From: a virus
Strand: one strand, 5' to 3'
DNA: 64,000 nucleotides
IMG/VR virus record: IMGVR_UViG_3300027863_001119
Location: 1 to 64,000 of that record
Shown here: positions 1-64,000 of the stretch, in pieces
Position numbering within the stretch: the stretch's first letter is position 1
Layout: the number at the start of each line of letters is the position of its first letter
The notes under the pieces: model-generated
What the model saw: the letters and a program-made list of their open reading frames with translations, nothing else
What the model was told of the DNA's origin: nothing
Databases searched by the model: none
Program-made: the position numbers and the translations under genes

Positions 1-1070
1 TCATTAACTACTGAAATTCAAAATAGAATTAGTGAGGATAATAATCTACAAAACCAAATTACTTTAGTTTCAGGTTCATTAACTACTGAAATTCAAGACA
101 GAATTAATACTGATAATAATCTACAAAACCAAATTACTTTAGTTTCAGGTTCATTAACTACTGAAATTCAAGACAGAATTAATACTGATAATAATCTACA
201 AAACCAAATTACTTTAGTTAGTGGATCATTAACTACTGAAATTCAAGACAGAACTAATGTTGATAATAATTTACAAAACCAAATTACTTTAGTTAGTGGA
301 TCATTAACTACTGAAATTCAAAATAGAATTAGTGAGGATAATAATCTACAAAACCAAATTACTTTAGTTTCAGGTTCTCTTGTAACTGAAATTCAAGACA
401 GAATTAATACTGATAATAATCTACAAAACCAAATTACTTTAGTTAGTGGATCATTAACTACTGAAATTCAAGACAGGATTAATGCTGATAATAATTTACA
501 GAATCAAATAAATCAATTAGCTGCAAGTGGAAGTATAAGTACTGGTGAAAATTTAGGTAATGGGGAAGGAATTTATATTGACAATTCTGGTTCTATACTA
601 CAGTTTAAGACATTAAAAGGTTCTGGAAGTATAAATGTAAGTACAATTGGAAATGAGATTATAATTGATGGTCAAGATTTACAAAGTCAAATTACTTTAG
701 TTAGCGGATCATTAACTACTGAAATTCAAAATAGAACTAATGTTGATAATAATTTACAAAACCAAATTACTTTAGTTTCAGGTTCTCTTGTAACTGAAAT
801 TCAAGACAGAGTTAATGCAGATAATAATTTACAAAATCAAATAACTTTAGTTTCAGGTTCTCTTGTAACTGAAATTCAAGACAGAGTTAATGCAGATAAT
901 AATTTACAAAATCAAATAACTTTAGTTTCTGGTTCTCTTGTAACTGAAATTCAAAATAGAATCAATGCAGATAATAATTTGCAGAATCAAATTACTTTAG
1001 TTTCTGGTTCTCTTGTAACTGAAATTCAAAATAGGATTAATGCTGATAATAATTTACAGAATCAAATAGA
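1..1070 (+). repeat. 75-bp (25-aa, LQNQITLVSGSLxTEIQxRINADNN) tandem coding repeat, interrupted by a knob module
   Basis: Near-identical 75-bp units are directly visible. The same units recur at 42.5-45.5 kb. Confidence 0.9.
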
Positions 1071-1512
1071 TCAATTAGTTATAAGTGGAAGTATAAGTAC
1101 TGGTGAAAATTTAGGTAATGGAGAAGGAATTTATATTGGTAATTCTGGTTCTATATTACAGTTTAAGACATTAAAAGGTTCTGGAAGTATAAATGTAAGT
1201 ACAATTGGAAATGAGATTATAATTGTGGGCACAGGAGGATCTGGAAGTATATCTCAATTAGAGAGAGATGTAGTAGAAGAGTTTGTATTAACTTCTACAG
1301 ATATTACAAATAAAAAAGTAGTTCTTGCATATACTCCAATTAATTCTAATTATGTAAGATTAGACGTTATAGGAGGATGTGCTCAAAGTAATGGAAATGA
1401 TTTTATAGTTAATACGATGACGAAGGAATTAAGTTGGAGTGGATTAGGATTGGACGGAATACTTAGTGTTGGTGATAGATTAAGAGTGACATATAATATA
1501 ATGAGTTCGTAA
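1..1512 (+). CDS. Coiled-coil fibre protein with 25-aa repeats (5'-truncated by window edge); paralog of 42220..45927
   Basis: Frame 1 is open from base 1 (SLTTEIQNRISEDNNLQNQITLV...) into the tracked ORF 979..1512. It has 75-bp repeats, two GENLGxGEGIY...LQFKTLKGSG knob modules and a distinct C-terminal beta domain. Confidence 0.8.
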   Translation, partial: SLTTEIQNRISEDNNLQNQITLVSGSLTTEIQDRINTDNNLQNQITLVSGSLTTEIQDRINTDNNLQNQITLVSGSLTTEIQDRTNVDNNLQNQITLVSGSLTTEIQNRISEDNNLQNQITLVSGSLVTEIQDRINTDNNLQNQITLVSGSLTTEIQDRINADNNLQNQINQLAASGSISTGENLGNGEGIYIDNSGSILQFKTLKGSGSINVSTIGNEIIIDGQDLQSQITLVSGSLTTEIQNRTNVDNNLQNQITLVSGSLVTEIQDRVNADNNLQNQITLVSGSLVTEIQDRVNADNNLQNQITLVSGSLVTEIQNRINADNNLQNQITLVSGSLVTEIQNRINADNNLQNQIDQLVISGSISTGENLGNGEGIYIGNSGSILQFKTLKGSGSINVSTIGNEIIIVGTGGSGSISQLERDVVEEFVLTSTDITNKKVVLAYTPINSNYVRLDVIGGCAQSNGNDFIVNTMTKELSWSGLGLDGILSVGDRLRVTYNIMSS

Positions 1513-1522
1513 AGAGGTAATT

Positions 1523-2893
1523 ATGAGTTTAATTAAGAGTAAATTTATTGATTTTACTGGAATTCCTTTAGGAAATGTATTAATATCAGGAACTGCAGGT
1601 GAAAACTTAAATGCAGGGGATATATGTTATTTATCAAATGATGGTAAATTTTACAAAGCAAATGCAAGTATGCTTTCTACAAGCAAAGGGTTATTAGCTA
1701 TATCATCTTCTAGTGTTTCTGCAGGTTTTATTAATATTATGATATTAAGAGGGGCATACTCTACTACAGGATTATTAACTGGAAGCGAATATTGGTTAGA
1801 TGGAGATATTTCCGGAGGAAAAACTCCTTACAAAACTTCTTATAATTTTAGTAATGTAACTAAATTACCAGATCCTTCTGTATTACCGTCTGGAATAGGA
1901 TATGGTGTTTCTTTTAGTCCTAGTATGACTTATTTATCAGTAACTTGTAATAGTTCACCTTACATTATAATTTACAAAAGAGATGGAGATACATTTACTA
2001 AACTGTCTAATCCTTCTACATTACCGACCACTTTATGTTATAGTATAAAGTGGAGTTTTGACGAAACTTATTTAGCTACAGGGAGCTGGAATTCTCCTTA
2101 TATTTTTATTTATAAACGTAGTGGAGATACATTTACTAAACTGTCTAATCCTTCTACATTACCGCCTGCTTATGTAAGAGGAGTTGATTGGAGCCCGGAT
2201 ATGACATATTTAGCAACAGCGCATTATAGTTCTCCTTACGTTACAATTTACAAAAGAAATGGAGATACATTTACTAAATTACCAGATCCTTCTGTATTGC
2301 CAACAGGAGATGGAAAGTGTATAGCATGGAGTCCGGATATGACATACTTAGTAGTCGGTCATGCAAACTCTCCTTACATTACAATTTACAAAAGAAATGG
2401 AGATACATTTACTAAATTGCCAGATCCTTCTGTATTACCAACAGAGGTTGCAAATGGAGTTTCTTTTAGTCCAGATATGACATATTTAGCAGTAGGTCAT
2501 TTCGGTTCTCCTTATGTTACAATTTACAAAAGAAATGGAGATACTTTTACTAAATTACCAGATCCTTCTGTATTACCAACAGGAAATGGAAATGGGGTAG
2601 CGTGGAGTCCAGATGGAACATATTTAGCAGTTACACATATTACTTCTCCTTATCTTACAATTTACAAAAGAAACGGAGATACTTTTACTAAATTGCCAAA
2701 TCCTTCTGTATTACCAACAGGAGCTGGAGATGAAACAACCTTTAGTCCTGATGGAGTATATTTAGTTGTATGTCACGATATTTCTCCTTACATTACAATT
2801 TATAAAGGAAGTACTGTAATAAGAAGAAGTTTAGGATATGCAATAAATGATTCAGTATTATTTTTTAATCCAGATAGATACAACGGAGTATAA
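1523..2893 (+). CDS. 7-bladed WD40-like beta-propeller virion/receptor-binding protein with split capsid-cement-like (GENLxAG) domain
   Basis: Seven 46-aa repeats (FTKLPDPSVLPT...SPDxTYLAV...SPYxTIYKRxGD). N-terminal TAGENLNAGD motif. Confidence 0.75.
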   Translation: MSLIKSKFIDFTGIPLGNVLISGTAGENLNAGDICYLSNDGKFYKANASMLSTSKGLLAISSSSVSAGFINIMILRGAYSTTGLLTGSEYWLDGDISGGKTPYKTSYNFSNVTKLPDPSVLPSGIGYGVSFSPSMTYLSVTCNSSPYIIIYKRDGDTFTKLSNPSTLPTTLCYSIKWSFDETYLATGSWNSPYIFIYKRSGDTFTKLSNPSTLPPAYVRGVDWSPDMTYLATAHYSSPYVTIYKRNGDTFTKLPDPSVLPTGDGKCIAWSPDMTYLVVGHANSPYITIYKRNGDTFTKLPDPSVLPTEVANGVSFSPDMTYLAVGHFGSPYVTIYKRNGDTFTKLPDPSVLPTGNGNGVAWSPDGTYLAVTHITSPYLTIYKRNGDTFTKLPNPSVLPTGAGDETTFSPDGVYLVVCHDISPYITIYKGSTVIRRSLGYAINDSVLFFNPDRYNGV

Positions 2894-2913
2894 ATTTAGG
2901 ATTTAGAAGTATT

Positions 2914-4284
2914 ATGAATATGATTAAAAGCAAATTTATAGATTTTGATAACAGTTTGATTATTGATACTCAAGTGACATTAGGAACTGCAGGTGAAAAC
3001 TTAAATGCAGGGGATATATGTTATTTATCAAATGATGGTAAATTTTACAAAGCAAATGCAAGTATGCTTTCTACAAGCAAAGGGTTATTAGCTATATCAT
3101 CTTCTAGTGTTTCTTCTAATACAACAGGAGCTTTTATATTAGATGGTTTATACTCTACTACAGGATTATTAACTGGAAGCGAATATTGGTTGGATAGAGA
3201 TACTTTCGGAGGAAAAATTTCTTACAAACCTTCTTATAATTTTAGTAATGTAACTAAATTACCAGATCCTTCTGTATTACCAACAAATCATTCTTTTGAA
3301 GCGTCATGGAGTTCAGACGGAGCATATTTAGCAATAGTTCACGTAGACTCTCCCTATATTACAATTTACAAAAGAAACGGAGATACATTTACTAAATTAC
3401 CTAATCCTTCTGTATTACCAACTAGTACAGGAGTAGGAGTTTCTTTTAGTTCTGATAATACTTATTTAGCAGTAGGTCATGTAAACTCTCCTTATATTAC
3501 AATTTACAAAAGAGATGGAGATACATTTACTAAATTACCTAATCCTTCTGTATTACCAACCGGTAACGCGTGGAGTGTATCTTTTAGTCCAGATGGAACA
3601 TATTTAGCAGTTGCATATATTACTTCTCCTTACCTTACAATTTACAAAAGAGATGGAGATACTTTTACTAAATTACCAGATCCTTCTGTATTACCAACAG
3701 GGGTTGGAGTAGGAGTTTCTTTTAGTCCTGATAATACTTATTTAGTAGTCGGTCATTATAATTCTCCTTACGTTACAATTTACAAAAGAAATGGAGATAC
3801 ATTTACTAAATTGCCAGATCCTTCTGTATTACCGACTGGTAACGGGTGGAGTGTATCTTTTAGTTTAGACATGACTTATTTAGCAGTAGCTCATAAAGTT
3901 TCTCCTTACATTACAATTTACAAAAGAAATGGAGATACTTTTACTAAATTACCTAATCCTTCTGTATTACCAACAGGAGATGCATATGGAGTAAAATGGA
4001 GTCCGGATGGAACATATTTATCAGTAACCTATGCTGTTTCTCCTTATATTACAATTTACAAAAGAAATGGAGATACTTTTACTAAATTACCAGATCCTTC
4101 TGTATTACCAACAGGGGTTGGAGAAGAGGCAACCTTTAGTCCTGATGGAGTATATTTAGTTGTATGTCACGATATTTCTCCTTACATTACAATTTATAAA
4201 GGAAGTACTGTAATAAGAAGAAGTTTAGGATATGCAATAAATGATTCAGTATTATTTTTTAACTTAGACAAATATAAGGAGTAA
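2914..4284 (+). CDS. Paralog of 1523..2893, 7-bladed beta-propeller protein
   Basis: Same length (456 aa), same 46-aa repeats, near-identical N- and C-terminal DNA blocks. Confidence 0.75.
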   Translation: MNMIKSKFIDFDNSLIIDTQVTLGTAGENLNAGDICYLSNDGKFYKANASMLSTSKGLLAISSSSVSSNTTGAFILDGLYSTTGLLTGSEYWLDRDTFGGKISYKPSYNFSNVTKLPDPSVLPTNHSFEASWSSDGAYLAIVHVDSPYITIYKRNGDTFTKLPNPSVLPTSTGVGVSFSSDNTYLAVGHVNSPYITIYKRDGDTFTKLPNPSVLPTGNAWSVSFSPDGTYLAVAYITSPYLTIYKRDGDTFTKLPDPSVLPTGVGVGVSFSPDNTYLVVGHYNSPYVTIYKRNGDTFTKLPDPSVLPTGNGWSVSFSLDMTYLAVAHKVSPYITIYKRNGDTFTKLPNPSVLPTGDAYGVKWSPDGTYLSVTYAVSPYITIYKRNGDTFTKLPDPSVLPTGVGEEATFSPDGVYLVVCHDISPYITIYKGSTVIRRSLGYAINDSVLFFNLDKYKE

Positions 4285-4289
4285 AGAAA

Positions 4290-4676
4290 ATGGAAAAGTA
4301 TTTTTTAATATTAACTGAAGAAGGAAAACTTATTTTGTTAACAAAAAACTATACGTATCAAGATACGATTGATTATATTGTAATGGAGTTTAAAAAAGAT
4401 TATGATGTTAGTAGTCCTGTTGTTGATAATGTTGTTTCTAATAGTTATGAAAATTTATTATTATTTAAAACAGACTTTTTAAGAGCTTTTCGTAATAAAA
4501 AATTAAAAGAAAGCGATTCGTTATGGATAGAAGCATTATCAAAGAAGAAAGGTTTAGATGAAGTAGAAAATTACAAACAACAACTTAGAGATTTACCTCA
4601 AACTCTTAACGTTGAAAATATGACATTAGAAGAAATATCAAATGCAGTTAAAAGTATACAAGCTCCAGTAATATAA
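4290..4676 (+). CDS. Tail fibre assembly chaperone-like protein
   Basis: R..RNxxLxESD...YxQxLRDLPQ motif typical of phage fibre chaperones. Lies after fibre-type genes. Confidence 0.65.
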   Translation: MEKYFLILTEEGKLILLTKNYTYQDTIDYIVMEFKKDYDVSSPVVDNVVSNSYENLLLFKTDFLRAFRNKKLKESDSLWIEALSKKKGLDEVENYKQQLRDLPQTLNVENMTLEEISNAVKSIQAPVI

Positions 4677-4689
4677 ATAGAGGAACAAT

Positions 4690-5913
4690 ATGGATTTAAG
4701 TAATTATTTAGATAATATATACAATTACGATTTAGGTTTAGGAATTGAACCGGAAATAATTGATTATATAAAAGAGAGTCATGTAATACAAAGCAGAATA
4801 TCTCCTACTAGATGTTATTTATTACAACAATTAGAAGTAGGAAATACAGTTGGTTCTCAAGATGCTCCTCTTACTATAACTTCTTATATTGAGACGGATC
4901 CTCAATATCGTGCAATCATTTGGTCTTCTGGAAGTAATTATCCGGATCTTCGTTTTTATACTGCAGATACACAAAAAAGATTTACATTATGGATTGATGG
5001 GGTTGAAGCACATAGAGTGTATGAAGAGGATGATATAATTAACGATAATGAATATGCATTAGTTAAGAGAGAAGATTTGAGTGATAAAAGAGTGGAAGTA
5101 GTATTTAATAAAGGATTTAATGCATCTCAACATACAATTACTTATACATATTCTACAATTGATAAAGGTATAAATATAGAAAGATTAAAAATAGGAGAGT
5201 CAATAGACAGTCCTCATACTTTATATGGATGGAAGCAATGGTTAGATTTCCGCTCTGATCCTTTAAAAGAAAAACATCAAGTTCTTGTTCGTACTCCTTT
5301 AACAACAACTGCATTAACTATAAATGAAGAAGGGAAAGTAGTGATGGAAGATAATCAGTGTTGGATGATCTGGGAGCCCTATGTTAAAGACTGGGATATA
5401 CTAATAGTACCTGCAAATCAAAACCCATTAAATAAAGAATTACGTTATATTATAGAAAATAAACAAGACAGTATAATTCAAGGACATTTAGTTAGTCAAA
5501 GATTTAAAATTAAGTTGTTAGAAGAAACAGATGAAAGGTATAAAATTCCTTATTTAACCGAATTTTCTGGCATAATGTTTAAAAATGCTCAGCTAAAAGT
5601 GCTTAAGAATGTTGTAGAGAAGAGTTTTACTTATAGAGATTTTTCCGCAGGTAGTTTATTAATTGGTAACATATCCTCTTCTAATTTTAACATATTAAAA
5701 GTTATAATAAGTATTAGCACACCTTTTGATAGTGGTAACCTATTTATTACGGATGATACACAAACTCCTCTTATAAATGATTTATCAATAACTGTTAGAA
5801 ACTTTTATGTTTTTTACATTTATGTAAATTACAACACTCCTGTAAATTTATATTTAAATTTTTTAGGGAATCCTATTATTGGAGAAGGAAAAGTTATAGT
5901 ATACTTTGTATGA
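4690..5913 (+). CDS. Virion structural protein (possible head-tail/neck component) with C-terminal small beta-sandwich module
   Basis: 407-aa ORF with RBS (GAGG), in structural context. The C-terminal module recurs in the next two genes. Confidence 0.45.
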   Translation: MDLSNYLDNIYNYDLGLGIEPEIIDYIKESHVIQSRISPTRCYLLQQLEVGNTVGSQDAPLTITSYIETDPQYRAIIWSSGSNYPDLRFYTADTQKRFTLWIDGVEAHRVYEEDDIINDNEYALVKREDLSDKRVEVVFNKGFNASQHTITYTYSTIDKGINIERLKIGESIDSPHTLYGWKQWLDFRSDPLKEKHQVLVRTPLTTTALTINEEGKVVMEDNQCWMIWEPYVKDWDILIVPANQNPLNKELRYIIENKQDSIIQGHLVSQRFKIKLLEETDERYKIPYLTEFSGIMFKNAQLKVLKNVVEKSFTYRDFSAGSLLIGNISSSNFNILKVIISISTPFDSGNLFITDDTQTPLINDLSITVRNFYVFYIYVNYNTPVNLYLNFLGNPIIGEGKVIVYFV

Positions 5914-6521
5914 GAAATGTAAATAAAATATCAAAAACTTTGACTTATGATAATTTAATTCAACAATCTCAAAACTTAATCGGGAGACTTCCAGTTAATA
6001 CTATTGCTTTTAGAGTCGACTTACATAGTAGTTTAAATGAAGGAGTTATCAAGATAGTAGACGAAAACAATACTACTATAGTTGATAGTATTAATGTAAG
6101 TAAGAGGTTTGTTTTATTGTCTTTAATATTTGTTTGTTACAAAAATTTATATTTAAATTTAGTTGATAAAAATCCAATAGAAGGAAACATTACTGTAGTA
6201 ATTTACTATATATATGAAAATAATTTAATAGAGTTTGATTTTAACTATTTAGACTTTTCTAAATCTATTATTCCATTACAAACATTTAATAACGATAGAT
6301 TATATGTGCTTTATTTAGAAATAGAAGAAGAGTTCGATAAAGGAAAGATTTACATAGGAGATAGCGAAGAACGTGATAGTGTATTCTCAATAGATTTAGA
6401 AGGGAAAACTAAAAATCAATATTTTATAGAAGGGATTAATAAAAGAGATTTGAATTTGTATTTTGATGAGAACCCTACAAAAGGTAAAGCAAAATTAAAA
6501 ATATATTACTTTAGTTTATGA
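5910..6521 (+). CDS. Hypothetical structural protein, two tandem small beta-sandwich modules
   Basis: ATGA overlap with upstream gene. Two halves end in NPxxGx(I/A)xxxIYY. Confidence 0.5.
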   Translation: MRNVNKISKTLTYDNLIQQSQNLIGRLPVNTIAFRVDLHSSLNEGVIKIVDENNTTIVDSINVSKRFVLLSLIFVCYKNLYLNLVDKNPIEGNITVVIYYIYENNLIEFDFNYLDFSKSIIPLQTFNNDRLYVLYLEIEEEFDKGKIYIGDSEERDSVFSIDLEGKTKNQYFIEGINKRDLNLYFDENPTKGKAKLKIYYFSL

Positions 6522-7309
6522 ATAATATAATTTCAAATATTAAAGGCACTTTAAGTCAAGAATTTTCCATAGGGGATACTACTAATTTAGTTGCTAGTGG
6601 GAGTATCTTACAAATAAAAAATGTAGAAGGAGAATTAATAGAAGTAGAAACAAAATCTATCACAGAAGAGAGTACTCTTAATACAGTTGCAACATTCTTT
6701 AACTTAAAGAGTTTATTGCCTTTGATCGAATTTGATTTTGATGGTAGCTCTCCTCCAGTCCCTGGAAACAATCTCAACAAATTTGGATTTTGTCACACTA
6801 GCGGAAGTATTTATAAGGATAAAACAATTGTATATGATAACGGTATTTCTTTAATACAAGTACCTTTTAATGTTGTCAAAGGGATTATAACTACTACACA
6901 AATTTCTGGTTCTATCGTTTTAAATTCGAATAGTATTTATATTAAAGAGGAAGATAATTTTATATTAAAAGGAGGCGCAGTAAATAAAAGTTTTTCTCAA
7001 TATATTGTAGTTGAATATTCTTATATGGATAATATAATCTACTTTAGAGATCAGCTAAAAGAAAATACTGATATTATTAGTATTATAAATAAGGTAATAG
7101 AGCCTTTTTCTTATTTAAGTGTTATAAATGTTTATGCAGACAAATTAGAACCAATTTTCTCTTTTGAGAATATGATAGAGGAGGGAACATATATATTTGA
7201 AGATATTTATACTTTACAAACAAGTTCTACTCCGTTTATAGAAATAATTGCTTCTGGTAGTTCACAAGGAAGAGGAAAGATTTATATTGAATACAAAGAA
7301 AATAATTAA
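6518..7309 (+). CDS. Hypothetical structural protein, SGS-rich
   Basis: ATGA overlap. C-terminal module ends GRGKIYIEY, like the two upstream genes. Confidence 0.5.
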   Translation: MNNIISNIKGTLSQEFSIGDTTNLVASGSILQIKNVEGELIEVETKSITEESTLNTVATFFNLKSLLPLIEFDFDGSSPPVPGNNLNKFGFCHTSGSIYKDKTIVYDNGISLIQVPFNVVKGIITTTQISGSIVLNSNSIYIKEEDNFILKGGAVNKSFSQYIVVEYSYMDNIIYFRDQLKENTDIISIINKVIEPFSYLSVINVYADKLEPIFSFENMIEEGTYIFEDIYTLQTSSTPFIEIIASGSSQGRGKIYIEYKENN

Positions 7310-7353
7310 GAAATTAGTTTATATAGATATTATAATTAAGGGAGTTTGTTCAT

Positions 7354-9954
7354 ATGTCTGTATATAAGTATATAAGAGCAATAGAAACAGAAAAAGTTTT
7401 TGCTTCCAAAGTATTAAATTTTGGTTATGCAACTGGATTAAATAATAATTACTATTTATACTTAAGTAATTTAGGAGTGGATTTTTATGTAGATGGTCTT
7501 ACAGTATTTATGAAGGTTCTTAATGGTATTGATGGTTCTGGATCTGTAACTTTAAATATTAATGGCATGGGTCCTGTTCCTATAGTGAAGTTGGGAAATA
7601 AACCTTTAAGTGTTGGGGATATAAATGATGGACAAATTGTGCAAGTAGTTTATGATTTGAGTAGTAATACATTCCAGCTTCAAAATCCTTCAAGTTCTTA
7701 TTCTTTACTTGCTTCAAGTGTTGTTGATGATTCCTCTCATAGATTTGTAACAGATAGTCAAATACAATATTGGAATAGTAAACAAGATTCTCTTGGTTAT
7801 ATTCCCGAAAATATATCTAATAAAGGACAACCTGGAGGATATGCTTCTCTTGATGGAAACTCAAAAGTTCCTTTATCACAAATACCAGATATTGCAGGAA
7901 TAGGAGGGACAAAGGTTTATGTAGTTTCTGGTTCAGTTAATCGTTTAGCAATTCCTACGGGATCATTACGCTCTGGGGATGGGTGTTATGAATATGGAAC
8001 CGGAAATTCATATGTATGGGATGGTACTTTATGGTATTTGACTGCATCAAAAGATTGGGCAAATATTGGTATAGATTGGTCTAATATTACTAATATTCCT
8101 CAATCTTTCCCACCATCTGCTCATACACACACTCCTTCTGATGTTGGTTTAAGTCAAGTTCAAAATGTTACACAAATTCCGCTTAGTTATCTTGACACAG
8201 ATCCTACACTTAGTGCAAATAGTGATGTTAAAATTTCTACTCAAAAAGCGATTAAAACATATGTAGATAACAAAATTCCAACTAATATTACTTCTTTAAT
8301 AAATAAAGTTGAAAATTTAGAAGTATGTGAGCAGATAGAAATGGATTCAGAACCTAATAGCGGGAGTATTAATAAATTTTATGATTTGCTTAACAATACC
8401 AATTATTACAGCTTAGGAGTGTTAGATACTGCTAATACTACTTTGATATCTCTATTATCTGCAGGAAGTGATATGGCTCAGGTAGCAAATGCTTCTATAT
8501 TTTCAGTAGGACAAGAAGTAACAATACAAAGTTCTTCAAGTATTGAAAGAAAAGTTATAAGTGCGATACCAGATGCTAATACTTTACGATTTTCATCTGC
8601 TGTAAATTCTTCTTATTCTGCTGCGATTACAAAAGTATATAGGAGTAATGTAGAAATTGATACTGTTAATAAAAGATTAAAGTTTGGAAAAATTGTAGCT
8701 TTTTCTGATATTCCTGAAAGAATTGACCCATCACAAGTGCAACAGTTACCTTATACATCGGGTAGAATAGGACGTAATGTGTTTTTTAGTGAGGATGGAA
8801 CTTATATGTTATTAAGTATGATCAATGTAATACCTGCGGGTGTATTATATAAAAGAACAGGAGACACTTTTAATATTGTTCAATGGATAGATGTAGCTGG
8901 AAACTCTGGTAGAATTGGAGGTGTAGATAAGACGTTTACTTATTTTTGTGGACATGCTGCTGGTACACAAATTGGGTTATTCGTATATAAAAGAACGGGA
9001 GATGTTTTTTCACAGACACAAATTGTAGTATCTAATCAAGAGTGTTATGCATCTTGTATTGATCCTACTGGTACTTATATATTAGCAATTTTCAGAACAC
9101 CTCCTTATGCAAGAGTTTATAAACGTAGTGGGAATACATTTTCATTTTTGACTGAACTTCCTACCTCTGCTACAGTTAATGCCTACCATTGTAGTATTGA
9201 TCCTACAAGTACTTATTTTTATGTTAATGTTGGTACTTCTCCTTATTATTATATTTTTAAAAGACAAGGAGATAGTTTTACTTTAGTTATGAATCCTCCG
9301 AGCGGTGGCAGTCCATCATGTTGGAATTCAGACGGATCACTTTTTTATAATGGAAGTTTCTATAGGAGAGTAGGAGATACTTTTACTTTTTTATCATCTC
9401 TTCCTGCTTCTCAAGGGGCCGCCTTTAGTCCTAATGGACTATATTTTGTAGCTACTTATTATAATTCTCCTTATATAAGAATTTATTCAATCTCAGGAAA
9501 TGTTTTTACTCCTATAGATATTTCTACGATGTATATTCCTGTTCGCCCTTGGGGCGTGGCTTTTTCAGCGGATTCTAAGTATTTAGCAATAACAAGAGAA
9601 GATTACCCAGCTTATCAACCTCCTTATGTAATAGTATATAAATATATATCAGGAGACAGAGATGCTACAGAGGTTGATATAAGATATAAGATTTTTCCAA
9701 AAGGAAACGTTTCTTCTATATTTGCAAATATTCAAAAGAATGATATTTCAGGATTCACGTTAGAAGGATATGTTTCTACACAACAAACTGAAGATTATAT
9801 ACAATTAGATAAACAAATAACAAGTTCTTTTGGAAATAGGTTTTCTAAAAAAGAACTTATTCCTGGAAATAATGTTACTTTAAAAATAAGAGCAACTAAA
9901 TCATCACCTGCGGATGATGCATATATAACAAAAATATTTGGAGGAGTGAGATGA
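7354..9954 (+). CDS. Tail fibre/receptor-binding protein with C-terminal beta-propeller
   Basis: Fibre-type motifs (TLNINGxG, HRFVTD, GYASLD, PPSAHTH, STQKAIKTYVD) followed by diverged YKRxGDxF propeller blades. Confidence 0.7.
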   Translation: MSVYKYIRAIETEKVFASKVLNFGYATGLNNNYYLYLSNLGVDFYVDGLTVFMKVLNGIDGSGSVTLNINGMGPVPIVKLGNKPLSVGDINDGQIVQVVYDLSSNTFQLQNPSSSYSLLASSVVDDSSHRFVTDSQIQYWNSKQDSLGYIPENISNKGQPGGYASLDGNSKVPLSQIPDIAGIGGTKVYVVSGSVNRLAIPTGSLRSGDGCYEYGTGNSYVWDGTLWYLTASKDWANIGIDWSNITNIPQSFPPSAHTHTPSDVGLSQVQNVTQIPLSYLDTDPTLSANSDVKISTQKAIKTYVDNKIPTNITSLINKVENLEVCEQIEMDSEPNSGSINKFYDLLNNTNYYSLGVLDTANTTLISLLSAGSDMAQVANASIFSVGQEVTIQSSSSIERKVISAIPDANTLRFSSAVNSSYSAAITKVYRSNVEIDTVNKRLKFGKIVAFSDIPERIDPSQVQQLPYTSGRIGRNVFFSEDGTYMLLSMINVIPAGVLYKRTGDTFNIVQWIDVAGNSGRIGGVDKTFTYFCGHAAGTQIGLFVYKRTGDVFSQTQIVVSNQECYASCIDPTGTYILAIFRTPPYARVYKRSGNTFSFLTELPTSATVNAYHCSIDPTSTYFYVNVGTSPYYYIFKRQGDSFTLVMNPPSGGSPSCWNSDGSLFYNGSFYRRVGDTFTFLSSLPASQGAAFSPNGLYFVATYYNSPYIRIYSISGNVFTPIDISTMYIPVRPWGVAFSADSKYLAITREDYPAYQPPYVIVYKYISGDRDATEVDIRYKIFPKGNVSSIFANIQKNDISGFTLEGYVSTQQTEDYIQLDKQITSSFGNRFSKKELIPGNNVTLKIRATKSSPADDAYITKIFGGVR

Positions 9955-10544
9955 AAGGAAGTATTATTTTAGTTCAAAATAATGAAGGACACTTTTTGTC
10001 AAATGCTATAAAGTTTTTTACAAAGAGAGCAGCAAAAAAATATGGAGTAGGGAACTGGACACATTCAATGTTTTATGTAGGTAAGTTTTTTAACGAAGAT
10101 TTTGTATTTAGTGCGGAGGCTGCTCAAAGTATTATGCCTCTAAAAAAGTTTCAAAAGCCTAAAGTTAAATATGTAATCTATAAGATAAATGATAATATTA
10201 AAGCAGAAGATTTAGATAATTTAATAAAAGACTTTTTTTTAAATTACGCGGGAGATACTTACGGGTTCTTTCAATTATTTTGGTTTATTTACAGATGGAT
10301 TGCTGAAATAATTGGACTAGATGTAAGAAAAAAGAATAATTGGTTTCCTACTGGGGATATATGTTCTGAAATGACTTTTCGATTTTTAACAAAACGTCTT
10401 GAATACTCTAATAAAAATGTGATTATCAAAAATGTATTAAATAAGTTAAATGAATGGACAGAAAATACAATACATCCAGTAGATTTAGCGTATATAATCA
10501 AAAAGTTTCCATTAGTATTTGAAAAAGTAGAAGAATGGAATTAG
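9951..10544 (+). CDS. Permuted papain-like (YaeF/YiiX, NlpC/P60 superfamily) amidase/peptidase
   Basis: His (WTHS) precedes Cys (ICSE), followed by IHPxDL. This is the circularly permuted order. Confidence 0.65.
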   Translation: MKGSIILVQNNEGHFLSNAIKFFTKRAAKKYGVGNWTHSMFYVGKFFNEDFVFSAEAAQSIMPLKKFQKPKVKYVIYKINDNIKAEDLDNLIKDFFLNYAGDTYGFFQLFWFIYRWIAEIIGLDVRKKNNWFPTGDICSEMTFRFLTKRLEYSNKNVIIKNVLNKLNEWTENTIHPVDLAYIIKKFPLVFEKVEEWN

Positions 10545-10547
10545 TAT

Positions 10548-11606
10548 ATGCATTTTAAATTAAATAAATATTTAATTGAACAAAGTGTTAAGTTTTTAAG
10601 AAGAGTTTTAACATATAATAGTAAATGGGATAATTTAGGAATAGAACAAATACAAGTTGCATCGGGCTCATCTTTAGTATATGAACACTTTGCGTGGGAA
10701 AGCGAGAAGTATCCGATTATAGTAGTATCTACAGGAGGAGGGAATTATACAAGACCTTCATTTAATGATTTATGGAAAGTAGTAGACGACGATAGGTTTA
10801 TCTTAGGTAAGAGACCTTTAACATATGTAGAAGTAAATAATTTAAATGATTTAATAGTTCCTATTAATTATAGAGATTTGATAGGGAATACAATTAGAGG
10901 AATTGAAGTTGTTGTTTCTTTAACAGAGAGAAATTTAGATGAAGAAAGCTTAGTTGTTCAAGTTTATAAAGACTCTTCTCTTATTAGCTCAGGAAGTTTA
11001 ACTAATATAAAAGGAATGAATTCTTATTTTTCAGAGTTTTCTAATAGTTTTGAAATCCAAAAAAATAGTGATTATTATTTAAAGTTTTTGACTCAAGATA
11101 ACAGTAGCTATTATATAATGATTGATAGTGACTTTAATGGGAATTATCAATATAATAATGCAACAAGATCTGGAAGTATAGTTGGGAGTTTATATTTTCC
11201 TGCTTGTATAAGATTAGGAGGGACTTTTGAATCTTCTTTACAATTTAGCGTTCAAGCTAAAAACGATACTGCTACTGTTTATAATCTTACAGAATTAATT
11301 TCTATATATTTTACTCTTGCTAAGTATTGTCAAGTATCTCGTGCGTCAGATGCAATAAACGGTTTAAAATTGTCTCAAGCAGATATAAATAATATAGTTT
11401 CTGAATTTACAGAAAAAGGTATTTTTATAAAGGGTATTTCTCAAGGTCCTATAAATAGTAGACGTAGAGGAGATAAAGATATTATTTTCTTTTCTACAAT
11501 AACTGTAAATTTCTATACAGAGTGGTATGAAGATTATCCATTAAGTACAATACGTTCTATAGAGGTAGATGCTAAAACTTTTAATGAAAATTTGTTGTTT
11601 TATTGA
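10548..11606 (+). CDS. Putative tail terminator/neck protein
   Basis: Lies immediately upstream of sheath. The YPIIVV motif and C-terminal strand pattern resemble tail-completion proteins. Confidence 0.4.
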   Translation: MHFKLNKYLIEQSVKFLRRVLTYNSKWDNLGIEQIQVASGSSLVYEHFAWESEKYPIIVVSTGGGNYTRPSFNDLWKVVDDDRFILGKRPLTYVEVNNLNDLIVPINYRDLIGNTIRGIEVVVSLTERNLDEESLVVQVYKDSSLISSGSLTNIKGMNSYFSEFSNSFEIQKNSDYYLKFLTQDNSSYYIMIDSDFNGNYQYNNATRSGSIVGSLYFPACIRLGGTFESSLQFSVQAKNDTATVYNLTELISIYFTLAKYCQVSRASDAINGLKLSQADINNIVSEFTEKGIFIKGISQGPINSRRRGDKDIIFFSTITVNFYTEWYEDYPLSTIRSIEVDAKTFNENLLFY

Positions 11607-11685
11607 TAAGTGTAACTATATATATTATGTACTTTAATACTATTTTGTAAACAATTAAAATTTATATAAAAAGGAGTAAGTGAAA

Positions 11686-13134
11686 ATGGCAACTTATAGA
11701 CCTCCTCAAACAACCGTAGAGGTATATGATAATCCGATGATTATTAACACAGCTGGTAATGTTAAGATTCCGGCGATAGTAGGATTAGGTCCAACCGTTC
11801 TTCAAGTTGAAGATGTTGCTGTTGTAAGAAGGACTGGAAATATTGATATTTTGCCTGATAGTGATAAGACTATTTTGTCAATAACAAAAGTATCTCAAAC
11901 TCCCAATATTGCATCTGGAAGTTTAGCTTATAAACTCATTTCTTTAGGGGGTGCCTTGTATGATATTTCTAAAATTTCTATTTCTAATCCCGGAGCAGTT
12001 CAATGGGCTTCTGGTACTGATGTTCCAAACGTAGGAGAAGTATATTATATAAGTTATACATATGCAGCTCCCCCAGAACAATTTGACCCGAAGATTTATT
12101 ACGACAAAGAAAGTATTTTAAGAGATAAAGGTCCAGAAAATACTTCTACTGGAATATTATCAATAGCGGGAAGTATTGTTTTAGAGAACGGAAGTCCAGG
12201 AGTAATGTTAGTGCAAGCTTCAGGTTCAACTTATAGCGAAGTTGCGTATAAAGCTGCTATTGATAAGTTACAAAAGAAAGATAATATATCTTATATAGTT
12301 TGTGTTTTTCCAAGCGGGTCGGTTACAAAAGCTCAACAAGAATCTCTTATTAATTATGCTCATACACATGTAATAATTATGAATAATTCAGGAAAGGAGA
12401 GAGGAATTATTTCTGGTTCTCCAAGTCCTTATACGGCTTCTGATGGATTTGATTCTATAGGAGATATATCTACTCCAAATACTTATTGTTATAGAGCCAA
12501 TTCAATAAAGAACAAACATCATACATATGTAGTTCCTTCTTATGCAACTCGATCTGATGCATTAGGGAATGTAATGAAACTAGATGGTAATTATATTGCA
12601 GCTGCACTTGCTGGATTAAGATCAGCTCAACCAAAACGTTCTACTCCTGTTCATGGGTTTGTGTTGACCGGATTTTCTATAGTGGATGAAAAGTGGAATG
12701 ATATGGAAATGAATCGTTTAGGAGCTGCAAGCTGTTGTGTTATTCAAAGTAAATCAGGAATTGTAACTGTAAGAGATGATATTACTACAGATCCTACATC
12801 TGCGGATACTCAAGAACCATCAGTAGTTGATGTACAACGATTAGTAAAAGAAACTCTTAGAAAAGGACTTAACGATGTCTTTTCTAATAAAGGAAAGGTT
12901 ATTAATAGTACAACAGTTAATGATGTAGTAGCAGTTACTACTTCACTCCTACAATCTTTAGTGAGAGCACAAGAGATCTCTGCATACGGAAAAATAGATA
13001 ATCCTTTAACCGGAGAAACAAAAGTTTCTGCAAAACAAAATGCACAAGAGCCAAGACAAATTGATGTTTCTTGTTCTTATAAACCTTTATATCCATTAAA
13101 GTGGATAAATGTAACAGTAAATGTTTATATTTAA
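11686..13134 (+). CDS. Contractile tail sheath protein
   Basis: N-terminal YRPP..VE, AAALAG, RDDITT and C-terminal YKPLYPLKWINV sheath signature. AGGAG lies 9 nt before ATG 11686. Confidence 0.88.
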   Translation: MATYRPPQTTVEVYDNPMIINTAGNVKIPAIVGLGPTVLQVEDVAVVRRTGNIDILPDSDKTILSITKVSQTPNIASGSLAYKLISLGGALYDISKISISNPGAVQWASGTDVPNVGEVYYISYTYAAPPEQFDPKIYYDKESILRDKGPENTSTGILSIAGSIVLENGSPGVMLVQASGSTYSEVAYKAAIDKLQKKDNISYIVCVFPSGSVTKAQQESLINYAHTHVIIMNNSGKERGIISGSPSPYTASDGFDSIGDISTPNTYCYRANSIKNKHHTYVVPSYATRSDALGNVMKLDGNYIAAALAGLRSAQPKRSTPVHGFVLTGFSIVDEKWNDMEMNRLGAASCCVIQSKSGIVTVRDDITTDPTSADTQEPSVVDVQRLVKETLRKGLNDVFSNKGKVINSTTVNDVVAVTTSLLQSLVRAQEISAYGKIDNPLTGETKVSAKQNAQEPRQIDVSCSYKPLYPLKWINVTVNVYI

Positions 13135-13160
13135 TTCTTTTTTAAGATTTTAGTTTTTTT

Positions 13161-13198
13161 TACAACAAAAAAAGTTTGAAAAAACTTTTTTTGTTGTA
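13161..13198. promoter_or_regulatory. Perfect 17-bp inverted repeat with GAAA loop (terminator or operator) overlapping a possible sigma70 promoter for the LRR array
   Basis: tacaacaaaaaaagttt-gaaa-aaactttttttgttgta. TTGAAA at 13176 and TATATT at 13200 (18-nt spacer). Confidence 0.55.
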
Positions 13199-13240
13199 TT
13201 ATATTAGTCATTATTGATTTTTTTAAGAGAAAATAATATA

Positions 13241-13387
13241 ATGGAAAAAAAATGCCCTATCATATTTATTTCTTGCAAACCCAATAGAATAAAAAAAATT
13301 CAAAACACACCATCATCCAAACCTCCAAAAAAACTAAATATAATTTTAAACAAAATAAAAATAGAAGGAAAAGCATATGTTAAATAA
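13241..13387 (+). CDS. 48-aa degenerate zero-repeat LRR-array leader unit (N-cap remnant fused to C-cap)
   Basis: MEKKCPIIFISCKPNRIKKIQNTPSSKPPKKLNIILNKIKIEGKAYVK*. Ends in the same stop/ATG overlap as the array genes. Confidence 0.5.
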   Translation: MEKKCPIIFISCKPNRIKKIQNTPSSKPPKKLNIILNKIKIEGKAYVK

Positions 13388-14015
13388 ACTAAGTTTTGAT
13401 AACATATTTATTCCACGTAAAATAGATGAAATAGAAGAAAAAGAAAGAGCAAAAATTCAAAAACTTCTACAACAAGAAATTATAGAAGGAGATTTAGATT
13501 TACAAGGAATTAATTGGATTGAAGATTTAGGAAATGTTAAAGAAGTAAGAGGTAATGTATATTTACAAAACTCTTCCATTAAAAGTTTAGGAAATCTTGA
13601 GAGAGTTGAAGGAGATTTAAGTTTAGAAAACACCCCTATTCAATCTTTAGGAAATCTCAAATATGTTGGAGAAGATTTATATTTACAAGATACTTCTATT
13701 CAATCATTAGGAAGTCTTAAACAAGTGGAGGGAAGTTTATACTTACAAAACTCTCAAATCCAATCATTAGGAAATCTTGAACATGTAAGATGGAACTTAG
13801 ATTTATATAATACCTCTATTCAATCTTTAGGAAATCTTCAATATGTTGGAAGATGGTTAGACTTAAGAAACACTCCTATTCAATCATTAGGAAATCTTTG
13901 TTATGTTGGAAAAGACTTATACTTACGAAATACTCCTTTATCTAAACTTCCAAAAGAAGAATTGGATGAAATTTTAAGCGGAATAGAAATAAAAGGAGAA
14001 ATATATATTGAATAA
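13377..14015 (+). CDS. LRR array gene 1 (212 aa, 8 repeats)
   Basis: N-cap MLNKLSFDNIFIPRK, 20-aa xxLxLxNTPIQSLGNLxxV repeats, C-cap PLSKLPKEEL. Confidence 0.9.
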   Translation: MLNKLSFDNIFIPRKIDEIEEKERAKIQKLLQQEIIEGDLDLQGINWIEDLGNVKEVRGNVYLQNSSIKSLGNLERVEGDLSLENTPIQSLGNLKYVGEDLYLQDTSIQSLGSLKQVEGSLYLQNSQIQSLGNLEHVRWNLDLYNTSIQSLGNLQYVGRWLDLRNTPIQSLGNLCYVGKDLYLRNTPLSKLPKEELDEILSGIEIKGEIYIE

Positions 14016-14823
14016 ATCAAACTTTAACAACATATTTATTCCACGTAAGATAGATGAAATAGAAGAAAAAGAAAAAACGAAAATTCAAAAACTTCTTCAA
14101 CAAGAAGTCATAGAAGGAGATTTAGATTTACATGGAATTGATTGGATTGAAGATTTAGGGAATATTAGAGAAGTAAGAGGGGATTTATACTTATATGATT
14201 CTTCCATTAAAAGTTTAGGAAAACTTGAAAAAGTTAATGGAGGTTTATATTCACACAATACTCCTATTCAATCATTAGGAAATCTTTGTTATGTCAGGAA
14301 AAATCTATGGTTAGAAAACTCTCAAATCCAATCATTAGGAGACCTCGAATATGTTGGACAGTCTTTAGATTTACGTAATACTTCTATTCAGTCTTTAGGA
14401 AAACTTGAGTATGTAGGGGGGAATTTAGATTTAAAAAACTCTCAAATTCAATCCTTAGGAGACCTCGAATATGTCGGTGAGAGTTTATTAGCAGCAAACT
14501 CTCAAATCCAATCTTTAGGAAATCTTGAAAGAGTTGGCAAAGATTTATGGTTAGAAAACACTCCTATTCAATCATTAGGAAATCTTCGTTATGTTGGAGA
14601 AGATTTAGATTTATCGAATACTCTCATTCAATCACTAGAAAATCTTTGTTATGTTGGTAGCTATTTAGATTTACGCAATACTCCTATTCAATCATTAGGA
14701 AATCTCGAGTATGTCAGAGGATGGTTAGACTTACGAAATACCCCATTATCAAAACTTTCAAAAGAAGAACTAAATAAAATTTTAAGTAAAATAGAAATCA
14801 GAGGAGAAGTATATGTTGAATAA
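14008..14823 (+). CDS. LRR array gene 2 (271 aa, 11 repeats; TTG start)
   Basis: The usual ATG is mutated to ATA. The next codon TTG has AGGAG 9 nt upstream. Confidence 0.85.
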   Translation: MNKSNFNNIFIPRKIDEIEEKEKTKIQKLLQQEVIEGDLDLHGIDWIEDLGNIREVRGDLYLYDSSIKSLGKLEKVNGGLYSHNTPIQSLGNLCYVRKNLWLENSQIQSLGDLEYVGQSLDLRNTSIQSLGKLEYVGGNLDLKNSQIQSLGDLEYVGESLLAANSQIQSLGNLERVGKDLWLENTPIQSLGNLRYVGEDLDLSNTLIQSLENLCYVGSYLDLRNTPIQSLGNLEYVRGWLDLRNTPLSKLSKEELNKILSKIEIRGEVYVE

Positions 14824-15391
14824 ACTAAGTTTTGATAATATATTCATTCCACGTAAAATAGATGAAATAGAAGAAAAAGAAAAAACGAGAATTCAAAAGA
14901 TTCTTCAACAAGAAATCATAGAAGGAGATTTAGATTTATATGGAATTAATTGGATTGAAGATTTAGGAAATGTTAAAGAAGTAAGAGGCAGTTTAGATTT
15001 ACACGATTCTTCTATTAAAAGTTTAGGAAATCTTGAAAGGGTTGGAGGTGATTTATGGTTAGAAAATACTCTCGTTCAATCATTAGGAAATCTTCGTTAT
15101 GTTGGAGGGAGTTTAGATTTACGTAATACTTCTATTCAATCATTAGGGAATCTTAAATATGTAGGAGGTCATTTTGATTTACACAATTCTCAAATCCAAT
15201 CATTAGGAAATCTTCGTTATGTTGGAAGCAGTTTATGGTTGAATAATACTCCTATTCAATCATTAGGAAATCTCGAATATGTTGGAAGGAGATTATACTT
15301 ACAAAATACTCCATTATCTAAACTTCCAAAAAAAGAACTAAATAAAATTTTAAGTAAGATAGAAATTGGACAAGAAGTACATGTTAGATAA
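14813..15391 (+). CDS. LRR array gene 3 (192 aa, 7 repeats)
   Basis: Same cap/repeat architecture, 11-nt overlap with previous gene. Confidence 0.9.
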   Translation: MLNKLSFDNIFIPRKIDEIEEKEKTRIQKILQQEIIEGDLDLYGINWIEDLGNVKEVRGSLDLHDSSIKSLGNLERVGGDLWLENTLVQSLGNLRYVGGSLDLRNTSIQSLGNLKYVGGHFDLHNSQIQSLGNLRYVGSSLWLNNTPIQSLGNLEYVGRRLYLQNTPLSKLPKKELNKILSKIEIGQEVHVR

Positions 15392-15959
15392 ACTAAGTTT
15401 TGATAACATATTTATTCCACGTAAACTTGATGAAATAGAAGAAAAAGAAAAAACGAGAATTCAAAAGATTCTTCAACAAGAAATCATAGAAGGAGATTTA
15501 GATTTACGTGGAATTAACTGGATCGAAGATTTAGGAAATATTAGAGAAGTAAAAGGAGATTTATACTTAAATGATTCTTCCATTAAAAGTTTAGGAAATC
15601 TTGAAAAGGTCGAAGGCAGTTTATGGTTAGAAAACACTTCTATTCAATCATTAGGAAATCTTCGTTATGTTGGAGGCAGTTTATGGTTACAAAATACTCC
15701 TATTCAATCATTAGGAAATCTTAAATATGTAGGGCGGAGTTTATACTTACAAAATACTCCTATTCAATCATTAGGAAATCTTGAATATGTTGGAGGTTAT
15801 TTATATTTACAAAATACTCCAATTCAATCATTAGGAAATCTTGAGTATGTTAGAAAAGACTTATACTTACAAAATACTCCTTTATCAAAACTTCCAAAAG
15901 AAGAACTAAATAAAATTTTAAGTAAGATAGAAATTAGAAGAAAAGTATATGTTAAATAA
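15381..15959 (+). CDS. LRR array gene 4 (192 aa, 7 repeats)
   Basis: Start reassigned to conserved ATG 15381 (MLDKLSF). Confidence 0.9.
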   Translation: MLDKLSFDNIFIPRKLDEIEEKEKTRIQKILQQEIIEGDLDLRGINWIEDLGNIREVKGDLYLNDSSIKSLGNLEKVEGSLWLENTSIQSLGNLRYVGGSLWLQNTPIQSLGNLKYVGRSLYLQNTPIQSLGNLEYVGGYLYLQNTPIQSLGNLEYVRKDLYLQNTPLSKLPKEELNKILSKIEIRRKVYVK

Positions 15960-16707
15960 ACTAAGTTTTAACAACATATTCATTCCACGTAAACTTGATG
16001 AAATAGAAGAAAAAGAAAAAACGAGAATTCAAAAGATTCTTCAACAAGAAGTCATAGAAGGAGATTTAGATTTACGCGGAATTAACTGGATCGAAGATTT
16101 AGGAAATGTTAAAGAAGTAAGAGGTAATGTATATTTACAAAACTCTTCCATTAAAAGTTTAGGAAATCTTAAACAAGTTAACGGAGATTTATGGTTAGAA
16201 AACACTCCCATTCAATCATTAGGAAATCTTGAACGAGTTGAAGGTAGTTTAGATTTAGAAAACACTTTTATTCAATCATTAGAAAATCTCGAATATGTTG
16301 GAGGTTATTTAAATTTACGTAACACTTCTATTCAATCATTAGGAAATCTTTATTATATTAGAGGATGGTTAGATTTACGAAACTCTCAAATTCAATCATT
16401 AGGAAATCTTGAACATGTAGGACGTAGTTTATACTTACAAAATACTCCTATTCAATCATTAAGAAATCTTGAGTATATTGGCGAAAGTTTATTTGCATCA
16501 AACACTCCTATTCAATCATTAGGAAATCTTCATTATGTAGGGTGGAATTTAGATTTACAAAACTCTCAAATTCAATCTTTAGGTGATCTTCATTATGTTG
16601 GAAAAAACTTATACTTGCAAAATACCTCATTATCAGAACTTCCAGAAGAAGAATTAAATAGAATCTTAAGTAAGATAGAAATTAGAGGAAAAGTATATGT
16701 TAGATAA
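15949..16707 (+). CDS. LRR array gene 5 (252 aa, 10 repeats)
   Basis: Same architecture. Confidence 0.9.
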   Translation: MLNKLSFNNIFIPRKLDEIEEKEKTRIQKILQQEVIEGDLDLRGINWIEDLGNVKEVRGNVYLQNSSIKSLGNLKQVNGDLWLENTPIQSLGNLERVEGSLDLENTFIQSLENLEYVGGYLNLRNTSIQSLGNLYYIRGWLDLRNSQIQSLGNLEHVGRSLYLQNTPIQSLRNLEYIGESLFASNTPIQSLGNLHYVGWNLDLQNSQIQSLGDLHYVGKNLYLQNTSLSELPEEELNRILSKIEIRGKVYVR

Positions 16708-17395
16708 ACTAAGTTTTGATAACATATTTATTCCACGTAAGATAGATGAAATAGAAGAAAAAGAAAAAATGAGAATTCAAAAACTTCTACGGCCAGAAGT
16801 CGTAGAAGGGGACTTAGATTTACACGAAATTAACTGTATTGAAGATTTAGGAAACATTAGAGAAGTAAAAGGCAATGTATATTTACAAAACTCTTCCATT
16901 AAAAGTTTAGGGAAGCTTGAAAGAGTTGATGGAGATTTATGGTTATACAGTATTCAAATCCAATCTTTAGGAAATCTTCAATATGTGGGACAGTCTTTAT
17001 ATTTACTCAATGTTCCTATTCAGTCATTAGGAAATCTTCAATATGTTGGTGGTTATTTAGATTTACATAATTCTCAAATCCAATCATTAGGAAATCTTTG
17101 TCATGTTGGGGAAGGTTTATGGTTAAAAAACTCTCAAATTCAATCATTAGGAAATCTTAAGTACGTTGGACAGTCTTTAGATTTACAAAACACTCCTATT
17201 CAATCATTAGGAAATCTTCAACACGTTGGAAGATGGCTAGACTTAAGAAACACTCCTATTCAATCTTTAGGAAATCTTCGTTATGTTGGAAAAGACTTAT
17301 ACTTACGAAATACTCCTTTATCAAAACTTCCAGAAGAAGAACTAAATAAAATTTTAAGTAAGATAGAAATCGAAGGAGAAGTATATGTTAAATAA
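16697..17395 (+). CDS. LRR array gene 6 (232 aa, 9 repeats)
   Basis: Same architecture. Confidence 0.9.
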   Translation: MLDKLSFDNIFIPRKIDEIEEKEKMRIQKLLRPEVVEGDLDLHEINCIEDLGNIREVKGNVYLQNSSIKSLGKLERVDGDLWLYSIQIQSLGNLQYVGQSLYLLNVPIQSLGNLQYVGGYLDLHNSQIQSLGNLCHVGEGLWLKNSQIQSLGNLKYVGQSLDLQNTPIQSLGNLQHVGRWLDLRNTPIQSLGNLRYVGKDLYLRNTPLSKLPEEELNKILSKIEIEGEVYVK

Positions 17396-18260
17396 ACCAA
17401 GCTTTAACAACATATTTATCCCTCGTAGAATAGATGAAATAGAAGAAAGAGAAAAAAAGAAAATTCGAAAACTTCTGCAACAAGAAATCATAGAAGGATG
17501 GTTAGATTTATCTAGAATTGACTGGATCGAAGATTTAGGAAACGTTAGAGAAGTAAGAGGTAATTTATACTTACAAGACTCTTCTATTAAACGTTTAGGA
17601 AAGCTTGAAAGAGTAGATGGAGATTTACGCTTAGAAAACTCTCCTATTCAATCATTAGGAAATCTTGAAAGAGTAGATGGAAATTTACATTTAGAAAATT
17701 CTCAAATTCAATCATTAGGAAATCTTGAAAGAGTAGATGGAAATTTACATTTAGAAAATTCTCAAATTCAATCATTAGGAAATCTTAAATATGTAGAGGG
17801 AAGTTTAGATTTAGCAAACACCCCCATTCAATCATTAGGAAATCTTGAACGAGTTGACAGAGATTTATGGTTAGACCATACTTCCATTCAATCCTTGGGA
17901 AATCTTCGTTATGTTGGTGGTTATTTAGATTTACACGATACCCCTATTCAATCATTAGGAAATCTTGAACAAGTTGACGAAGACTTACAGTTAGAAAATT
18001 CTCAAATTCAATCATTAGGAAATCTTCGTTATGTAGGACAATCTTTAGATTTACACAACACTCCTATTCAATCATTAGGAAATCTCCAACAAGTAGGAGG
18101 GAATTTAGATTTACAAAACTCTCAAATTCAATCTTTAGGAAAACTTGAGTATGTTAGAGGATGGATAGACTTAAGAGATACTCCATTATCAAAACTTCCA
18201 AAAGAAGAATTAAATAGAATTTTAAGTAAGATAGAAATAGAAGAGGGGATATATGTATAA
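17385..18260 (+). CDS. LRR array gene 7 (291 aa, 12 repeats)
   Basis: Same architecture, with an exact 60-bp tandem duplication. Confidence 0.9.
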   Translation: MLNKPSFNNIFIPRRIDEIEEREKKKIRKLLQQEIIEGWLDLSRIDWIEDLGNVREVRGNLYLQDSSIKRLGKLERVDGDLRLENSPIQSLGNLERVDGNLHLENSQIQSLGNLERVDGNLHLENSQIQSLGNLKYVEGSLDLANTPIQSLGNLERVDRDLWLDHTSIQSLGNLRYVGGYLDLHDTPIQSLGNLEQVDEDLQLENSQIQSLGNLRYVGQSLDLHNTPIQSLGNLQQVGGNLDLQNSQIQSLGKLEYVRGWIDLRDTPLSKLPKEELNRILSKIEIEEGIYV

Positions 18261-18828
18261 ACTAAGTTTTAACGACATATTTATTCCACGTAGAATAGAT
18301 GAAATAGAAGAAAAAGAAAAAACGAGAATTCAAAAGATTCTTCAACAAGAAGTTGTAGAAGGAAGTTTAGATTTACCCGGAATTAACTGGATCGAAGATT
18401 TAGGAAATATTAGAGAAGTAAGAGGTAATTTATACTTACAAAACTCTTCTATTAAAAGTTTAGGAAAACTAGAGTATGTTGAAAAAAGTTTATGGTTATA
18501 CAATTCTCAAATTCAATCTTTAGGGAATCTTAAAAAAGTTAATGGGGATTTATGGTTATACAATACTCCTATTCAATCATTAGGAAATCTTGAACGAGTT
18601 AATGGGAATCTATGGTTAGACAATTCTCAAATCCAATCATTGGGAAATCTTCAACACGTAGGAGAGAGTTTAGATTTAGAAAACACTCCTATTCAATCAT
18701 TGGGAAAACTTAAGTATGTTGGAGCATGTTTATACTTAAGAAATACTCCATTATCAAAACTTCCAAGAAAAGAACTAAATATAATTTTAAACAAAATAGA
18801 AATTGGTGGAGAAGTATATGTTAGATAA
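18253..18828 (+). CDS. LRR array gene 8 (191 aa, 7 repeats)
   Basis: Same architecture. Junction is shortened by one codon (8-nt overlap). Confidence 0.9.
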   Translation: MYKLSFNDIFIPRRIDEIEEKEKTRIQKILQQEVVEGSLDLPGINWIEDLGNIREVRGNLYLQNSSIKSLGKLEYVEKSLWLYNSQIQSLGNLKKVNGDLWLYNTPIQSLGNLERVNGNLWLDNSQIQSLGNLQHVGESLDLENTPIQSLGKLKYVGACLYLRNTPLSKLPRKELNIILNKIEIGGEVYVR

Positions 18829-19576
18829 ACTAAGCTTTAATGGTATATTCATTCCACGTAAAATAGATGAAATAGAAGAAAAAGAAAAAACGAGAATTCA
18901 AAAACTTCTACAACAAGAAATCATAGAAGGAGATTTAGATTTACAAGGGATTAATCAGATCGAAGATTTAGGAAATGTTAGAGAAGTAAGAGGGAATTTA
19001 GATTTACGAAACTCTTCCATTAAAAGTTTAGAAAATCTTGAGTATATTGGTGAAAGTTTATTAGCCTCAAACACTCCTATTCAATCATTAGGAAATCTTC
19101 GTTATGTTGGAGAAGATTTAAATTTACGCAACACTCCTATTCAATCATTAGAAAAACTTGAACGAGTTGAAGGTAATTTAGATTTAGAAAGCACTCCTAT
19201 TCAATCATTAGGGAATCTTCGTTATGTTGGTGGTTATTTAGATTTACACAACACTCCTATTCAATCATTAGGAAATCTCGAATATGTAGGATCGTGGTTA
19301 GATTTACAAAAAGCTTCTATTCAATCCTTAGGAAATCTTCATTATGTTAGAGGATGGTTAGACCTAAGAGATACTCCTATTCAATCATTAGGAAATCTTG
19401 AACGTATTGGAGAATGGTTAAGTTTACGTAATACTTCTATTCAATCTTTAGGAAATCTTCGTTATGTTGGAAAAGACTTATACTTACGAAACACATCTTT
19501 ATCAAAACTTCCAGAAGAAGAATTAAATAGAATCTTAAGTAAGATAGAAATCGGAGGAGAAGTATATGTTGAATAA
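18818..19576 (+). CDS. LRR array gene 9 (252 aa, 10 repeats)
   Basis: Start reassigned to conserved ATG 18818. Confidence 0.9.
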   Translation: MLDKLSFNGIFIPRKIDEIEEKEKTRIQKLLQQEIIEGDLDLQGINQIEDLGNVREVRGNLDLRNSSIKSLENLEYIGESLLASNTPIQSLGNLRYVGEDLNLRNTPIQSLEKLERVEGNLDLESTPIQSLGNLRYVGGYLDLHNTPIQSLGNLEYVGSWLDLQKASIQSLGNLHYVRGWLDLRDTPIQSLGNLERIGEWLSLRNTSIQSLGNLRYVGKDLYLRNTSLSKLPEEELNRILSKIEIGGEVYVE

Positions 19577-20384
19577 ACTAAGTTTTGATAACATATTTAT
19601 TCCACGTAGAATAGATGAAATAGAAGAAAAAGAAAGAGCAAGAATTCGAAGACTTTTACAACAAGAAGTCGTAGAAGGAAGTTTAGATTTACAAGAAATT
19701 GACTGGATCGAAGATTTAGGAAATGTTAGAGAAGTAAGAGGTAATGTATATTTACAAAACTCTTCTATTAAAAGTTTAGGAAGACTTGAAAAAGTTGAAG
19801 GCAGTTTATTGTTACACAATTCTCAAATTCAATCTTTAGGAAATCTTAAACAAGTTAATGGAGATTTATGGCTATACAATACTCCTATTCAATCATTAGG
19901 AAATCTTAAACAAGTTGGTAATTATTTAGATTTACAAAATACTCCTATTCAATCCTTAGGAAAACTTGAGTGTGTCGGAAAGTCTTTAGATTTACGTAAT
20001 ACTCCTATTCAGTCATTAGGAAATCTTAGATATGTTGGAGAAAACTTATACTTACAAAATACTCCTATTCAATCTTTAGGAAATCTTAAACATGTTGAAG
20101 GAGATTTAGATTTACGCAATACCCCCATCCAATCATTAGGAAATCTCAAATATGTAGGATATAATTTATACTTGCAAAACTCTCAAATTCAATCATTAGG
20201 AAATCTCAGATATGTAGGACTGTCTTTAGATTTACAAAACACTCCTATTCAATCATTAGGAAATCTCGAGTACGTAAGGTGGAGGTTAGACTTACAAAAT
20301 ACTCCATTATCAAAACTTCCAGAAGAAGAATTAAATAGAATCTTAAGTAAGATAGAAATTGGAGGAGAAGTATATGTTGAATAA
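19566..20384 (+). CDS. LRR array gene 10 (272 aa, 11 repeats)
   Basis: Same architecture. Confidence 0.9.
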   Translation: MLNKLSFDNIFIPRRIDEIEEKERARIRRLLQQEVVEGSLDLQEIDWIEDLGNVREVRGNVYLQNSSIKSLGRLEKVEGSLLLHNSQIQSLGNLKQVNGDLWLYNTPIQSLGNLKQVGNYLDLQNTPIQSLGKLECVGKSLDLRNTPIQSLGNLRYVGENLYLQNTPIQSLGNLKHVEGDLDLRNTPIQSLGNLKYVGYNLYLQNSQIQSLGNLRYVGLSLDLQNTPIQSLGNLEYVRWRLDLQNTPLSKLPEEELNRILSKIEIGGEVYVE

Positions 20385-21012
20385 GTTAAGTTTCAATAAC
20401 ATATTCATTCCACGTAGAATAGATGAAATAGAAGAAAAAGAAAAAACGAAAATTCAAAAGATTCTTCAACAAGAAATTATAGAAGGAGATTTAGATTTAC
20501 GTGAAATTAACTGGATTGAAGATTTAGGAAATATTAGAGAAGTAAAAGGTAATGCATATTTACGAAACTCTTCTATTAAAAGTTTAGGAAAACTTGAAAG
20601 AGTTGAAGGAGATTTATGGTTAGACAATTCTCAAATTCAATCCTTAGGAAATCTTCGTTATGTTGGAGGGTGGTTATGTTTACAAAACACTCCTATTCAA
20701 TCATTAGGAAATCTTGAGTATATTGGTGAAAACTTATTACTACAAAACTCTCAAATCCAATCATTAGGAAATCTTCAACACATAGGAGGGAGTTTAGATT
20801 TACGTAATACCTCTATTCAATCTTTAGGAAATCTTCAATATGTAGGGTGGAATTTAGATTTACAAAACTCTCAAATTCAATCATTAGGAAATCTTGAATA
20901 TGTTGGAGGATGGATAGACTTACGAAATAATCCATTATTAGAACTTCCAAAAAAAGAACTAAACAAAATTTTAAGTAAGATAGAAATTGGCGGAGGAGTA
21001 TATGTTGAATAA
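20374..21012 (+). CDS. LRR array gene 11 (212 aa, 8 repeats)
   Basis: Start reassigned to conserved ATG 20374. Confidence 0.9.
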   Translation: MLNKLSFNNIFIPRRIDEIEEKEKTKIQKILQQEIIEGDLDLREINWIEDLGNIREVKGNAYLRNSSIKSLGKLERVEGDLWLDNSQIQSLGNLRYVGGWLCLQNTPIQSLGNLEYIGENLLLQNSQIQSLGNLQHIGGSLDLRNTSIQSLGNLQYVGWNLDLQNSQIQSLGNLEYVGGWIDLRNNPLLELPKKELNKILSKIEIGGGVYVE

Positions 21013-21820
21013 ACTAAGTTTTAATAACATATTTATTCCTCGTAAGATAGATGAAATAGAAGAAAAAGAAAAAACGAGAATTCAACAGATTCTTCAACAA
21101 GAAATCATAGAAGGAGATTTAGATTTACGTAGAATTGACTGGATTGAAGATTTAGGAAATATTAGAGAAGTAAGAGGGAATTTAAATTTAAGTGATTCCC
21201 CCATTAAAAGTTTAAGAAATCTTGAAAGAGTAGATGGAAATTTACATTTAGAAAATTCTCAAATCCAATCATTAGGAAATCTTGAATATGTTGGAAGAAA
21301 TTTATGGATATATAACACTCCTATTCGATCATTAGAAAACCTTGAAAGAGTAGAAGGAGATTTACGTTTAGAAAATTCTCAAATTCAATCATTAGGAAAT
21401 CTTCGTTATGTTGAAGATTATTTAAATTTATATAACACTCCTATTCAATCATTAGGAAATCTTCAATACGTTGGAAAGAGTTTAGATTTAGAAAACACTC
21501 CTATTCAATCTTTAGGAAATCTTCAATATGTTGGAGAAGATTTATATTTACAAAATACTTCTATTCAATCATTAGGAAATCTTGAATATGTCGGAGGTTA
21601 TTTAGATTTACGAAACTCTCAAATCCGATTATTAGGAAATCTTCAACATGTTGGAGGTTATTTAGATTTACACGATTCTCAAATTCAATCTTTAGGAAAA
21701 CTTAAGTATGTCAGAGGATGGATAGACTTAAGAAATACTCCATTATCTAAACTTCCAAAAGAAGAACTAAACAAAATTTTAAGTAAGATAGAAATCGAAG
21801 GAGAAGTATATGTTAAATAA
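21002..21820 (+). CDS. LRR array gene 12 (272 aa, 11 repeats)
   Basis: Start reassigned to conserved ATG 21002. Confidence 0.9.
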   Translation: MLNKLSFNNIFIPRKIDEIEEKEKTRIQQILQQEIIEGDLDLRRIDWIEDLGNIREVRGNLNLSDSPIKSLRNLERVDGNLHLENSQIQSLGNLEYVGRNLWIYNTPIRSLENLERVEGDLRLENSQIQSLGNLRYVEDYLNLYNTPIQSLGNLQYVGKSLDLENTPIQSLGNLQYVGEDLYLQNTSIQSLGNLEYVGGYLDLRNSQIRLLGNLQHVGGYLDLHDSQIQSLGKLKYVRGWIDLRNTPLSKLPKEELNKILSKIEIEGEVYVK

Positions 21821-22583
21821 ACTAAGTTTTGACAACATATTTATTCCACGCAAGATAGATGAAATAGAAGAAAAAGAAAAAATGAGAATTCAAAGACTTT
21901 TACAACAAGAAGTCGTAGAAGGAGACTTAGATTTACATGGAATTAATTGGATTGAAGATTTAGGAAATATTAGAGAAGTAAGAGGAGATTTAGATTTACA
22001 CGGAATTAATTGGATCGAAGATTTAGGAAATATTAGAGAAGTAAGAGGCCATTTATACTTACATGGTTCTTCCATCAAAAGTTTAGGAAAGCTTAAGTAT
22101 GTTGGAAACAGTTTATGGTTACAAAATACCCCTATTCAATCATTAGGAAATCTTGAAAAAGTTGGAGGCAGTTTACGGTTAGAAAACATTCCCATTCAAT
22201 CATTAGGAAATCTTAAATATGTAGGGTGGAGTTTATACTTACAAAACTCTCAAATCCAATCATTAGGAAACCTTGAATATGTTGGAGCAGACTTACATTT
22301 ACAAAACACTCCTATTCAGTCATTAGGAAATCTTCAACATGTAGGAGGAAATTTATGGTTATCCAACACTCCTATTCAATCACTAGGAAATCTTAAACAT
22401 GTAGGAGGAAGTTTAGGTTTATCAGACACTTCCATCCAATCTTTAGGAAATCTTCGTTATGTTGGAAAAAACTTATACTTACAAAACACACTTTTATCTA
22501 AACTTTCGAAAGAAGAACTAAACAAAATTTTAAGTAAAATAGAAATCGGAAAAAGAGTATATGTCAAACAAACTAAGTTTTGA
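21810..22583 (+). CDS. LRR array gene 13 (257 aa; duplicated 21-aa first repeat, 4-aa C-terminal extension)
   Basis: GDLDLHGINWIEDLGNIREVR occurs twice. TAA>CAA at the junction extends the ORF to the next TGA. Confidence 0.9.
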   Translation: MLNKLSFDNIFIPRKIDEIEEKEKMRIQRLLQQEVVEGDLDLHGINWIEDLGNIREVRGDLDLHGINWIEDLGNIREVRGHLYLHGSSIKSLGKLKYVGNSLWLQNTPIQSLGNLEKVGGSLRLENIPIQSLGNLKYVGWSLYLQNSQIQSLGNLEYVGADLHLQNTPIQSLGNLQHVGGNLWLSNTPIQSLGNLKHVGGSLGLSDTSIQSLGNLRYVGKNLYLQNTLLSKLSKEELNKILSKIEIGKRVYVKQTKF

Positions 22584-23091
22584 TAACATATTTATTCCAC
22601 GTAAGATAGATAAAATAGAAGAAAAAGAAAGAATGAGAATTCAAAAGATTCTACAACAAAAAGTCGTAGAAGGAGATTTAGATTTACATGGAATTAATTG
22701 GATTGAAGATTTAGGAAATATTAAAGAAGTAAAAGGAGATTTATACTTACAAAACTCTTCTATTAAAAGTTTAGGAAATCTTGAATATGTTGAGGCAGAC
22801 TTAAATTTACAAAATACTCCTATTCAATCGTTAGGAAATCTTCGCCACGTTGGAGGAGATTTAGATTTACGCAATACTCCTATTCAATCATTAGGAAATC
22901 TTGAATATGTAGGATGGGATTTATTCTTACGCAATACTCCTATTCAATCATTAGGAAATCTTAAGTATGTAGGATGGGATTTATTCTTACAAAACACTCC
23001 TTTATCAAGACTTCCAAAAGAAGAACTAAATATAATTTTAAACAAAATAAAAATTGGAGGAAAAGCATATGTCAAACAAGCTAAGTTTTAA
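22561..23091 (+). CDS. LRR array gene 14 (176 aa, 6 repeats)
   Basis: Same architecture, TAA>CAA extension. Confidence 0.9.
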   Translation: MSNKLSFDNIFIPRKIDKIEEKERMRIQKILQQKVVEGDLDLHGINWIEDLGNIKEVKGDLYLQNSSIKSLGNLEYVEADLNLQNTPIQSLGNLRHVGGDLDLRNTPIQSLGNLEYVGWDLFLRNTPIQSLGNLKYVGWDLFLQNTPLSRLPKEELNIILNKIKIGGKAYVKQAKF

Positions 23092-24820
23092 CAACATATT
23101 TATTCCACGCAAAACAGATGAAATATTAGAAAAAGAAAGAGTAAGAGCTCAAAAACTTTTACAACAAGAAGTTGTAGAAGGAGACTTAAATTTACAAGAA
23201 ACTAATCAGATTGAAGATTTAGGAAATGTTAAAGAAGTAAGAGGTAATGTATATTTACAACACTCTTCTATTCAATCTTTAGGAAATCTTGAAAAAGTCG
23301 AAGGTAGTTTATGGTTACACTATACTTCTATTGAATCATTAGGAAATCTTAAATATATTGGAGGAAATTTATACGCAGAGGATACCCCTATTCAATCATT
23401 AGGAAATCTTGAATATGCTGGAGGAAATTTAGATTTACGTGAAACCTCCATTCAATCTTTAGGAAATCTTAAAGAGGTTTACGGAGATTTATGGTTATCC
23501 GACACTCCTATTCAATCATTAGGAAGACTTGAAAGAGTTGAAGGCAGTTTAAGTTTACAAAGCACCCAAATTCAATCCTTAGGAAATCTTGAATATGTTG
23601 GAGGAAATTTAGATTTATCCGACACTCCTATTCAGTCATTAGGAAATCTCAATTATGTTGGAAAAAACTTATACTTACAAGACACGCCTTTATCCGAACT
23701 TCCAGAAGAAGAACTAAATAAAATTTTAAGTAAAGTAAAAGTAGAAGGAGAAACATATGTACATAAGTTAAACAAACTAAAATTTAACAACCTGCTTATT
23801 ATTCCACAAATAATAGATGGAATAGAAGAAAGAGAAAGAGTTCAAAAACTTTTACAACAAGAAGTTATAGAAGAAGATTTAGATTTACGTGGAATTAACT
23901 GGATTGAAGATTTAGGAAACATTAGAGAAGTAAAAGGTGATGCATATTTACGAAACTCTTCTATTAAAAGTTTAGGAAATCTTCGTTATGTTGGTGGTCA
24001 TTTAGATTTACGTAACACTCCTATTCAATCATTAGGAAACCTTGAGCATATTGGTAAAAGTTTATTAGCATCAAACTCTCAAATTCAATCGTTAGGAAAC
24101 CTTGAACGAATAGAATGGGATTTAGATTTACATAACACTCCTATTCAATCATTAGGAAATCTTGAACGCGTTGGATTAGGCTTAAATTTACAAAACACTC
24201 CTATCCCATCATTAGGAAATCTTCGTTATGTTGGAGGTTATTTAGATTTATATAACACTCCTATTCAATCATTAGAAAATCTTGAGTATATTGGTGGAAG
24301 TTTATATGTAGCAAACACTCAAATTCAATCGTTAGGAAATTTTAAACATATAAAGGGTAGCTTAAATTTATCAAATACTCCTATTCAATCATTAGGAAAT
24401 CTTGAGAGAGTAGAAGAAGATTTATGGTTAGAAAACACTTCTATTCAATCTTTAGGAAATCTTCGTTATGTTGGGAGAGATTTAGATTTACGTAAAACTT
24501 CTATTCAATCATTAGGAAATCTTGAACGAGTTGACAGAGATTTAAATTTACAAAACACTCCTATTCAATCATTAGGAAATCTTGAACGTGTTGGTGGTTA
24601 TTTGAATTTATCAAACACTCCTATTCAATCTTTAGGAAACCTCAAATATGTAGAATGGAATTTATACTTACAAAACTCTCAAATTCAATCATTAGGAAAT
24701 CTTCGTTATGTTGGAGGAGCTTTATACTTAAAAAATACTCCATTATCTAAACTTCCAAGAGAAGAACTAAATAAAATTTTAAGTAAGATAAGAATTAGTA
24801 GAGGAGTATATGTCGAATAA
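23069..24820 (+). CDS. LRR array gene 15: in-frame fusion of two units (9 + 15 repeats, 583 aa)
   Basis: Internal C-cap followed by a second N-cap (ETYVHKLNKLKFNN). Conserved ATG at 23069. Confidence 0.88.
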   Translation: MSNKLSFNNIFIPRKTDEILEKERVRAQKLLQQEVVEGDLNLQETNQIEDLGNVKEVRGNVYLQHSSIQSLGNLEKVEGSLWLHYTSIESLGNLKYIGGNLYAEDTPIQSLGNLEYAGGNLDLRETSIQSLGNLKEVYGDLWLSDTPIQSLGRLERVEGSLSLQSTQIQSLGNLEYVGGNLDLSDTPIQSLGNLNYVGKNLYLQDTPLSELPEEELNKILSKVKVEGETYVHKLNKLKFNNLLIIPQIIDGIEERERVQKLLQQEVIEEDLDLRGINWIEDLGNIREVKGDAYLRNSSIKSLGNLRYVGGHLDLRNTPIQSLGNLEHIGKSLLASNSQIQSLGNLERIEWDLDLHNTPIQSLGNLERVGLGLNLQNTPIPSLGNLRYVGGYLDLYNTPIQSLENLEYIGGSLYVANTQIQSLGNFKHIKGSLNLSNTPIQSLGNLERVEEDLWLENTSIQSLGNLRYVGRDLDLRKTSIQSLGNLERVDRDLNLQNTPIQSLGNLERVGGYLNLSNTPIQSLGNLKYVEWNLYLQNSQIQSLGNLRYVGGALYLKNTPLSKLPREELNKILSKIRISRGVYVE

Positions 24821-25268
24821 ACTAAGCTTTAACAATATATTTATTCCACGTAGAATAGATGAAATAGAAGAAAAAGAAAAAAAGAAAATTCAAAAGATTC
24901 TTCAACAAGAAATCATAGAAGGAGATTTAGATTTACAAAGAATTAATTGGATTGAAGATTTAGGAAATATTAAAGAAGTAAAAGGATATTTATACTTATA
25001 CAATTCTTCTATCAAAAGCTTAGGAAATCTTGAAAGAGTAGAAGGTAGTTTAGATTTAGAAAGTACTCCTATTCAATCTTTAGGAAATCTTCATTATGTT
25101 GGAGGTTATTTATATTTACAAAATACTCCAATTCAATCATTAGGAAATCTTGAGTATGTTAGAAAAGACTTATACTTACAAAATACTCCTTTATCAAAAC
25201 TTCCAAAAAAAGAACTAAATAAAATTTTAAGTAAGATAGAAATTGGTGGAGGGGTATATGTTAAATAA
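24810..25268 (+). CDS. LRR array gene 16 (152 aa, 5 repeats; mosaic of genes 20 and 4)
   Basis: Same architecture, with identical DNA blocks shared with two other genes. Confidence 0.9.
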   Translation: MSNKLSFNNIFIPRRIDEIEEKEKKKIQKILQQEIIEGDLDLQRINWIEDLGNIKEVKGYLYLYNSSIKSLGNLERVEGSLDLESTPIQSLGNLHYVGGYLYLQNTPIQSLGNLEYVRKDLYLQNTPLSKLPKKELNKILSKIEIGGGVYVK

Positions 25269-26076
25269 ACTAAACTTCAACAACATATTTATTCCACGTA
25301 AACTTGATGAAATAGAAGAAAAGGAAAAAACGAGAATTCAAAAACTTCTACAACAAGAAGTAATAGAAGGAGACTTAGATTTACATGGAATTGACTGGAT
25401 CGAAGATTTAGGAAATATTAGAGAAGTAAGAGGAGATTTATACTTATATGATTCTTCTATTCAATCTTTAGGAAAACTCGAACGAGTTGAAGGTAGTTTA
25501 GATTTAGAAAACACTCTTATTCAATCCTTAGGAAATCTCAAATACATTGGAGAAAATTTATGGTCAGAAAAAACACCTATTCAATCATTAGGAAATCTTG
25601 AACGAGTTGAAGGTAGTTTAGATTTAGAAAACACTCCTATTCAATCATTAGGAAAACTTGAAAAAGTTGAAGGTAGTTTAGATTTAGAAAACACTCCTAT
25701 TCAATCATTAGGAAATCTTCGTTATGTTGGCGGTTATTTAGATTTACACAACACTCAAATCCAATCATTAGGAAATCTTGAATATGTTGGATCAGACTTA
25801 AATTTACAAAACTCTCCAATTCAATCTTTAGGAAAACTTAAGCGTGTTAGAGGACGGTTAGACTTAAGAAATACACCTATTCAATCATTAGAAAATCTTG
25901 AACGAGTAGGATGGGATTTAGATTTACGTAATACCCCTATTCAATCCTTAGGAAATCTCAAACGAGTAGGATGGGATTTATTCTTACAAAATACTCCTTT
26001 ATCAAAACTTTCAGAAGAAGAATTAAATAGAATCTTAAGTAGGATAAGAATCATAGGAAAAGTACATGTTAAATAA
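25258..26076 (+). CDS. LRR array gene 17 (272 aa, 11 repeats)
   Basis: Start reassigned to conserved ATG 25258. Confidence 0.9.
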   Translation: MLNKLNFNNIFIPRKLDEIEEKEKTRIQKLLQQEVIEGDLDLHGIDWIEDLGNIREVRGDLYLYDSSIQSLGKLERVEGSLDLENTLIQSLGNLKYIGENLWSEKTPIQSLGNLERVEGSLDLENTPIQSLGKLEKVEGSLDLENTPIQSLGNLRYVGGYLDLHNTQIQSLGNLEYVGSDLNLQNSPIQSLGKLKRVRGRLDLRNTPIQSLENLERVGWDLDLRNTPIQSLGNLKRVGWDLFLQNTPLSKLSEEELNRILSRIRIIGKVHVK

Positions 26077-26716
26077 ACTAAACTTTAACAACATATTCAT
26101 TCCACGTAAGGTAGATGAAATAGAAGAAAAAGAAAAAATGAGAATTCAAAAGATTCTTCAACAAGAAGTTATAGAAGGAGATTTAGATTTACATGGAATT
26201 AACTATATCGAAGATTTAGGAAATATTAGAGAAGTAAAAGGTAATGTATATTTACAAAACTCTTCTATTAAAAGTTTAGAAAAACTTGAGTATGTTGAGG
26301 GTTGTTTAGATTTACACAATACTCTTATTCAATCATTAGGAAATCTTGAGTATATTGGCGAAAGTTTATTCTCATCAAATACTCCTATTCAATCATTAGG
26401 AAATCTTGAATATGTGGGAGGGAGTTTAGATTTAGAAAACACCCCTATTCAATCATTAGGAAATCTTGAATATGTAGGAGGAAATTTATGGTTGCATAAT
26501 ACTCCTATTCAATCCTTAGGAAATCTTTGTTATGTTGAGGGTTATTTAGATTTGTCAAACACTCCTATTCAATCCTTGAGAAACCTTAAATATGTAAAGG
26601 AAAGCTTATACTTGCAAAATACCCCTTTATCAAAACTTCCAAAAAAAGAACTAAATATAATTTTAAACAAAATAGAAATTGAAGGAAAAGCATATGTTAA
26701 ACAAACTAAACTTTAA
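26066..26716 (+). CDS. LRR array gene 18 (216 aa, 8 repeats)
   Basis: Same architecture, TAA>CAA extension. Confidence 0.9.
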   Translation: MLNKLNFNNIFIPRKVDEIEEKEKMRIQKILQQEVIEGDLDLHGINYIEDLGNIREVKGNVYLQNSSIKSLEKLEYVEGCLDLHNTLIQSLGNLEYIGESLFSSNTPIQSLGNLEYVGGSLDLENTPIQSLGNLEYVGGNLWLHNTPIQSLGNLCYVEGYLDLSNTPIQSLRNLKYVKESLYLQNTPLSKLPKKELNIILNKIEIEGKAYVKQTKL

Positions 26717-27452
26717 CAACATATTTATTCCACGCAAGATAGATGAAATAGAAGAAAAAGAAAAAATGAGAATTCAAAAACTTCTACAATCAGAAGTCGT
26801 AGAAGGAAGTTTAGATTTACAAGGAATTGACTGGATCGAAGATTTAGGAAACGTTAGAGAAGTAAAAGGTAGTGTATATTTACAAAACTCTTCTATTAAA
26901 AGTTTAGGAAATCTTCGTTATATTGGTGAAAGTTTATTAGTAGCAAACACTCCTATTCAATCTTTAGGAAATCTTCAATATGTTGATGGAGATTTATATT
27001 TATACGATACTTCTATTCAATCTTTAGGAAAACTTGAACGAGCAGGGCAGTCTTTATACTTATCCAATACTCCCATTCAATCATTAGGAAATCTTTGTTA
27101 TGTTGGGGAAGACTTAGATTTACGTAACACTCCTATTCAATCATTAGGAAATCTTGAACGAGTTGAAGGTAGTTTAGATTTAGAAAACACTCCTATTCAA
27201 TCATTAGGAAATCTTAAGTATGTTGGAAATTATTTAAATTTATCAAACACTCCTATTCAATCTTTAGGAAATCTTGAACAAGTAGGATGGAGTTTAAATT
27301 TAGAAAACTCTCAAATCCAATCTTTAGGAAAACTTGAGTATGTTGGAGGAGATTTATTCTTACAAAACACTCCGTTATCTAAACTTCCGAGAGAAGAACG
27401 AAATAAAATTTTAAGTAAGATAGAAATAAGAGAGGAAGTACATGTTAAATAA
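26694..27452 (+). CDS. LRR array gene 19 (252 aa, 10 repeats)
   Basis: Start reassigned to conserved ATG 26694. Confidence 0.9.
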   Translation: MLNKLNFNNIFIPRKIDEIEEKEKMRIQKLLQSEVVEGSLDLQGIDWIEDLGNVREVKGSVYLQNSSIKSLGNLRYIGESLLVANTPIQSLGNLQYVDGDLYLYDTSIQSLGKLERAGQSLYLSNTPIQSLGNLCYVGEDLDLRNTPIQSLGNLERVEGSLDLENTPIQSLGNLKYVGNYLNLSNTPIQSLGNLEQVGWSLNLENSQIQSLGKLEYVGGDLFLQNTPLSKLPREERNKILSKIEIREEVHVK

Positions 27453-28020
27453 ACTAAACTTTAACAACATATTTATTCCACGTAAACTTAATGAAATAGA
27501 AGAAAAGGAAAAAACGAAAATTCAAAAACTTCTACAACAAGAAATCATAGAAGGAGATTTAGATTTACGTGGAATTAACTGGATTGAAGATTTAGGAAAT
27601 ATTAAAGAAGTAAAAGGATATTTATACTTATACAATTCTTCTATCAAAAGCTTAGGAAATCTTGAAAGAGTAGAAGGTAGTTTAGATTTAGAAAGTACTC
27701 CTATTCAATCTTTAGGAAATCTTCATTATGTTGGAGGTAGTTTATGGTTGCAAAATACTCCTATTCAATCATTAGGTAATCTTAAAAGAGTCGAAGGAAG
27801 TTTAAACTTACGTGATACCTTTATTCAATCTTTAGGAAATCTTGAATATGTAGGATGGGATTTATTCTTACGCGATACCCCCATTCAATCCTTAGGAAAC
27901 CTTGAATATGTAGGATGGGATTTATTCTTACAAAACACTCCTTTATCAAAACTTTCGGAAGAAGAACTAAATAAAATTTTAAGTAAAGTAGAAATCAGAG
28001 GAAGAGTATATGTTGAATAA
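27442..28020 (+). CDS. LRR array gene 20 (192 aa, 7 repeats)
   Basis: Same architecture. Confidence 0.9.
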   Translation: MLNKLNFNNIFIPRKLNEIEEKEKTKIQKLLQQEIIEGDLDLRGINWIEDLGNIKEVKGYLYLYNSSIKSLGNLERVEGSLDLESTPIQSLGNLHYVGGSLWLQNTPIQSLGNLKRVEGSLNLRDTFIQSLGNLEYVGWDLFLRDTPIQSLGNLEYVGWDLFLQNTPLSKLSEEELNKILSKVEIRGRVYVE

Positions 28021-28039
28021 ACTAAGCTTTAACAACTAA
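28010..28039 (+). pseudogene. Truncated N-cap stub of a further LRR unit (MLNKLSFNN*)
   Basis: ATG TTG AAT AAA CTA AGC TTT AAC AAC TAA in the standard overlap position. Homology stops here. Confidence 0.75.
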
Positions 28040-28243
28040 AAAGATAGTCTATAAGGAGTATAAAAGAACATAAACTTAAATGTATTGTATTAAATATATT
28101 AGAAGGAGGTATATATTTATATAACTTAATTATACAAAGTATATAATATTTGTAAGAATTTATTATATTTACAAAATGTTTTTCTTTTATTTCTTTTCCA
28201 TAGTAAAAACTATATATTAAATATTAAAAAAAAGAGATTTGGG

Positions 28244-28741
28244 ATGAAGAAAAAATCAACTTCTTATGATTACATAGATACTTCTTTAGATCAACCTGAA
28301 GATAGAAATTTTGCAAATGAATTAGACGATGTTAAATTGAAAAGAGTAAATCCTAATCGCTATGATAAAAAGAAGGATTGGTATAATTACTTAAATGAGC
28401 ATTTACATGATGATAACATATCGAACAGAAGTGACACCACTACTTTGAACAAAGGAGCAAGAAAAATAAAAACATCTCTATCTTTTAACAATCCAGGATT
28501 TATTCCGACTAATGAAGGTATGATGTTACCTGAAGATATTATTGACGAGCTTACTTATAAAAACTATGCTTATAATAGAAGAATATCTGACAAGGTTACT
28601 CCCGAAAGCTGGAAAAGAATGCTAAACCATGGGTTAGATCCTGTAAGGGACAAAGACATTATCGAAAAAAATAACGAAAAAGTAGATAGAATGGAAAGAA
28701 GATTTCAAAAAGAATTAATGTTAGAAAAAAACGAAGAGTAA
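28244..28741 (+). CDS. Hypothetical charged protein
   Basis: 165-aa ORF. Internal SLSFNNPGFIP resembles the LRR N-cap KLSFNNIFIP. Confidence 0.65.
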   Translation: MKKKSTSYDYIDTSLDQPEDRNFANELDDVKLKRVNPNRYDKKKDWYNYLNEHLHDDNISNRSDTTTLNKGARKIKTSLSFNNPGFIPTNEGMMLPEDIIDELTYKNYAYNRRISDKVTPESWKRMLNHGLDPVRDKDIIEKNNEKVDRMERRFQKELMLEKNEE

Positions 28742-28747
28742 ACTAGT

Positions 28748-29560
28748 ATGTCTTTAATTGGATTAACAAGAAGACATAAAGCTTGTAAAGTTTGTACTGT
28801 AATAACAGATGATAATGTTTTAAATCAACTTAATATTGATTTGATTTTATCAAGAAAAACTATAAAAGAAATTATTAATGAATATGGGAAGTATATTCCT
28901 GAGAATATACCACCATTAAATCATGTAAACTTATTAAATCATAAAAAACATTGTGATCCTTCTACAATTGCAGAAGAAATTCTCCGTAGAAAAAACCAAC
29001 CTATTACTCCAGGTGATTTTGTTTCTATTCTATATGCAGAAAGATTTAAAGAGCGTATAGATAAACAAAATGTTTTACATGCAATATATAAAGAACGTAT
29101 AAATAATATTCAATTCTTAAGAGACTTATTAGAGGATAAGCAAAAAGAGTATGAAAGATATAAAAGTAAAGAAGATCCTTTATCTAGAGAGGATGCTAAA
29201 AAAACAGAAAAAGAAATAAGAGAGATTATATCTCAAATTGATTCTATAGAAAGAGATATACAATCTGTTATTTTACAAGATATAAAAGTAGAAAAAGGTC
29301 CGGGAAATACTTATATAAACAACAATGTAGTAAACATATTTGAAAACGACTTAAAATCTTTTATGGACGAGTTTATACCACGTTTAGTTTATGAAGTATT
29401 ATCAGATGATACAGAGAAAGCCAAAGAAGTTATATCTCTTATGAGCATGTTGTTAGATAAACATATTTCTCCTTCTATGAAAAAACTTAAAGAAGGTTCT
29501 ATAGGTAATGTTACTCCTTTATTAATTACTTCAAATAGTCAGAGAGAAGGAATTGTTTAA
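28748..29560 (+). CDS. Putative Zn-binding (CxxC...HxxHC) helical/coiled-coil protein, possibly DNA-packaging related
   Basis: CKVC at the N-terminus, NHKKHC, then long coiled coil. Function is inferred only. Confidence 0.45.
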   Translation: MSLIGLTRRHKACKVCTVITDDNVLNQLNIDLILSRKTIKEIINEYGKYIPENIPPLNHVNLLNHKKHCDPSTIAEEILRRKNQPITPGDFVSILYAERFKERIDKQNVLHAIYKERINNIQFLRDLLEDKQKEYERYKSKEDPLSREDAKKTEKEIREIISQIDSIERDIQSVILQDIKVEKGPGNTYINNNVVNIFENDLKSFMDEFIPRLVYEVLSDDTEKAKEVISLMSMLLDKHISPSMKKLKEGSIGNVTPLLITSNSQREGIV

Positions 29561-29645
29561 AATAAAATAGTATTTATTAGGAAAAAATACTAAATATTAG
29601 TTAGTAAACATAAATATAACAAAAAAAATAGGAGTTTATAGAAAA

Positions 29646-30086
29646 ATGACAAGAATACCAGAAACAAAAACAGTTGTATCTTACGCATATACAGTAAAGG
29701 TAAATGGTAAAGCAGTTGGCACACTTCAAACATTTACTCCATCAGGAACAAGAATGCTTGATCGAGTTCGTGAAATTATGAATGAAGAAAATGATATTGT
29801 AGAAATCGTTCCAGGAAGAACAGAATTTACTGCAACCATTGATAGATTAGAAACTTATGATGAAGCATTAATTCAAGCATTAGGATATGATAATTTTACG
29901 ACACTAGATCAAATTACTACTCCTATTCAAATTATAGAAGAGATAAGTGGCCCGAATGGAAAACGCAGAACCATTCATTATGAGGATTGTTGGATACAAA
30001 GTGTAAACAAAACTATCAGAGAGGGTACCATTACTGTATCAGAATCAGTTACATTATGGGTAACTCGTGTACAAGTTTTATCATAA
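29646..30086 (+). CDS. Tail tube protein
   Basis: 146 aa beta-rich. EIVPG and YEDCWI...ESVT pattern of contractile-tail tubes. Precedes chaperone and tape measure. AGGAG RBS. Confidence 0.75.
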   Translation: MTRIPETKTVVSYAYTVKVNGKAVGTLQTFTPSGTRMLDRVREIMNEENDIVEIVPGRTEFTATIDRLETYDEALIQALGYDNFTTLDQITTPIQIIEEISGPNGKRRTIHYEDCWIQSVNKTIREGTITVSESVTLWVTRVQVLS

Positions 30087-30108
30087 AAAAATAAGGATAC
30101 AATAGCAC

Positions 30109-30786
30109 ATGGAAGAGTTTAGAAACACGTTAATGAGACAGCTTGAAGATTTAGCAGCACTTTCTGAAAGAAACGGCTTAATAGATGTTAAACCTTTTAA
30201 AGACTGGAAAGGAAGTAAGTATTGGTCAAATGCTATATTTAAAATGAGGTTATGTAATGCGGGTGAGGTTTTAGAAATTTCAAACTACGCAGAACAATTT
30301 TCTGGCGACTCAAAGGACCGTGCCATAAAAATAGAGACAGTAGCACGATCTATTTATGAAATAAATGGAATACCAATTGGGTCTCCAGACGAAGTATTAA
30401 AGTATAATCAAAAACATAATACTAACTTAACGAGAGTTGAGTATTTAAGAAATTGGGTAAAAGATTTAGAAACAATAGTTGTTGATACATTATATAGTGT
30501 TTATGTAGCTTTACAACTAAAACAAATTCGCTTAGTAATGGGAGAATCTCAATGCGCAACTTGTGGTAATGTATATGAAAACACTAACCTACCAGATAAT
30601 AGTAAAAAGATAAAATACTCTACGAGCGAAATTATATGTGGAAAATGTATTGAAGAAGGAATAGACACAAAAGATTTTGACATTGAAGTTTTTAAATGTG
30701 AAAAATGTAAAAAGGAGTTTGAAAAATTTGAAGAATTTTCTAAACACAACGACACTTGTACAACAACAGACTTCGACACAATTTAA
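30109..30786 (+). CDS. Tail assembly chaperone-like protein with C-terminal zinc fingers
   Basis: Position after tube. CxxC...CxxC plus CxxC-x9-HxxxC type motifs. Confidence 0.55.
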   Translation: MEEFRNTLMRQLEDLAALSERNGLIDVKPFKDWKGSKYWSNAIFKMRLCNAGEVLEISNYAEQFSGDSKDRAIKIETVARSIYEINGIPIGSPDEVLKYNQKHNTNLTRVEYLRNWVKDLETIVVDTLYSVYVALQLKQIRLVMGESQCATCGNVYENTNLPDNSKKIKYSTSEIICGKCIEEGIDTKDFDIEVFKCEKCKKEFEKFEEFSKHNDTCTTTDFDTI

Positions 30787-31363
30787 TTTTGATGATATTA
30801 CGAATGTCTTATTTTATAATAAAAAACCTGTTTATTTTATTACACCATTTAGGGATATAATAAAGTATCAAATAATAATTCCAACATATTTATCTTTATT
30901 TGATAAAAACACAAGTGATATTTATACAATATTAAAAAGTGCTGTACAAAACGACCGGATATACAATTATCTTTTAAAATTACCTGCATGGATGTTAGGA
31001 AGAGTTATTAAAGAATATAAAGAGGGAATTGAAAAGTGGGAAGATTATATTATTAATAACCTTGAAAAATATTGTGAAACATTTGAAAGCAAACTAAAAT
31101 GGACTTTAGTCAAAACTACGGGGGTAAATACAGTATTAAGTCTGCCATTATCTTTAGAACAGTCTTTATGGATATTTTATTGTAGTAAGAATGATGAAAA
31201 AGAGAAAATAGAATTAATGATAAAACTAAGAGACAGTTTGTTACCTTGGATAAACCCAGAGTTATGGGACAAAGTACAAAAACAAAAGGAAAATGCAAGG
31301 TTTAACTCTGCTTACGAAAAAATACATAAACAAATATTAGAAGAGTTAGACATAATTAAGTAG
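30728..31363 (+). CDS. Second tail assembly chaperone-like protein (pre-tape-measure)
   Basis: Likely TTG start at 30728 with AGGAG 10 nt upstream. Tracked ORF is 30677..31363. Confidence 0.55.
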   Translation: MKNFLNTTTLVQQQTSTQFNFDDITNVLFYNKKPVYFITPFRDIIKYQIIIPTYLSLFDKNTSDIYTILKSAVQNDRIYNYLLKLPAWMLGRVIKEYKEGIEKWEDYIINNLEKYCETFESKLKWTLVKTTGVNTVLSLPLSLEQSLWIFYCSKNDEKEKIELMIKLRDSLLPWINPELWDKVQKQKENARFNSAYEKIHKQILEELDIIK

Positions 31364-31368
31364 GGTAT

Positions 31369-33507
31369 ATGGCAACTGAAGGAATAAAACCAGAAGATTT
31401 AAATAATCTCTCAGGAAGTGCAGAAAACTTAAGAGAAGGTTTTAAAAATGCGTCATTAGGAGCATTTACTCTTACAGAAGAAACTACTGGATTATTAGGA
31501 GTATTACAAGAATTAGGAAGTACCTTAGATTTTATTACAAGAAACCCTCTTGTTAGTTTTACATTTTTTGAGAAAATAGGAAGATCGTTACAAAAAGAAA
31601 TTATTCAACATTTAAGAGAAGTTAAAAACTTAACAGATGCTCAAGTAGCATCTTGGAATAAATGGGCATCTGTAATTAATTTTACTACAAGCTCATTGTT
31701 ATCATTTACTACAAAAGTAGCATATTTACAATCTCAATTAAGAGCAGGTACTATAGATTTAAGTAGGTACTTTAACTTAAATGCTTTGCCGTATGGCGCT
31801 CCTTTTGAAACTGTGTATCAAGTTCAACGAATGAGAGCATTACAGACTTTACAGTTAAATGCAGACTTTGCAAAGGCCAACGCAGAAATTAAACAAATGT
31901 TAGGGAGATTAATTACACCAGAACAGATTTCAAGCGTTACAGGAATGAGAGGACTAATGGCAAAAGAAGTATACGAAAATTTTATGAAACAAATTACTTT
32001 ATACTCTCGTGCATATCCAGAAGCTAACATTCCACGACTAGCAGGAAGATTATATGAGGAGTATGGCGGTTTTGGAATGACTCCTCTTGCCGCAATAAAT
32101 GCTGCTATGTATTTCTCGCGTATGGCAGCTTATGGTAGAATGATTCCAACCGCAGATGTTGGGGAAAATATGAATATTTTGTTAAGAACTGCAGAGTTGT
32201 ATAAAAGTAGGGGATTAGGAGTAAAATCATTTGAAATGGCTCAAGCTTCAATATTAGGATTATCTCAAGTAAGAGGAGCGGGAGGAGAACCTTTACCTTT
32301 AACTTTAATTACTGAATTATTAAGTATGTATCCTGGCAGAGCTCCAGAACAAGAAATTTTAATGAGAGCCTTAGGAGTACCTTTAACACAAAGAGCACAA
32401 TATTTAGGAACTTACGGTCCATTGTTTACAATTCAAGCATTACAAAAGTGGGCTAAAAGTAAAGGATTAGCAGGAATGCCAGGAAGTGAAGTTCAGGATA
32501 TTGTTACAAGAGAATTAGGATCGAAGATGGGAAGATCTTATCAAGAGTTAATTACTTTAGCACAATTACCTGATATTACCTTTAAGGTACAAGATATAGA
32601 AAAAGTAGTTAAGAGTATAAATTCATTAAATACAGAACAAGTAAATTCATTAAAAAACTTTATACAAGGAATACCAGATAGACATGCAAGAGAACTAGAA
32701 CAAAGAGAAAAGAGAGCTCGAAAATTACCAGACGTAATAGGAGGCTTTCTTGATTGGATTTCTACACAAGCTGCAGGGAAGGCAGAGGACTTAGGAATTT
32801 CTCCATTACTTTTACAATCTATAATCGGAGGTCTTGTTAGTGGAGCTCTTGCTTATACAGGAATTAAAGGGATAAAAAAACTTAAAGGAATTGCAGGGGC
32901 GCTTACAAAATCTGGTGGATTAAGAGACATTATTTTAGGAGGTAAAGTTGCAGGAGAGGTTGCAGAAGGAGTAGGAGGTAAGGTTGCTGGGGAAGTTGCA
33001 GAAGAAGTAGCAACAAAGGTAGGTACAAAACTCGGTTTAGGGGCATTAGGAAAAACAGTATCAAAATTCTTTGGACCAATAGGTGCTATACTTGCTGTTT
33101 ATGATATAGTAGATTTATTAGTTGATTCAATAAATAGACAAAGTGAGTTAACACAAGCAGAGAGAGAGTATAAAAAGATTGAAGAAGTATCAAAAGGAAT
33201 AGGAACTACACCAGGTAAGTTTTTTAGATCTCCTCAAGGTTTCAAATCTCTTAGTAAATATATGACTACTCCTTCAGTATCAGACGCAACTGGAGTTAGT
33301 CTTGGCAAAGAGCTTAGTAAATTAGATACGACAAGAGAAGATGCTTTATCTGCTTTAAAAGACAAATCTTCTTCTGGTACATTAAATGTTATATTTTCAA
33401 CTTCCTCTGGAATAAATCTTGGAGAAACAATAGCTGAGATAGGAAAAGAAACATTTATTAATATAAACATTGGCGCAATTATAAATTCAATGTCAGGAAG
33501 ATCTTAA
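31369..33507 (+). CDS. Tape measure protein (712 aa)
   Basis: Ala/Gly/Leu-rich helical protein after tube and chaperones, with hydrophobic G-rich segments (FGPIGAILAV). Confidence 0.65.
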   Translation: MATEGIKPEDLNNLSGSAENLREGFKNASLGAFTLTEETTGLLGVLQELGSTLDFITRNPLVSFTFFEKIGRSLQKEIIQHLREVKNLTDAQVASWNKWASVINFTTSSLLSFTTKVAYLQSQLRAGTIDLSRYFNLNALPYGAPFETVYQVQRMRALQTLQLNADFAKANAEIKQMLGRLITPEQISSVTGMRGLMAKEVYENFMKQITLYSRAYPEANIPRLAGRLYEEYGGFGMTPLAAINAAMYFSRMAAYGRMIPTADVGENMNILLRTAELYKSRGLGVKSFEMAQASILGLSQVRGAGGEPLPLTLITELLSMYPGRAPEQEILMRALGVPLTQRAQYLGTYGPLFTIQALQKWAKSKGLAGMPGSEVQDIVTRELGSKMGRSYQELITLAQLPDITFKVQDIEKVVKSINSLNTEQVNSLKNFIQGIPDRHARELEQREKRARKLPDVIGGFLDWISTQAAGKAEDLGISPLLLQSIIGGLVSGALAYTGIKGIKKLKGIAGALTKSGGLRDIILGGKVAGEVAEGVGGKVAGEVAEEVATKVGTKLGLGALGKTVSKFFGPIGAILAVYDIVDLLVDSINRQSELTQAEREYKKIEEVSKGIGTTPGKFFRSPQGFKSLSKYMTTPSVSDATGVSLGKELSKLDTTREDALSALKDKSSSGTLNVIFSTSSGINLGETIAEIGKETFININIGAIINSMSGRS

Positions 33508-33508
33508 T

Positions 33509-34267
33509 ATGTCAAGAATATCAATGAAAATATACAAAGTTCCAGTAGTTCCTTCATCTGAAATAAAAACAAAATTAAATTCTCAGAATTACTTAATAGG
33601 AGTTACAGAAGCAGATATAGTAAAGAAAGAAGATGACTACTTACATATTACTCTTACTCCTAATAATTTTTCTTCAAATGATGCATCTAAGATATTTCTT
33701 AGTTCTTCAATGCCGATAGATTGTGTAGTACAAAAGGATAGTGTAACAAACGAGTATTACGTACTCTTAACGGAAACTAATACAAAATATTATATACCTA
33801 AGAGTTTTGGTGTTGAAAGAAGAGAATTCGATCAAATCTTTGAATTCTATGTAAATCCAATAAGAGTAACTCCTATTTATAGGAAGATATATAACGAAAT
33901 TAGAACAAGAGGAGGATGGGAGGTACAACACTGGGGAAATGCGTTAACAGAATTAAAAGTAGATTGTATAACTGGAGGGATGTTATTAAAAGAAGATGGT
34001 TCTAAATTATCTAAAACTGAATCTATCGTAGAATCTCAAGCGTGGAAGAAAGTACAAAAACTAAGACAGATATATGAAGAAGATCATAAGTATAGAAATC
34101 AACCTTTAAAAAGTTTACTTGGCATAAATTATTATGATCTTTTTTTGATAGGCTTTTTCACAGAGTTTAGCGGGCCGATAGCAGATGCTGAAAAACCTTA
34201 TCTTATGACATTTGGGTTTACATTCAAAGTATTAGACTATATGCAGTTGGATACTGCATATATGTAA
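33509..34267 (+). CDS. Baseplate tail-tube initiator-like protein
   Basis: FYVNP...RTRGGWEVQHWG...GFFxEF pattern, located after tape measure. Confidence 0.55.
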   Translation: MSRISMKIYKVPVVPSSEIKTKLNSQNYLIGVTEADIVKKEDDYLHITLTPNNFSSNDASKIFLSSSMPIDCVVQKDSVTNEYYVLLTETNTKYYIPKSFGVERREFDQIFEFYVNPIRVTPIYRKIYNEIRTRGGWEVQHWGNALTELKVDCITGGMLLKEDGSKLSKTESIVESQAWKKVQKLRQIYEEDHKYRNQPLKSLLGINYYDLFLIGFFTEFSGPIADAEKPYLMTFGFTFKVLDYMQLDTAYM

Positions 34268-34295
34268 GTTTTTGAATATAGGAGGTTAAAGAAAA

Positions 34296-34853
34296 ATGAG
34301 AATTTTAAAGTTTAGTTATAGCTATACACAACTTAATGAAGATAGTATAAAAGAAGGAAAATTAAAGATTGGAGACTATGTAACGCCTACTACTACAATT
34401 GTATCTCCGGAAGAAACACTTGCTGTATATCCTGGAGAATTTTACAGAGTAGTAGAATTTTTACCTTCTAAATACAAAGGAGGGTTTGTAATTGATGTTG
34501 AAGGAAATAAATGGGGGTTTTGGTTTTCAAAAGAAGGATTAGGTGAGTACTTTCAAAAGGTAGAAATGTCTAAACAAGACAAGATGGAAGTAACATATGG
34601 AGAACTTCCTTACAAGATTTTACAAACATTAAATGAAAAAGGGTTGTTATCTCTCGACAACATTGTAGAGATTGTTTTAAATCAAAAATTAAGTGTTCCT
34701 CCTGAAAATGTACGTAAAGTAAAAACAGAAATTATAAAAGCAGTTTATGCTTTACAAGAATTACAATTTATTGCTCCTACTGTTGTTGTAAAAGATGGTC
34801 AAAAAACATATATGATTACTCCAAAAGGAAAACAATATTTAAAAGCAGATTAA
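34296..34853 (+). CDS. Hypothetical protein with probable C-terminal winged helix
   Basis: GGAGG RBS. The C-terminal LxxLxFI...YMITPKGKQYL is wHTH-like. Confidence 0.5.
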   Translation: MRILKFSYSYTQLNEDSIKEGKLKIGDYVTPTTTIVSPEETLAVYPGEFYRVVEFLPSKYKGGFVIDVEGNKWGFWFSKEGLGEYFQKVEMSKQDKMEVTYGELPYKILQTLNEKGLLSLDNIVEIVLNQKLSVPPENVRKVKTEIIKAVYALQELQFIAPTVVVKDGQKTYMITPKGKQYLKAD

Positions 34854-34857
34854 GATT

Positions 34858-36876
34858 ATGTCGTGGCAAAACATTACACATTATTATCCTAACGCAATGC
34901 TCATATTTGTTTCGTCTTATCAGAAAGATAGCAATAATTTATCATCTGTAGTATTTTCTAATTTAGGAGACGTTAAGGAAATACAATCTATTCGTGTTTC
35001 TTTAACAGTAAAGTCATCTCCTGGAACTTTAAGCGCCACAATAGTTAATACAGGTAAAAAGTTTTTTAGAGAAGACGATCCAGAAAAGGAAATTCCAATA
35101 TTATATAACTATAGTAATAAAAAGAAAAAAATAAATGTGTATGCAAATATCTCATCAAATTCGCAACTTATGGATTCTTTCAGAACAGTCTCAGAAGAAG
35201 AGCATAGTAATTTTTATGAATTCAGTAGTTACGATGAATGGGAAAAGTATGAATACATAATTCTTGAAGATAAAGAAACTCAATTAAGATATCCTCTTTT
35301 TAATACAAGAAATTCATTAGGTAAAGTTCAAGAATATTGGACATATGATATAGACGGGAATATAATTGTTATAAAAGATATTAATCAGATAAAACAAAAG
35401 GTATCGGGAGAAGAAATTCTTATAAATGTTAACAATAGTACGAGAGTATTTATTATATACAAGTATAATAATCAAGCGTTTACTACTACATACAAAGATA
35501 TTGATGTACAAGGTAAAGGGAAAAAGTATGAAAGAGGAAGATGTAGAATCGAACCGATGGACAGAGTAATTTGTTATATGTCAAAAAGGTTTGATAATCG
35601 AAAAGTATCTGATATGATTAGAGTATTTACAGGAGTAGTAGATAGTGTAGAAGACAGCTATAGTGGAGACCAAGAACTTTTAAATATCCAATGTACAGAT
35701 GTTACTAAGTATATGAAACTTTCTTACATAAATGTAAATCCCGCATTGTTACTTGACAAAGCAACTGATATTAATCAAACTCCAGATCAAAAACTAACTA
35801 TTTGGACTAGTATACTAAAAGGACTTAGGGCTCCAGATATCATACGTTTAGTAACTTTAGGACATAAACATTTATCTAAGAAAACATCTCAAACACAATC
35901 TATCGATGGTATTGGATATTATGATGCTTCAAATGTTCCCAAAATAGGAACTCGTATTAGATTTAGTCCAGAAGACAATTCCTTTATAGAAGTAACTCAA
36001 GATGGTAATAGAAAGAAAATAAGTTTTAAAGAAGCATTAGGGGCGTTGTTTACAACAAGTACTGTTCATATAGTAGATCCTTTTAATAAAAACACTCATT
36101 TGAAAGGATTTCGCCCATACGAAATTTCTTTATCATTATCTTGGAGTTACTATCAAGGAGAATGGAAAACGAGAAGAGAAATAGCAGAAAGAGTTGCAGA
36201 AGATAGTCATTTTAACTTTTATGCAGATCGTAATGGGGAAATTTGGTTTCATCCTCTAAGGTTTGACAACTCTTGGATTTTTGCGTGTGAAGATCCTAGA
36301 ATTTATATTATTGACACAGACAGTATAATAAGCTATGGATTTGTAGAATCAGATCAAAATATATACTCTACTGTTTATGCTTCTACCGAACCAGATTTTG
36401 CTTATGAATCTTTGCAGTCATTAGGGTGGTATGCAAGAACAGTAAGAGATGATGGAGTTACTATGAAATATGGCCAAAGATTTTTTACAGTTCACAATCC
36501 TATTATAAACACTAAAGATAAAACGGATAAAGCAATCATTGCATTTGCAAAATCAGTTTTGCAAAGATTACTTGCAGGAAGGTATCAAGGACAAGTTACA
36601 ATAGTAGGTAGACCAGAGATTGATCCTGGCAGACCTGTATATATTCCATTAGTTAATAGAGTTTATTATGTAGAAACAGTTGAACATAGTTTTTCTTTTG
36701 GTAGTCAATTTACTACTACACTAAGTTTAAGTTATGGAAGAAAACCATGGGAATATTTACCAGAGATTATTTCTTTTTCGGAAAGCGACGAGATTTACTT
36801 AGTTGATGCACACGTTTATCAATATGTAGAAACCTTAACTAACGAAGCAAAGAAAAATGTCAAAAATCCGAAGTAA
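34858..36876 (+). CDS. Baseplate hub protein (gp27/gpD-like)
   Basis: VFTGVV...CTDVTK, FYADRNGEIWF, and C-terminal GRPEIDPG...YYVETVEHSF...TTTLSL. Confidence 0.7.
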   Translation: MSWQNITHYYPNAMLIFVSSYQKDSNNLSSVVFSNLGDVKEIQSIRVSLTVKSSPGTLSATIVNTGKKFFREDDPEKEIPILYNYSNKKKKINVYANISSNSQLMDSFRTVSEEEHSNFYEFSSYDEWEKYEYIILEDKETQLRYPLFNTRNSLGKVQEYWTYDIDGNIIVIKDINQIKQKVSGEEILINVNNSTRVFIIYKYNNQAFTTTYKDIDVQGKGKKYERGRCRIEPMDRVICYMSKRFDNRKVSDMIRVFTGVVDSVEDSYSGDQELLNIQCTDVTKYMKLSYINVNPALLLDKATDINQTPDQKLTIWTSILKGLRAPDIIRLVTLGHKHLSKKTSQTQSIDGIGYYDASNVPKIGTRIRFSPEDNSFIEVTQDGNRKKISFKEALGALFTTSTVHIVDPFNKNTHLKGFRPYEISLSLSWSYYQGEWKTRREIAERVAEDSHFNFYADRNGEIWFHPLRFDNSWIFACEDPRIYIIDTDSIISYGFVESDQNIYSTVYASTEPDFAYESLQSLGWYARTVRDDGVTMKYGQRFFTVHNPIINTKDKTDKAIIAFAKSVLQRLLAGRYQGQVTIVGRPEIDPGRPVYIPLVNRVYYVETVEHSFSFGSQFTTTLSLSYGRKPWEYLPEIISFSESDEIYLVDAHVYQYVETLTNEAKKNVKNPK

Positions 36877-37522
36877 TAGAGATATTAAATACGTAATAAT
36901 TCAGCATACTGGAGATTCTATTCCTATAACTGCAACAGAATTAAATCAATATCACTTACAGATGGGAGATTATGGACCTCCTTATGATATTATAATAGAT
37001 TCTTTTGGTAATTTATCTTTATCTCAACGGTGGACAAGATCTCAAAAAAGAGAACTATTAGAAGTAAACGCATCTTTTTATAAAATTTTTTACTACAAAG
37101 AACATTTTTACATAGATATATTACCTATATATTATCAAGACAAAAGTTTAGTTATTGGAGTTATAGGAGATTTTGATAATGTTAGGCCTAATTCTTTTAT
37201 TTATAATACTTTAGTTAAAGTTTTAACTGAGATAAATAATAATTTAAATATTGATTTATACACTGACCTACTTTATTATTATGAAATATATAATACTACT
37301 TCTCCAGGAGTTTTCTTTTTTGATAAGATTAAACTAATTAAAGATGTAACAAAAGCTAAAAAATCAGTATTTATACCTTATATTTATAAGAAAGAAATTG
37401 TTGATACTGGAGGAATTATTGATAAAGAACAATCTAAGGAAGAGGATATAAGTGGAGTTTTACTATATGAAGATAATACTATAATGTTTAGTGAAGATAA
37501 TACATATATACAATTGGAGTAA
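36857..37522 (+). CDS. Amidase_2/PGRP-fold protein with degenerate zinc ligands
   Basis: IKYVIIQHT...YDIII...IGVIGDF...TSPG follows the T7-lysozyme layout, but His and Cys ligands are replaced. Confidence 0.6.
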   Translation: MSKIRSNRDIKYVIIQHTGDSIPITATELNQYHLQMGDYGPPYDIIIDSFGNLSLSQRWTRSQKRELLEVNASFYKIFYYKEHFYIDILPIYYQDKSLVIGVIGDFDNVRPNSFIYNTLVKVLTEINNNLNIDLYTDLLYYYEIYNTTSPGVFFFDKIKLIKDVTKAKKSVFIPYIYKKEIVDTGGIIDKEQSKEEDISGVLLYEDNTIMFSEDNTYIQLE

Positions 37523-37528
37523 TAAAAT

Positions 37529-40327
37529 ATGGCAGTAACAGGAAAAAAATTATCAGAGCTTGAAAAAATACAAGATTCTAGTATAAGAGAATCTTTACAT
37601 CTAAAATATGTTCCAGTGCTTGATACTACTCGTTCGTTAGACTCAGCTAAAAATGTTACTGTGAATTTGGATAATTTATTAAGTGTAATAATAGATGACG
37701 AAAATTTATCTTATAATAGAAGTTGGAGTAGTTACAAAGTAAGAGATTTATTAGAAGTTAAAGCAGATAGATCATATGTACAAAGCATCTATGATTCTTT
37801 GATAAACGAACTGAATTCAAAAGCAACTAAATCATATGTAGACAATCTACTTTTAGGTATATCATGGCAAAATCCGGTAATTAATTTTGTAACACAAGCA
37901 CAATTAAACTCTTTATCTCCACAAGAAAATGATAGATATATTATTACTGATGGAACAAATATTAATAAAATCGCTATAAGACAAGGAGGAAGTTGGGTAT
38001 ATGTAACTCCTCAAAACAACTGGGCAGTAGTAAGATCAAGTAACAATTCTATTTATGTATATAACTCAAATTCTACAGATGCAATTAAGTGGATGAGTTT
38101 ACAAGGAGTTGCCCCACCTCCATATAATCCTTATAAATATTTTACGTTAACTACAAATATGAGCGCAGGGGATCTTGTAGTATTGAATACAAATGGTACG
38201 ATTTCAAAGATTACTTATAATCCTATTACTTTTATTTCTAATTTGGCTCCTAGTAATGTAAATGATAGTGTATTTATGCTATCTGTTATAGGATTACAAA
38301 ATGATGTATTTGTTTATACTTATCAAAGAAACGTTTCTTCTAGTGACCGAAGAATTATAACTAATGTAGTTCAGATTTCAGGAGGGTCAATAACTATTGG
38401 GAGTAATCCTCTTATTAGTTATTTTAATGATACGCTTCCTGACGCAAAATTATCAAAATATGATTCGAGTACAGGAGCATTATTTATAAAATATTTTATG
38501 GGATCACCTGCAACTATTGATACTATAAGAGTAAGCTTAACTCTTTTTACAACAAGTGGTACATCAATAATAACTCAGCAAAGCATAAGTCTTAGTTTAA
38601 CCTCTGGATATTTGAATGTTGCACGAAACAGTCTTGCAGGAGCTGGAACTTCTAACTCAGCATTAAGTTTTGGAGGATATAATCCTAATTTTGGAATATA
38701 TCTTTCAACAACAGAATTATTTGATAAAGTAGTTTGGACTACTAAAAATAATATGAATGTTGCACGTTACGGTTTAGCAGGAGCTGGAACTTCTAACTCA
38801 GCATTAAGTTTTGGAGGAGATAGTTCTACAGGATATGTTGCAACAACAGAATTATTTGACGGAATAAGTTGGACTACTAAAAATAATATGAATGTTGCGC
38901 GTGAAAGTCTTGCAGGAGCGGGAACTTCTAACTCAGCATTAAGTTTTGGAGGATATCCAGGTTATAGAACAACAGAATTATTTGACGGAATAAGTTGGAC
39001 TACTAAAAATAATATGAATGTTGATCGTGAACGTCTTGCAGGAGCGGGAACTTCTAACTCAGCATTAAGTTTTGGAGGATATCGTGCTGGTGCTGTTGCA
39101 ACAACAGAATTATTTGATGGAACAAGTTGGACTATTAAAAATAATATGAATGTTGCACGAAGCGGTCTTGCAGGAGCTGGAACTTCTAACTCAGCATTAA
39201 GTTTCGGAGGAATAGGGGGTACTAGAACAACGGAATTATTTGACGGAACAAGTTGGACTACTAAAAATGGTATGTATGTTGATCGTTACGATTTAGCAGG
39301 GGCTGGAACTTCCAACTCAGCATTAAGTTTCGGAGGACATGGTTCTGAAAAATATCTTGCAGCAACAGAATTATTTAATGGAACAAATTGGCATGATCTT
39401 TATAATTATACTCTCAAACCACAATTTTTTGATCGTTTTAATACAGTAAAATTATTTCCGTTATCAAGTAATAAAGTACTTTTATCGGTAGGAAAAGCTT
39501 TTGCTTCCTATAATCTATCTCCTTTTAGTTTTGATAATTATTATCTTTATATAGATAACAATACTTACGCATATGTTATAGACGCTCTTAACTCTACTAC
39601 TTTTGTTACTTATAGAACTTCTTCTAATAATCACTATGTAAGTATAATACAATACTTAAATAATGACTTAGTATTTGATCCATCATTATTTATGTTTGAA
39701 ACAGGAGTTACATTATCTAATGTAAGAATAAAAAGGTTAACCGATATTTCTTTCTTATTAGTATATTCTAAAAGTGGGGTGTATCATTTTAGAATAGGTG
39801 TAATTAGTAGTGGTCCTAATATAAGTTTTACATCTCCTATAATTCTATCAGGAGTTTCTAATGTTTATGATGTATGCGTTCTTTCTGAATCTACATTTAT
39901 AGTATATCATCCATCTGGAATAGTTCCAGGAAACATAGATTCTCAAAATCAAATAGAATTTGGTTCTAATATACCTTATAATTCATCTTATATAAGTTCT
40001 TCCTACAATGCTGGTACTACTATATCTCCTACGCTTAGTGCATTTGTATATTCTTCTGGGTCTATTGCTAAAGGTTATGGGATAGTTTATAGTCAACAAA
40101 CTATGGGGAAAGTAGTTGGTATCTTACAAGAGAGTGGAAGTGCTGGTCAAAGTAAACCAGTAGCACTTTTTGGGGATATAAGCAAAGTACATAGTGGACT
40201 TGTTCCTGGAAGTACTTACTATTATAATATTAATACTGGTAATGGTTTAACTACTACAAAAAATGATTATCCTGCTGGGATGGCAATTAGTCAAACAGAA
40301 TTAAAAATAATGTATCAAAAACAATAA
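37529..40327 (+). CDS. Multidomain fibre/receptor-binding protein with six Kelch-like repeats
   Basis: WQNPV...DRYII N-terminal module, Kelch-type NVAR...LAGAG...ALSFGG...TELFDG.SW repeats, split cement-like domain. Confidence 0.72.
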   Translation: MAVTGKKLSELEKIQDSSIRESLHLKYVPVLDTTRSLDSAKNVTVNLDNLLSVIIDDENLSYNRSWSSYKVRDLLEVKADRSYVQSIYDSLINELNSKATKSYVDNLLLGISWQNPVINFVTQAQLNSLSPQENDRYIITDGTNINKIAIRQGGSWVYVTPQNNWAVVRSSNNSIYVYNSNSTDAIKWMSLQGVAPPPYNPYKYFTLTTNMSAGDLVVLNTNGTISKITYNPITFISNLAPSNVNDSVFMLSVIGLQNDVFVYTYQRNVSSSDRRIITNVVQISGGSITIGSNPLISYFNDTLPDAKLSKYDSSTGALFIKYFMGSPATIDTIRVSLTLFTTSGTSIITQQSISLSLTSGYLNVARNSLAGAGTSNSALSFGGYNPNFGIYLSTTELFDKVVWTTKNNMNVARYGLAGAGTSNSALSFGGDSSTGYVATTELFDGISWTTKNNMNVARESLAGAGTSNSALSFGGYPGYRTTELFDGISWTTKNNMNVDRERLAGAGTSNSALSFGGYRAGAVATTELFDGTSWTIKNNMNVARSGLAGAGTSNSALSFGGIGGTRTTELFDGTSWTTKNGMYVDRYDLAGAGTSNSALSFGGHGSEKYLAATELFNGTNWHDLYNYTLKPQFFDRFNTVKLFPLSSNKVLLSVGKAFASYNLSPFSFDNYYLYIDNNTYAYVIDALNSTTFVTYRTSSNNHYVSIIQYLNNDLVFDPSLFMFETGVTLSNVRIKRLTDISFLLVYSKSGVYHFRIGVISSGPNISFTSPIILSGVSNVYDVCVLSESTFIVYHPSGIVPGNIDSQNQIEFGSNIPYNSSYISSSYNAGTTISPTLSAFVYSSGSIAKGYGIVYSQQTMGKVVGILQESGSAGQSKPVALFGDISKVHSGLVPGSTYYYNINTGNGLTTTKNDYPAGMAISQTELKIMYQKQ
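38611..39393 (+). repeat. Six near-identical Kelch-like coding repeats with variable loops
   Basis: gcaggagctggaacttctaactcagcattaagttttggagga recurs six times with minor changes. Confidence 0.85.
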
Positions 40328-40339
40328 GGAGAATCTTTT

Positions 40340-41077
40340 ATGAATATTGAAAATGCAGTAAACATTATTAATACTTCTAATTTATTAAAAGAAAATGAAT
40401 TACAAGATATCTTAAACTTGAAAGAAGAATTAGCAGAAACATTTGCTAAATCTCAAGTTTTTAGAACTCGAACAGAAATGGAAGTTTCTGTTTTGAATGA
40501 CTTACATTTTCCTACTCATGCTGCTAAATACTGGCAAGCAGTAAGAGAACAAAACGTACATTTTACAGAGTTAGTAGAATTATCTTATGAGTATAGAAGA
40601 AAATGTATTGAAATTAAGAAGTTAAAAAGAAAGTTAGAAAAAGAAGAAGATGATTTAGAAAGAGAACTTATTCAAATTGACATAGAGAGAGAAGAATTTC
40701 ATTTAAGACAAATGGAAAAAGTTGCAAGAGACAGATTAAGAGAAGTAAAGGAGTGGAGCGATATAAAGAAGAGAGAAATGAAACATATGACAAAAGAAGA
40801 ACTGGAAGATGTAAACAATCATCAGTTAATTAGTTATACCAAGAGGTTTATACAAGAAGCAATGTTAATAGATTCTAATACTGAAGTTGCAGTAAAGATA
40901 AGTATATTAGGACATTTGAAGAATGCTTTGCAAGAATGTATAAGAAAAGAAGTATTGAACGAAGTACTAAAAGATCTTCCAGATAATCAAAAACTGTTTT
41001 TAGCGGAAGTCTTAAACTCTGAAATGAAGCAAGATAAAATAGAGGAAGCTTCTATAATAGAAGAAATAAAATTATGA
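40340..41077 (+). CDS. Hypothetical coiled-coil phage protein
   Basis: AGGAG RBS. FRTRTEMEVSVLND...KYWQAVREQ followed by coiled coil. Confidence 0.65.
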   Translation: MNIENAVNIINTSNLLKENELQDILNLKEELAETFAKSQVFRTRTEMEVSVLNDLHFPTHAAKYWQAVREQNVHFTELVELSYEYRRKCIEIKKLKRKLEKEEDDLERELIQIDIEREEFHLRQMEKVARDRLREVKEWSDIKKREMKHMTKEELEDVNNHQLISYTKRFIQEAMLIDSNTEVAVKISILGHLKNALQECIRKEVLNEVLKDLPDNQKLFLAEVLNSEMKQDKIEEASIIEEIKL

Positions 41078-42219
41078 GATTTCGAAAGCAATATTTATCC
41101 GACATAACTTCTACTATAGTACCATCTAATTTAAACAAACACGCAAGGTTAGCTCAAGTTATAAGTGTAGAAGCAGAAAAAGGAGTGTGTACAATAAGAT
41201 TTCTCGATACTCCTAGTACACGCTCTGATGTTATTCTTGTACAGCCCTCCTCTGGAATATTCAACATCCCAGAGGTAGGCAATATTGTTATAGTTGTATT
41301 TGATAAATTTGAAAGGCCTTATATAGTAGGATATATAAATTTAGGACACGAAAGCAGAGTGCGTAAATTAAATACATTGCCAAAATTTAAGCCTGGTGAA
41401 AAATTTTTTGAAGCAGGGGGTTCTTACTTTTATATAAGAAAAAATGGAAATATTATAATATCTACTTTAACCGGGAATTATCTAGAAATAGAGAACACTT
41501 CAGGATCGTTAAAGTTTGAAAGTGTAAACTGGAAGGTTATTACAGAAGGAGGAATATTATATTTTGGAATTGTTAAAAGGCTTGTAAAGGATGAAAAAGG
41601 TAATCTTGAATACAAACCAATAACATCTTTTAATGGGGACGCTTATACAGAATTAAGCTTAAAAGTTATAGAAAAAGCGGATGGTTCTCTTGGAATTGAT
41701 CCAAATGCTTCTCCTTTAATTGAAATGACTTTAGGAACTTTAGTTGATAAAGAAGGAAATGTAGTAGATAAAAATTTAAACAAAACTTTATACTCAAATA
41801 AAGAAGTACTTTTACATTTAAAGTTAAAAAATGGAGTTCAAATTGATATAGATAAAGAAGGAAGATTAAGTATAAAGAACATGAAGATAAATATAAATGA
41901 AGGAAGTGTTGATTATGATGATCCAGATATTGCATTAGGATTAGAAAAAAACAACGCATTATTAGGTACAAGAGGACAACATGTTGCAAGAGAACATGAT
42001 GAAGTTACTATTCCTATAAGTACACAATTTGAATCTGTAGAACATAAAACATTATCTGAAAAGAACCTTCAAAATTTGAATGCTTTGCAAACTTTAGCTA
42101 TGTCAATTATTTCTCCTATGGGACCATGTTTTCTAAACCTCGGAGTTTTAGGGGTAAACAATAGTTTAAAAGGAGAAATAACATCTGGTGCAAAAGATGT
42201 TATAGTAGGAGGGGAGTAA
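41074..42219 (+). CDS. Baseplate central spike (gpV/gp5-like, N-terminal OB fold)
   Basis: AQVISV...PEVGNIVIVVF...PYIVG OB-fold motif, beta-helix-like middle, C-terminal GEITSGAKDV. Confidence 0.65.
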   Translation: MRFRKQYLSDITSTIVPSNLNKHARLAQVISVEAEKGVCTIRFLDTPSTRSDVILVQPSSGIFNIPEVGNIVIVVFDKFERPYIVGYINLGHESRVRKLNTLPKFKPGEKFFEAGGSYFYIRKNGNIIISTLTGNYLEIENTSGSLKFESVNWKVITEGGILYFGIVKRLVKDEKGNLEYKPITSFNGDAYTELSLKVIEKADGSLGIDPNASPLIEMTLGTLVDKEGNVVDKNLNKTLYSNKEVLLHLKLKNGVQIDIDKEGRLSIKNMKININEGSVDYDDPDIALGLEKNNALLGTRGQHVAREHDEVTIPISTQFESVEHKTLSEKNLQNLNALQTLAMSIISPMGPCFLNLGVLGVNNSLKGEITSGAKDVIVGGE

Positions 42220-45200
42220 ATGACACCTGCAGAGTTATTAGCTCAAAAAATAACAGAAAGTATATTAAAGCAAGATGCGGGGGCGGGAAAAACTATAGGA
42301 GATTTAACTGAAAATGATAAAAGTGGCTATATTTATAACTCGTGGCTTAATATTTGTAAACCTTTAGTTCAATATTTAGGGGCTTCTGGATCAGTATCTG
42401 GGTTTATTTTATGGGGAAGTATATTAGGAAGTATATCTGATCAAACTGATTTATATGAGATATTAACTACTCTTCAAAACGTAGATAATAATCTACAAAA
42501 CCAAATTACTTTAGTTTCAGGTTCTCTTGTAACTGAAATTCAAAATAGAATCAATGCTGATAATAATTTACAAAGTCAAATCAATCAATTAGTTATAAGT
42601 GGAGGCATAAGTACTGGTGAAAATTTAGGTAGTGGAGAAGGAATTTATATTGGTAATTTTGGTTCTATACTACGGTTTAAGACACTAAAAGGTTCTGGAA
42701 GTATAAATGTAAGTACAATTGGAAATGAGATTATAATTGATGGTCAAGATTTACAAAACCAAATTACTTTAGTTAGTGGATCATTAACTACTGAAATTCA
42801 AAATAGAATCAATGCAGATAATAATCTACAAAGTCAAATTACTTTAGTTTCTGGTTCTCTTGTAACTGAAATTCAAAATAGAATTAGCGGGGATAATAAT
42901 CTACAAAACCAAATTACTTTAGTTAGTGGATCATTAACTACTGAAATTCAAAATAGAATTAGCGAGGATAATAATTTACAAAACCAAATTACTTTAGTTT
43001 CAGGTTCTCTTGTAACTGAAATTCAAGACAGAATTAATACTGATAATAATCTACAAAACCAAATTACTTTAGTTAGTGGATCATTAACTACTGAAATTCA
43101 AAATAGAATCAATGCAGATAATAATTTGCAGAATCAAATTACTTTAGTTAGTGGATCATTAACTACTGAAATTCAAAATAGAATTAGCGAGGATAATAAT
43201 CTACAAAGTCAAATTACTTTAGTTTCAGGTTCTCTTGTAACTGAAATTCAAAATAGAATTAGCGGGGATAATAATCTACAAAACCAAATTACTTTAGTTA
43301 GTGGATCATTAACTACTGAAATCCAAAATAGAATCAATGCAGATAATAATCTACAAAACCAAATTACTTTAGTTAGTGGATCATTAACTACTGAAATTCA
43401 AAATAGAATTAGTGAGGATAATAATCTACAAAACCAAATTACTTTAGTTTCAGGTTCATTAACTACTGAAATTCAAGACAGAACTAATGTTGATAATAAT
43501 TTACAAAACCAAATTACTTTAGTTAGTGGATCATTAACTACTGAAATTCAAAACAGAATCAATGCAGATAATAATTTACAAAGTCAAATTACTTTAGTTT
43601 CAAGTTTATTAACTAATGAAATTCAAGACAGAATTAATGCAGATAACAACTTACAGAATCAAATAAGTCAATTAGCTGTAAGTGGAAGTATAAGTACTGG
43701 TGAAAATTTAGGTAGTGGAGAAGGAATTTACATTGGTAATTCGGGTTCTATACTACAGTTTAAGACATTAAAAGGTTCTGAAAATATAAATGTAAGTACT
43801 GTTAATAATGAAGTTATAATTAGTGGTCAGAATTTACAAAGCCAAATTACTTCAGTTTCAAGTTCATTAACTAATGAAATTCAAAATAGAATCAATGCTG
43901 ATAATAATTTGCAAAGTCAAATTACTTTAGTTTCAGGTTCTCTTGTAACTGAAATTCAAGACAGAATCAACACAGATAATAATCTACAAAACCAAATTAC
44001 TTTAGTTTCAGGTTCTCTTGTAACTGAAATTCAAGACAGAATCAACACAGATAATAATCTACAAAACCAAATTACTTTAGTTTCAGGTTCTCTTGTAACT
44101 GAAATTCAAGACAGAATCAACACAGATAATAATCTACAAAACCAAATTACTTTAGTTTCAGGTTCTCTTGTAACTGAAATTCAAGACAGAATCAATGCAG
44201 ATAATAATCTACAAAACCAAATTACTTTAGTTTCAGGTTCCCTTGTAACTGAAATTCAAAACAGAATCAATGCAGATAATAATCTACAAAGTCAAATTAC
44301 TTTAGTTTCAGGTTCCCTTGTAACTGAAATTCAAGACAGAATCAACACAGATAATAATCTACAAAACCAAATTACTTTAGTTTCAGGTTCTCTTGTAACT
44401 GAAATTCAAGACAGAATCAATGCAGATAATAATCTACAAAACCAAATTACTTTAGTTTCAGGTTCCCTTGTAACTGAAATTCAAAACAGAATCAATGCAG
44501 ATAATAATCTACAAAACCAAATTACTTTAGTTTCAGGTTCCCTTGTAACTGAAATTCAAAACAGAATCAATGCAGATAATAATCTACAAAGTCAAATTAC
44601 TTTAGTTTCAGGTTCCCTTGTAACTGAAATTCAAAATAGAATTAGCGGAGATAATAATTTACAAAACCAAATTACTTTAGTTAGTGGATCATTAACTACT
44701 GAAATCCAAAATAGAATCAATGCAGATAATAATCTACAAAACCAAATTACTTTAGTTAGTGGATCATTAACTACTGAAATCCAAAATAGAATCAATGCAG
44801 ATAATAATCTACAAAACCAAATTACTTTAGTTTCAGGTTCATTAACTAATGAAATTCAAAACAGAATCAATGCAGATAATAATCTACAAAGTCAAATTAC
44901 TTTAGTTTCAGGTTCCCTTGTAACTGAAATTCAAAATAGAATTAGCGGAGATAATAATTTACAAAACCAAATTACTTTAGTTAGTGGATCATTAACTACT
45001 GAAATCCAAAATAGAATCAATGCAGATAATAATCTACAAAACCAAATTACTTTAGTTTCAGGTTCATTAACTAATGAAATTCAAAACAGAATCAATGCAG
45101 ATAATAATCTACAAAGTCAAATTACTTTAGTTTCAGGTTCCCTTGTAACTGAAATTCAAAATAGAATTAGCGGAGATAATAATTTACAAAACCAAATTAC

Positions 45201-45927
45201 TTTAGTTAGTGGATCATTAACTACTGAAATCCAAAATAGAATCAATGCAGATAATAATCTACAAAACCAAATTACTTTAGTTTCAGGTTCATTAACTAAT
45301 GAAATTCAAGACAGAATCAACACAGATAATAATCTACAAAACCAAATTACTTTAGTTTCAGGTTCTCTTGTAACTGAAATTCAAAACAGAATCAATGCAG
45401 ATAATAATCTACAAAGTCAAATTACTTCAGTTTCAAGTTCATTAACTAATGAAATTCAAAATAGAATCAATGCAGATAATAATCTGCAGAATCAAATAAA
45501 TCAATTAGCTGCAAGCGGAAGTGTAAATAATTGGACATTAACTTCTCCGTTATTATTAAATTCTTATCCTATAGTTGAAACTTTTACAGCAGGAGAAAAT
45601 CTTAGTGCAGGAAATGTTTGTTATTTAAAAAGCGATGGAAAATTTTGGAAAGCACAAGCAAACAGTGAAAGTACTACAAAAGGATTGATTGCTGTTGCAA
45701 GTTCTTCTATTTCTGCTAATAATGTAGGGAGGTTTGTTTTATTTGGACCTTTTATAACATCTGGTATAAGCGTAGGAAGTGTTTATTATATTAGTCCAAC
45801 TACTGCGGGAGGTATTACAACAACTGTTCCTACTACTTCTGGACAACAAGTTAGAATAGTTGGCTATGGGCTTACTTCAAACATATTATTTATAAAACCA
45901 AGCGATGTATATTTGGAGATTGCGTAA
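42220..45927 (+). CDS. Giant coiled-coil fibre (about 35 25-aa repeats) with C-terminal cement-like GENLSAG domain
   Basis: 1235-aa ORF, 75-bp repeats, two knob modules, WGSILGSISDQTDL motif. Confidence 0.8.
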   Translation: MTPAELLAQKITESILKQDAGAGKTIGDLTENDKSGYIYNSWLNICKPLVQYLGASGSVSGFILWGSILGSISDQTDLYEILTTLQNVDNNLQNQITLVSGSLVTEIQNRINADNNLQSQINQLVISGGISTGENLGSGEGIYIGNFGSILRFKTLKGSGSINVSTIGNEIIIDGQDLQNQITLVSGSLTTEIQNRINADNNLQSQITLVSGSLVTEIQNRISGDNNLQNQITLVSGSLTTEIQNRISEDNNLQNQITLVSGSLVTEIQDRINTDNNLQNQITLVSGSLTTEIQNRINADNNLQNQITLVSGSLTTEIQNRISEDNNLQSQITLVSGSLVTEIQNRISGDNNLQNQITLVSGSLTTEIQNRINADNNLQNQITLVSGSLTTEIQNRISEDNNLQNQITLVSGSLTTEIQDRTNVDNNLQNQITLVSGSLTTEIQNRINADNNLQSQITLVSSLLTNEIQDRINADNNLQNQISQLAVSGSISTGENLGSGEGIYIGNSGSILQFKTLKGSENINVSTVNNEVIISGQNLQSQITSVSSSLTNEIQNRINADNNLQSQITLVSGSLVTEIQDRINTDNNLQNQITLVSGSLVTEIQDRINTDNNLQNQITLVSGSLVTEIQDRINTDNNLQNQITLVSGSLVTEIQDRINADNNLQNQITLVSGSLVTEIQNRINADNNLQSQITLVSGSLVTEIQDRINTDNNLQNQITLVSGSLVTEIQDRINADNNLQNQITLVSGSLVTEIQNRINADNNLQNQITLVSGSLVTEIQNRINADNNLQSQITLVSGSLVTEIQNRISGDNNLQNQITLVSGSLTTEIQNRINADNNLQNQITLVSGSLTTEIQNRINADNNLQNQITLVSGSLTNEIQNRINADNNLQSQITLVSGSLVTEIQNRISGDNNLQNQITLVSGSLTTEIQNRINADNNLQNQITLVSGSLTNEIQNRINADNNLQSQITLVSGSLVTEIQNRISGDNNLQNQITLVSGSLTTEIQNRINADNNLQNQITLVSGSLTNEIQDRINTDNNLQNQITLVSGSLVTEIQNRINADNNLQSQITSVSSSLTNEIQNRINADNNLQNQINQLAASGSVNNWTLTSPLLLNSYPIVETFTAGENLSAGNVCYLKSDGKFWKAQANSESTTKGLIAVASSSISANNVGRFVLFGPFITSGISVGSVYYISPTTAGGITTTVPTTSGQQVRIVGYGLTSNILFIKPSDVYLEIA
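42480..45510 (+). repeat. 75-bp tandem coding repeat arrays
   Basis: Directly visible, including exact copies at about 43.9-44.2 kb and higher-order 225-bp repeats at about 44.6-45.3 kb. Confidence 0.9.
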
Positions 45928-46856
45928 TGAAAGTATGGTATGTAACATCAAATTTAAATCAAGCAAGATGTTATTTAGGAGGGGGAGGAGGATGGGCATC
46001 TGCATTTGCAATTGGAGGGAGAACTTCTACATCTAGTGGTACTTTAACGAGTGTTGAGCTTTTTAGTGGTAGTACCTGGTCTTCTCTTGCTTCATTAAAT
46101 TTACAAAGATGGGGAATGGGTGTTACGAGTAGTCCTGGGTTTATACTTTCTTTTGTAATAAATGGGGATGCAGATGCATATACATATACAACGGAATACT
46201 ACAACGGAGTGTCTTGGGAATATAGTAGTAACACAAACGTCGCGAGAAAATATTTAGGAGCGATAGGAAGGGCAGACGGAAGTTCAGTCATTTTTGGAGG
46301 GTATGCAGCATTATACACTTCTGAGTTATATTCTGGAGTATCGTGGACAACTGGGCCTAACTTAAGCATAGGAGTAAGATGGCCATTAGGAGGAGACGGA
46401 TATGTAAATACAACTCAAGGATTAAAAATAGGAGGATATGATGGATCTAACTATTATAGTGTATGTGAAAGATATGATGATACATCTTGGGTAACAGTAA
46501 ATAGCTTAAATGTTGCAAGAGGTTATGGAGGAGCGGGAGGTACAGGAATTTCCAATATAATTGTATTTGGTGGTTATAATTCTACAAATAGAGTACTTTC
46601 AAGTACAGAAACTTTTAATGGCACTTCTTGGGCAGTAGACTCTGCAACACTTAATGTGCCACGATATATATTAGGGGGAGCAGGAGATAGTGATTATGCA
46701 TTAAGTTTTGGAGGATACAATGGATCTTCTGTATTAAACACTACTGAGTTATATCGAACTTCTGTAGGGTGGTCTGGAAAAATTTGGGGAATTTCTTCTA
46801 TTTCTAAAATAATAGGAGTTAGTAAATCTTCAATATTAAATGTAAAGGTCTCATAA
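45927..46856 (+). CDS. Kelch-repeat beta-propeller protein
   Basis: Six LNxAR...GG...FGG...TExYxGxSW repeats. Confidence 0.75.
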   Translation: MKVWYVTSNLNQARCYLGGGGGWASAFAIGGRTSTSSGTLTSVELFSGSTWSSLASLNLQRWGMGVTSSPGFILSFVINGDADAYTYTTEYYNGVSWEYSSNTNVARKYLGAIGRADGSSVIFGGYAALYTSELYSGVSWTTGPNLSIGVRWPLGGDGYVNTTQGLKIGGYDGSNYYSVCERYDDTSWVTVNSLNVARGYGGAGGTGISNIIVFGGYNSTNRVLSSTETFNGTSWAVDSATLNVPRYILGGAGDSDYALSFGGYNGSSVLNTTELYRTSVGWSGKIWGISSISKIIGVSKSSILNVKVS

Positions 46857-46857
46857 A

Positions 46858-47454
46858 ATGCAAGTTTCTCCTATAGCATATCAAATTTGTAACAAATTGG
46901 GTTTATCTGGAGATTATTGGACAGTCTTAACACAAACCCTTATAAATCTTACCAGATCAACAAGAATGGTAATTTATGACTATTTAAGTTCTAAACTTTC
47001 TTATTTAAGATCTTACAAAGGGACTTTGAATACATTAAGTAATAAAGCAAATATATTATCTTCAAAAATTAACAATTCTATTAATGCTTTGAATATTATA
47101 CTATCTCCAATAAGAAATACTTTAAAATCTATTCCATTAGAAGTTTTAGGATTACAAGAAATTCCAGAAGTTGCAGATTTGTTACAAGAAATAACAACAA
47201 AAGTACCTCTTAAGATACCTTCAAACCAAGCTACAATAATATCTAACTTAGCTGATTTTGATTTTTTAGAAGGAGTAGAAACTTTTGCAGATTTACAAGA
47301 TAAAATAACAGAACTCTCTTACAGAGCTTCAAGAGCAACTGCTTTATCTACTTACGTAGAGAAAGTTACCTTTATGGCAGATGAACAAATGAAAAAACTT
47401 GAAAATATACTATATATTATAGTAGAAATAAATAATATAGAAGGAACGTCCTAA
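46858..47454 (+). CDS. Hypothetical helical baseplate-region protein
   Basis: 198-aa ORF tightly coupled to its neighbours. Confidence 0.6.
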   Translation: MQVSPIAYQICNKLGLSGDYWTVLTQTLINLTRSTRMVIYDYLSSKLSYLRSYKGTLNTLSNKANILSSKINNSINALNIILSPIRNTLKSIPLEVLGLQEIPEVADLLQEITTKVPLKIPSNQATIISNLADFDFLEGVETFADLQDKITELSYRASRATALSTYVEKVTFMADEQMKKLENILYIIVEINNIEGTS

Positions 47455-47930
47455 TGGATTTATTAGGAATAACCATTTGTGATCATATTGTTGGAGATCC
47501 GATTGAAAAATTTACTTTAGAGAATTGTCCGAAATGTAATGGTAAAGGAGTAGTAGGAGACATCAGTTTTGATAGTAATGGTAAAGTAAATACCGTAGGA
47601 GGCATAGAACTATTAAAACAAAAAATAAAAAAGATTTTAACAGAATCAACAAGAGATACTGGATATGGATTTAATTATAATATGTTAAGTTATAATGATA
47701 AGTTAAAATCTGGGGTTAAAAGTGAAATATATAGATGTATTAATTATTTAATTAACTTACAAAAAGAAAAAGAGAAAGAAGGATTCTATTACTTACCTAC
47801 AGAAAAGATTGATAGTATTGATAAAGTCGATATACTTGAGAATCCTGATCCAAGGAAAGTAGAAATACTAATAGTCTGTAAAAGTACTTCAGGTAAACAA
47901 GCGGAAATAAACTTATCTTTAGAGGTATGA
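47454..47930 (+). CDS. Baseplate wedge gp25-like protein with CxxC insertion
   Basis: GDISFD...LxQxIxKILTE...YG...E.I..I...DPR. Lies just before baseplate J. Confidence 0.6.
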   Translation: MDLLGITICDHIVGDPIEKFTLENCPKCNGKGVVGDISFDSNGKVNTVGGIELLKQKIKKILTESTRDTGYGFNYNMLSYNDKLKSGVKSEIYRCINYLINLQKEKEKEGFYYLPTEKIDSIDKVDILENPDPRKVEILIVCKSTSGKQAEINLSLEV

Positions 47931-47931
47931 A

Positions 47932-49335
47932 ATGGCAAGAACTTTTTCTAATATTGTAAATTCAATGATCTCTTTTATAAAAAGTGTAAAACCAACTATT
48001 GATACAAGTGAAGGGACGATTGTTAGAGATGTAATAATTGATGCTCCTTCTCAAGAGCTTGCAAAAATTTATTCCGAAATGGATACAATTTCTTTAAGTC
48101 AATCTCTTCTTACAGCTCCAGACTCAGTTCTTGATAAAATAGCTTCTAATTTAGGATTAGTTAGGAAAAATGCAAGACAGTCAAAAGGATATGTAACATT
48201 TTTCAGAAATACTGCACCTAGTTTTGATATAACAATTCCTGCTGGTACAGTAGTATCTACATCTCCTACCAATACTACGGAGGCACAGCGTTTTGTTACA
48301 TTATCAACTGTTACAATGTACACAGCGTTTTCACAAACCTATTTAAATCCCAACACTGGTGTATATGAAGTAACTGCGCCAATTGTATCTGTATTTCCGG
48401 GTGCAAATAGTGTTGTTGGTCCTTTATCTATTAATACTATTATTACTCCAATTACAGGAATCGAAGGATGTTATAATAAAGAGTCAACTACAGGAGGAAT
48501 GGATAGAGAAGACACAGAAACTTTTAGAAATAGGATTGCTTTAAAATGGAAAGGAAGTAATTTAGGAACTTTAAGCGGATTATTAAGTGATGTCTTAATG
48601 TTTTCAGAAGATGTAATTGATGCAAAAGTATTGGGGCACAATGATGTAGGGAGAGAAGATGCGGGAGCAGTAGATGTTTATGTAAAAGGATACAGAATAA
48701 GTAATACTCAAGAAGTTTTTTCTGCAGTATTAAATCCTTCATTTGACGAAATAGTTTTATCTAATCAACCCGTAAGAGAAATTTTTTATATAGCTCAAGG
48801 AGGAAGTGAGATTACTACTAATTATAGTTTTGTAAAAGACTCTGGAGCTTATGCGGGTTCAGTTAAAGGAAACGACAAAATAACCTTTAGTCCTCCTTTA
48901 TTTTCTTCTTCGGGATCTGTTATAGTAAATTACTCTTATAATTCTCTTATATCCGATTTGCAAAATTACCTTTTAAGAGAAGACAAATTAATTCAAAATG
49001 TAGATATTTTAGTAAAAGAAGCAATTGTCGTTCCTATTGTCTTAAATATAACAATTAGAGCTTTACCTGGTTATGACCAACTCAGTCTTGAAAGTTTAAT
49101 TAGAGATGAAATATCTTCCTTTATCGACAGTTTACATATAGGACAAGAATTACAACAAGCCGATATTGCAAGAGTAATTCTCAATACAAATGGAGTTGAT
49201 GATGTAAAGCTTCCATTTAATGAATTTAAAAGTGAAGATAATAGTATATTACCCAATAACTTTGGAAATCTTGAAATTCCGTTTAATTGTTTTCCTACAC
49301 TAAGTAATTTAACTATAAATTGGTTTACAGTATGA
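47932..49335 (+). CDS. Baseplate J/gp6-like wedge protein
   Basis: LDKIASNLGLVRK, IPAGTVV, GGMDREDTETFRNR, GAVDVYV, IGQEL...GVDDV. Confidence 0.85.
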   Translation: MARTFSNIVNSMISFIKSVKPTIDTSEGTIVRDVIIDAPSQELAKIYSEMDTISLSQSLLTAPDSVLDKIASNLGLVRKNARQSKGYVTFFRNTAPSFDITIPAGTVVSTSPTNTTEAQRFVTLSTVTMYTAFSQTYLNPNTGVYEVTAPIVSVFPGANSVVGPLSINTIITPITGIEGCYNKESTTGGMDREDTETFRNRIALKWKGSNLGTLSGLLSDVLMFSEDVIDAKVLGHNDVGREDAGAVDVYVKGYRISNTQEVFSAVLNPSFDEIVLSNQPVREIFYIAQGGSEITTNYSFVKDSGAYAGSVKGNDKITFSPPLFSSSGSVIVNYSYNSLISDLQNYLLREDKLIQNVDILVKEAIVVPIVLNITIRALPGYDQLSLESLIRDEISSFIDSLHIGQELQQADIARVILNTNGVDDVKLPFNEFKSEDNSILPNNFGNLEIPFNCFPTLSNLTINWFTV

Positions 49336-51374
49336 TTTTTATAAACTGGAAAGATTACGCAAACAGAAGTATAAACAGAATCCTATCTAGCTTATTTTCT
49401 TATCTTTCATCTCGTTGGTATCCTGTAAATATTATTGGGTCTAATATATACAATATACTAAAAATGTATGCAGATCAAATATCTTCTGCTTCTATCGAAA
49501 GTTTTCAATTATTTAATGATCTTTTTATTGAAGGAGTAAGAACTACTCCTTTTCCTACTGACAGAAGTAGTAGTAAAATGTATGAGAACTTTGGTTATTT
49601 ATTTGAAGTTAGTAAAAATATAAGTCAAGAATATGAAATTCATAATTATATTTTACAAGGATACAGACAACAACTTCGATTTATATCAGAGGCTCTCTTT
49701 GATAGTACTACAATTAAAAGTATCCATCAAGTAGGACAAGCTTACAACGGAGTTTCTCCTTTAGTCAGAGAGTCTGTAAGAGATGTTTTAGGATGGAAGT
49801 TACAAACTGTTACAGGTTCTATATTGAGTACAGGAGATAATTTAGTAATTCTTGATGCAGAAATACCTAAAAAAGGAAATCTTTACTATACTAATCTTCC
49901 GGCGAGTGTAGGAGATCCTTATTTATATACATATTCTAAACTTGGTTTTAATACGAAATTGTTAGGAAAGAAACGTTATAATAGTGGAATTAATTGCACT
50001 TTATTCTTAGATAGTACTATTGCTACAAGTAGTATAGTTCGAAGTATAGAAAATTCTATTAATAATGTTTTAAAAGTAGATATAATTCCTTATTATGATG
50101 TTTCTGATAAAATATCTATATGGAAACCTTCTCCTATGAGTATACCTTCTTATTCTTCTGACTTATTTATGTATGCAAGTGGAGGGTACATTTATAATAC
50201 TCAACAAGTTCTTTTTTGGAGAGATCCAATATATGAGACAGATCCTCACGTTTCTTTAATAGATATTCCTTCCTATAAAGGCGCTTTAACATCTGGTTAT
50301 TTAGGAATTGTGGATATAAACCCTGACATTACTTATTATTATGATTGGTCTGTTTTACTAAGAAATGACGCAAGATATAAAGTTTATATGAGATCTTATC
50401 CTGGACAACCAATTCCAAGAACAGTTTACTTTAGAGAATATTTACCAGGATATAATAAGTTTAGTCTTTTATCTGACATAGAATCTTCAAAAGATTTACA
50501 ACCTATTAATCACTTAATATTTAATAAACTAAATGAAGTAGAAGATATTTCGACTGTAAATAATTTAACTCTTTGGACTAGTGGATCTTTTAAAACTACT
50601 TACATAAGAGGAAGAGAACCTTTAAAATTAGGGTGGAAACTAAGTTCTGGGTCTTTAATTTTAATATATAATGATGTCGCTTTGGATTTATCTCAAACTA
50701 ACTTTTTATGGGAAGGATGGATTTATGGAATAGATACTACATTTCGAGGTGTATTTGTTTATAAATATGAAGATCTTCCTTCTCCTCACGAAATGACTGT
50801 TATACCGGAAAACAATGGGTATTCAATAGCGATAGAATCATATGATTTTCTTAGCGGGTTTTTTAGCTTTAATATAAACAATAGTGGTAGTATTACTACT
50901 GTAAGGGCAGATATTTCAGAGTATCTTGAAGAATTACCATATAGACCTCATTATTTTGCATGTCTAGGTATTGATAATGTTATTTATTTACAAGTAGATG
51001 ATAATTTAATATATTCAGAACAAATAACAGGAAGTATTCCTTCTATACCATCTGGGTATTTAAGAATTGATACTAATTCTATAGGAATAGGATTTGATGA
51101 AATAATGTTAAGTACAGGAAGTATTGTTCCTGGAGAATTAAGAAATCGTTTTTATGATACATTGCCTAAAATAACATCTCGTAAAATAATGAACCAAGAT
51201 ACGATACATCAATTTCAATTTAGAATAGAAGCAAATGTAAAAGAATTTGAGTTGCATCAATGTTCTATTAGAGGAGTAACTACATCTTCTATTCCATTAC
51301 CTTATTTTAAAATAGCTCACGAAGCATCTGGGTATGGTGATATATATTCCGAAGATTATGGAATATACCTATAA
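49332..51374 (+). CDS. Baseplate wedge (gp7/gpI-like) protein with C-terminal LamG-like domain
   Basis: ATGA overlap with baseplate J. MYENFG...YRQQL N-terminal motif and WEGWI...GFDEI concanavalin-like motif. Confidence 0.55.
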   Translation: MIFINWKDYANRSINRILSSLFSYLSSRWYPVNIIGSNIYNILKMYADQISSASIESFQLFNDLFIEGVRTTPFPTDRSSSKMYENFGYLFEVSKNISQEYEIHNYILQGYRQQLRFISEALFDSTTIKSIHQVGQAYNGVSPLVRESVRDVLGWKLQTVTGSILSTGDNLVILDAEIPKKGNLYYTNLPASVGDPYLYTYSKLGFNTKLLGKKRYNSGINCTLFLDSTIATSSIVRSIENSINNVLKVDIIPYYDVSDKISIWKPSPMSIPSYSSDLFMYASGGYIYNTQQVLFWRDPIYETDPHVSLIDIPSYKGALTSGYLGIVDINPDITYYYDWSVLLRNDARYKVYMRSYPGQPIPRTVYFREYLPGYNKFSLLSDIESSKDLQPINHLIFNKLNEVEDISTVNNLTLWTSGSFKTTYIRGREPLKLGWKLSSGSLILIYNDVALDLSQTNFLWEGWIYGIDTTFRGVFVYKYEDLPSPHEMTVIPENNGYSIAIESYDFLSGFFSFNINNSGSITTVRADISEYLEELPYRPHYFACLGIDNVIYLQVDDNLIYSEQITGSIPSIPSGYLRIDTNSIGIGFDEIMLSTGSIVPGELRNRFYDTLPKITSRKIMNQDTIHQFQFRIEANVKEFELHQCSIRGVTTSSIPLPYFKIAHEASGYGDIYSEDYGIYL

Positions 51375-51391
51375 AAAGAAAGGAGGAGTTT

Positions 51392-51865
51392 ATGAAAAAA
51401 TTATTATATTTTCTTTTATTTGTAGTTTTAACTTATATAAATGTAATTTCACAACAACGATTTGATCCACCTTCATCAAGAACACAATATTATAAATTAA
51501 GACAATGGGCTCAATCAGCAAGACCAAGTGCAGACTCGCTAAATAAAAATTGGACAGATATTGATAGTTTACTTAACGAATTAATTGTTTTTACAGATCC
51601 AAATCAATTACAAATAATAAATGATACTTTAAAGTTTTCTCCTTCTTTTTCAGGACAAAACTATTTTGTGGTTAACAAACAATATGATACTATTTATGTA
51701 CAAGGCATTAGACCACAAGATGTTGTTGTTGTAACTATATTAAATACAATACCAGATCCACAAGATGTATTAGGAGTTAGGATTGAAACCGATCGATTTA
51801 TTGTATCTAGACCTTCTACAAGTACAAGAGAATTATGGTATTGTTGGATTTGGATAAAGAAATAA
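51392..51865 (+). CDS. Signal-peptide-bearing small fibre-like protein
   Basis: MKK + hydrophobic stretch + VIS|Q, then TxxYxL...LNxNWxxID motif. Strong AGGAGG RBS. Confidence 0.6.
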   Translation: MKKLLYFLLFVVLTYINVISQQRFDPPSSRTQYYKLRQWAQSARPSADSLNKNWTDIDSLLNELIVFTDPNQLQIINDTLKFSPSFSGQNYFVVNKQYDTIYVQGIRPQDVVVVTILNTIPDPQDVLGVRIETDRFIVSRPSTSTRELWYCWIWIKK

Positions 51866-51881
51866 AGAAAGAAGATACTAT

Positions 51882-54704
51882 ATGAAAAGAATCATAATTA
51901 TCATTTTATTCTTATCACAAAATTTATTAGGACAGTTTGCAGGAGGAAGTGGTACTCAAAATGATCCTTATCTTATTTCTACCGCTCAACAATTTAATCA
52001 AATTCGTAACCAAGGTTCTAATACAACTGTTTATTACAAATTAATTAATGATATAAACTTAGATGATTTAGGAGTAGGTAGCGGAGGAAATTGGACTCCA
52101 ATAAATATATCTGCACGAGTATCTCTTGATGGAAATGGTCATGTTATAAGGAATATGAAAATGTATTATGAAGTTACGAGTGGTAATTATATAGGTCTTT
52201 TCTCAGGTGCTACTACTATTAGAGTATTCAATTTATCTTGTAAGAATTTTGAAATAGTAGACTCTACTTTAAATAATAATATGACAAATTCCTACATAGG
52301 ATTTATTGCTGGAAGATTCGGAACTTCTTTTTCTGATTTTAGAAATTTATTGTATAGAGTAATAGTTGATTCTTCAAAAATAATACTGAAAGAAAATTAT
52401 ATTAACATGCAAAATGGAGTCGGTGGAATTATAGGATATATTGGTACTACTACTTTAGATAGCGTAAAAGAATGTGCGATAAGAAATACTCTTATATGGA
52501 CAGCAGGGGATGGGACAAGCGGCGCAGGATTTTCAACAGGGGCAATTTGTGGTACAATTGTAGAAGGAGTAATTCAAAAATGTTTTGCAGAAAATGTACA
52601 TATAAAAGGAAGAAGATACTTAACATCTTCTGGAAATCTTGGAGCGTTTTTAGGATATATAGGATATTCTGCAAGTTCGAGTGGAAACGTAATAATAGAA
52701 GATTGTTTTTTCAAAGGTAAAATAACATTAACAACTAATTCTGGAGGAGCTACTGTAGGGTTTGTTACAGGAGTAGGATATTCAGGCGGAAGTCCTAATT
52801 TAATTATAAGAAGGTGTTATAGTACCACACAATTTGAAGGACCCGCGGGAGGTTTTACTAAATTAGGATGGTCTGGAGTTTCTCAAAACATATTCTATTC
52901 ATATTTTAATTATGAAATTTGTGGTACTCAAAAAAGCGCTTCTGTTTTAGTAAATTCTGATTCTGCTATAGCGAAGCTAACTGCAGAAATGAAAACTCAA
53001 AGTACTTATACAACATGGGATTTTGATAACACTTGGGCAATCGATCCTTCAATAAATGAAGGATATCCTTATTTAAGATGGGCTCCATTAACAAAGTATG
53101 ACACTTTAAAGTTTTTAAGTCCTTATCAAAATTCTTTATTTGTACAAGGGGATACTGTAAAGATTAAATGGTATTCTTCGAGAGATTCTGTAACTTTATT
53201 TGTATCTTTTTTGCAAGATTCTATTAATGTTTATAATAATACAACTTACCTTCTTCCTTTACCAGACTCAGCTCATAAATTTAACTTTACTATTATTGGA
53301 AAACCAATTACAAAAAATAATGTTGTTCCAATACCAGATACTTTATTTTTAAGTTATCTGCCAAATAGATATGTAGAAATTGATTCTTTATATATAAACA
53401 TATACGTTTTAAATCCAGTAAATTCCGGAAATTTTCAAAAAGACCTTAATGCAGTATTATCTTCAATGATTGTAGATACTGTAATACATGCAAAGATACT
53501 AAGCGTAGGATTAGATACTTTGGATGTAATATTTGTAACTCCTGATAGTATATTATATAGAGTTGGCTATTATAAAGTACAAGATACTACTCAAATACCG
53601 AATATTACTTACGTAGAAATTCCTTTAAGAATGTTTAGAAAAGGAATAGATGCTTGTGGTATGGTTAGAGTAGGAGAAAAGATGGCAGTAGTAGCTACTA
53701 CTCCTATACCAGAAGGAGGGTCTAGTATAACAGGATTTTCTGGTACATTAGGAAAAAGTGGAAAATCGAGTGGAGTATACTCTGGAGCATTTACTTATTT
53801 AGATATAGAAAAAGTTCTTAACTATCGTTTTGAAAGAATAAAAGTCGATATAAAGAAGGGCAAAACTTTGCCTAGTCCTTGTGGTTCATATTTTTGTTGT
53901 AATTACGTAGGAGGATTATTCTCTGGAATAATGTACATAGACTTAACTTGTGGATGGTATTCAAGTCCTCAAGGATGGACATCTAAAGATGGAAAAATGG
54001 TGGCGTGGGGGTACAACTTTACGGGTAAGAAAATAGAGCTTCCTATTTGGATACAACCATATCACAATAAAATAGTCTTTGAAGAAGAGTATCATTCTGA
54101 TTTTGTTTTACAAAGAAGTTGGTATACTTTTAAATACAAAGTAATAACAGTTTATGGTAGTACTACTTTTGATTGGAGTTGGTTTGACCCAGGTCGGTCT
54201 TTTTCTCAAAGTCAGGTTTTTTCTGATTATAATTATCATCCTACTTCAGTTCTTGTAAAAAATCCTTTTATATTCTTTGTTAATGAAAATAATGAATTGG
54301 TTACTCAAATAATCTTACCACATAAAACTTATGAGATTAAAACTTTCTTACCAGAATTATCAGAAAGAGGATTTCAACCACCATATGATATAGAATTCGA
54401 AATAATAGAAGGAAAACCCGTTTTATCTATATCAGATTCAAGAGATAATGCATTAGTAATGTTATTAGACGATCTCTTTAAACTATCTACAGAGGAGATA
54501 GAGAAGTTAGTTAATCCAGTTTTTATGACAAAAAAGATAAGTGTTAATATTATCAATAAACAATATTTATCACAGGATGTAATAAATTATTTATCAGAAA
54601 AGATACAAAATTGTGAATTTATTTATAATAGCAAAAGAAATTATTTTAGAGGAATACATCCAAAAATTTGGAAATATGGTAATCCTCAAGGAGAAAAAAA
54701 TTAA
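51882..54704 (+). CDS. Signal-peptide-bearing GLUG-like beta-helix adhesin-type protein
   Basis: MKRIIIIILFL...LLG|Q, FAGGSGTxxDPYLISTAxQ, VGGIIG repeats, WDFxxxW...NxGYPYL. Confidence 0.7.
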   Translation: MKRIIIIILFLSQNLLGQFAGGSGTQNDPYLISTAQQFNQIRNQGSNTTVYYKLINDINLDDLGVGSGGNWTPINISARVSLDGNGHVIRNMKMYYEVTSGNYIGLFSGATTIRVFNLSCKNFEIVDSTLNNNMTNSYIGFIAGRFGTSFSDFRNLLYRVIVDSSKIILKENYINMQNGVGGIIGYIGTTTLDSVKECAIRNTLIWTAGDGTSGAGFSTGAICGTIVEGVIQKCFAENVHIKGRRYLTSSGNLGAFLGYIGYSASSSGNVIIEDCFFKGKITLTTNSGGATVGFVTGVGYSGGSPNLIIRRCYSTTQFEGPAGGFTKLGWSGVSQNIFYSYFNYEICGTQKSASVLVNSDSAIAKLTAEMKTQSTYTTWDFDNTWAIDPSINEGYPYLRWAPLTKYDTLKFLSPYQNSLFVQGDTVKIKWYSSRDSVTLFVSFLQDSINVYNNTTYLLPLPDSAHKFNFTIIGKPITKNNVVPIPDTLFLSYLPNRYVEIDSLYINIYVLNPVNSGNFQKDLNAVLSSMIVDTVIHAKILSVGLDTLDVIFVTPDSILYRVGYYKVQDTTQIPNITYVEIPLRMFRKGIDACGMVRVGEKMAVVATTPIPEGGSSITGFSGTLGKSGKSSGVYSGAFTYLDIEKVLNYRFERIKVDIKKGKTLPSPCGSYFCCNYVGGLFSGIMYIDLTCGWYSSPQGWTSKDGKMVAWGYNFTGKKIELPIWIQPYHNKIVFEEEYHSDFVLQRSWYTFKYKVITVYGSTTFDWSWFDPGRSFSQSQVFSDYNYHPTSVLVKNPFIFFVNENNELVTQIILPHKTYEIKTFLPELSERGFQPPYDIEFEIIEGKPVLSISDSRDNALVMLLDDLFKLSTEEIEKLVNPVFMTKKISVNIINKQYLSQDVINYLSEKIQNCEFIYNSKRNYFRGIHPKIWKYGNPQGEKN

Positions 54705-54719
54705 TAAAGGAGGTTCAAA

Positions 54720-56693
54720 ATGGAGAGACCTTATTTTTTTAATGATCAGTTAGTTTTAAGCGAAGATTTAAATAGTATAAGTGATAGTCTTATTGGAAAC
54801 TTGCAAAATGTAATAAGATCCTTTTTAGGAAGAAGCGGGGGATACAATGAAGATCAACTTGTAACATATGGTAAAGATAAAGGCGGGGTTATAGGAAGTC
54901 CCTCAGAACACACTATGAATAAAAATCTAAAAGTAGTAAAAGTTCAAGATGATACAATAAGAATATATCCAGGGGCTGCTATATTAGATCCTGGAGAACT
55001 TATAGTTTTACCTGGAATTCTTACTATATCTAAAGGAGAGTCTTCACTTTATTATAGATGGACTTCTTCTCCTAATGATATTAATTATGTTAAAATTTCC
55101 TACGCAGAAGCTACTGGTAGTTTAAAAGCGGATGACTTAGGTGTATTACATCCTACAAGATACTATAGGTCTTTCTTTGTTTCAATAGATAATCTTCCTC
55201 CATCAACATCTTCTGAAATATTATTAGCAAGATTTCAAGCAGATGGTAATGGTAATATTGATTCAAGTGGTATAGAAGATACTAGATTGTATACAAAATG
55301 GTTTACTACTGCAGATTCTGTTGGAGTAGACCCTTATAAAGTTCCAGTACCTACTCACAAATCAGTTGCAGATCATATATATTCAACAGGGTCTGCAACT
55401 CCAACACCAAACAATCCTCATGGATTAAGTTTTGACGATCTTGGAGGAGATTTAAAATTATTACAAAAACGACACGCAACAGATTTACATGTAAATGGAA
55501 TTATCCCTATTGGAGTAAGAAACCAACAGACTCTTGATAGTTATAAAGGAGTAATCAATGATCAATATATTGGAGCATATATTTCTTTTAATCCTCCTTC
55601 TAATGCTTTTTTGTTAGTAAATGGTAATGTAATAACAGGAAGTTTACCTATTTTACGTGCATCTGATGCTCCGTCTGACGGTTTATATTTTGCAGTTGTA
55701 AACTCACAAGGAGGAGTTGAGTGGAAAGAATTTGATAGTTTTTTCCTTACTTATATTGATAATCTTTTTTCATTTAACTTAAATGGATATCATTATAGTA
55801 CAGGTCATAAAGGAATTGAATATTATCCATTAGGAGTTGCTGAAATAGCAGATGCGGGAGATGATATATTATCATGGACAGATTGTAGAACATTTTATGG
55901 AAATAATATACTTGACATTGCTGCAGATTATGAAGAGGGTGTACAAAATCCTTCTACATCTGAGTTAACATTAACTAGTTCTCTTAAAGATACATTGCAA
56001 AGATTACGCTATCAAATAGGAAAAGCACTTACTGGAACAGGCAGTAACTGGAAATCTTCCAATCCTTTAACAGCTGGACCTACTTCAGATGCAGATCCCT
56101 ACCATACTCATTTGAGTTTGCAAAATAAGAGTGATATTTATGTTATTCCTTATAGTCTTTTTGATCCATATATACCACCTACTCCTGCAAACCTTGATTT
56201 TGATCAATTTCTTGATGTTTGTCAATTTATACCATGGCATAATATTACTGGTAATCAAATATCTCAAGCAGATATAATTACGGGTAATCCCACTTCTGGC
56301 ACCGGAAGTTTTCAAATTACGATCAAAGAAAAAGGAATATATGAAGTAGCGCTTTGTAGTACTCATTATTGCTCTTATCAGGTTACGGGATCATATGGAA
56401 TGATTATAATTAAGCCATATCCTTCTGGAAGTATGCAACAACCACAGTGGCAGGTTGCTGGTTGGTCTTTTGCTCAGGTAGACTCACATTACACATATAA
56501 TTCTTTAATTACAAAAGCAATTGTAAATGTAGATGATACAAGTGGTATTTATAATAAGTTACTTGTAACTGGATATAATTATGTTACTCAACCTATCATT
56601 TGTATGAGAAACACGCGAAATTTATTTAATTTTAATGATCTACATGGAGGATATGCAACATATTTAAGAATAACTAAACTAAAGAATCAGTAA
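54720..56693 (+). CDS. Baseplate-associated fibre-attachment protein
   Basis: YFFNDQLVLSEDLN N-terminal motif, IYPGAA, NPHG, HTH fibre motifs. GGAGG RBS. Confidence 0.55.
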   Translation: MERPYFFNDQLVLSEDLNSISDSLIGNLQNVIRSFLGRSGGYNEDQLVTYGKDKGGVIGSPSEHTMNKNLKVVKVQDDTIRIYPGAAILDPGELIVLPGILTISKGESSLYYRWTSSPNDINYVKISYAEATGSLKADDLGVLHPTRYYRSFFVSIDNLPPSTSSEILLARFQADGNGNIDSSGIEDTRLYTKWFTTADSVGVDPYKVPVPTHKSVADHIYSTGSATPTPNNPHGLSFDDLGGDLKLLQKRHATDLHVNGIIPIGVRNQQTLDSYKGVINDQYIGAYISFNPPSNAFLLVNGNVITGSLPILRASDAPSDGLYFAVVNSQGGVEWKEFDSFFLTYIDNLFSFNLNGYHYSTGHKGIEYYPLGVAEIADAGDDILSWTDCRTFYGNNILDIAADYEEGVQNPSTSELTLTSSLKDTLQRLRYQIGKALTGTGSNWKSSNPLTAGPTSDADPYHTHLSLQNKSDIYVIPYSLFDPYIPPTPANLDFDQFLDVCQFIPWHNITGNQISQADIITGNPTSGTGSFQITIKEKGIYEVALCSTHYCSYQVTGSYGMIIIKPYPSGSMQQPQWQVAGWSFAQVDSHYTYNSLITKAIVNVDDTSGIYNKLLVTGYNYVTQPIICMRNTRNLFNFNDLHGGYATYLRITKLKNQ

Positions 56694-56740
56694 AATTTTG
56701 TATAATACAATTATTAATAAAAAAAAATTAGGAGATAATC

Positions 56741-57961
56741 GTGAAACTATTATTTATTACTGATGATATTCGTTTAAATACAGGAGTAGGAATACAAGCA
56801 AGAAAGTTGACCAAAGGATTAGCAAACTTAGGTTATGAAGTAGTAGTAATAGGGTGTGCATTAAATCATAAAGACCTAACTCCTGTTAAAGAAGATGTGT
56901 TAATATATCCAGTTAACATAGGTAGAGAGTATGGGGATAAGAACTTTGTAAGGTATGTTATTGATAAAGAGAAGCCCGACTTTATAATTCCTTTTTCTGA
57001 TCCTCGATTTTTTGGATACTTATTTAAAATGGATGATGAAATCAGAGAGTATAGTAGAATAGTATTTTACCATACTTGGGATAATGACCCTTTTCCAAAA
57101 TTTAACCTTCCTTTTTATGAATCTTGTGATGCGTTAGTAATGATTTCAAAATTTTCTTATGAATTAATGAAGGAAAATATTAAAGATAAACCAATTTATT
57201 GTGTTCAACATGGGTTTGATCCTACAGAATTTTATCCTTTACCACAAAACATTATTAGAAAAGAAAGAGAAAACTTAAAAAATCTTGTAAATATGGAAAA
57301 TCTTGAGTTCATTATATTTTGGAACAATAGAAATATTATAAGAAAAAGAGTAGGAGATGTTTTAATGATTTTTAAAGAATTTCATAAAACTCATCCACAC
57401 TCTTTACTTCTTATGAATACTGATCCAATAGATGTTGAAGGTATAGATATACTACAATTTCATAGAGATTTAGGATTTGAAAAAGTTCCAGTTGTTTATA
57501 ATTTTGAAAAAGTAAAGTCTGATAGGTTAAATTTATTCTACAATATAGCAGACGTAACGTTTACGATAACTTATAATGAAGGTTTCGGACTTTGTGTAGG
57601 AGAATCTTTATGTGCAGGAACTCCTGTTGTTGCGACTAAAACTGGTGGTATGACAGAGCAATTAACGGATGGGAACAAAGTATATGGAATATTGATGGAA
57701 CCCGATGTAAGAACTTTATTTGGAGTTCCCGGTGCATCTTATATATATCAAGATTATGTTTCATTTGACACTGCAATTAATTCTTTGCATACTATGTATA
57801 AAGAGCGCAAAACATTAAAAGAAACTATTGGAAAAGAAGCAAGAGAACACATCATATCTCATTTTCATATAAATCAAGTAATAGAAAAATGGGATAAAAT
57901 TTTAAAAGAACTTTATGAACAACCAAAATCTTATAAAAGAGTTAAATTAACAACAATATAA
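56741..57961 (+). CDS. GT-B (GT4-like) glycosyltransferase
   Basis: TGVG...HGFD...NRNxxRK...EGFGLxxxE...GTPVV. Confidence 0.88.
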   Translation: MKLLFITDDIRLNTGVGIQARKLTKGLANLGYEVVVIGCALNHKDLTPVKEDVLIYPVNIGREYGDKNFVRYVIDKEKPDFIIPFSDPRFFGYLFKMDDEIREYSRIVFYHTWDNDPFPKFNLPFYESCDALVMISKFSYELMKENIKDKPIYCVQHGFDPTEFYPLPQNIIRKERENLKNLVNMENLEFIIFWNNRNIIRKRVGDVLMIFKEFHKTHPHSLLLMNTDPIDVEGIDILQFHRDLGFEKVPVVYNFEKVKSDRLNLFYNIADVTFTITYNEGFGLCVGESLCAGTPVVATKTGGMTEQLTDGNKVYGILMEPDVRTLFGVPGASYIYQDYVSFDTAINSLHTMYKERKTLKETIGKEAREHIISHFHINQVIEKWDKILKELYEQPKSYKRVKLTTI

Positions 57962-57972
57962 AGAGAGGAATT

Positions 57973-59199
57973 ATGAATAAACCGAATATTGTTTTAAGAG
58001 CTCCAGTTTTTTCTCAAAGTGGATACGGAGCTCACAGTAGAGATATTGCTATTTCTTTGTGGAATAGTCAAAAGTTTAACATTGCAATTTTACCAACTCA
58101 ATGGGGTGGATCAACAAATACTGCGGATACTATTCCCGTAAAAGATAAAGAAGTACTGTTATTTATGTGTAATAATGTTATACACAAATATGTTCCTTTT
58201 ATATTTGTACATGTTGGAATACCACCAGAGTTTACAAAAGTAGGCAATTTAAACGTAGGAATTACAGCAGGTTTAGAGTCAAACAAAATACCTAAGGAGT
58301 GGGTAGATAAGTGTAACTTAATGGATTTAGTAATTGTTCCAAGTAATTTTCAAAGAGATGTTTTCAAAAATAGTGGGGTTACTACTAAGATAGCAGTAGT
58401 AGAAGAGGGAGTAGATACTAGTATTTTTAATAATAATCCAGTTAATTCCGATGTCTTTGTATACAAACTTTTAGATGATTTACCGTGCGAAAAAAACTTA
58501 CTAGGTGTAGGTCAATGGTTGCAAGGAGGAATCGGAGAAGACAGAAAAGGGATAGGGTTGCTACTAAATTTGTTTGTAAAAACTTTTGAAAATAACAAAA
58601 AAGTAGGTTTAGTATTAAAAACACAAATTTCTAATAATTCTTCTTATGATTACTACCATGTACAACAAAGAATTAAATCTATTAAAGGAAACGCTTTATA
58701 TCCTAAGATAACTTTATTACATGGAAACTTAACAGATGAAGAAATGGCAATTGTTTATAAACATCCTAAAATAACAGGGTTTGTATCTCTAACAAGCGGA
58801 GAAGGATGGGGAAGAGGTATTGCAGAAGCGGTTGCGTGTGATTTACCCGTAGCAGTAACTGGTTGGAGTGGACATATGCACTTTATAAATCCTAAATATT
58901 TTAATGTTATAGATTTCGATTTAAAACCTGTTTCTAAAGGAGCATTATCTACTGGATTTTTTACACCAGATATGATTTGGGCATACCCTAACATCGAGGA
59001 CGCAAAAAAGAAGATTAAAGACTTAATAGATAATGAAGAAGAAAACAGAAAAAAAGCAAAAGAAGCAGGAGAAATATTTAGAAAATCATTTTCAAAAGAA
59101 TCTACTTATAGTAAATTAATTGACTTATTTAGTAACCTTTCTCAATCTCTTATTTCCAAAAGCTCCTTAGGAAATATATTGACTTTAGATAAGGTGTGA
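57973..59199 (+). CDS. GT-B (GT4-like) glycosyltransferase
   Basis: SGYG...GVD...RKG...GEGWGxxxxEA...PV. Confidence 0.85.
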   Translation: MNKPNIVLRAPVFSQSGYGAHSRDIAISLWNSQKFNIAILPTQWGGSTNTADTIPVKDKEVLLFMCNNVIHKYVPFIFVHVGIPPEFTKVGNLNVGITAGLESNKIPKEWVDKCNLMDLVIVPSNFQRDVFKNSGVTTKIAVVEEGVDTSIFNNNPVNSDVFVYKLLDDLPCEKNLLGVGQWLQGGIGEDRKGIGLLLNLFVKTFENNKKVGLVLKTQISNNSSYDYYHVQQRIKSIKGNALYPKITLLHGNLTDEEMAIVYKHPKITGFVSLTSGEGWGRGIAEAVACDLPVAVTGWSGHMHFINPKYFNVIDFDLKPVSKGALSTGFFTPDMIWAYPNIEDAKKKIKDLIDNEEENRKKAKEAGEIFRKSFSKESTYSKLIDLFSNLSQSLISKSSLGNILTLDKV

Positions 59200-59660
59200 T
59201 GTATGTCAACCTTTTTAAAGGTTGACATTCGAGATGCTTTAGCATCTCGAATACTTTAAATATAAATTTGTTCTTTGATTTTATTTTTTGTAAGAAAACT
59301 AACTTATTATATTTTAATAAGTTATAGAAACTATAAAAAGCATTTTTTTAACAGTTTTACAATCTTGAAAAAAATTTGAACTTAAATTATCTTTTAGGTT
59401 TTAACAATTTTTAAATTTTTTATTTCTATAAATTGTTATTTTACAACAAGTTATAAAAAAAATAAAAAGAAATGTAAATTTGTATGAAAAAATGCAAAAA
59501 TCATTTGTATTATATAATCGCGCTTCGCGCGATACACATATAATTATTTATTAATATTAATATTATTATTATAATAAACGCCATATATAATACGATTATA
59601 TAATACGATTATATAATAGGAATTCGTAATTTCGAATATGTTAAAAAGGAGACTTAGGAA
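59200..59660. promoter_or_regulatory. AT-rich intergenic region with GC hairpin (59517-59533) and 13-bp direct repeats (59584-59618); candidate origin or promoter
   Basis: atcgcgc-ttc-gcgcgat. tatataatacgat x2.7. Almost pure A/T tract between them. Confidence 0.45.
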
Positions 59661-61562
59661 ATGAATTTGTCAATTATTATTCCAGTTTACAATCAGTTAT
59701 TTTATACTAAGCAAGTTGTAGAATCTATACGTAGAGTTTTTTCACAATCTACTAAGATAAACAAACTCTTTTTAGTAATAGTAGATAATAATTCTACCGA
59801 TGAGACTTTACAATATTTAAAGAGCAAAGAGTACTTAAAAGAATCTCCAAACTTTTTTCCTTATTTTATTCATAGTGATGAAAATTTAGGGTATGGAGGA
59901 GGTGCAAATTTAGGGATAAAATACATTTTGAGTTTAAAAGAAGACTGCGATTTTTTGATTATGAATAATGATATGATTCTCCTTGATGGATGTATTGATA
60001 ATTTAGTTACTGCTGCATACTTAAGCAATGATATAGGAATTGTAGGAGGTAAATTATTATTTCCAGATGGAACTATTCAACATGCAGGTGCGTTTTTAAA
60101 TGTATTTGGATGGGGACAACATATAGATGCTGGACTTCCTACTTCTTTTATTAATCAAATTACAGAAGTAGAGTATGTTACTGGTGCATTGTTTTATATA
60201 AAGAAAGAGGTAGTTGATAAAGTTGGAATTTTTGATAATATATTTGAGAGAGGGTACTTTGAGGAAGTAGACTATGTTTATAGAGCTAGAAAAGAAGGAT
60301 ATAAAACTGTATATACACCATTTGCACAAGCTATTCATTATGAAAACGTTACTTCTAGAGATATAGTTAAAGGAGATAGTGAAGATGTTAAGAAACAAAT
60401 AAGTGATAAGAATCAAATTAAATTCTATTTAAAGAGAGAACAAGAAGAATATAAAAGTGATAATCCTTATAAAGTTTTGATATCCTCTGAAATATATGGA
60501 GAATGGTCTTTTTGTGGAGTAATGAGAAATTTAGCAAAAGGATTAAAAAGAAATGGAGTCGATGTTTCAATTGCTCCAGTTGAATATCATTATGATAAGA
60601 AAAATATGATTGATTGGGAAATTAAGGAGATGATTTTAAAACCTAATGATTACTGGAATAGAGTTGTTTTAAGATCTTCAGAAGGGGATCATATGTATTT
60701 AATGCCTCCAGGAAAACAACGTATTGCACATACTACAGGAGAAAGTACCAGAGTTCCAAAACAGTGGGTAGAACAATTAAATAACGTAGACAAAGTTTTT
60801 ACAACTTCTACTTTTTTTAGAAATGTTTTATTAGAGTGTGGAGTTAAGACTCCTATTTTTGTGTTGCCAAATTCAGTTGATACTTCTTTATTCAAAAAAG
60901 AAGGAAGCAGATTGAATATAGATGGATTAAAAGGATTAAATTTTGTTTCTGTTTTCCATTTTGGAGAAAGAAAAGCCCCCGAAATTTTAGTAAAGGCATT
61001 TTGTAATGCTTTTACAAAGAATGATGATGTTACTTTAACTATTCACGCACTATCTATGAAGTTTGTTTTAGAACAAAAAGGAATGTCAATAGTTGATTGG
61101 ATAAACTCTATTGTACCGTTTGAAAATCGTCCTTCTATACTTGTAACAACAAATTACATATCAGACAAGCTTATGCCAAATTTTTTAAGAAATTTTGATG
61201 TTTTTGTGTTACCAACAAGAGCGGAGGGATTTGGATTACCATTTATAGAAGCAGGTGCGCTAGGCATACCTTCTATAGCTACTGGTTATAGTGGATTATT
61301 AGATTATGTAGGAGAAGAAAATGGGTGGTTGATTGATTACAAACTTGTAGATATTCCTTTACAATACTTACCGTATTTTCATAATTATATAGGAGGACAA
61401 TGGGCAGAACCTAGTGTTGATCATCTTACAGAGATATTTAGACATTTGTATAATAATAGAGAAGAAATAAAGAAAAAAGGTGAAATTGCTTATATAAAAG
61501 CACAACAATATTCAATTGAAAATATTGGGAAACTAGGAAAAAATTTAATTTTTGATAAGTAA
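59661..61562 (+). CDS. Bifunctional glycosyltransferase: GT2 (GT-A) fused to GT4-like (GT-B)
   Basis: SIIIPVYN, VDNNSTD, NND, YFEEVD, then RKAP...EGFGLPxxEA. Confidence 0.9.
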   Translation: MNLSIIIPVYNQLFYTKQVVESIRRVFSQSTKINKLFLVIVDNNSTDETLQYLKSKEYLKESPNFFPYFIHSDENLGYGGGANLGIKYILSLKEDCDFLIMNNDMILLDGCIDNLVTAAYLSNDIGIVGGKLLFPDGTIQHAGAFLNVFGWGQHIDAGLPTSFINQITEVEYVTGALFYIKKEVVDKVGIFDNIFERGYFEEVDYVYRARKEGYKTVYTPFAQAIHYENVTSRDIVKGDSEDVKKQISDKNQIKFYLKREQEEYKSDNPYKVLISSEIYGEWSFCGVMRNLAKGLKRNGVDVSIAPVEYHYDKKNMIDWEIKEMILKPNDYWNRVVLRSSEGDHMYLMPPGKQRIAHTTGESTRVPKQWVEQLNNVDKVFTTSTFFRNVLLECGVKTPIFVLPNSVDTSLFKKEGSRLNIDGLKGLNFVSVFHFGERKAPEILVKAFCNAFTKNDDVTLTIHALSMKFVLEQKGMSIVDWINSIVPFENRPSILVTTNYISDKLMPNFLRNFDVFVLPTRAEGFGLPFIEAGALGIPSIATGYSGLLDYVGEENGWLIDYKLVDIPLQYLPYFHNYIGGQWAEPSVDHLTEIFRHLYNNREEIKKKGEIAYIKAQQYSIENIGKLGKNLIFDK

Positions 61563-61613
61563 TGATAAAACATTTTTTTTTAAGAAAAAAATAAGAAATT
61601 TTGTGGAGGCTTT

Positions 61614-62585
61614 ATGATATCTACAGAAGAGTTGTTGATTATACACGTACTTCCAGAAAATACGTCTCCTTGCGGAGGAATAAAAGTACATTATGATTTA
61701 TCTGAGATAGAGAAAAAATTAGGAATTGAGTCTATTATATGTTTTCCTAATGTTAATTCGATTCCTCATTGGATGGCAAAAAGAGACACAGGAAGAATAA
61801 CTTCATATAAAGAAGCTCAACAATATGCATATACTTCAAAGAAATCTGGTAAAAAAGTTGTAGTAATAGGGTGGGAAGATACTTATCCATTAGATTCTAT
61901 GTTTAATGATTTTATTAAAGTTTGTTACATACAAGGGCATGTATTTTGGAATCCTATTTTGAATAATTACAGAGATAAACACATACTTTGTATTTCAGAG
62001 TTTGTGAGAAAGTTTATTTTGAGAGAAGATGCTCACGTTGTAGAGCCTTTTATAAGAAAAGATATTTTTTATCCGATGAATTTTAATTTGAAATTTTTTG
62101 CGAATCGTTGTAATGTTTTAATACAAAAAAGAAAAAATGGTGATAAAGTTAGAGAAGATTTAATAAATATTCTTTACTCTTCTAATAAATATTCTCCTAC
62201 TCTTTTGAGAAGAGTTCAATTTTATACATTAGAAGATGTATCGGAGATTGCTTTCGCACATGTTTTAAGAGAACATGATGTTTTTATTGCTCATTCTTAT
62301 CCAGAAGGATTTGGATTACCTGCATTGGAGGCAATGGCGTCTAATACTTTTGTAATTGGTTTTACAGGAGGTGGTGGAGAAGAATTTATGAAAGATGGTC
62401 AAAATTGTTTTGTTGTAAAAGACGGAGATTTAAATGCCTTAGCAGATTCTTTATATAATTTTTTACTTTTAGATAATCAAAAACTTGAAGTGTTAATTAG
62501 AAATGCATACAATACTTCTTTAAAGTATACTAAAGAAAATACAACACAACAATATTTAAGATTTTTAGAAAGGGTAGTAGGATGA
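61614..62585 (+). CDS. GT-B glycosyltransferase
   Basis: GGIKV N-terminus and EGFGLPALEAMA. Confidence 0.85.
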   Translation: MISTEELLIIHVLPENTSPCGGIKVHYDLSEIEKKLGIESIICFPNVNSIPHWMAKRDTGRITSYKEAQQYAYTSKKSGKKVVVIGWEDTYPLDSMFNDFIKVCYIQGHVFWNPILNNYRDKHILCISEFVRKFILREDAHVVEPFIRKDIFYPMNFNLKFFANRCNVLIQKRKNGDKVREDLINILYSSNKYSPTLLRRVQFYTLEDVSEIAFAHVLREHDVFIAHSYPEGFGLPALEAMASNTFVIGFTGGGGEEFMKDGQNCFVVKDGDLNALADSLYNFLLLDNQKLEVLIRNAYNTSLKYTKENTTQQYLRFLERVVG

Positions 62586-62797
62586 AAGGAGATGATAAAT
62601 ATTTGGCTTTTATTTTTTACACATTTTATTTTTTAGGTGCAATAACAAGCAAAGAAGAAGAATTAAGAGTTAGAATATTGAATCCATGGGGAGTGATTTT
62701 TATTTTGTTTACTTTTATATATTTTTTATTGAGAGGAGTATTTGGAGCAGTAAAGGCTATTTTTATTATTATTCGAAATAGAACAGTATTATGGTAA
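62582..62797 (+). CDS. Small membrane protein
   Basis: 71 aa with two hydrophobic segments. Overlaps the upstream stop. Confidence 0.55.
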   Translation: MKGDDKYLAFIFYTFYFLGAITSKEEELRVRILNPWGVIFILFTFIYFLLRGVFGAVKAIFIIIRNRTVLW

Positions 62798-62803
62798 AAG
62801 GGA

Positions 62804-63115
62804 GTGAATAAAATGCCAGTATTTAGTTATAAGTGTATAAATGTTGATTGTTCTAACTACGAAGTAATAGTTAAAAGAGTTTCCTTTAAGTTTTCTTCAG
62901 ATGAAGTTTGTGAAATTTGCAAAAAACCTTTAAAAAAAGTTTACAATTTTTTTAATGTAAGTGTTAAGTCTTCTAATAGTGATAGTGTTACTAATATAGG
63001 TAAAATTATAGAGGAAAAGAATAATAGTTTGAAGAAAAAATGGGAAGCTTATAGTTACGAACAGAAATCTTTAAGAGAAAAAATTTCAGAAAAACTTAAA
63101 GAGAGGAAAAAATGA
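62804..63115 (+). CDS. FmdB-like zinc-ribbon protein
   Basis: MPVFSYKC...C...CxxC...LKKV pattern. Confidence 0.65.
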   Translation: MNKMPVFSYKCINVDCSNYEVIVKRVSFKFSSDEVCEICKKPLKKVYNFFNVSVKSSNSDSVTNIGKIIEEKNNSLKKKWEAYSYEQKSLREKISEKLKERKK

Positions 63116-63951
63116 GTCTTGGAGTATATCAATTTATAAGAAATGGAGTAATTTATGATTATCCATTTTTAGAATCTTTAGAATCTGTAGTACCAATTGC
63201 AGATCAAATAGTAGTTTGTGAGTGTGAAAGCGAAGACAATACATTAGAATTATTACAACAATTTCGAGAAAAGTATAAAGATAAAGTTAAGATTGTTAGA
63301 CATTCGTGGGCAAAACATTTTACAGAGTTATCTGTAATTGGGAACTATGCAGCACTATTTTTAGATACAGATTTTAAGTGGCATGTTCAATCTGATGAAG
63401 TAATACATGAAAACCAATATAATAATATTAAAGCATGGATTAAATTAGTTGAAAAACATAATTTAAATGTAACTGCACTTACGACCAAGTATATTCATTT
63501 TGTATGTAATTATGAAACAACATTTCCTTTTGTTTATGATGAAATAATAAGAATACACAGAAGGGGGAGTAATTGGATGTTAGTAGAGGATGCGCATCAA
63601 TTAGCAGGAGGGGTAGAGCGGGAGGTATTACATACGGATATTACAGTTTATCACTATGGTAAAGTTCATTCTGGTGAAAAAGGATGGAAGAAAGAGTGGG
63701 ACTTTCAACAATTATTCAAAGATATAGGATTTCCCGATCCAAAGATGTTAGAAATGAAAGAAAAATTAGGAAAAGAATATTGTGATTATTTATTTTTATT
63801 TGAAAAAGACATTATAGAAAATAAAATAAAAAAGTTTACTGGAACTCATCCAAAAGTTATGCATAAAAGAATAAAAGAGTTTAAGGATAATAATTACGAA
63901 CAATTTGTTTCTAAAATAAAAGAAAATTTAAGGATACAATATGAAAGTTAA
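63112..63951 (+). CDS. GT2-like glycosyltransferase
   Basis: RNG...YPF.ES...ADQIVV...SEDNT...QSDE...HYG. Confidence 0.8.
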   Translation: MSLGVYQFIRNGVIYDYPFLESLESVVPIADQIVVCECESEDNTLELLQQFREKYKDKVKIVRHSWAKHFTELSVIGNYAALFLDTDFKWHVQSDEVIHENQYNNIKAWIKLVEKHNLNVTALTTKYIHFVCNYETTFPFVYDEIIRIHRRGSNWMLVEDAHQLAGGVEREVLHTDITVYHYGKVHSGEKGWKKEWDFQQLFKDIGFPDPKMLEMKEKLGKEYCDYLFLFEKDIIENKIKKFTGTHPKVMHKRIKEFKDNNYEQFVSKIKENLRIQYES

Positions 63952-64000
63952 TTATGAAAAATATAAAGATGTGTTTGAAAAACACGGATTTAAGTTAGGA
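63941..64000 (+). CDS. Start of next gene (3'-truncated)
   Basis: ATG 63941 is open to the window end (MKVNYEKYKDVFEKHGFKLG), with AGGA upstream. Confidence 0.45.
   Translation, partial: MKVNYEKYKDVFEKHGFKLG

What the first reader, a model, noticed from the sequence alone, without database searches (positions are those of the whole stretch)
13241..28039. A 20-gene hypervariable LRR repertoire in a phage tail module (VLR-like combinatorial binder array)
Seen: 20 consecutive intact genes (21 units, about 190 repeats by my count). Each has a constant ~37-aa N-cap, a 21-aa first repeat, a variable number of 20-aa repeats (5-15 in total) and a constant C-cap. The framework NTPIQSLGNL is nearly invariant. 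Positions around the xxLxLxx strand and LxxVx vary widely and are rich in Y/W/D/E/R/H. No unit has a frameshift or internal stop. Known: in LRR solenoids the xxLxLxx strand forms the concave ligand-binding face, and lamprey VLRs and plant NLRs diversify these positions. Inference: the phage keeps a library of binders, perhaps against host defence proteins, receptors or competing elements, and diversifies it by recombination. I do not know of a described phage system of this form, but I cannot search to confirm novelty.
Basis: partly seen in the sequence, partly recalled or inferred. Interest (0 to 1): 0.93.

Follow-up and report, generated by a model that had tools for sequence, protein, structure and literature searches.

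The report
Tandem LRR binder genes in phage
A large uncultured hot-spring phage carries 21 back-to-back copies of a small leucine-rich-repeat protein gene in which one surface differs from copy to copy, most likely a hard-wired panel of binding proteins for its conflict with hosts, although the targets are unknown.

Summary
Window 13377-28020 carries 20 intact, translationally coupled + strand genes. They make 21 units (one gene is a two-unit fusion) and 170 exact 20-residue repeats, between the tail sheath gene and a candidate tube gene of a 133-kb IMG/VR phage record from hot springs.

Each unit has a conserved N-cap, 4-14 repeats and a conserved C-cap. Seven repeat positions (8, 9, 11, 12, 13, 15, 17) are hypervariable and enriched in Trp, Tyr, Arg and His. 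The other half of the repeat is conserved even at synonymous sites.

The fold is a three-sided LRR beta-solenoid. Its only solved relative is Vibrio FlrP.

Units are mosaic: U17 is U21 on the 5' side and U04 on the 3' side. Truncated units sit at both array ends, and there is no reverse transcriptase. This points to ordinary unequal homologous recombination, not VLR-like assembly.

Positive selection is not shown (omega 0.5-2.4, depending on method).

Smaller arrays of the same family (2-11 genes) recur in 8 other phage loci, mostly outside structural modules. Long relatives include ART-bearing polyvalent proteins.

Best reading: a cytoplasmic binder family for host takeover or counter-defence. 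Virion display is the main rival.

This scan had already noted similar LRR arrays in other jumbo phages (e1-5855445, e1-5991916).

The parts
11680..13134 (+). tail sheath gene (upstream neighbour)
   Evidence: phrog_2839 tail sheath, E 1.9e-26. tblastn to annotated sheath proteins of Mycobacterium phages at 26% identity.
13161..13198 (+). terminator-like hairpin after the sheath gene (17-bp perfect stem, T-rich tail); a promoter-like site follows at 13214-13242
   Evidence: Consensus scans only; function not shown.
13241..13387 (+). 48-aa leader ORF whose last ~20 residues are a degenerate C-cap (relic of a truncated unit); overlaps the U01 start by 11 nt
13377..14015 (+). U01, 212 aa, 7 repeats
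14008..14823 (+). U02, 271 aa, 10 repeats; TTG start (the usual ATG position reads ATA)
14813..15391 (+). U03, 192 aa, 6 repeats
15381..15959 (+). U04, 192 aa, 6 repeats; 3' donor-like partner of mosaic U17
15949..16707 (+). U05, 252 aa, 9 repeats
16697..17395 (+). U06, 232 aa, 8 repeats
17385..18260 (+). U07, 291 aa, 11 repeats
18253..18828 (+). U08, 191 aa, 6 repeats
18818..19576 (+). U09, 252 aa, 9 repeats
19566..20384 (+). U10, 272 aa, 10 repeats; the unit that was folded
20374..21012 (+). U11, 212 aa, 7 repeats
21002..21820 (+). U12, 272 aa, 10 repeats
21810..22583 (+). U13, 257 aa, 8 repeats, with a 21-aa (63-nt) internal duplication at the N-cap/first-repeat boundary; 29-aa C-cap
22561..23091 (+). 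U14, 176 aa, 5 repeats; 29-aa C-cap
23069..24820 (+). U15a+U16b, one 583-aa gene made of two units (8 and 14 repeats). At the junction the downstream start frame is closed and the upstream frame reads through.
24810..25268 (+). U17, 152 aa, 4 repeats. Mosaic: nt 139-297 identical to U21, nt 286-399 identical to U04.
25258..26076 (+). U18, 272 aa, 10 repeats
26066..26716 (+). U19, 216 aa, 7 repeats; 29-aa C-cap
26694..27452 (+). U20, 252 aa, 9 repeats
27442..28020 (+). U21, 192 aa, 6 repeats; 5' donor-like partner of mosaic U17
28010..28039 (+). stump of a 22nd unit: first 9 N-cap codons, then a stop
28244..29560 (+). two genes of unknown function (165 and 270 aa) between the array and the candidate tube gene
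   Evidence: No hit in Pfam, PHROGs, NCBIfam or PADLOC.
29646..30086 (+). candidate tail tube / virion structural protein (downstream neighbour)
   Evidence: phrog_985, E 3.1e-7. 'Tube' is my inference from its size and its place after the sheath gene.

Best explanation
The array is a germline multigene family of small, soluble, cytoplasmic LRR beta-solenoid proteins made by the phage as one translationally coupled operon.

Each protein has two halves around the solenoid:
- a rigid, conserved half: the N-T-P-I-Q-S-L-G-N-L part of the repeat plus the N- and C-caps;
- a copy-specific half (repeat positions 8-17) studded with Trp, Tyr, Arg, His and acidic residues.

I read the proteins as a panel of binders that the phage uses inside the infected cell against variable host, or rival-element, proteins. 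That would mean host takeover or neutralising defence proteins, with each unit covering a different target or allele.

The array grows, shrinks and reshuffles by ordinary homologous recombination. Substrates are the 30-nt conserved framework and the conserved caps: unequal crossing-over changes unit and repeat number, and gene conversion makes mosaics. The phage's own RecA may help.

Shown: anatomy, fold class, selection for intact ORFs, mosaicism, recurrence in other phages.
Inferred: binding function, cytoplasmic site of action, conflict role, the role of RecA.
For: Anatomy
- 21 units; 14 of 19 gene junctions overlap by 11 nt, with a GGAG-type RBS inside the upstream C-cap.
- The N-terminus has no hydrophobic stretch (by eye; no predictor run).
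- The fold is confident (pLDDT 92.8). Residues 1-14 are disordered, a helix spans 16-31, and each repeat has three short strands.
- All top fold matches are LRR proteins. The best is FlrP 8z5u_0: Z 17.1, rmsd 2.6 A over 173 residues, and also the only PDB sequence hit, E 9.8e-9.

Variable surface
- Entropy peaks at positions 8, 9, 11, 12, 13, 15 and 17.
- Against the phage's other proteins these positions are enriched in W 4.4x, R 2.9x, Y 2.8x and H 2.6x, while L, A and F are each under 1%.
- The array in L012 is likewise most variable at 13, 15 and 17, plus 18, 20 and 11.

Selection
- Caps have omega 0.29 and 0.40. Framework codons have 0.19-0.32.
- About 92 stops would be expected under neutrality; none is seen.

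Recombination
- U17 is a mosaic of U21 and U04.
- The nearest neighbour by 5' block and by 3' block agrees for only 2 of 20 units (Mantel r 0.19, p 0.14). Sequence distance does not track array distance.
- Truncated units lie at both ends, and there is a two-unit fusion.
- Framework codons are conserved at synonymous sites: L7 is CTT in 132 of 149 repeats, while L4 and L14 are TTA in 145 and 147 of 149.
- RecA and SbcCD-like genes are present in the genome.

Accessory rather than structural role
- Arrays or clusters of the family occur in 8 other loci: L011, L012, L013, L018, L019, L020, L022, L023.
- In L020 the cluster lies among small genes of unknown function. In L012 it lies between a sigma factor gene and the head genes.
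- The only hit in isolated phages, Edwardsiella phage Edno5, is a single gene between the CI repressor and exo/RecT. By my own comparison with lambda, that is an early-operon position.
- Of 30 long relatives, 2 carry ART-PolyVal, and 1 each carries DUF5661, DUF6496 and PcfJ. ART-PolyVal is named by Pfam as a domain of polyvalent proteins; linking the other three to injected conflict proteins is recalled (PMC5512222, passages).
- ESM Atlas look-alike clusters are 97-100% viral in 7 of the 8 rows shown and 50% in one.
- Only 6 loci were found among genomes of 185,579 species.
Against: - No target, expression data or protein data exist. No RNA run was available.
- In this phage the array sits inside the tail gene block, on the same strand, right after the sheath gene. 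That is where a structural or late gene would be expected.
- 3 of 30 long relatives match phrog_8745, 'tail fiber protein', over or next to their LRR part.
- In Goslar, LRR/beta-helix domains are proposed host-recognition parts of virion fibres (10.64898/2026.04.21.720040, passages).
- The nearest solved relative, FlrP, is a structural spacer on a tube-like rod, not an inhibitor.
- Omega above 1 is not shown. ML gives 0.49 and 0.95 at variable codons, so relaxed constraint cannot be excluded.
- The invariant, exposed half of the repeat and the conserved, disordered N-terminal peptide (P13 invariant, R14 and R15 nearly so, across three array lineages) suggest a common partner that I cannot name.
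- The polyvalent-protein paper itself never mentions LRRs (0 occurrences).
Confidence: 0.45

Rival explanations
1. Virion-displayed adhesins. The LRR proteins dock through their conserved N-terminal peptide and invariant face onto the tail or capsid. They present their variable faces outward, giving a mixed coat of receptor- or glycan-binding modules that widens or modulates adsorption.
For: - The array lies between the sheath gene and the candidate tube gene, on the same strand as all structural genes.
- The N-terminal peptide is conserved but disordered, and one half of the repeat is invariant and exposed. That is what a shared anchor would look like.
- 3 of 30 long relatives hit phrog_8745, tail fiber protein.
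- Goslar DUF7941 fibre proteins carry LRR/beta-helix domains.
- FlrP binds a tubular rod.
- A vibriophage LRR-like ORF inserted in a tail module was reported as its most variable gene (PMC10945359, passages; the authors' HHpred probability was only 10%).
Against: - Related arrays are not in structural modules.
- There is a terminator-like hairpin between the sheath gene and the array.
- No trimerisation or known anchor domain is present.
- No PHROG family matches the units themselves (best E 0.0045).
- 21 proteins would compete for one docking site.
- Nothing shows that they are in particles.
Confidence: 0.25
2. Inter-phage or self-directed function. The binders recognise proteins of competing phages or satellites (superinfection exclusion). 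Alternatively they act as adaptors or chaperones for the phage's own variable proteins.
For: - This explains the hypervariable binder surface equally well.
- The Edno5 homologue sits where, in lambda, exclusion and takeover genes lie. That is my own comparison from the annotation.
Against: - There is no direct evidence.
- No PADLOC defence model matches. One weak row, E 0.002, hits an unrelated methyltransferase model.
- A lytic-looking 133-kb myovirus gains less from exclusion than a prophage does.
Confidence: 0.1
3. Assembly artefact or neutral accordion. The array overstates copy number because population variants of one or a few genes were strung together. Alternatively it is a recent, functionless amplification.
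For: - The array is broken into pieces of 339 nt or less in Logan contigs, and no contig spans it. Order and exact unit boundaries are therefore unverified.
- Low-depth alternative joints exist, most with short sides of 20-21 letters.
Against: - Unique array pieces have the depth of the single-copy flanks in two runs: X1 168-190 against 156 and 173; X2 58-84 against 70 and 72. The units therefore co-exist once per genome.
- Units differ by 17-19% even in the caps, and the longest exact match between units has a median of 35.5 nt.
- All 4941 codons are open, against about 92 expected stops.
- An independent 10-gene array exists in L012.
Confidence: 0.05
4. Programmed diversification. The array is a donor or acceptor set for a dedicated mechanism: VLR-like copy-choice assembly, a diversity-generating retroelement, or site-specific shuffling.
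For: - The layout is modular: cap, first repeats, a variable number of middle repeats, end repeat, cap.
- Mosaics exist.
Against: - All units are complete genes.
- No reverse transcriptase, deaminase or invertase family appears among the Pfam hits for ORFs of 100 aa or more across the 133 kb. The record is estimated 74% complete.
- No template/variable repeat pair was seen.
- No inverted repeats flank the array apart from the terminator hairpin.
- The breakpoint in U17 lies in ordinary shared sequence.
Confidence: 0.03

Closest known systems
Vibrio FlrP (PDB 8Z5U chain 0; bioRxiv 10.64898/2025.12.04.692373, passages read)
   Same: It is the only solved protein found by sequence (E 9.8e-9) and the best fold match (Z 17.1, rmsd 2.6 A, 173 of 180 residues, 25% identity). 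It is a small, single-domain beta-solenoid LRR with short repeats.
   Different: FlrP has a Sec signal peptide and is a periplasmic, single-copy structural spacer on the flagellar rod. The phage units have no signal peptide, have their own N- and C-caps, and come as 21 diversified paralogues.
LRR and other repeat-protein multigene families of large eukaryotic DNA viruses (entomopoxvirus AMV LRR family; Klosneuvirus, Catovirus and Mimivirus LRR proteins)
   Same: These are virus-encoded families of many small LRR paralogues, and they appear as structural neighbours in BFVD. Repeat-protein gene number grows with genome size in giant viruses (PMC5753266; search listing and start of abstract only).
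   Different: They differ in LRR subtype (15-23% identity, TM 0.2-0.5) and in having eukaryotic hosts. As far as I saw, they are not a single translationally coupled head-to-tail operon.
Flavobacterium psychrophilum array of 16-23 consecutive LRR ORFs in about 21 kb (PMC8400371, passages read)
   Same: It is a tandem array of about 20 LRR genes of variable repeat and gene number in a prokaryotic genome. Copy number differs between strains.
   Different: Those proteins are described as cell-surface proteins of a bacterium, and the authors propose a virulence role. The phage units gave no Pfam LRR_5 hit and no cellular relatives: none in the first genome scan and 6 loci in the second. Homology to the F. 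psychrophilum genes was not tested directly.
Lamprey variable lymphocyte receptors (features recalled, no paper read)
   Same: LRR solenoid binders with N-cap, first repeat, a variable number of middle repeats, end repeat and C-cap. Diversity sits on the strand face.
   Different: VLRs are assembled somatically from incomplete cassettes into one acceptor gene with cytidine deaminases. Here all 21 units are complete, separately translated germline genes, and no deaminase was found.
Polyvalent proteins of phages and conjugative elements (PMC5512222, passages read)
   Same: Some long relatives combine this LRR type with ART-PolyVal (2 of 30), and with DUF5661, DUF6496 and PcfJ (1 each). It is a conflict-related context.
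   Different: The window's units are single-domain proteins, not multidomain polyvalent proteins. The paper does not mention LRRs.
Goslar DUF7941 fibre proteins with LRR/beta-helix domains (bioRxiv 10.64898/2026.04.21.720040, passages read)
   Same: A large phage uses paralogous proteins that share a common module and carry LRR-like domains. They are proposed to act in host recognition.
   Different: The anchor module there is DUF7941. No such domain was found here (Pfam), and the proteins are much larger.

Membership tests
Leucine-rich repeat (LRR) solenoid superfamily | tandem repeats of 20-30 residues with a Leu-rich conserved segment and an Asn ladder | tested here: met
   170 repeats of exactly 20 aa. 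L4, L7, L14 and L16 are 93-100% Leu, and N18 is 125/149. The motif L-x-L-x-N-T-x-I-x-S-L departs from the canonical LxxLxLxxN, as quoted.
Leucine-rich repeat (LRR) solenoid superfamily | solenoid fold with one turn per repeat and a parallel beta-sheet | tested here: met
   AF2 model with pLDDT 92.8 and regular strands every 20 residues. In VIA-align, 49 of the 50 top entries appear to be LRR proteins by my reading of their titles, Z 11.9-17.1. All of the top Foldseek hits are LRR proteins. This rests on a predicted model only.
Leucine-rich repeat (LRR) solenoid superfamily | match to curated LRR sequence models | tested here: inconclusive
   Pfam Recep_L_domain is above its cut-off (28-68 bits against 21.8). 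LRR_EndoS is above its cut-off in 2 of the 3 units tested. LRR_1, LRR_4, LRR_5 and LRR_8 were not listed. NCBIfam gave nothing.
Lamprey VLR-type combinatorial receptor system | incomplete germline acceptor gene completed from flanking partial cassettes | tested here: not met
   Every unit has its own RBS, start, caps and stop. The only partial units are the two end relics.
Lamprey VLR-type combinatorial receptor system | AID/APOBEC-type cytidine deaminase driving assembly | tested here: not met
   No deaminase family appears among the Pfam hits for 41 + 67 proteins covering the 133-kb record. The record is about 74% complete.
Diversity-generating retroelement (DGR) | reverse transcriptase with a template repeat and an adenine-mutated variable repeat | tested here: not met
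   No RT family was found. Variation is spread over 149 repeats and is not tied to one template.
BspA / LRR_5-type secreted surface LRR arrays (e.g. F. psychrophilum) | LRR_5 (PF13306) repeats plus an export signal or surface anchor | tested here: not met
   PF13306 is not among the Pfam hits. The N-terminus is charged and helical, without a hydrophobic stretch. No signal-peptide predictor was available.
Polyvalent proteins (Iyer et al. 2017) | 2-15 effector domains in one polypeptide | tested here: not met
   The units are single LRR domains, and the fusion gene holds two LRR domains only. Only some long relatives are polyvalent-like.
Phage tail fibre / receptor-binding proteins | virion attachment domain and presence in particles | not testable with these tools
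   No PHROG tail family matches the units. 3 of 30 long relatives hit phrog_8745. Proteomics is needed.

The most novel reading that the evidence does not exclude
Large phages keep a heritable, recombining repertoire of LRR 'receptors'. It would be a viral counterpart of plant NLR or animal TLR gene clusters, working in the opposite direction. Each unit recognises a different allele of a host defence or surface protein. The conserved N-terminal peptide and invariant face plug every unit into one common phage machine, either packaging and injection with the DNA or display on the tail. Array content would then set which host strains the phage can overcome, and it would turn over between closely related phages.
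Probability: 0.2. Interest if true: 0.85.

Novelty: new variant of a known kind. Interest (0 to 1): 0.6.

Why it matters
Tandem, recombining LRR gene clusters are the classic architecture of host immune receptors, and repeat-protein multigene families are known host-range factors of large eukaryotic viruses.

Here the same architecture appears in a tailed phage: 21 units in this genome, 10 or more in another, and 2-4 in several more. The LRR subtype looks almost virus-restricted and is absent from PHROGs. This points to an unstudied class of phage accessory proteins that probably bind variable partners.

If the partners are host defence or receptor proteins, array content would be a readable marker of phage-host specificity.

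The units are also natural, small, cysteine-poor binder scaffolds. They come from hot springs and so may be heat-stable (not tested). Their variable face is already mapped.

Tried and rejected
- DGR or VLR-like mechanisms: rejected. No RT or deaminase was found.
- Rfam on the whole window: no family.
- PADLOC and NCBIfam on the units and the two downstream genes: nothing except one weak, unrelated PADLOC row, E 0.002.
- PHROGs on the units, even at E 0.01: no meaningful family.
- Searches for close relatives with single units or N-cap patterns found nothing in viral contigs and nothing in the first genome scan.
- Host assignment from RecA failed. The best named hits, at 57-65% identity, are spread over Clostridium, Bacteroidales, Deltaproteobacteria and Ignavibacteria.
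- No RNA holder was listed among the sequencing runs, so expression could not be examined.
- The Logan contigs cannot confirm unit order.
- Selection tests were inconclusive:
  - Pooled NG86 over 11,026 repeat pairs gives dN(variable) 0.78 against dS(framework) 0.41.
  - Positional repeats give ratios of 0.93-2.39, and nearest-neighbour pairs give 0.60.
  - ML GY94 gives omega 0.49 and 0.95 for variable codons, with saturated tree lengths of 16-32 per codon.
- Differences to the low-depth relative in run X3: 5 non-synonymous to 1 synonymous at variable codons, 10 to 8 elsewhere in the array, and 2 to 4 in the sheath gene. Only 40 of 68 differences were shown, each from a single contig, and paralogous mapping is possible. 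This is too weak to use.
- Complex prediction (two copies of a unit, to test head-to-tail docking of the N-terminal peptide) was not available.
- The second fold job, on the two-unit fusion protein, had not finished after eleven collecting calls. It is not used.
The variable sites were therefore mapped by DSSP register and the alternating in/out rule, not by measured solvent exposure.
- Matsushima et al. 2021 (Arch Virol, on short LRRs of dsDNA viruses) is not held. It may describe this repeat type.

Full report
WHAT IS THERE

The window is the first 64 kb of a 133,380-bp linear IMG/VR virus record, estimated 74% complete. It has about 29% G+C throughout, and almost all genes are on the + strand.

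One search lists 20 consecutive + strand ORFs from 13377 to 28020 that all encode the same kind of protein. All 41 matches to one unit in the whole record fall inside 13377-28014.

Upstream lies the tail sheath gene, 11680..13134 (phrog_2839, E 1.9e-26). Downstream come two genes of unknown function, then a virion structural protein at 29646..30086 (phrog_985, E 3.1e-7; 'tube' is my inference). Baseplate J follows at 47932..49335.

The rest of the record encodes:
- PolA fused to UDG
- RecA and SbcCD-like proteins
- DnaB, primase, GroEL and a class II RNR
- a sigma-70-like factor
- a 7-deazaguanine pathway
- many glycosyltransferases

No reverse transcriptase or deaminase is among them.

Two DNA runs of hot-spring metagenomes hold 73-77% of the sampled words. 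A third run holds 8%.

ANATOMY

I took the last in-frame ATG before the conserved F-I-P-R motif as each start.

Of the 19 gene junctions, 14 overlap by 11 nt, 2 by 8 nt and 3 by 23 nt. A GGAG-type RBS lies inside the upstream C-cap (coordinates, upstream sequences). The array is therefore a chain of translationally coupled genes.

ORF 23054..24820 is a fusion of two units. At their junction the usual downstream start frame is closed by a stop, and the upstream frame reads through.

Each of the 21 units has:
- a 47-aa N-cap
- 4-14 repeats of exactly 20 aa, 170 in all (149 without the first, cap-like repeat)
- a 25-aa C-cap, which is 29 aa in three units

TRF finds period 60 in every unit.

The array ends inside units:
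- 13241..13387 is a 48-aa ORF whose tail is a degenerate C-cap and which overlaps the U01 start.
- 28010..28039 holds the first nine N-cap codons, then a stop.

A perfect 17-bp hairpin with a T-rich tail (13161-13198) and a promoter-like site (13214-13242) separate the sheath gene from the array. These come from consensus scans only.

CONSERVED AND VARIABLE PARTS

I number the repeat I1 Q2 S3 L4 G5 N6 L7 x8 x9 V10 x11 x12 x13 L14 x15 L16 x17 N18 T19 P20.

- Positions 8, 9, 11, 12, 13, 15 and 17 have entropies of 1.7-2.8 bits.
- Position 20 has 1.5 bits.
- The remaining positions have 0-1.0 bits.

At the seven variable positions the residues are enriched over the phage's other proteins: Trp 4.4x, Arg 2.9x, Tyr 2.8x, Gly 2.8x, His 2.6x, Glu 2.2x and Asp 1.8x. 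Leu, Ala and Phe are each under 1%.

The framework is conserved even at synonymous sites. L4 is TTA in 145 of 149 repeats, G5 is GGA in 143 and L14 is TTA in 147. L7, in contrast, is CTT in 132.

FOLD

AlphaFold2 on an alignment of 29 sequences gives pLDDT 92.8 for U10. Residues 1-14 are disordered, a capping helix spans 16-31, each repeat has short strands at positions 3, 9-10 and 14-15, and a C-cap helix closes the solenoid.

- Foldseek finds only LRR proteins, at low TM (0.37-0.47), as expected for solenoids of different curvature.
- The Foldseek-independent search puts Vibrio FlrP (8z5u_0) first: Z 17.1, rmsd 2.6 A, 173 of 180 residues.
- FlrP is also the only PDB sequence hit, E 9.8e-9.
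- FlrP is a 21.5-kDa periplasmic beta-solenoid LRR. Five copies bind the flagellar rod (bioRxiv 10.64898/2025.12.04.692373, passages).

By the strand register, L14, L16, V10, L7, I1 and L4 point inward. Positions 13, 15 and 17 sit on one face, and 8, 9, 11 and 12 on the adjoining face and turn. The variable sites thus cover one contiguous half of the circumference, and N18 to L7 is an invariant other half.

I could not read model coordinates, so this mapping is an inference.

SELECTION

Purifying selection on the genes is clear.
- Caps have omega 0.29 and 0.40 over 190 pairs.
- Framework codons have omega 0.19-0.32.
- Keeping 4941 codons open at this divergence would otherwise be vanishingly unlikely: about 92 stops are expected at 8% divergence.

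For the variable codons the answer depends on the method.
- Pooled NG86 over 11,026 repeat pairs gives dN 0.78 against a framework dS of 0.41.
- Positionally matched repeats give dN(variable)/dS(framework) of 2.19, 2.39, 1.42, 0.93 and 0.95. Nearest-neighbour pairs give 0.60.
- ML GY94 on fixed trees gives omega 0.49 (5' block) and 0.95 (3' block), with saturated tree lengths.

Replacement at these positions is thus several-fold faster than elsewhere and is compositionally biased towards binding-type residues. Omega above 1 is not established.

RECOMBINATION

- U17 is identical to U21 over nt 139-297 and to U04 over nt 286-399.
- The nearest neighbour by the 5' block is also nearest by the 3' block for only 2 of 20 units. 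U16b was left out because of indels in its N-cap.
- The two distance matrices are not significantly correlated (Mantel r 0.19, p 0.14). Neither correlates with distance along the array.

Taken with the truncated end units, the fusion, the 63-nt duplication in U13 and the repeat-number range, this fits unequal crossing-over and gene conversion on the conserved framework and caps.

A decayed N-cap fragment also lies about 96 kb away, at record position 123763.

IS THE ASSEMBLY SOUND?

In Logan contigs of X1 and X2 the flanks are in long contigs that end at 13361 and start at 27961. The array is in about 350 pieces of 339 nt or less, of which 336 of 357 and 329 of 351 are at least 99% alike.

Unique array pieces have flank-like depth: X1 168-190 against 156 and 173; X2 58-84 against 70 and 72. 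The units are therefore all present about once per genome and are not population alleles of one gene. Their order rests on the original assembly alone.

The low-depth relative in X3 shows different joints, for example a 300-nt (five-repeat) skip at 16162-16463. This comes from single contigs.

RELATIVES

- The family has 4321 representatives at E 0.001 or better, and 211 at 1e-30 or better, among 1.84 billion cluster representatives.
- A word-index search gave 297 proteins at E 0.001 or better among 987 candidates; of the 120 listed, nearly all are unnamed metagenomic proteins.
- ESM Atlas look-alike clusters are 97-100% viral in 7 of the 8 rows shown and 50% in one.
- Cellular genomes of 185,579 species gave no locus in one scan and 6 in another, several of them short MAG contigs.
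- PHROGs has no family for the units.
- Among 50,697 phage records only Edwardsiella phage Edno5 matches, filed twice, at 33% identity.

Tandem clusters recur:
- L012: 10 genes plus a partial one
- L011: 3
- L013: 4
- L018: 3
- L019: 3
- L020: 4 plus 1
- L022 and L023: 2 each

L012 has its own cap sequences but the same grammar and is most variable at 13, 15 and 17, plus 18, 20 and 11.

The N-cap grammar is shared by three array lineages: hydrophobic-P-R-R, then L-Q-Q, then G-x-L-D-L. P13 is invariant, and R14 and R15 nearly so.

Contexts differ:
- between a sigma factor gene and the head genes in L012
- among small unknown genes in L020
- between the CI repressor and exo/RecT in Edno5

Among 30 long relatives, Pfam finds ART-PolyVal in 2. 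It finds DUF5661, DUF6496, DUF5824, PcfJ and a PI3/PI4-kinase domain in 1 each. PHROGs finds the 'tail fiber protein' family phrog_8745 in 3.

INTERPRETATION

The evidence best fits a germline family of soluble LRR binders that diversifies by ordinary recombination. I favour an intracellular conflict role (0.45), for three reasons: the family's position in genomes is not tied to structural modules, the isolated-phage homologue sits in an early accessory region, and some relatives are fused to effector domains of polyvalent proteins.

Virion display (0.25) remains a serious rival. The array lies in the tail block here, the invariant face and conserved N-terminal peptide look like a common docking surface, and LRR modules occur in proteins annotated as fibres.

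The VLR analogy holds for module layout only.

NOVELTY

Seven full-text searches found no description of tandem LRR gene arrays in tailed phages. They did find:
- LRR domains in Goslar fibre proteins
- a weak LRR-like tail-module insert in a vibriophage
- a BspA-type LRR ORF in a Vibrio jumbo phage table
- the bacterial F. psychrophilum array

Matsushima et al. 2021, on short LRRs of dsDNA viruses, could not be read.

Earlier notes of this scan report similar LRR arrays in two other jumbo phages (e1-5855445, e1-5991916) and the same U17 mosaic (e1-6139403). These are unchecked AI notes. I re-derived only the mosaic.

I class the finding as a new variant of a known kind: virus repeat-protein multigene families and tandem LRR clusters that evolve by unequal recombination.

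Noticed in passing
L016:19763-19905 (record position 123763-123905, outside the window): A decayed, frame-broken fragment of an LRR-unit N-cap sits alone in an intergenic region about 96 kb from the array. It starts M-L-S-K-L-S-F-N-N, and the Q-E-I-T-D-G-D-L-D-L part is in another frame. This suggests a former second site or a transposed copy.
   Followed up: partly
L012:2730-11014 (metagenome contig, 55 kb): A second, independent array of 10 LRR genes plus a partial one at 3-347. It has its own cap sequences and lies between a sigma-factor gene and the exonuclease, head protease and major head protein genes.
   Followed up: partly
L013:1553-3871: A 772-aa gene lies between two pairs of LRR genes. 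Its middle part contains a motif that I recall as SET-methyltransferase-like. This was not tested with any library.
   Followed up: no
L014:15230-19507 and L015:207-2233, 17729-18337: A 7-deazaguanine DNA-modification gene set: FolE2, QueC, QueD, a radical-SAM protein, DUF5591, an aminotransferase and a GATase. Earlier scan notes already cover it.
   Followed up: no
window 1523-4284: Two adjacent 456-aa paralogues with WD40/beta-propeller repeats (phrog_19311). Kelch-repeat proteins lie at 45927-46856 and L017:7032-9086. So other repeat-protein families are present in the structural region of this phage.
   Followed up: no
window 56741-62585 and L014:797-5193: A large block of glycosyltransferases (GT4, GT2) with GDP-mannose dehydratase and epimerase genes in a phage genome.
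   Followed up: no
window 59200-59660: A 461-nt intergenic region with G+C-rich hairpins and direct copies of a short T-A-T-A-A-T-A-containing motif. A similar T-G-T-A-T-T-A-T-A-T-like motif recurs upstream of several genes, including the array (about 13199) and gene 28244. It may be a phage promoter. This was seen by eye only.
   Followed up: no
L015:3393-5996: DNA polymerase A fused to an N-terminal uracil-DNA-glycosylase-family domain.
   Followed up: no

What the first reader, a model, noticed from the sequence alone, without database searches (positions are those of the whole stretch)
24810..25268. Gene 16 is an exact mosaic of genes 20 and 4: direct evidence of cassette shuffling
24948-25106 matches 27580-27738 (gene 20) base for base over 159 bp by my reading. 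25095-25208 matches 15786-15899 (gene 4) over 114 bp. The two blocks overlap in 12 bp (tatgttggaggt, YVGG). The matching genes lie on opposite sides of gene 16, about 2.6 and 9.3 kb away. This favours recent gene conversion or repeated unequal exchange over simple duplication. The direction of transfer cannot be told from one sequence.
Basis: seen in the sequence. Interest (0 to 1): 0.78.

Follow-up and report, generated by a model that had tools for sequence, protein, structure and literature searches.

The report
Recombinant LRR gene in phage array
One gene in a phage's row of twenty look-alike binding-protein genes recently had its middle overwritten with exact copies of pieces of two sister genes, an ordinary recombination footprint showing that the family still exchanges parts.

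Summary
24948-25106 equals 27580-27738 (159/159) and 25095-25208 equals 15786-15899 (114/114), overlapping in 12 nt. These are the two longest exact matches in the 14.8-kb array; the next are 81 and 80 nt. In my repeat frame, 3 of 11,026 LRR-unit pairs are identical, and they are gene 16's three units. Informative sites split 22:0 for gene 20, then 0:22 for gene 4.

Only the 261-nt core is mosaic. The caps differ from both partners (17/138 and 7/60 mismatches). Contigs from two hot-spring metagenome runs end exactly at the block edges, and both blocks have about twice single-copy depth. A plain assembly chimera is therefore unlikely, but the junction words themselves were not shown.

Best reading: recent homologous gene conversion with two donors, joined two repeats out of register. 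It made the shortest gene of the array. Gene 16 is probably the recipient. The phage encodes RecA and no reverse transcriptase was found.

"Cassette shuffling" overstates this: all 20 genes are intact and coupled, and I saw one clear recent inter-gene event.

This scan has already reported recombining LRR arrays in other large phages. I class it as a new member of a known kind.

The parts
13377..28020 (+). Array of 20 head-to-tail genes for small LRR proteins (152-583 aa). Each start codon overlaps the previous stop by 8, 11 or 23 nt.
   Evidence: ORF list and translations; junctions; all 42 matches to the gene 20 protein in the 133-kb record lie here; period-60 repeats
24810..25268 (+). Gene 16, 152 aa. 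It is the shortest member, with 3 full 20-aa LRR units against 4-24 in the others. Predicted to be a well-formed LRR solenoid.
   Evidence: AlphaFold2 mean pLDDT 90.4, pTM 0.81; VIA-align Z 8-12.4 to LRR proteins
24948..25106 (+). Block A: end of N-cap plus LRR units 1-2, identical to gene 20.
   Evidence: 159/159; 22 of 22 informative sites side with gene 20; a 150-nt contig at 24957-25106 has about 2x depth in two runs
25095..25208 (+). Block B: last 12 nt of unit 2, unit 3 and the start of the C-cap, identical to gene 4's units 4(end)-5 and C-cap start. This is two units out of register.
   Evidence: 114/114; 22 of 22 informative sites side with gene 4; a 114-nt contig at exactly 25095-25208 has about 2x depth in two runs
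25095..25106 (+). Crossover interval: a 12-nt perfect match (YVGG codons) shared by both donors.
   Evidence: 5 copies in the window, all at unit ends, in genes 4, 5, 15, 16 and 20; the donors are 101/132 identical around it when aligned two units out of register
27442..28020 (+). Gene 20 (192 aa), partner for block A (27580-27738) and probable donor.
   Evidence: outside gene 16, its block-A region is closest to its sister gene 4 (137/159), as is the rest of gene 20
15381..15959 (+). Gene 4 (192 aa), partner for block B (15786-15899). It is 85.8% identical to gene 20 in register.
24810..24947 (+). Gene 16's own N-cap. It is not copied from gene 20 or gene 4.
   Evidence: 121/138 to gene 20 and 122/138 to gene 4; the best is gene 3 at 127/138; 11 sites are unique to gene 16
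25209..25268 (+). Gene 16's own C-cap end and its overlap with the gene 17 start. The 50-nt exact match 25197-25246 = 15320-15369 (gene 3) is at the background level for caps.

Best explanation
Gene 16 sits in a phage's 20-gene tandem family of small leucine-rich-repeat proteins. Its repeat core (24948-25208) was recently overwritten by homologous, non-reciprocal recombination that used two sister genes as templates. The 5' tract was copied from gene 20 and the 3' tract from gene 4. The switch fell in a 12-nt perfect match (YVGG codons) at a repeat boundary, two repeat units out of register. This kept the reading frame and the 20-aa period but left only three full units, the fewest in the array. 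The gene's own diverged N- and C-caps were kept.

Shown: the identities, the site pattern, the two-copy depth of both blocks, the intact frame, and a confident LRR model.

Inferred: the process was either one repair event with a template switch or two successive conversions, the later overwriting part of the earlier. Gene 16 is the recipient. The phage's own RecA, or a host recombinase, carried it out.
For: Both blocks are exact. They are the two longest exact matches in the array, with extrapolated expectations of 0.04 and 0.0004.

Gene 16's LRR part is 100% covered by exact matches of 40 nt or more, against 0-58% in the other 19 genes. In the repeat frame I used, 3 of 11,026 unit pairs are 60/60 identical. 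All three are gene 16's units. The next best pair is 57/60 and the mean is 71.5%.

Informative sites: block A 22:0 for gene 20, block B 0:22 for gene 4. The flanks are mixed (5:6 and 2:4) and carry 11 + 5 changes unique to gene 16. The flanks of block B are at background identity, so there was no segmental duplication.

In two metagenome runs, contigs of 150 and 114 nt end exactly at 25106 and start exactly at 25095. Their depths are 141.8 and 152.7 against 66-84 for neighbours in X1, and 340 and 359.8 against 136-194 in X2. The odd 'joint' and loose end in that output are paralogue sequences from genes 7 and 3/4.

Polarity: gene 20's block-A region keeps its sister relation to gene 4 (137/159, the best after gene 16), like the rest of gene 20 (233/282 after A). 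Abutting tracts are automatic if one gene was overwritten twice, but a coincidence if gene 16 donated to two genes.

A full-length RecA lies at G000:C1:94338-95123 (424.8 bits). No reverse transcriptase was found in the 133 kb.

The product folds as a continuous solenoid in the model (pLDDT 90.4).
Against: The 18 junction-specific 31-mers (25077-25124) were not among the listed contig pieces; 391 rows were not shown. The A-to-B join in reads is therefore inferred from branch points, not seen.

By my own reasoning, a second threading of the repeat graph (swapping contexts at both A and B) would also use every piece once. It would attach other caps to the same core. Only the original assembler's read pairs decide between the two.

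Block B cannot be polarised. In that region gene 4 is not closest to its sister gene 20 (89/114, near the bottom of 19 genes), which could also mean B is foreign to gene 4. The margin for block A is small (137 vs 134, 133).

No close relative of the phage could be fetched, so there is no outgroup. A 12-nt perfect match is short for RecA-type exchange. That RecA acts here is an assumption.
Confidence: 0.7

Rival explanations
1. Same recombination, opposite direction. Gene 16 is the source, and two separate conversions exported its 5' part into gene 20 and its 3' part into gene 4.
For: One sequence cannot formally polarise a conversion. In the block-B region gene 4 loses its sister relation to gene 20 (89/114, while gene 1 scores 98/114), as expected if B were foreign to gene 4.
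Against: Two independent exports would have to end and start within the same 12 nt and together cover exactly gene 16's LRR core. Gene 20's block-A region still looks native, closest to sister gene 4. The drop in the B region is equally explained by gene 20's 3' end resembling gene 14: exact matches of 43 and 42 nt link genes 14 and 20.
Confidence: 0.13
2. Assembly artefact. Gene 16, or its A-B join, does not exist in any phage genome and was created by mis-assembly of near-identical repeats or of mixed strains.
For: The record comes from a metagenome. Blocks of 159 and 114 nt exceed common assembler word sizes. The junction words were not displayed. The second contig carrying the exact gene 16 protein may be the same assembly filed twice.
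Against: The two partners share only 12 nt at the join, too little for any word-based assembler to bridge (inference). In two runs, independently built contigs stop at 25106 and start at 25095, which needs a second continuation and a second predecessor in the reads. Both blocks have 1.8-2.0 times the single-copy depth, not 1x or 1.5x. No variant letters or gaps were listed inside 24810-25268.
Confidence: 0.05
3. Programmed diversification. The array is a cassette library, and gene 16 is a site where new binders are assembled at high frequency by a dedicated mechanism, in the manner of lamprey VLR assembly or Borrelia vlsE (both recalled, not read here).
For: There are many variable LRR genes with constant caps. 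The product is a segmental, out-of-register, two-donor mosaic. Hypervariable codons 1, 3, 5, 16, 17, 19 and 20 sit around a near-invariant framework. The phage has its own RecA.
Against: All 20 genes are intact, with their own start codon overlapping the previous gene's stop, so no copy is a silent cassette. No reverse transcriptase was found. Both runs give the same contigs, with no variant listed in gene 16 (contigs drop rare variants). Outside gene 16 no LRR unit in my frame has a twin above 57/60. Cap distances show no structure (Mantel r 0.15, -0.07, -0.15 and 0.07; permutation values 0.19, 0.65, 0.97 and 0.20).
Confidence: 0.05
4. Exchange between co-infecting related phages. The tracts came from the gene 20 and gene 4 orthologues of another genome, not from the same molecule.
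For: Phage recombination often happens between co-infecting or concatemeric genomes (general knowledge). It cannot be told apart from intramolecular conversion using one sequence.
Against: The tracts are identical to this genome's own genes at all 261 positions, so any outside donor must have been essentially the same phage. No relative was found.
Confidence: 0.07

Closest known systems
Tandem LRR protein locus of Flavobacterium psychrophilum (Altae-Tran et al. 2020, PMC10392669; passages read)
   Same: Up to 19 tandem genes for LRR proteins with 2-14 internal repeats. Hypervariable positions lie on one face. Nucleotide-level signatures of extensive recombination, with differences between strains.
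   Different: That locus is bacterial. Its proteins carry a secretion signal and a type 9 secretion signal. It is littered with broken gene fragments joined at 1-5 bp microhomologies, read there as illegitimate recombination. Here the setting is a phage. There are no signal peptides by eye, no fragments and no intergenic DNA. The one clear junction is an in-frame 12-nt match inside homeologous repeats.
Staphylococcus aureus lpl tandem paralogue cluster (Tsuru and Kobayashi 2008, PMC2568036; abstract and outline read)
   Same: Tandem paralogues whose halves are reshuffled by homologous recombination at a conserved internal sequence, giving genes whose 5' and 3' parts have different histories.
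   Different: In lpl, the 3' part of one ORF and the 5' part of the next travel together. I tested for that here and found no such signal (C-cap against next N-cap, r = -0.07, permutation value 0.65). In gene 16 the caps stayed and the middle was replaced.
Segmental gene conversion in antigenic-variation and VLR systems (lamprey VLR, Borrelia vlsE, trypanosome mosaic VSGs; recalled, not read here)
   Same: Multi-donor, short-tract, often out-of-register copying into one LRR or surface-protein gene, with the donors left unchanged.
   Different: Those systems have one expression site and silent, incomplete donors, and they run at high frequency. Here every copy is a complete gene whose start codon overlaps the previous stop, and only one fresh inter-gene event is visible.
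Modular shuffling in hyperplastic regions of T4-type phages via PeSL cassettes (Arbiol et al. 2010, PMC2839356; search listing and start of abstract only)
   Same: Recombination at short conserved sequences reshapes accessory gene blocks in large myoviruses.
   Different: There, whole genes are swapped at intergenic promoter-terminator motifs. Here the exchange is inside coding repeats of paralogues, and the array has no intergenic DNA.

Membership tests
Leucine-rich-repeat (LRR) solenoid proteins | Tandem repeats of about 20-30 residues with an LxxLxLxxN-type core | tested here: met
   149 units at a strict 20-aa spacing. Columns L2, L4, N6, I9, L12 and L15 are near-invariant. TRF finds period 60 throughout.
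Leucine-rich-repeat (LRR) solenoid proteins | Solenoid fold with one strand per repeat, similar to solved LRR domains | tested here: met
   The gene 16 model has mean pLDDT 90.4 and short strands recurring every 20 residues. VIA-align best rows: Z 12.4 (8z5u_0, rmsd 2.5, 121 aligned), 11.9 (Leptospira LIC11098, 3.0, 128) and 10.7 (internalin A, 3.2, 122). Most of the 50 rows are titled LRR proteins. Foldseek gave 0 matches at E <= 0.001, best 5.7e-3, also an LRR protein. This rests on a predicted model only.
Leucine-rich-repeat (LRR) solenoid proteins | Match to a curated LRR profile above its threshold | tested here: inconclusive
   LRR_4 scores 21.9 bits (cut-off 27) and LRR_EndoS 18-22.8 bits (cut-off 27.9), both below threshold. 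Recep_L_domain scores 29.5-33.3 bits (cut-off 21.8), above threshold. This was tested on 3 of 20 genes. No PHROG family matched gene 16.
Gene conversion between tandem paralogues | Identical tract bounded by diverged flanks, with the partner genes left intact | tested here: met
   0 differences in 261 nt, against 17/138 and 7/60 in the flanks. Genes 4 and 20 are intact.
Gene conversion between tandem paralogues | Site pattern along the gene switches between parents | tested here: met
   22:0 then 0:22 informative sites.
Gene conversion between tandem paralogues | No duplication or deletion of the genes between the partners, which excludes a simple unequal crossover | tested here: met
   The neighbours of gene 16 are not copies of the neighbours of genes 4 or 20. 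C-cap and next N-cap are at background identity.
Gene conversion between tandem paralogues | Known donor and recipient | tested here: inconclusive
   Block A weakly points to gene 20 as donor. Block B is ambiguous. No outgroup strain was available.
Programmed cassette systems (VLR / vls / pilS type) | One expression site plus silent or incomplete donor cassettes | tested here: not met
   There are 20 complete ORFs, each with its own start codon overlapping the previous stop.
Programmed cassette systems (VLR / vls / pilS type) | Population heterogeneity at the assembled gene | tested here: inconclusive
   No variant was listed in 24810-25268 in two runs, but these are contigs, which drop rare variants.
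Diversity-generating retroelement | Reverse transcriptase plus a template/variable repeat pair differing at adenines | tested here: not met
   No RVT_1 match in the 133-kb record, which is estimated 74% complete. The repeats are exact, not adenine-mutated.

The most novel reading that the evidence does not exclude
The phage keeps its 20 LRR genes as a self-recombining binder library. RecA-driven, multi-template, out-of-register conversion between copies continually makes new repeat combinations and lengths, which selection on host binding then sorts. Gene 16 would be the newest product. This would be a viral, germline counterpart of combinatorial LRR receptor assembly, running at a rate high enough to matter within a single hot-spring population.
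Probability: 0.12. Interest if true: 0.75.

Novelty: new member of a known kind. Interest (0 to 1): 0.4.

Why it matters
Gene 16 is a clean, datable footprint. It has zero changes in 261 nt, in a family whose units otherwise differ by 5% or more. This shows that a large phage's tandem LRR family is not a frozen set of old duplicates. It can still make new repeat combinations and new repeat numbers in a single in-frame step.

If these proteins bind host structures, such events would change what the phage can bind. Their position next to tail genes and their variable strand face suggest this, but it is untested. The mechanism itself is ordinary. The value lies in a concrete junction that raw reads, long reads or a time series from the same spring could use to measure how often such exchanges happen.

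Tried and rejected
**Outgroup for polarity.**
- Viral contigs with the gene 20 protein and with the tail-sheath protein gave no relative.
- Metagenome contigs with the gene 16 protein gave one distant locus, L009, at 46% identity.
- Genome contigs with the gene 4 protein gave none.
- P0075 and P0028 in viral contigs gave none.
- The phages collection gave no megablast match.
- The direction of transfer therefore rests on internal evidence only.

**Co-evolution of caps.** I tested whether C-caps co-evolve with the next gene's N-cap, as in S. aureus lpl, or whether caps of nearby genes are more alike. No Mantel test was significant. Gene 15 was left out because it is a two-unit fusion.

**Clustering of crossovers at one motif.** There is only one fresh internal junction. 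The ends of the 74 exact matches of 40 nt or more scatter over many codon phases, and 42 of the 74 lie in the caps. The test was not informative.

**Longer 387-nt, 92.5% match** from gene 4/5 to gene 16/17. Outside block B it is at cap background identity, so I rejected it as a larger tract.

**The 46- and 50-nt exact matches in gene 16's caps** to genes 8, 4 and 3 are ordinary for caps. Genes 3 and 4 have 83% and 97% N-cap coverage.

**Host clue from RecA.** The best 80 loci are 62-68% identical and come from many phyla. This gave no clue.

**Promoter scan.** It found fewer sites than shuffled sequence (49 vs 77) and was uninformative.

**Read cover.** The junction words and part of the stretch were not among the listed pieces. 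I draw nothing from the holes.

**Literature.** Searches found no paper on tandem LRR gene arrays recombining in a phage. They cover only the held open-access library, and supplements were closed.
Full report
**What is there.** The window is the first 64 kb of a 133,380-nt IMG/VR virus record, classed linear and estimated 74% complete. All long ORFs lie on the + strand and G+C is about 29%. The ORF at 11680-13134 matches a tail-sheath PHROG (E 1.9e-26), and neighbouring ORFs match tail and tail-fibre families.

From 13377 to 28020 there are 20 head-to-tail genes for small proteins of 152-583 aa. Each has a conserved N-cap, a run of strict 20-aa repeats and a conserved C-cap. Each start codon overlaps the previous stop by 8, 11 or 23 nt. 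All 42 matches to the gene 20 protein in the whole record lie in this array. Gene 16 (24810-25268, 152 aa) is the shortest, with three full units against 4-24 in the others.

**The observation.** Both claimed blocks are exact: 159/159 and 114/114. They overlap in the 12 nt TATGTTGGAGGT. The partner genes lie 2.6 and 9.3 kb away on either side.

**Is it more than chance?** A frame-free map of all exact matches in 13241-28039 lists 2,843 of 20 nt or more. Of these, 74 are >=40 nt, 9 are >=60, 4 are >=80 and 2 are >=90. The two longest are the blocks in question.
- A log-linear fit to the 25-75 nt tail expects 0.04 matches >=114 nt and 0.0004 >=159 nt. The fit is rough.
- Cut into 149 units of 60 nt, the array has 11,026 unit pairs with mean identity 71.5%. 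Only 3 are 60/60, and these are exactly gene 16's three units, two with gene 20 and one with gene 4. The next best pair is 57/60.
- That count depends on my frame. In another frame gene 7's internal 81-nt repeat would also give an identical pair.
- Gene 16's LRR part is 100% covered by exact matches of 40 nt or more. In the other 19 genes the figure is 0-58%.

**Site pattern.** I used gene 20 and gene 4 as putative parents, anchored at the 5' end for the left part and at the 3' end for the right part.
- Block A has 22 informative sites, all siding with gene 20.
- The rest of block B has 22, all siding with gene 4.
- The 138 nt before A split 5:6 and carry 11 changes unique to gene 16.
- The 60 nt after B split 2:4 and carry 5 unique changes.

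So only the 261-nt core is a mosaic, and the caps are gene 16's own. N-caps across the array are 74-92% identical to gene 16's, so the 46-50 nt exact matches there are background. The 387-nt, 92.5% BLAST match running from gene 4 into gene 5 is background outside block B: 53/60 and 150/165, within the range of the other junctions. No larger segment was duplicated, which rules out a simple unequal crossover.

**Assembly check.** Two hot-spring metagenome runs (X1, X2; two samples, two studies) hold the stretch as Logan contigs.
- In both, one contig of exactly 150 nt lies at 24957-25106 and one of exactly 114 nt lies at 25095-25208.
- The start at 24957 is what a 31-letter word graph predicts (my inference), because 24940-24986 is also shared with gene 14.
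- A contig can only stop at 25106 and start at 25095 if the reads hold two continuations after A and two predecessors before B.
- Depths are 141.8 and 152.7 against 66.5-84.5 for six single-copy neighbours in X1. In X2 they are 340 and 359.8 against 136-194. That is 1.8-2.0 times, so there are two copies of each block per genome.
- No variant letter or indel is listed inside gene 16.
- The one 'joint' (24544 to 25699) and the loose end at 25246 are the sequences of gene 7 and of the gene 3/4 junction.

Limits of this check:
- The junction-specific words (25077-25124) were not among the listed pieces.
- One of the runs may be the source of the record.
- By my reasoning, a second threading that swaps contexts at both blocks would also use every piece once. 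It would keep the same A-B core but give it gene 20's N-cap and gene 4's C-cap.
- The exact gene 16 protein is on record on 2 contigs of one source, which may be the same assembly.

**Direction.** Genes 4 and 20 are sisters, 85.8% identical in register over 579 nt.
- In the block-A region gene 20's best match after gene 16 is gene 4 (137/159; next are 134 and 133). After A it is again gene 4 (233/282, against 209 and 204 for the other five-unit genes). Block A therefore looks native to gene 20.
- Block B gives no answer. There gene 4 is closest to gene 1 (98/114) and far from gene 20 (89/114). Gene 20's 3' end has exact 42-43 nt matches to gene 14, which may explain this.
- The stronger argument is geometric. 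Two tracts that abut within 12 nt and together replace the whole LRR core are automatic if one gene was overwritten, either once with a template switch or twice in succession. They are a coincidence if that gene donated to two others.
- I put gene 16 as recipient at roughly 5 to 1.

**Mechanism.** Aligned two units out of register, the donors are 101/132 identical around the join, with perfect runs of 15, 14, 12, 12 and 11 nt. The 12-mer occurs five times in the window, always at a unit end. The exchange is therefore homeologous recombination between repeat units. It is in frame, and it removes two units relative to the 192-aa parents.

The record encodes a full-length RecA (424.8 bits, G000:C1:94338-95123) and has no RVT_1 match. 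That RecA did this is an inference.

The product is predicted to fold as an unbroken solenoid: mean pLDDT 90.4, pTM 0.81, residues 1-14 disordered, helix 16-31, then strands every 20 residues. VIA-align places it among LRR proteins at Z 8-12.4. Foldseek alone found nothing at E <= 0.001. Pfam gives Recep_L_domain above threshold and LRR models below threshold.

**Is it 'cassette shuffling'?** Only in a loose sense. Every gene is complete and overlaps the previous gene's stop, so none is a silent cassette.

The other LRR-region exact matches of 60 nt or more are few:
- an 81-nt match at a 60-nt offset inside gene 7, which is a fresh one-unit duplication;
- an 80-nt match between genes 17 and 19;
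- a 78-nt match between genes 1 and 5 that runs from the N-cap into the first unit.

Cap distances show no structure. Exact-match ends do not cluster at one motif. Both runs show the same contigs. The array thus recombines occasionally, and gene 16 is the youngest and largest visible product.

**Relatives and literature.**
- The family is common in metagenomes: 178 proteins at E <= 1e-5 among 297 candidates.
- It is also common in viral contigs: 48 loci at 34-57% identity. By a motif count, 21 of the 48 hold two or more such ORFs and 9 hold three to six in tandem.
- Among 10 of those arrays, two have exact matches of 127 and 134 nt between paralogues. In L049 these lie at gene-length offsets, as expected of plain recent duplicates.
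- The closest described systems are the F. psychrophilum tandem LRR locus (PMC10392669, passages read) and the S. aureus lpl cluster (PMC2568036, abstract read).
- A Goslar phage preprint assigns LRR/beta-helix domains to putative host-recognition proteins (passages read).
- My three searches found no paper on recombining LRR arrays in phages.
- This scan has already reported such arrays in at least seven other large phages, two of them from hot-spring mats. The phenomenon is therefore not new to the scan.

**Verdict.** Recent two-donor gene conversion is the best reading. An assembly chimera is unlikely but not formally excluded. Programmed shuffling is not supported.

Noticed in passing
outside the window: G000:C1:94338-95123 (+), locus L010: The virus record encodes a full-length bacterial-type RecA (424.8 bits over all 262 profile positions, in a 356-aa open frame). 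The best 80 genome matches are only 62-68% identical and come from many phyla.
   Followed up: partly
window 17646-17786 (gene 7): An 81-nt exact match at a 60-nt offset marks a very recent tandem duplication of one LRR unit inside gene 7. It is the third-longest exact match in the array.
   Followed up: partly
window 25576-25655 and 27132-27211 (genes 17 and 19): An 80-nt exact match lies between units 3-4 of gene 17 and units 5-6 of gene 19, again out of register. It is a possible older or shorter exchange.
   Followed up: no
window 21920-22063 (gene 13): A 63-nt tandem duplication (2.3 copies, 91% matches) repeats the end of the N-cap (DLDLHGINWIEDLGNIREVRG twice).
   Followed up: no
window 23069-24820 (gene 15): This single 583-aa ORF holds two complete cap-repeat-cap units, with a second N-cap starting near 23768. 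It is a fused pair of array members.
   Followed up: no
window 27807-27931 (gene 20): Two adjacent units are 90% identical (TRF period 60, 2.1 copies). This looks like a fairly recent unit duplication inside the probable donor gene.
   Followed up: no
window 13161-13198: A 17-pair hairpin followed by a T-rich tail lies just after the tail-sheath gene. Promoter-like hexamers at 13176-13242 lie just before the array. No + strand terminator-like site was found inside the array, which fits one transcription unit.
   Followed up: no
loci L028 (3-3870), L049 (9866-13134), L033, L036, L038: Other IMG/VR viral contigs carry 4-6 tandem genes of the same small LRR family, with overlapping stops and starts. 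Several arrays sit at contig ends, as if assemblies break there. L049's neighbouring genes share exact matches of up to 127 nt.
   Followed up: partly
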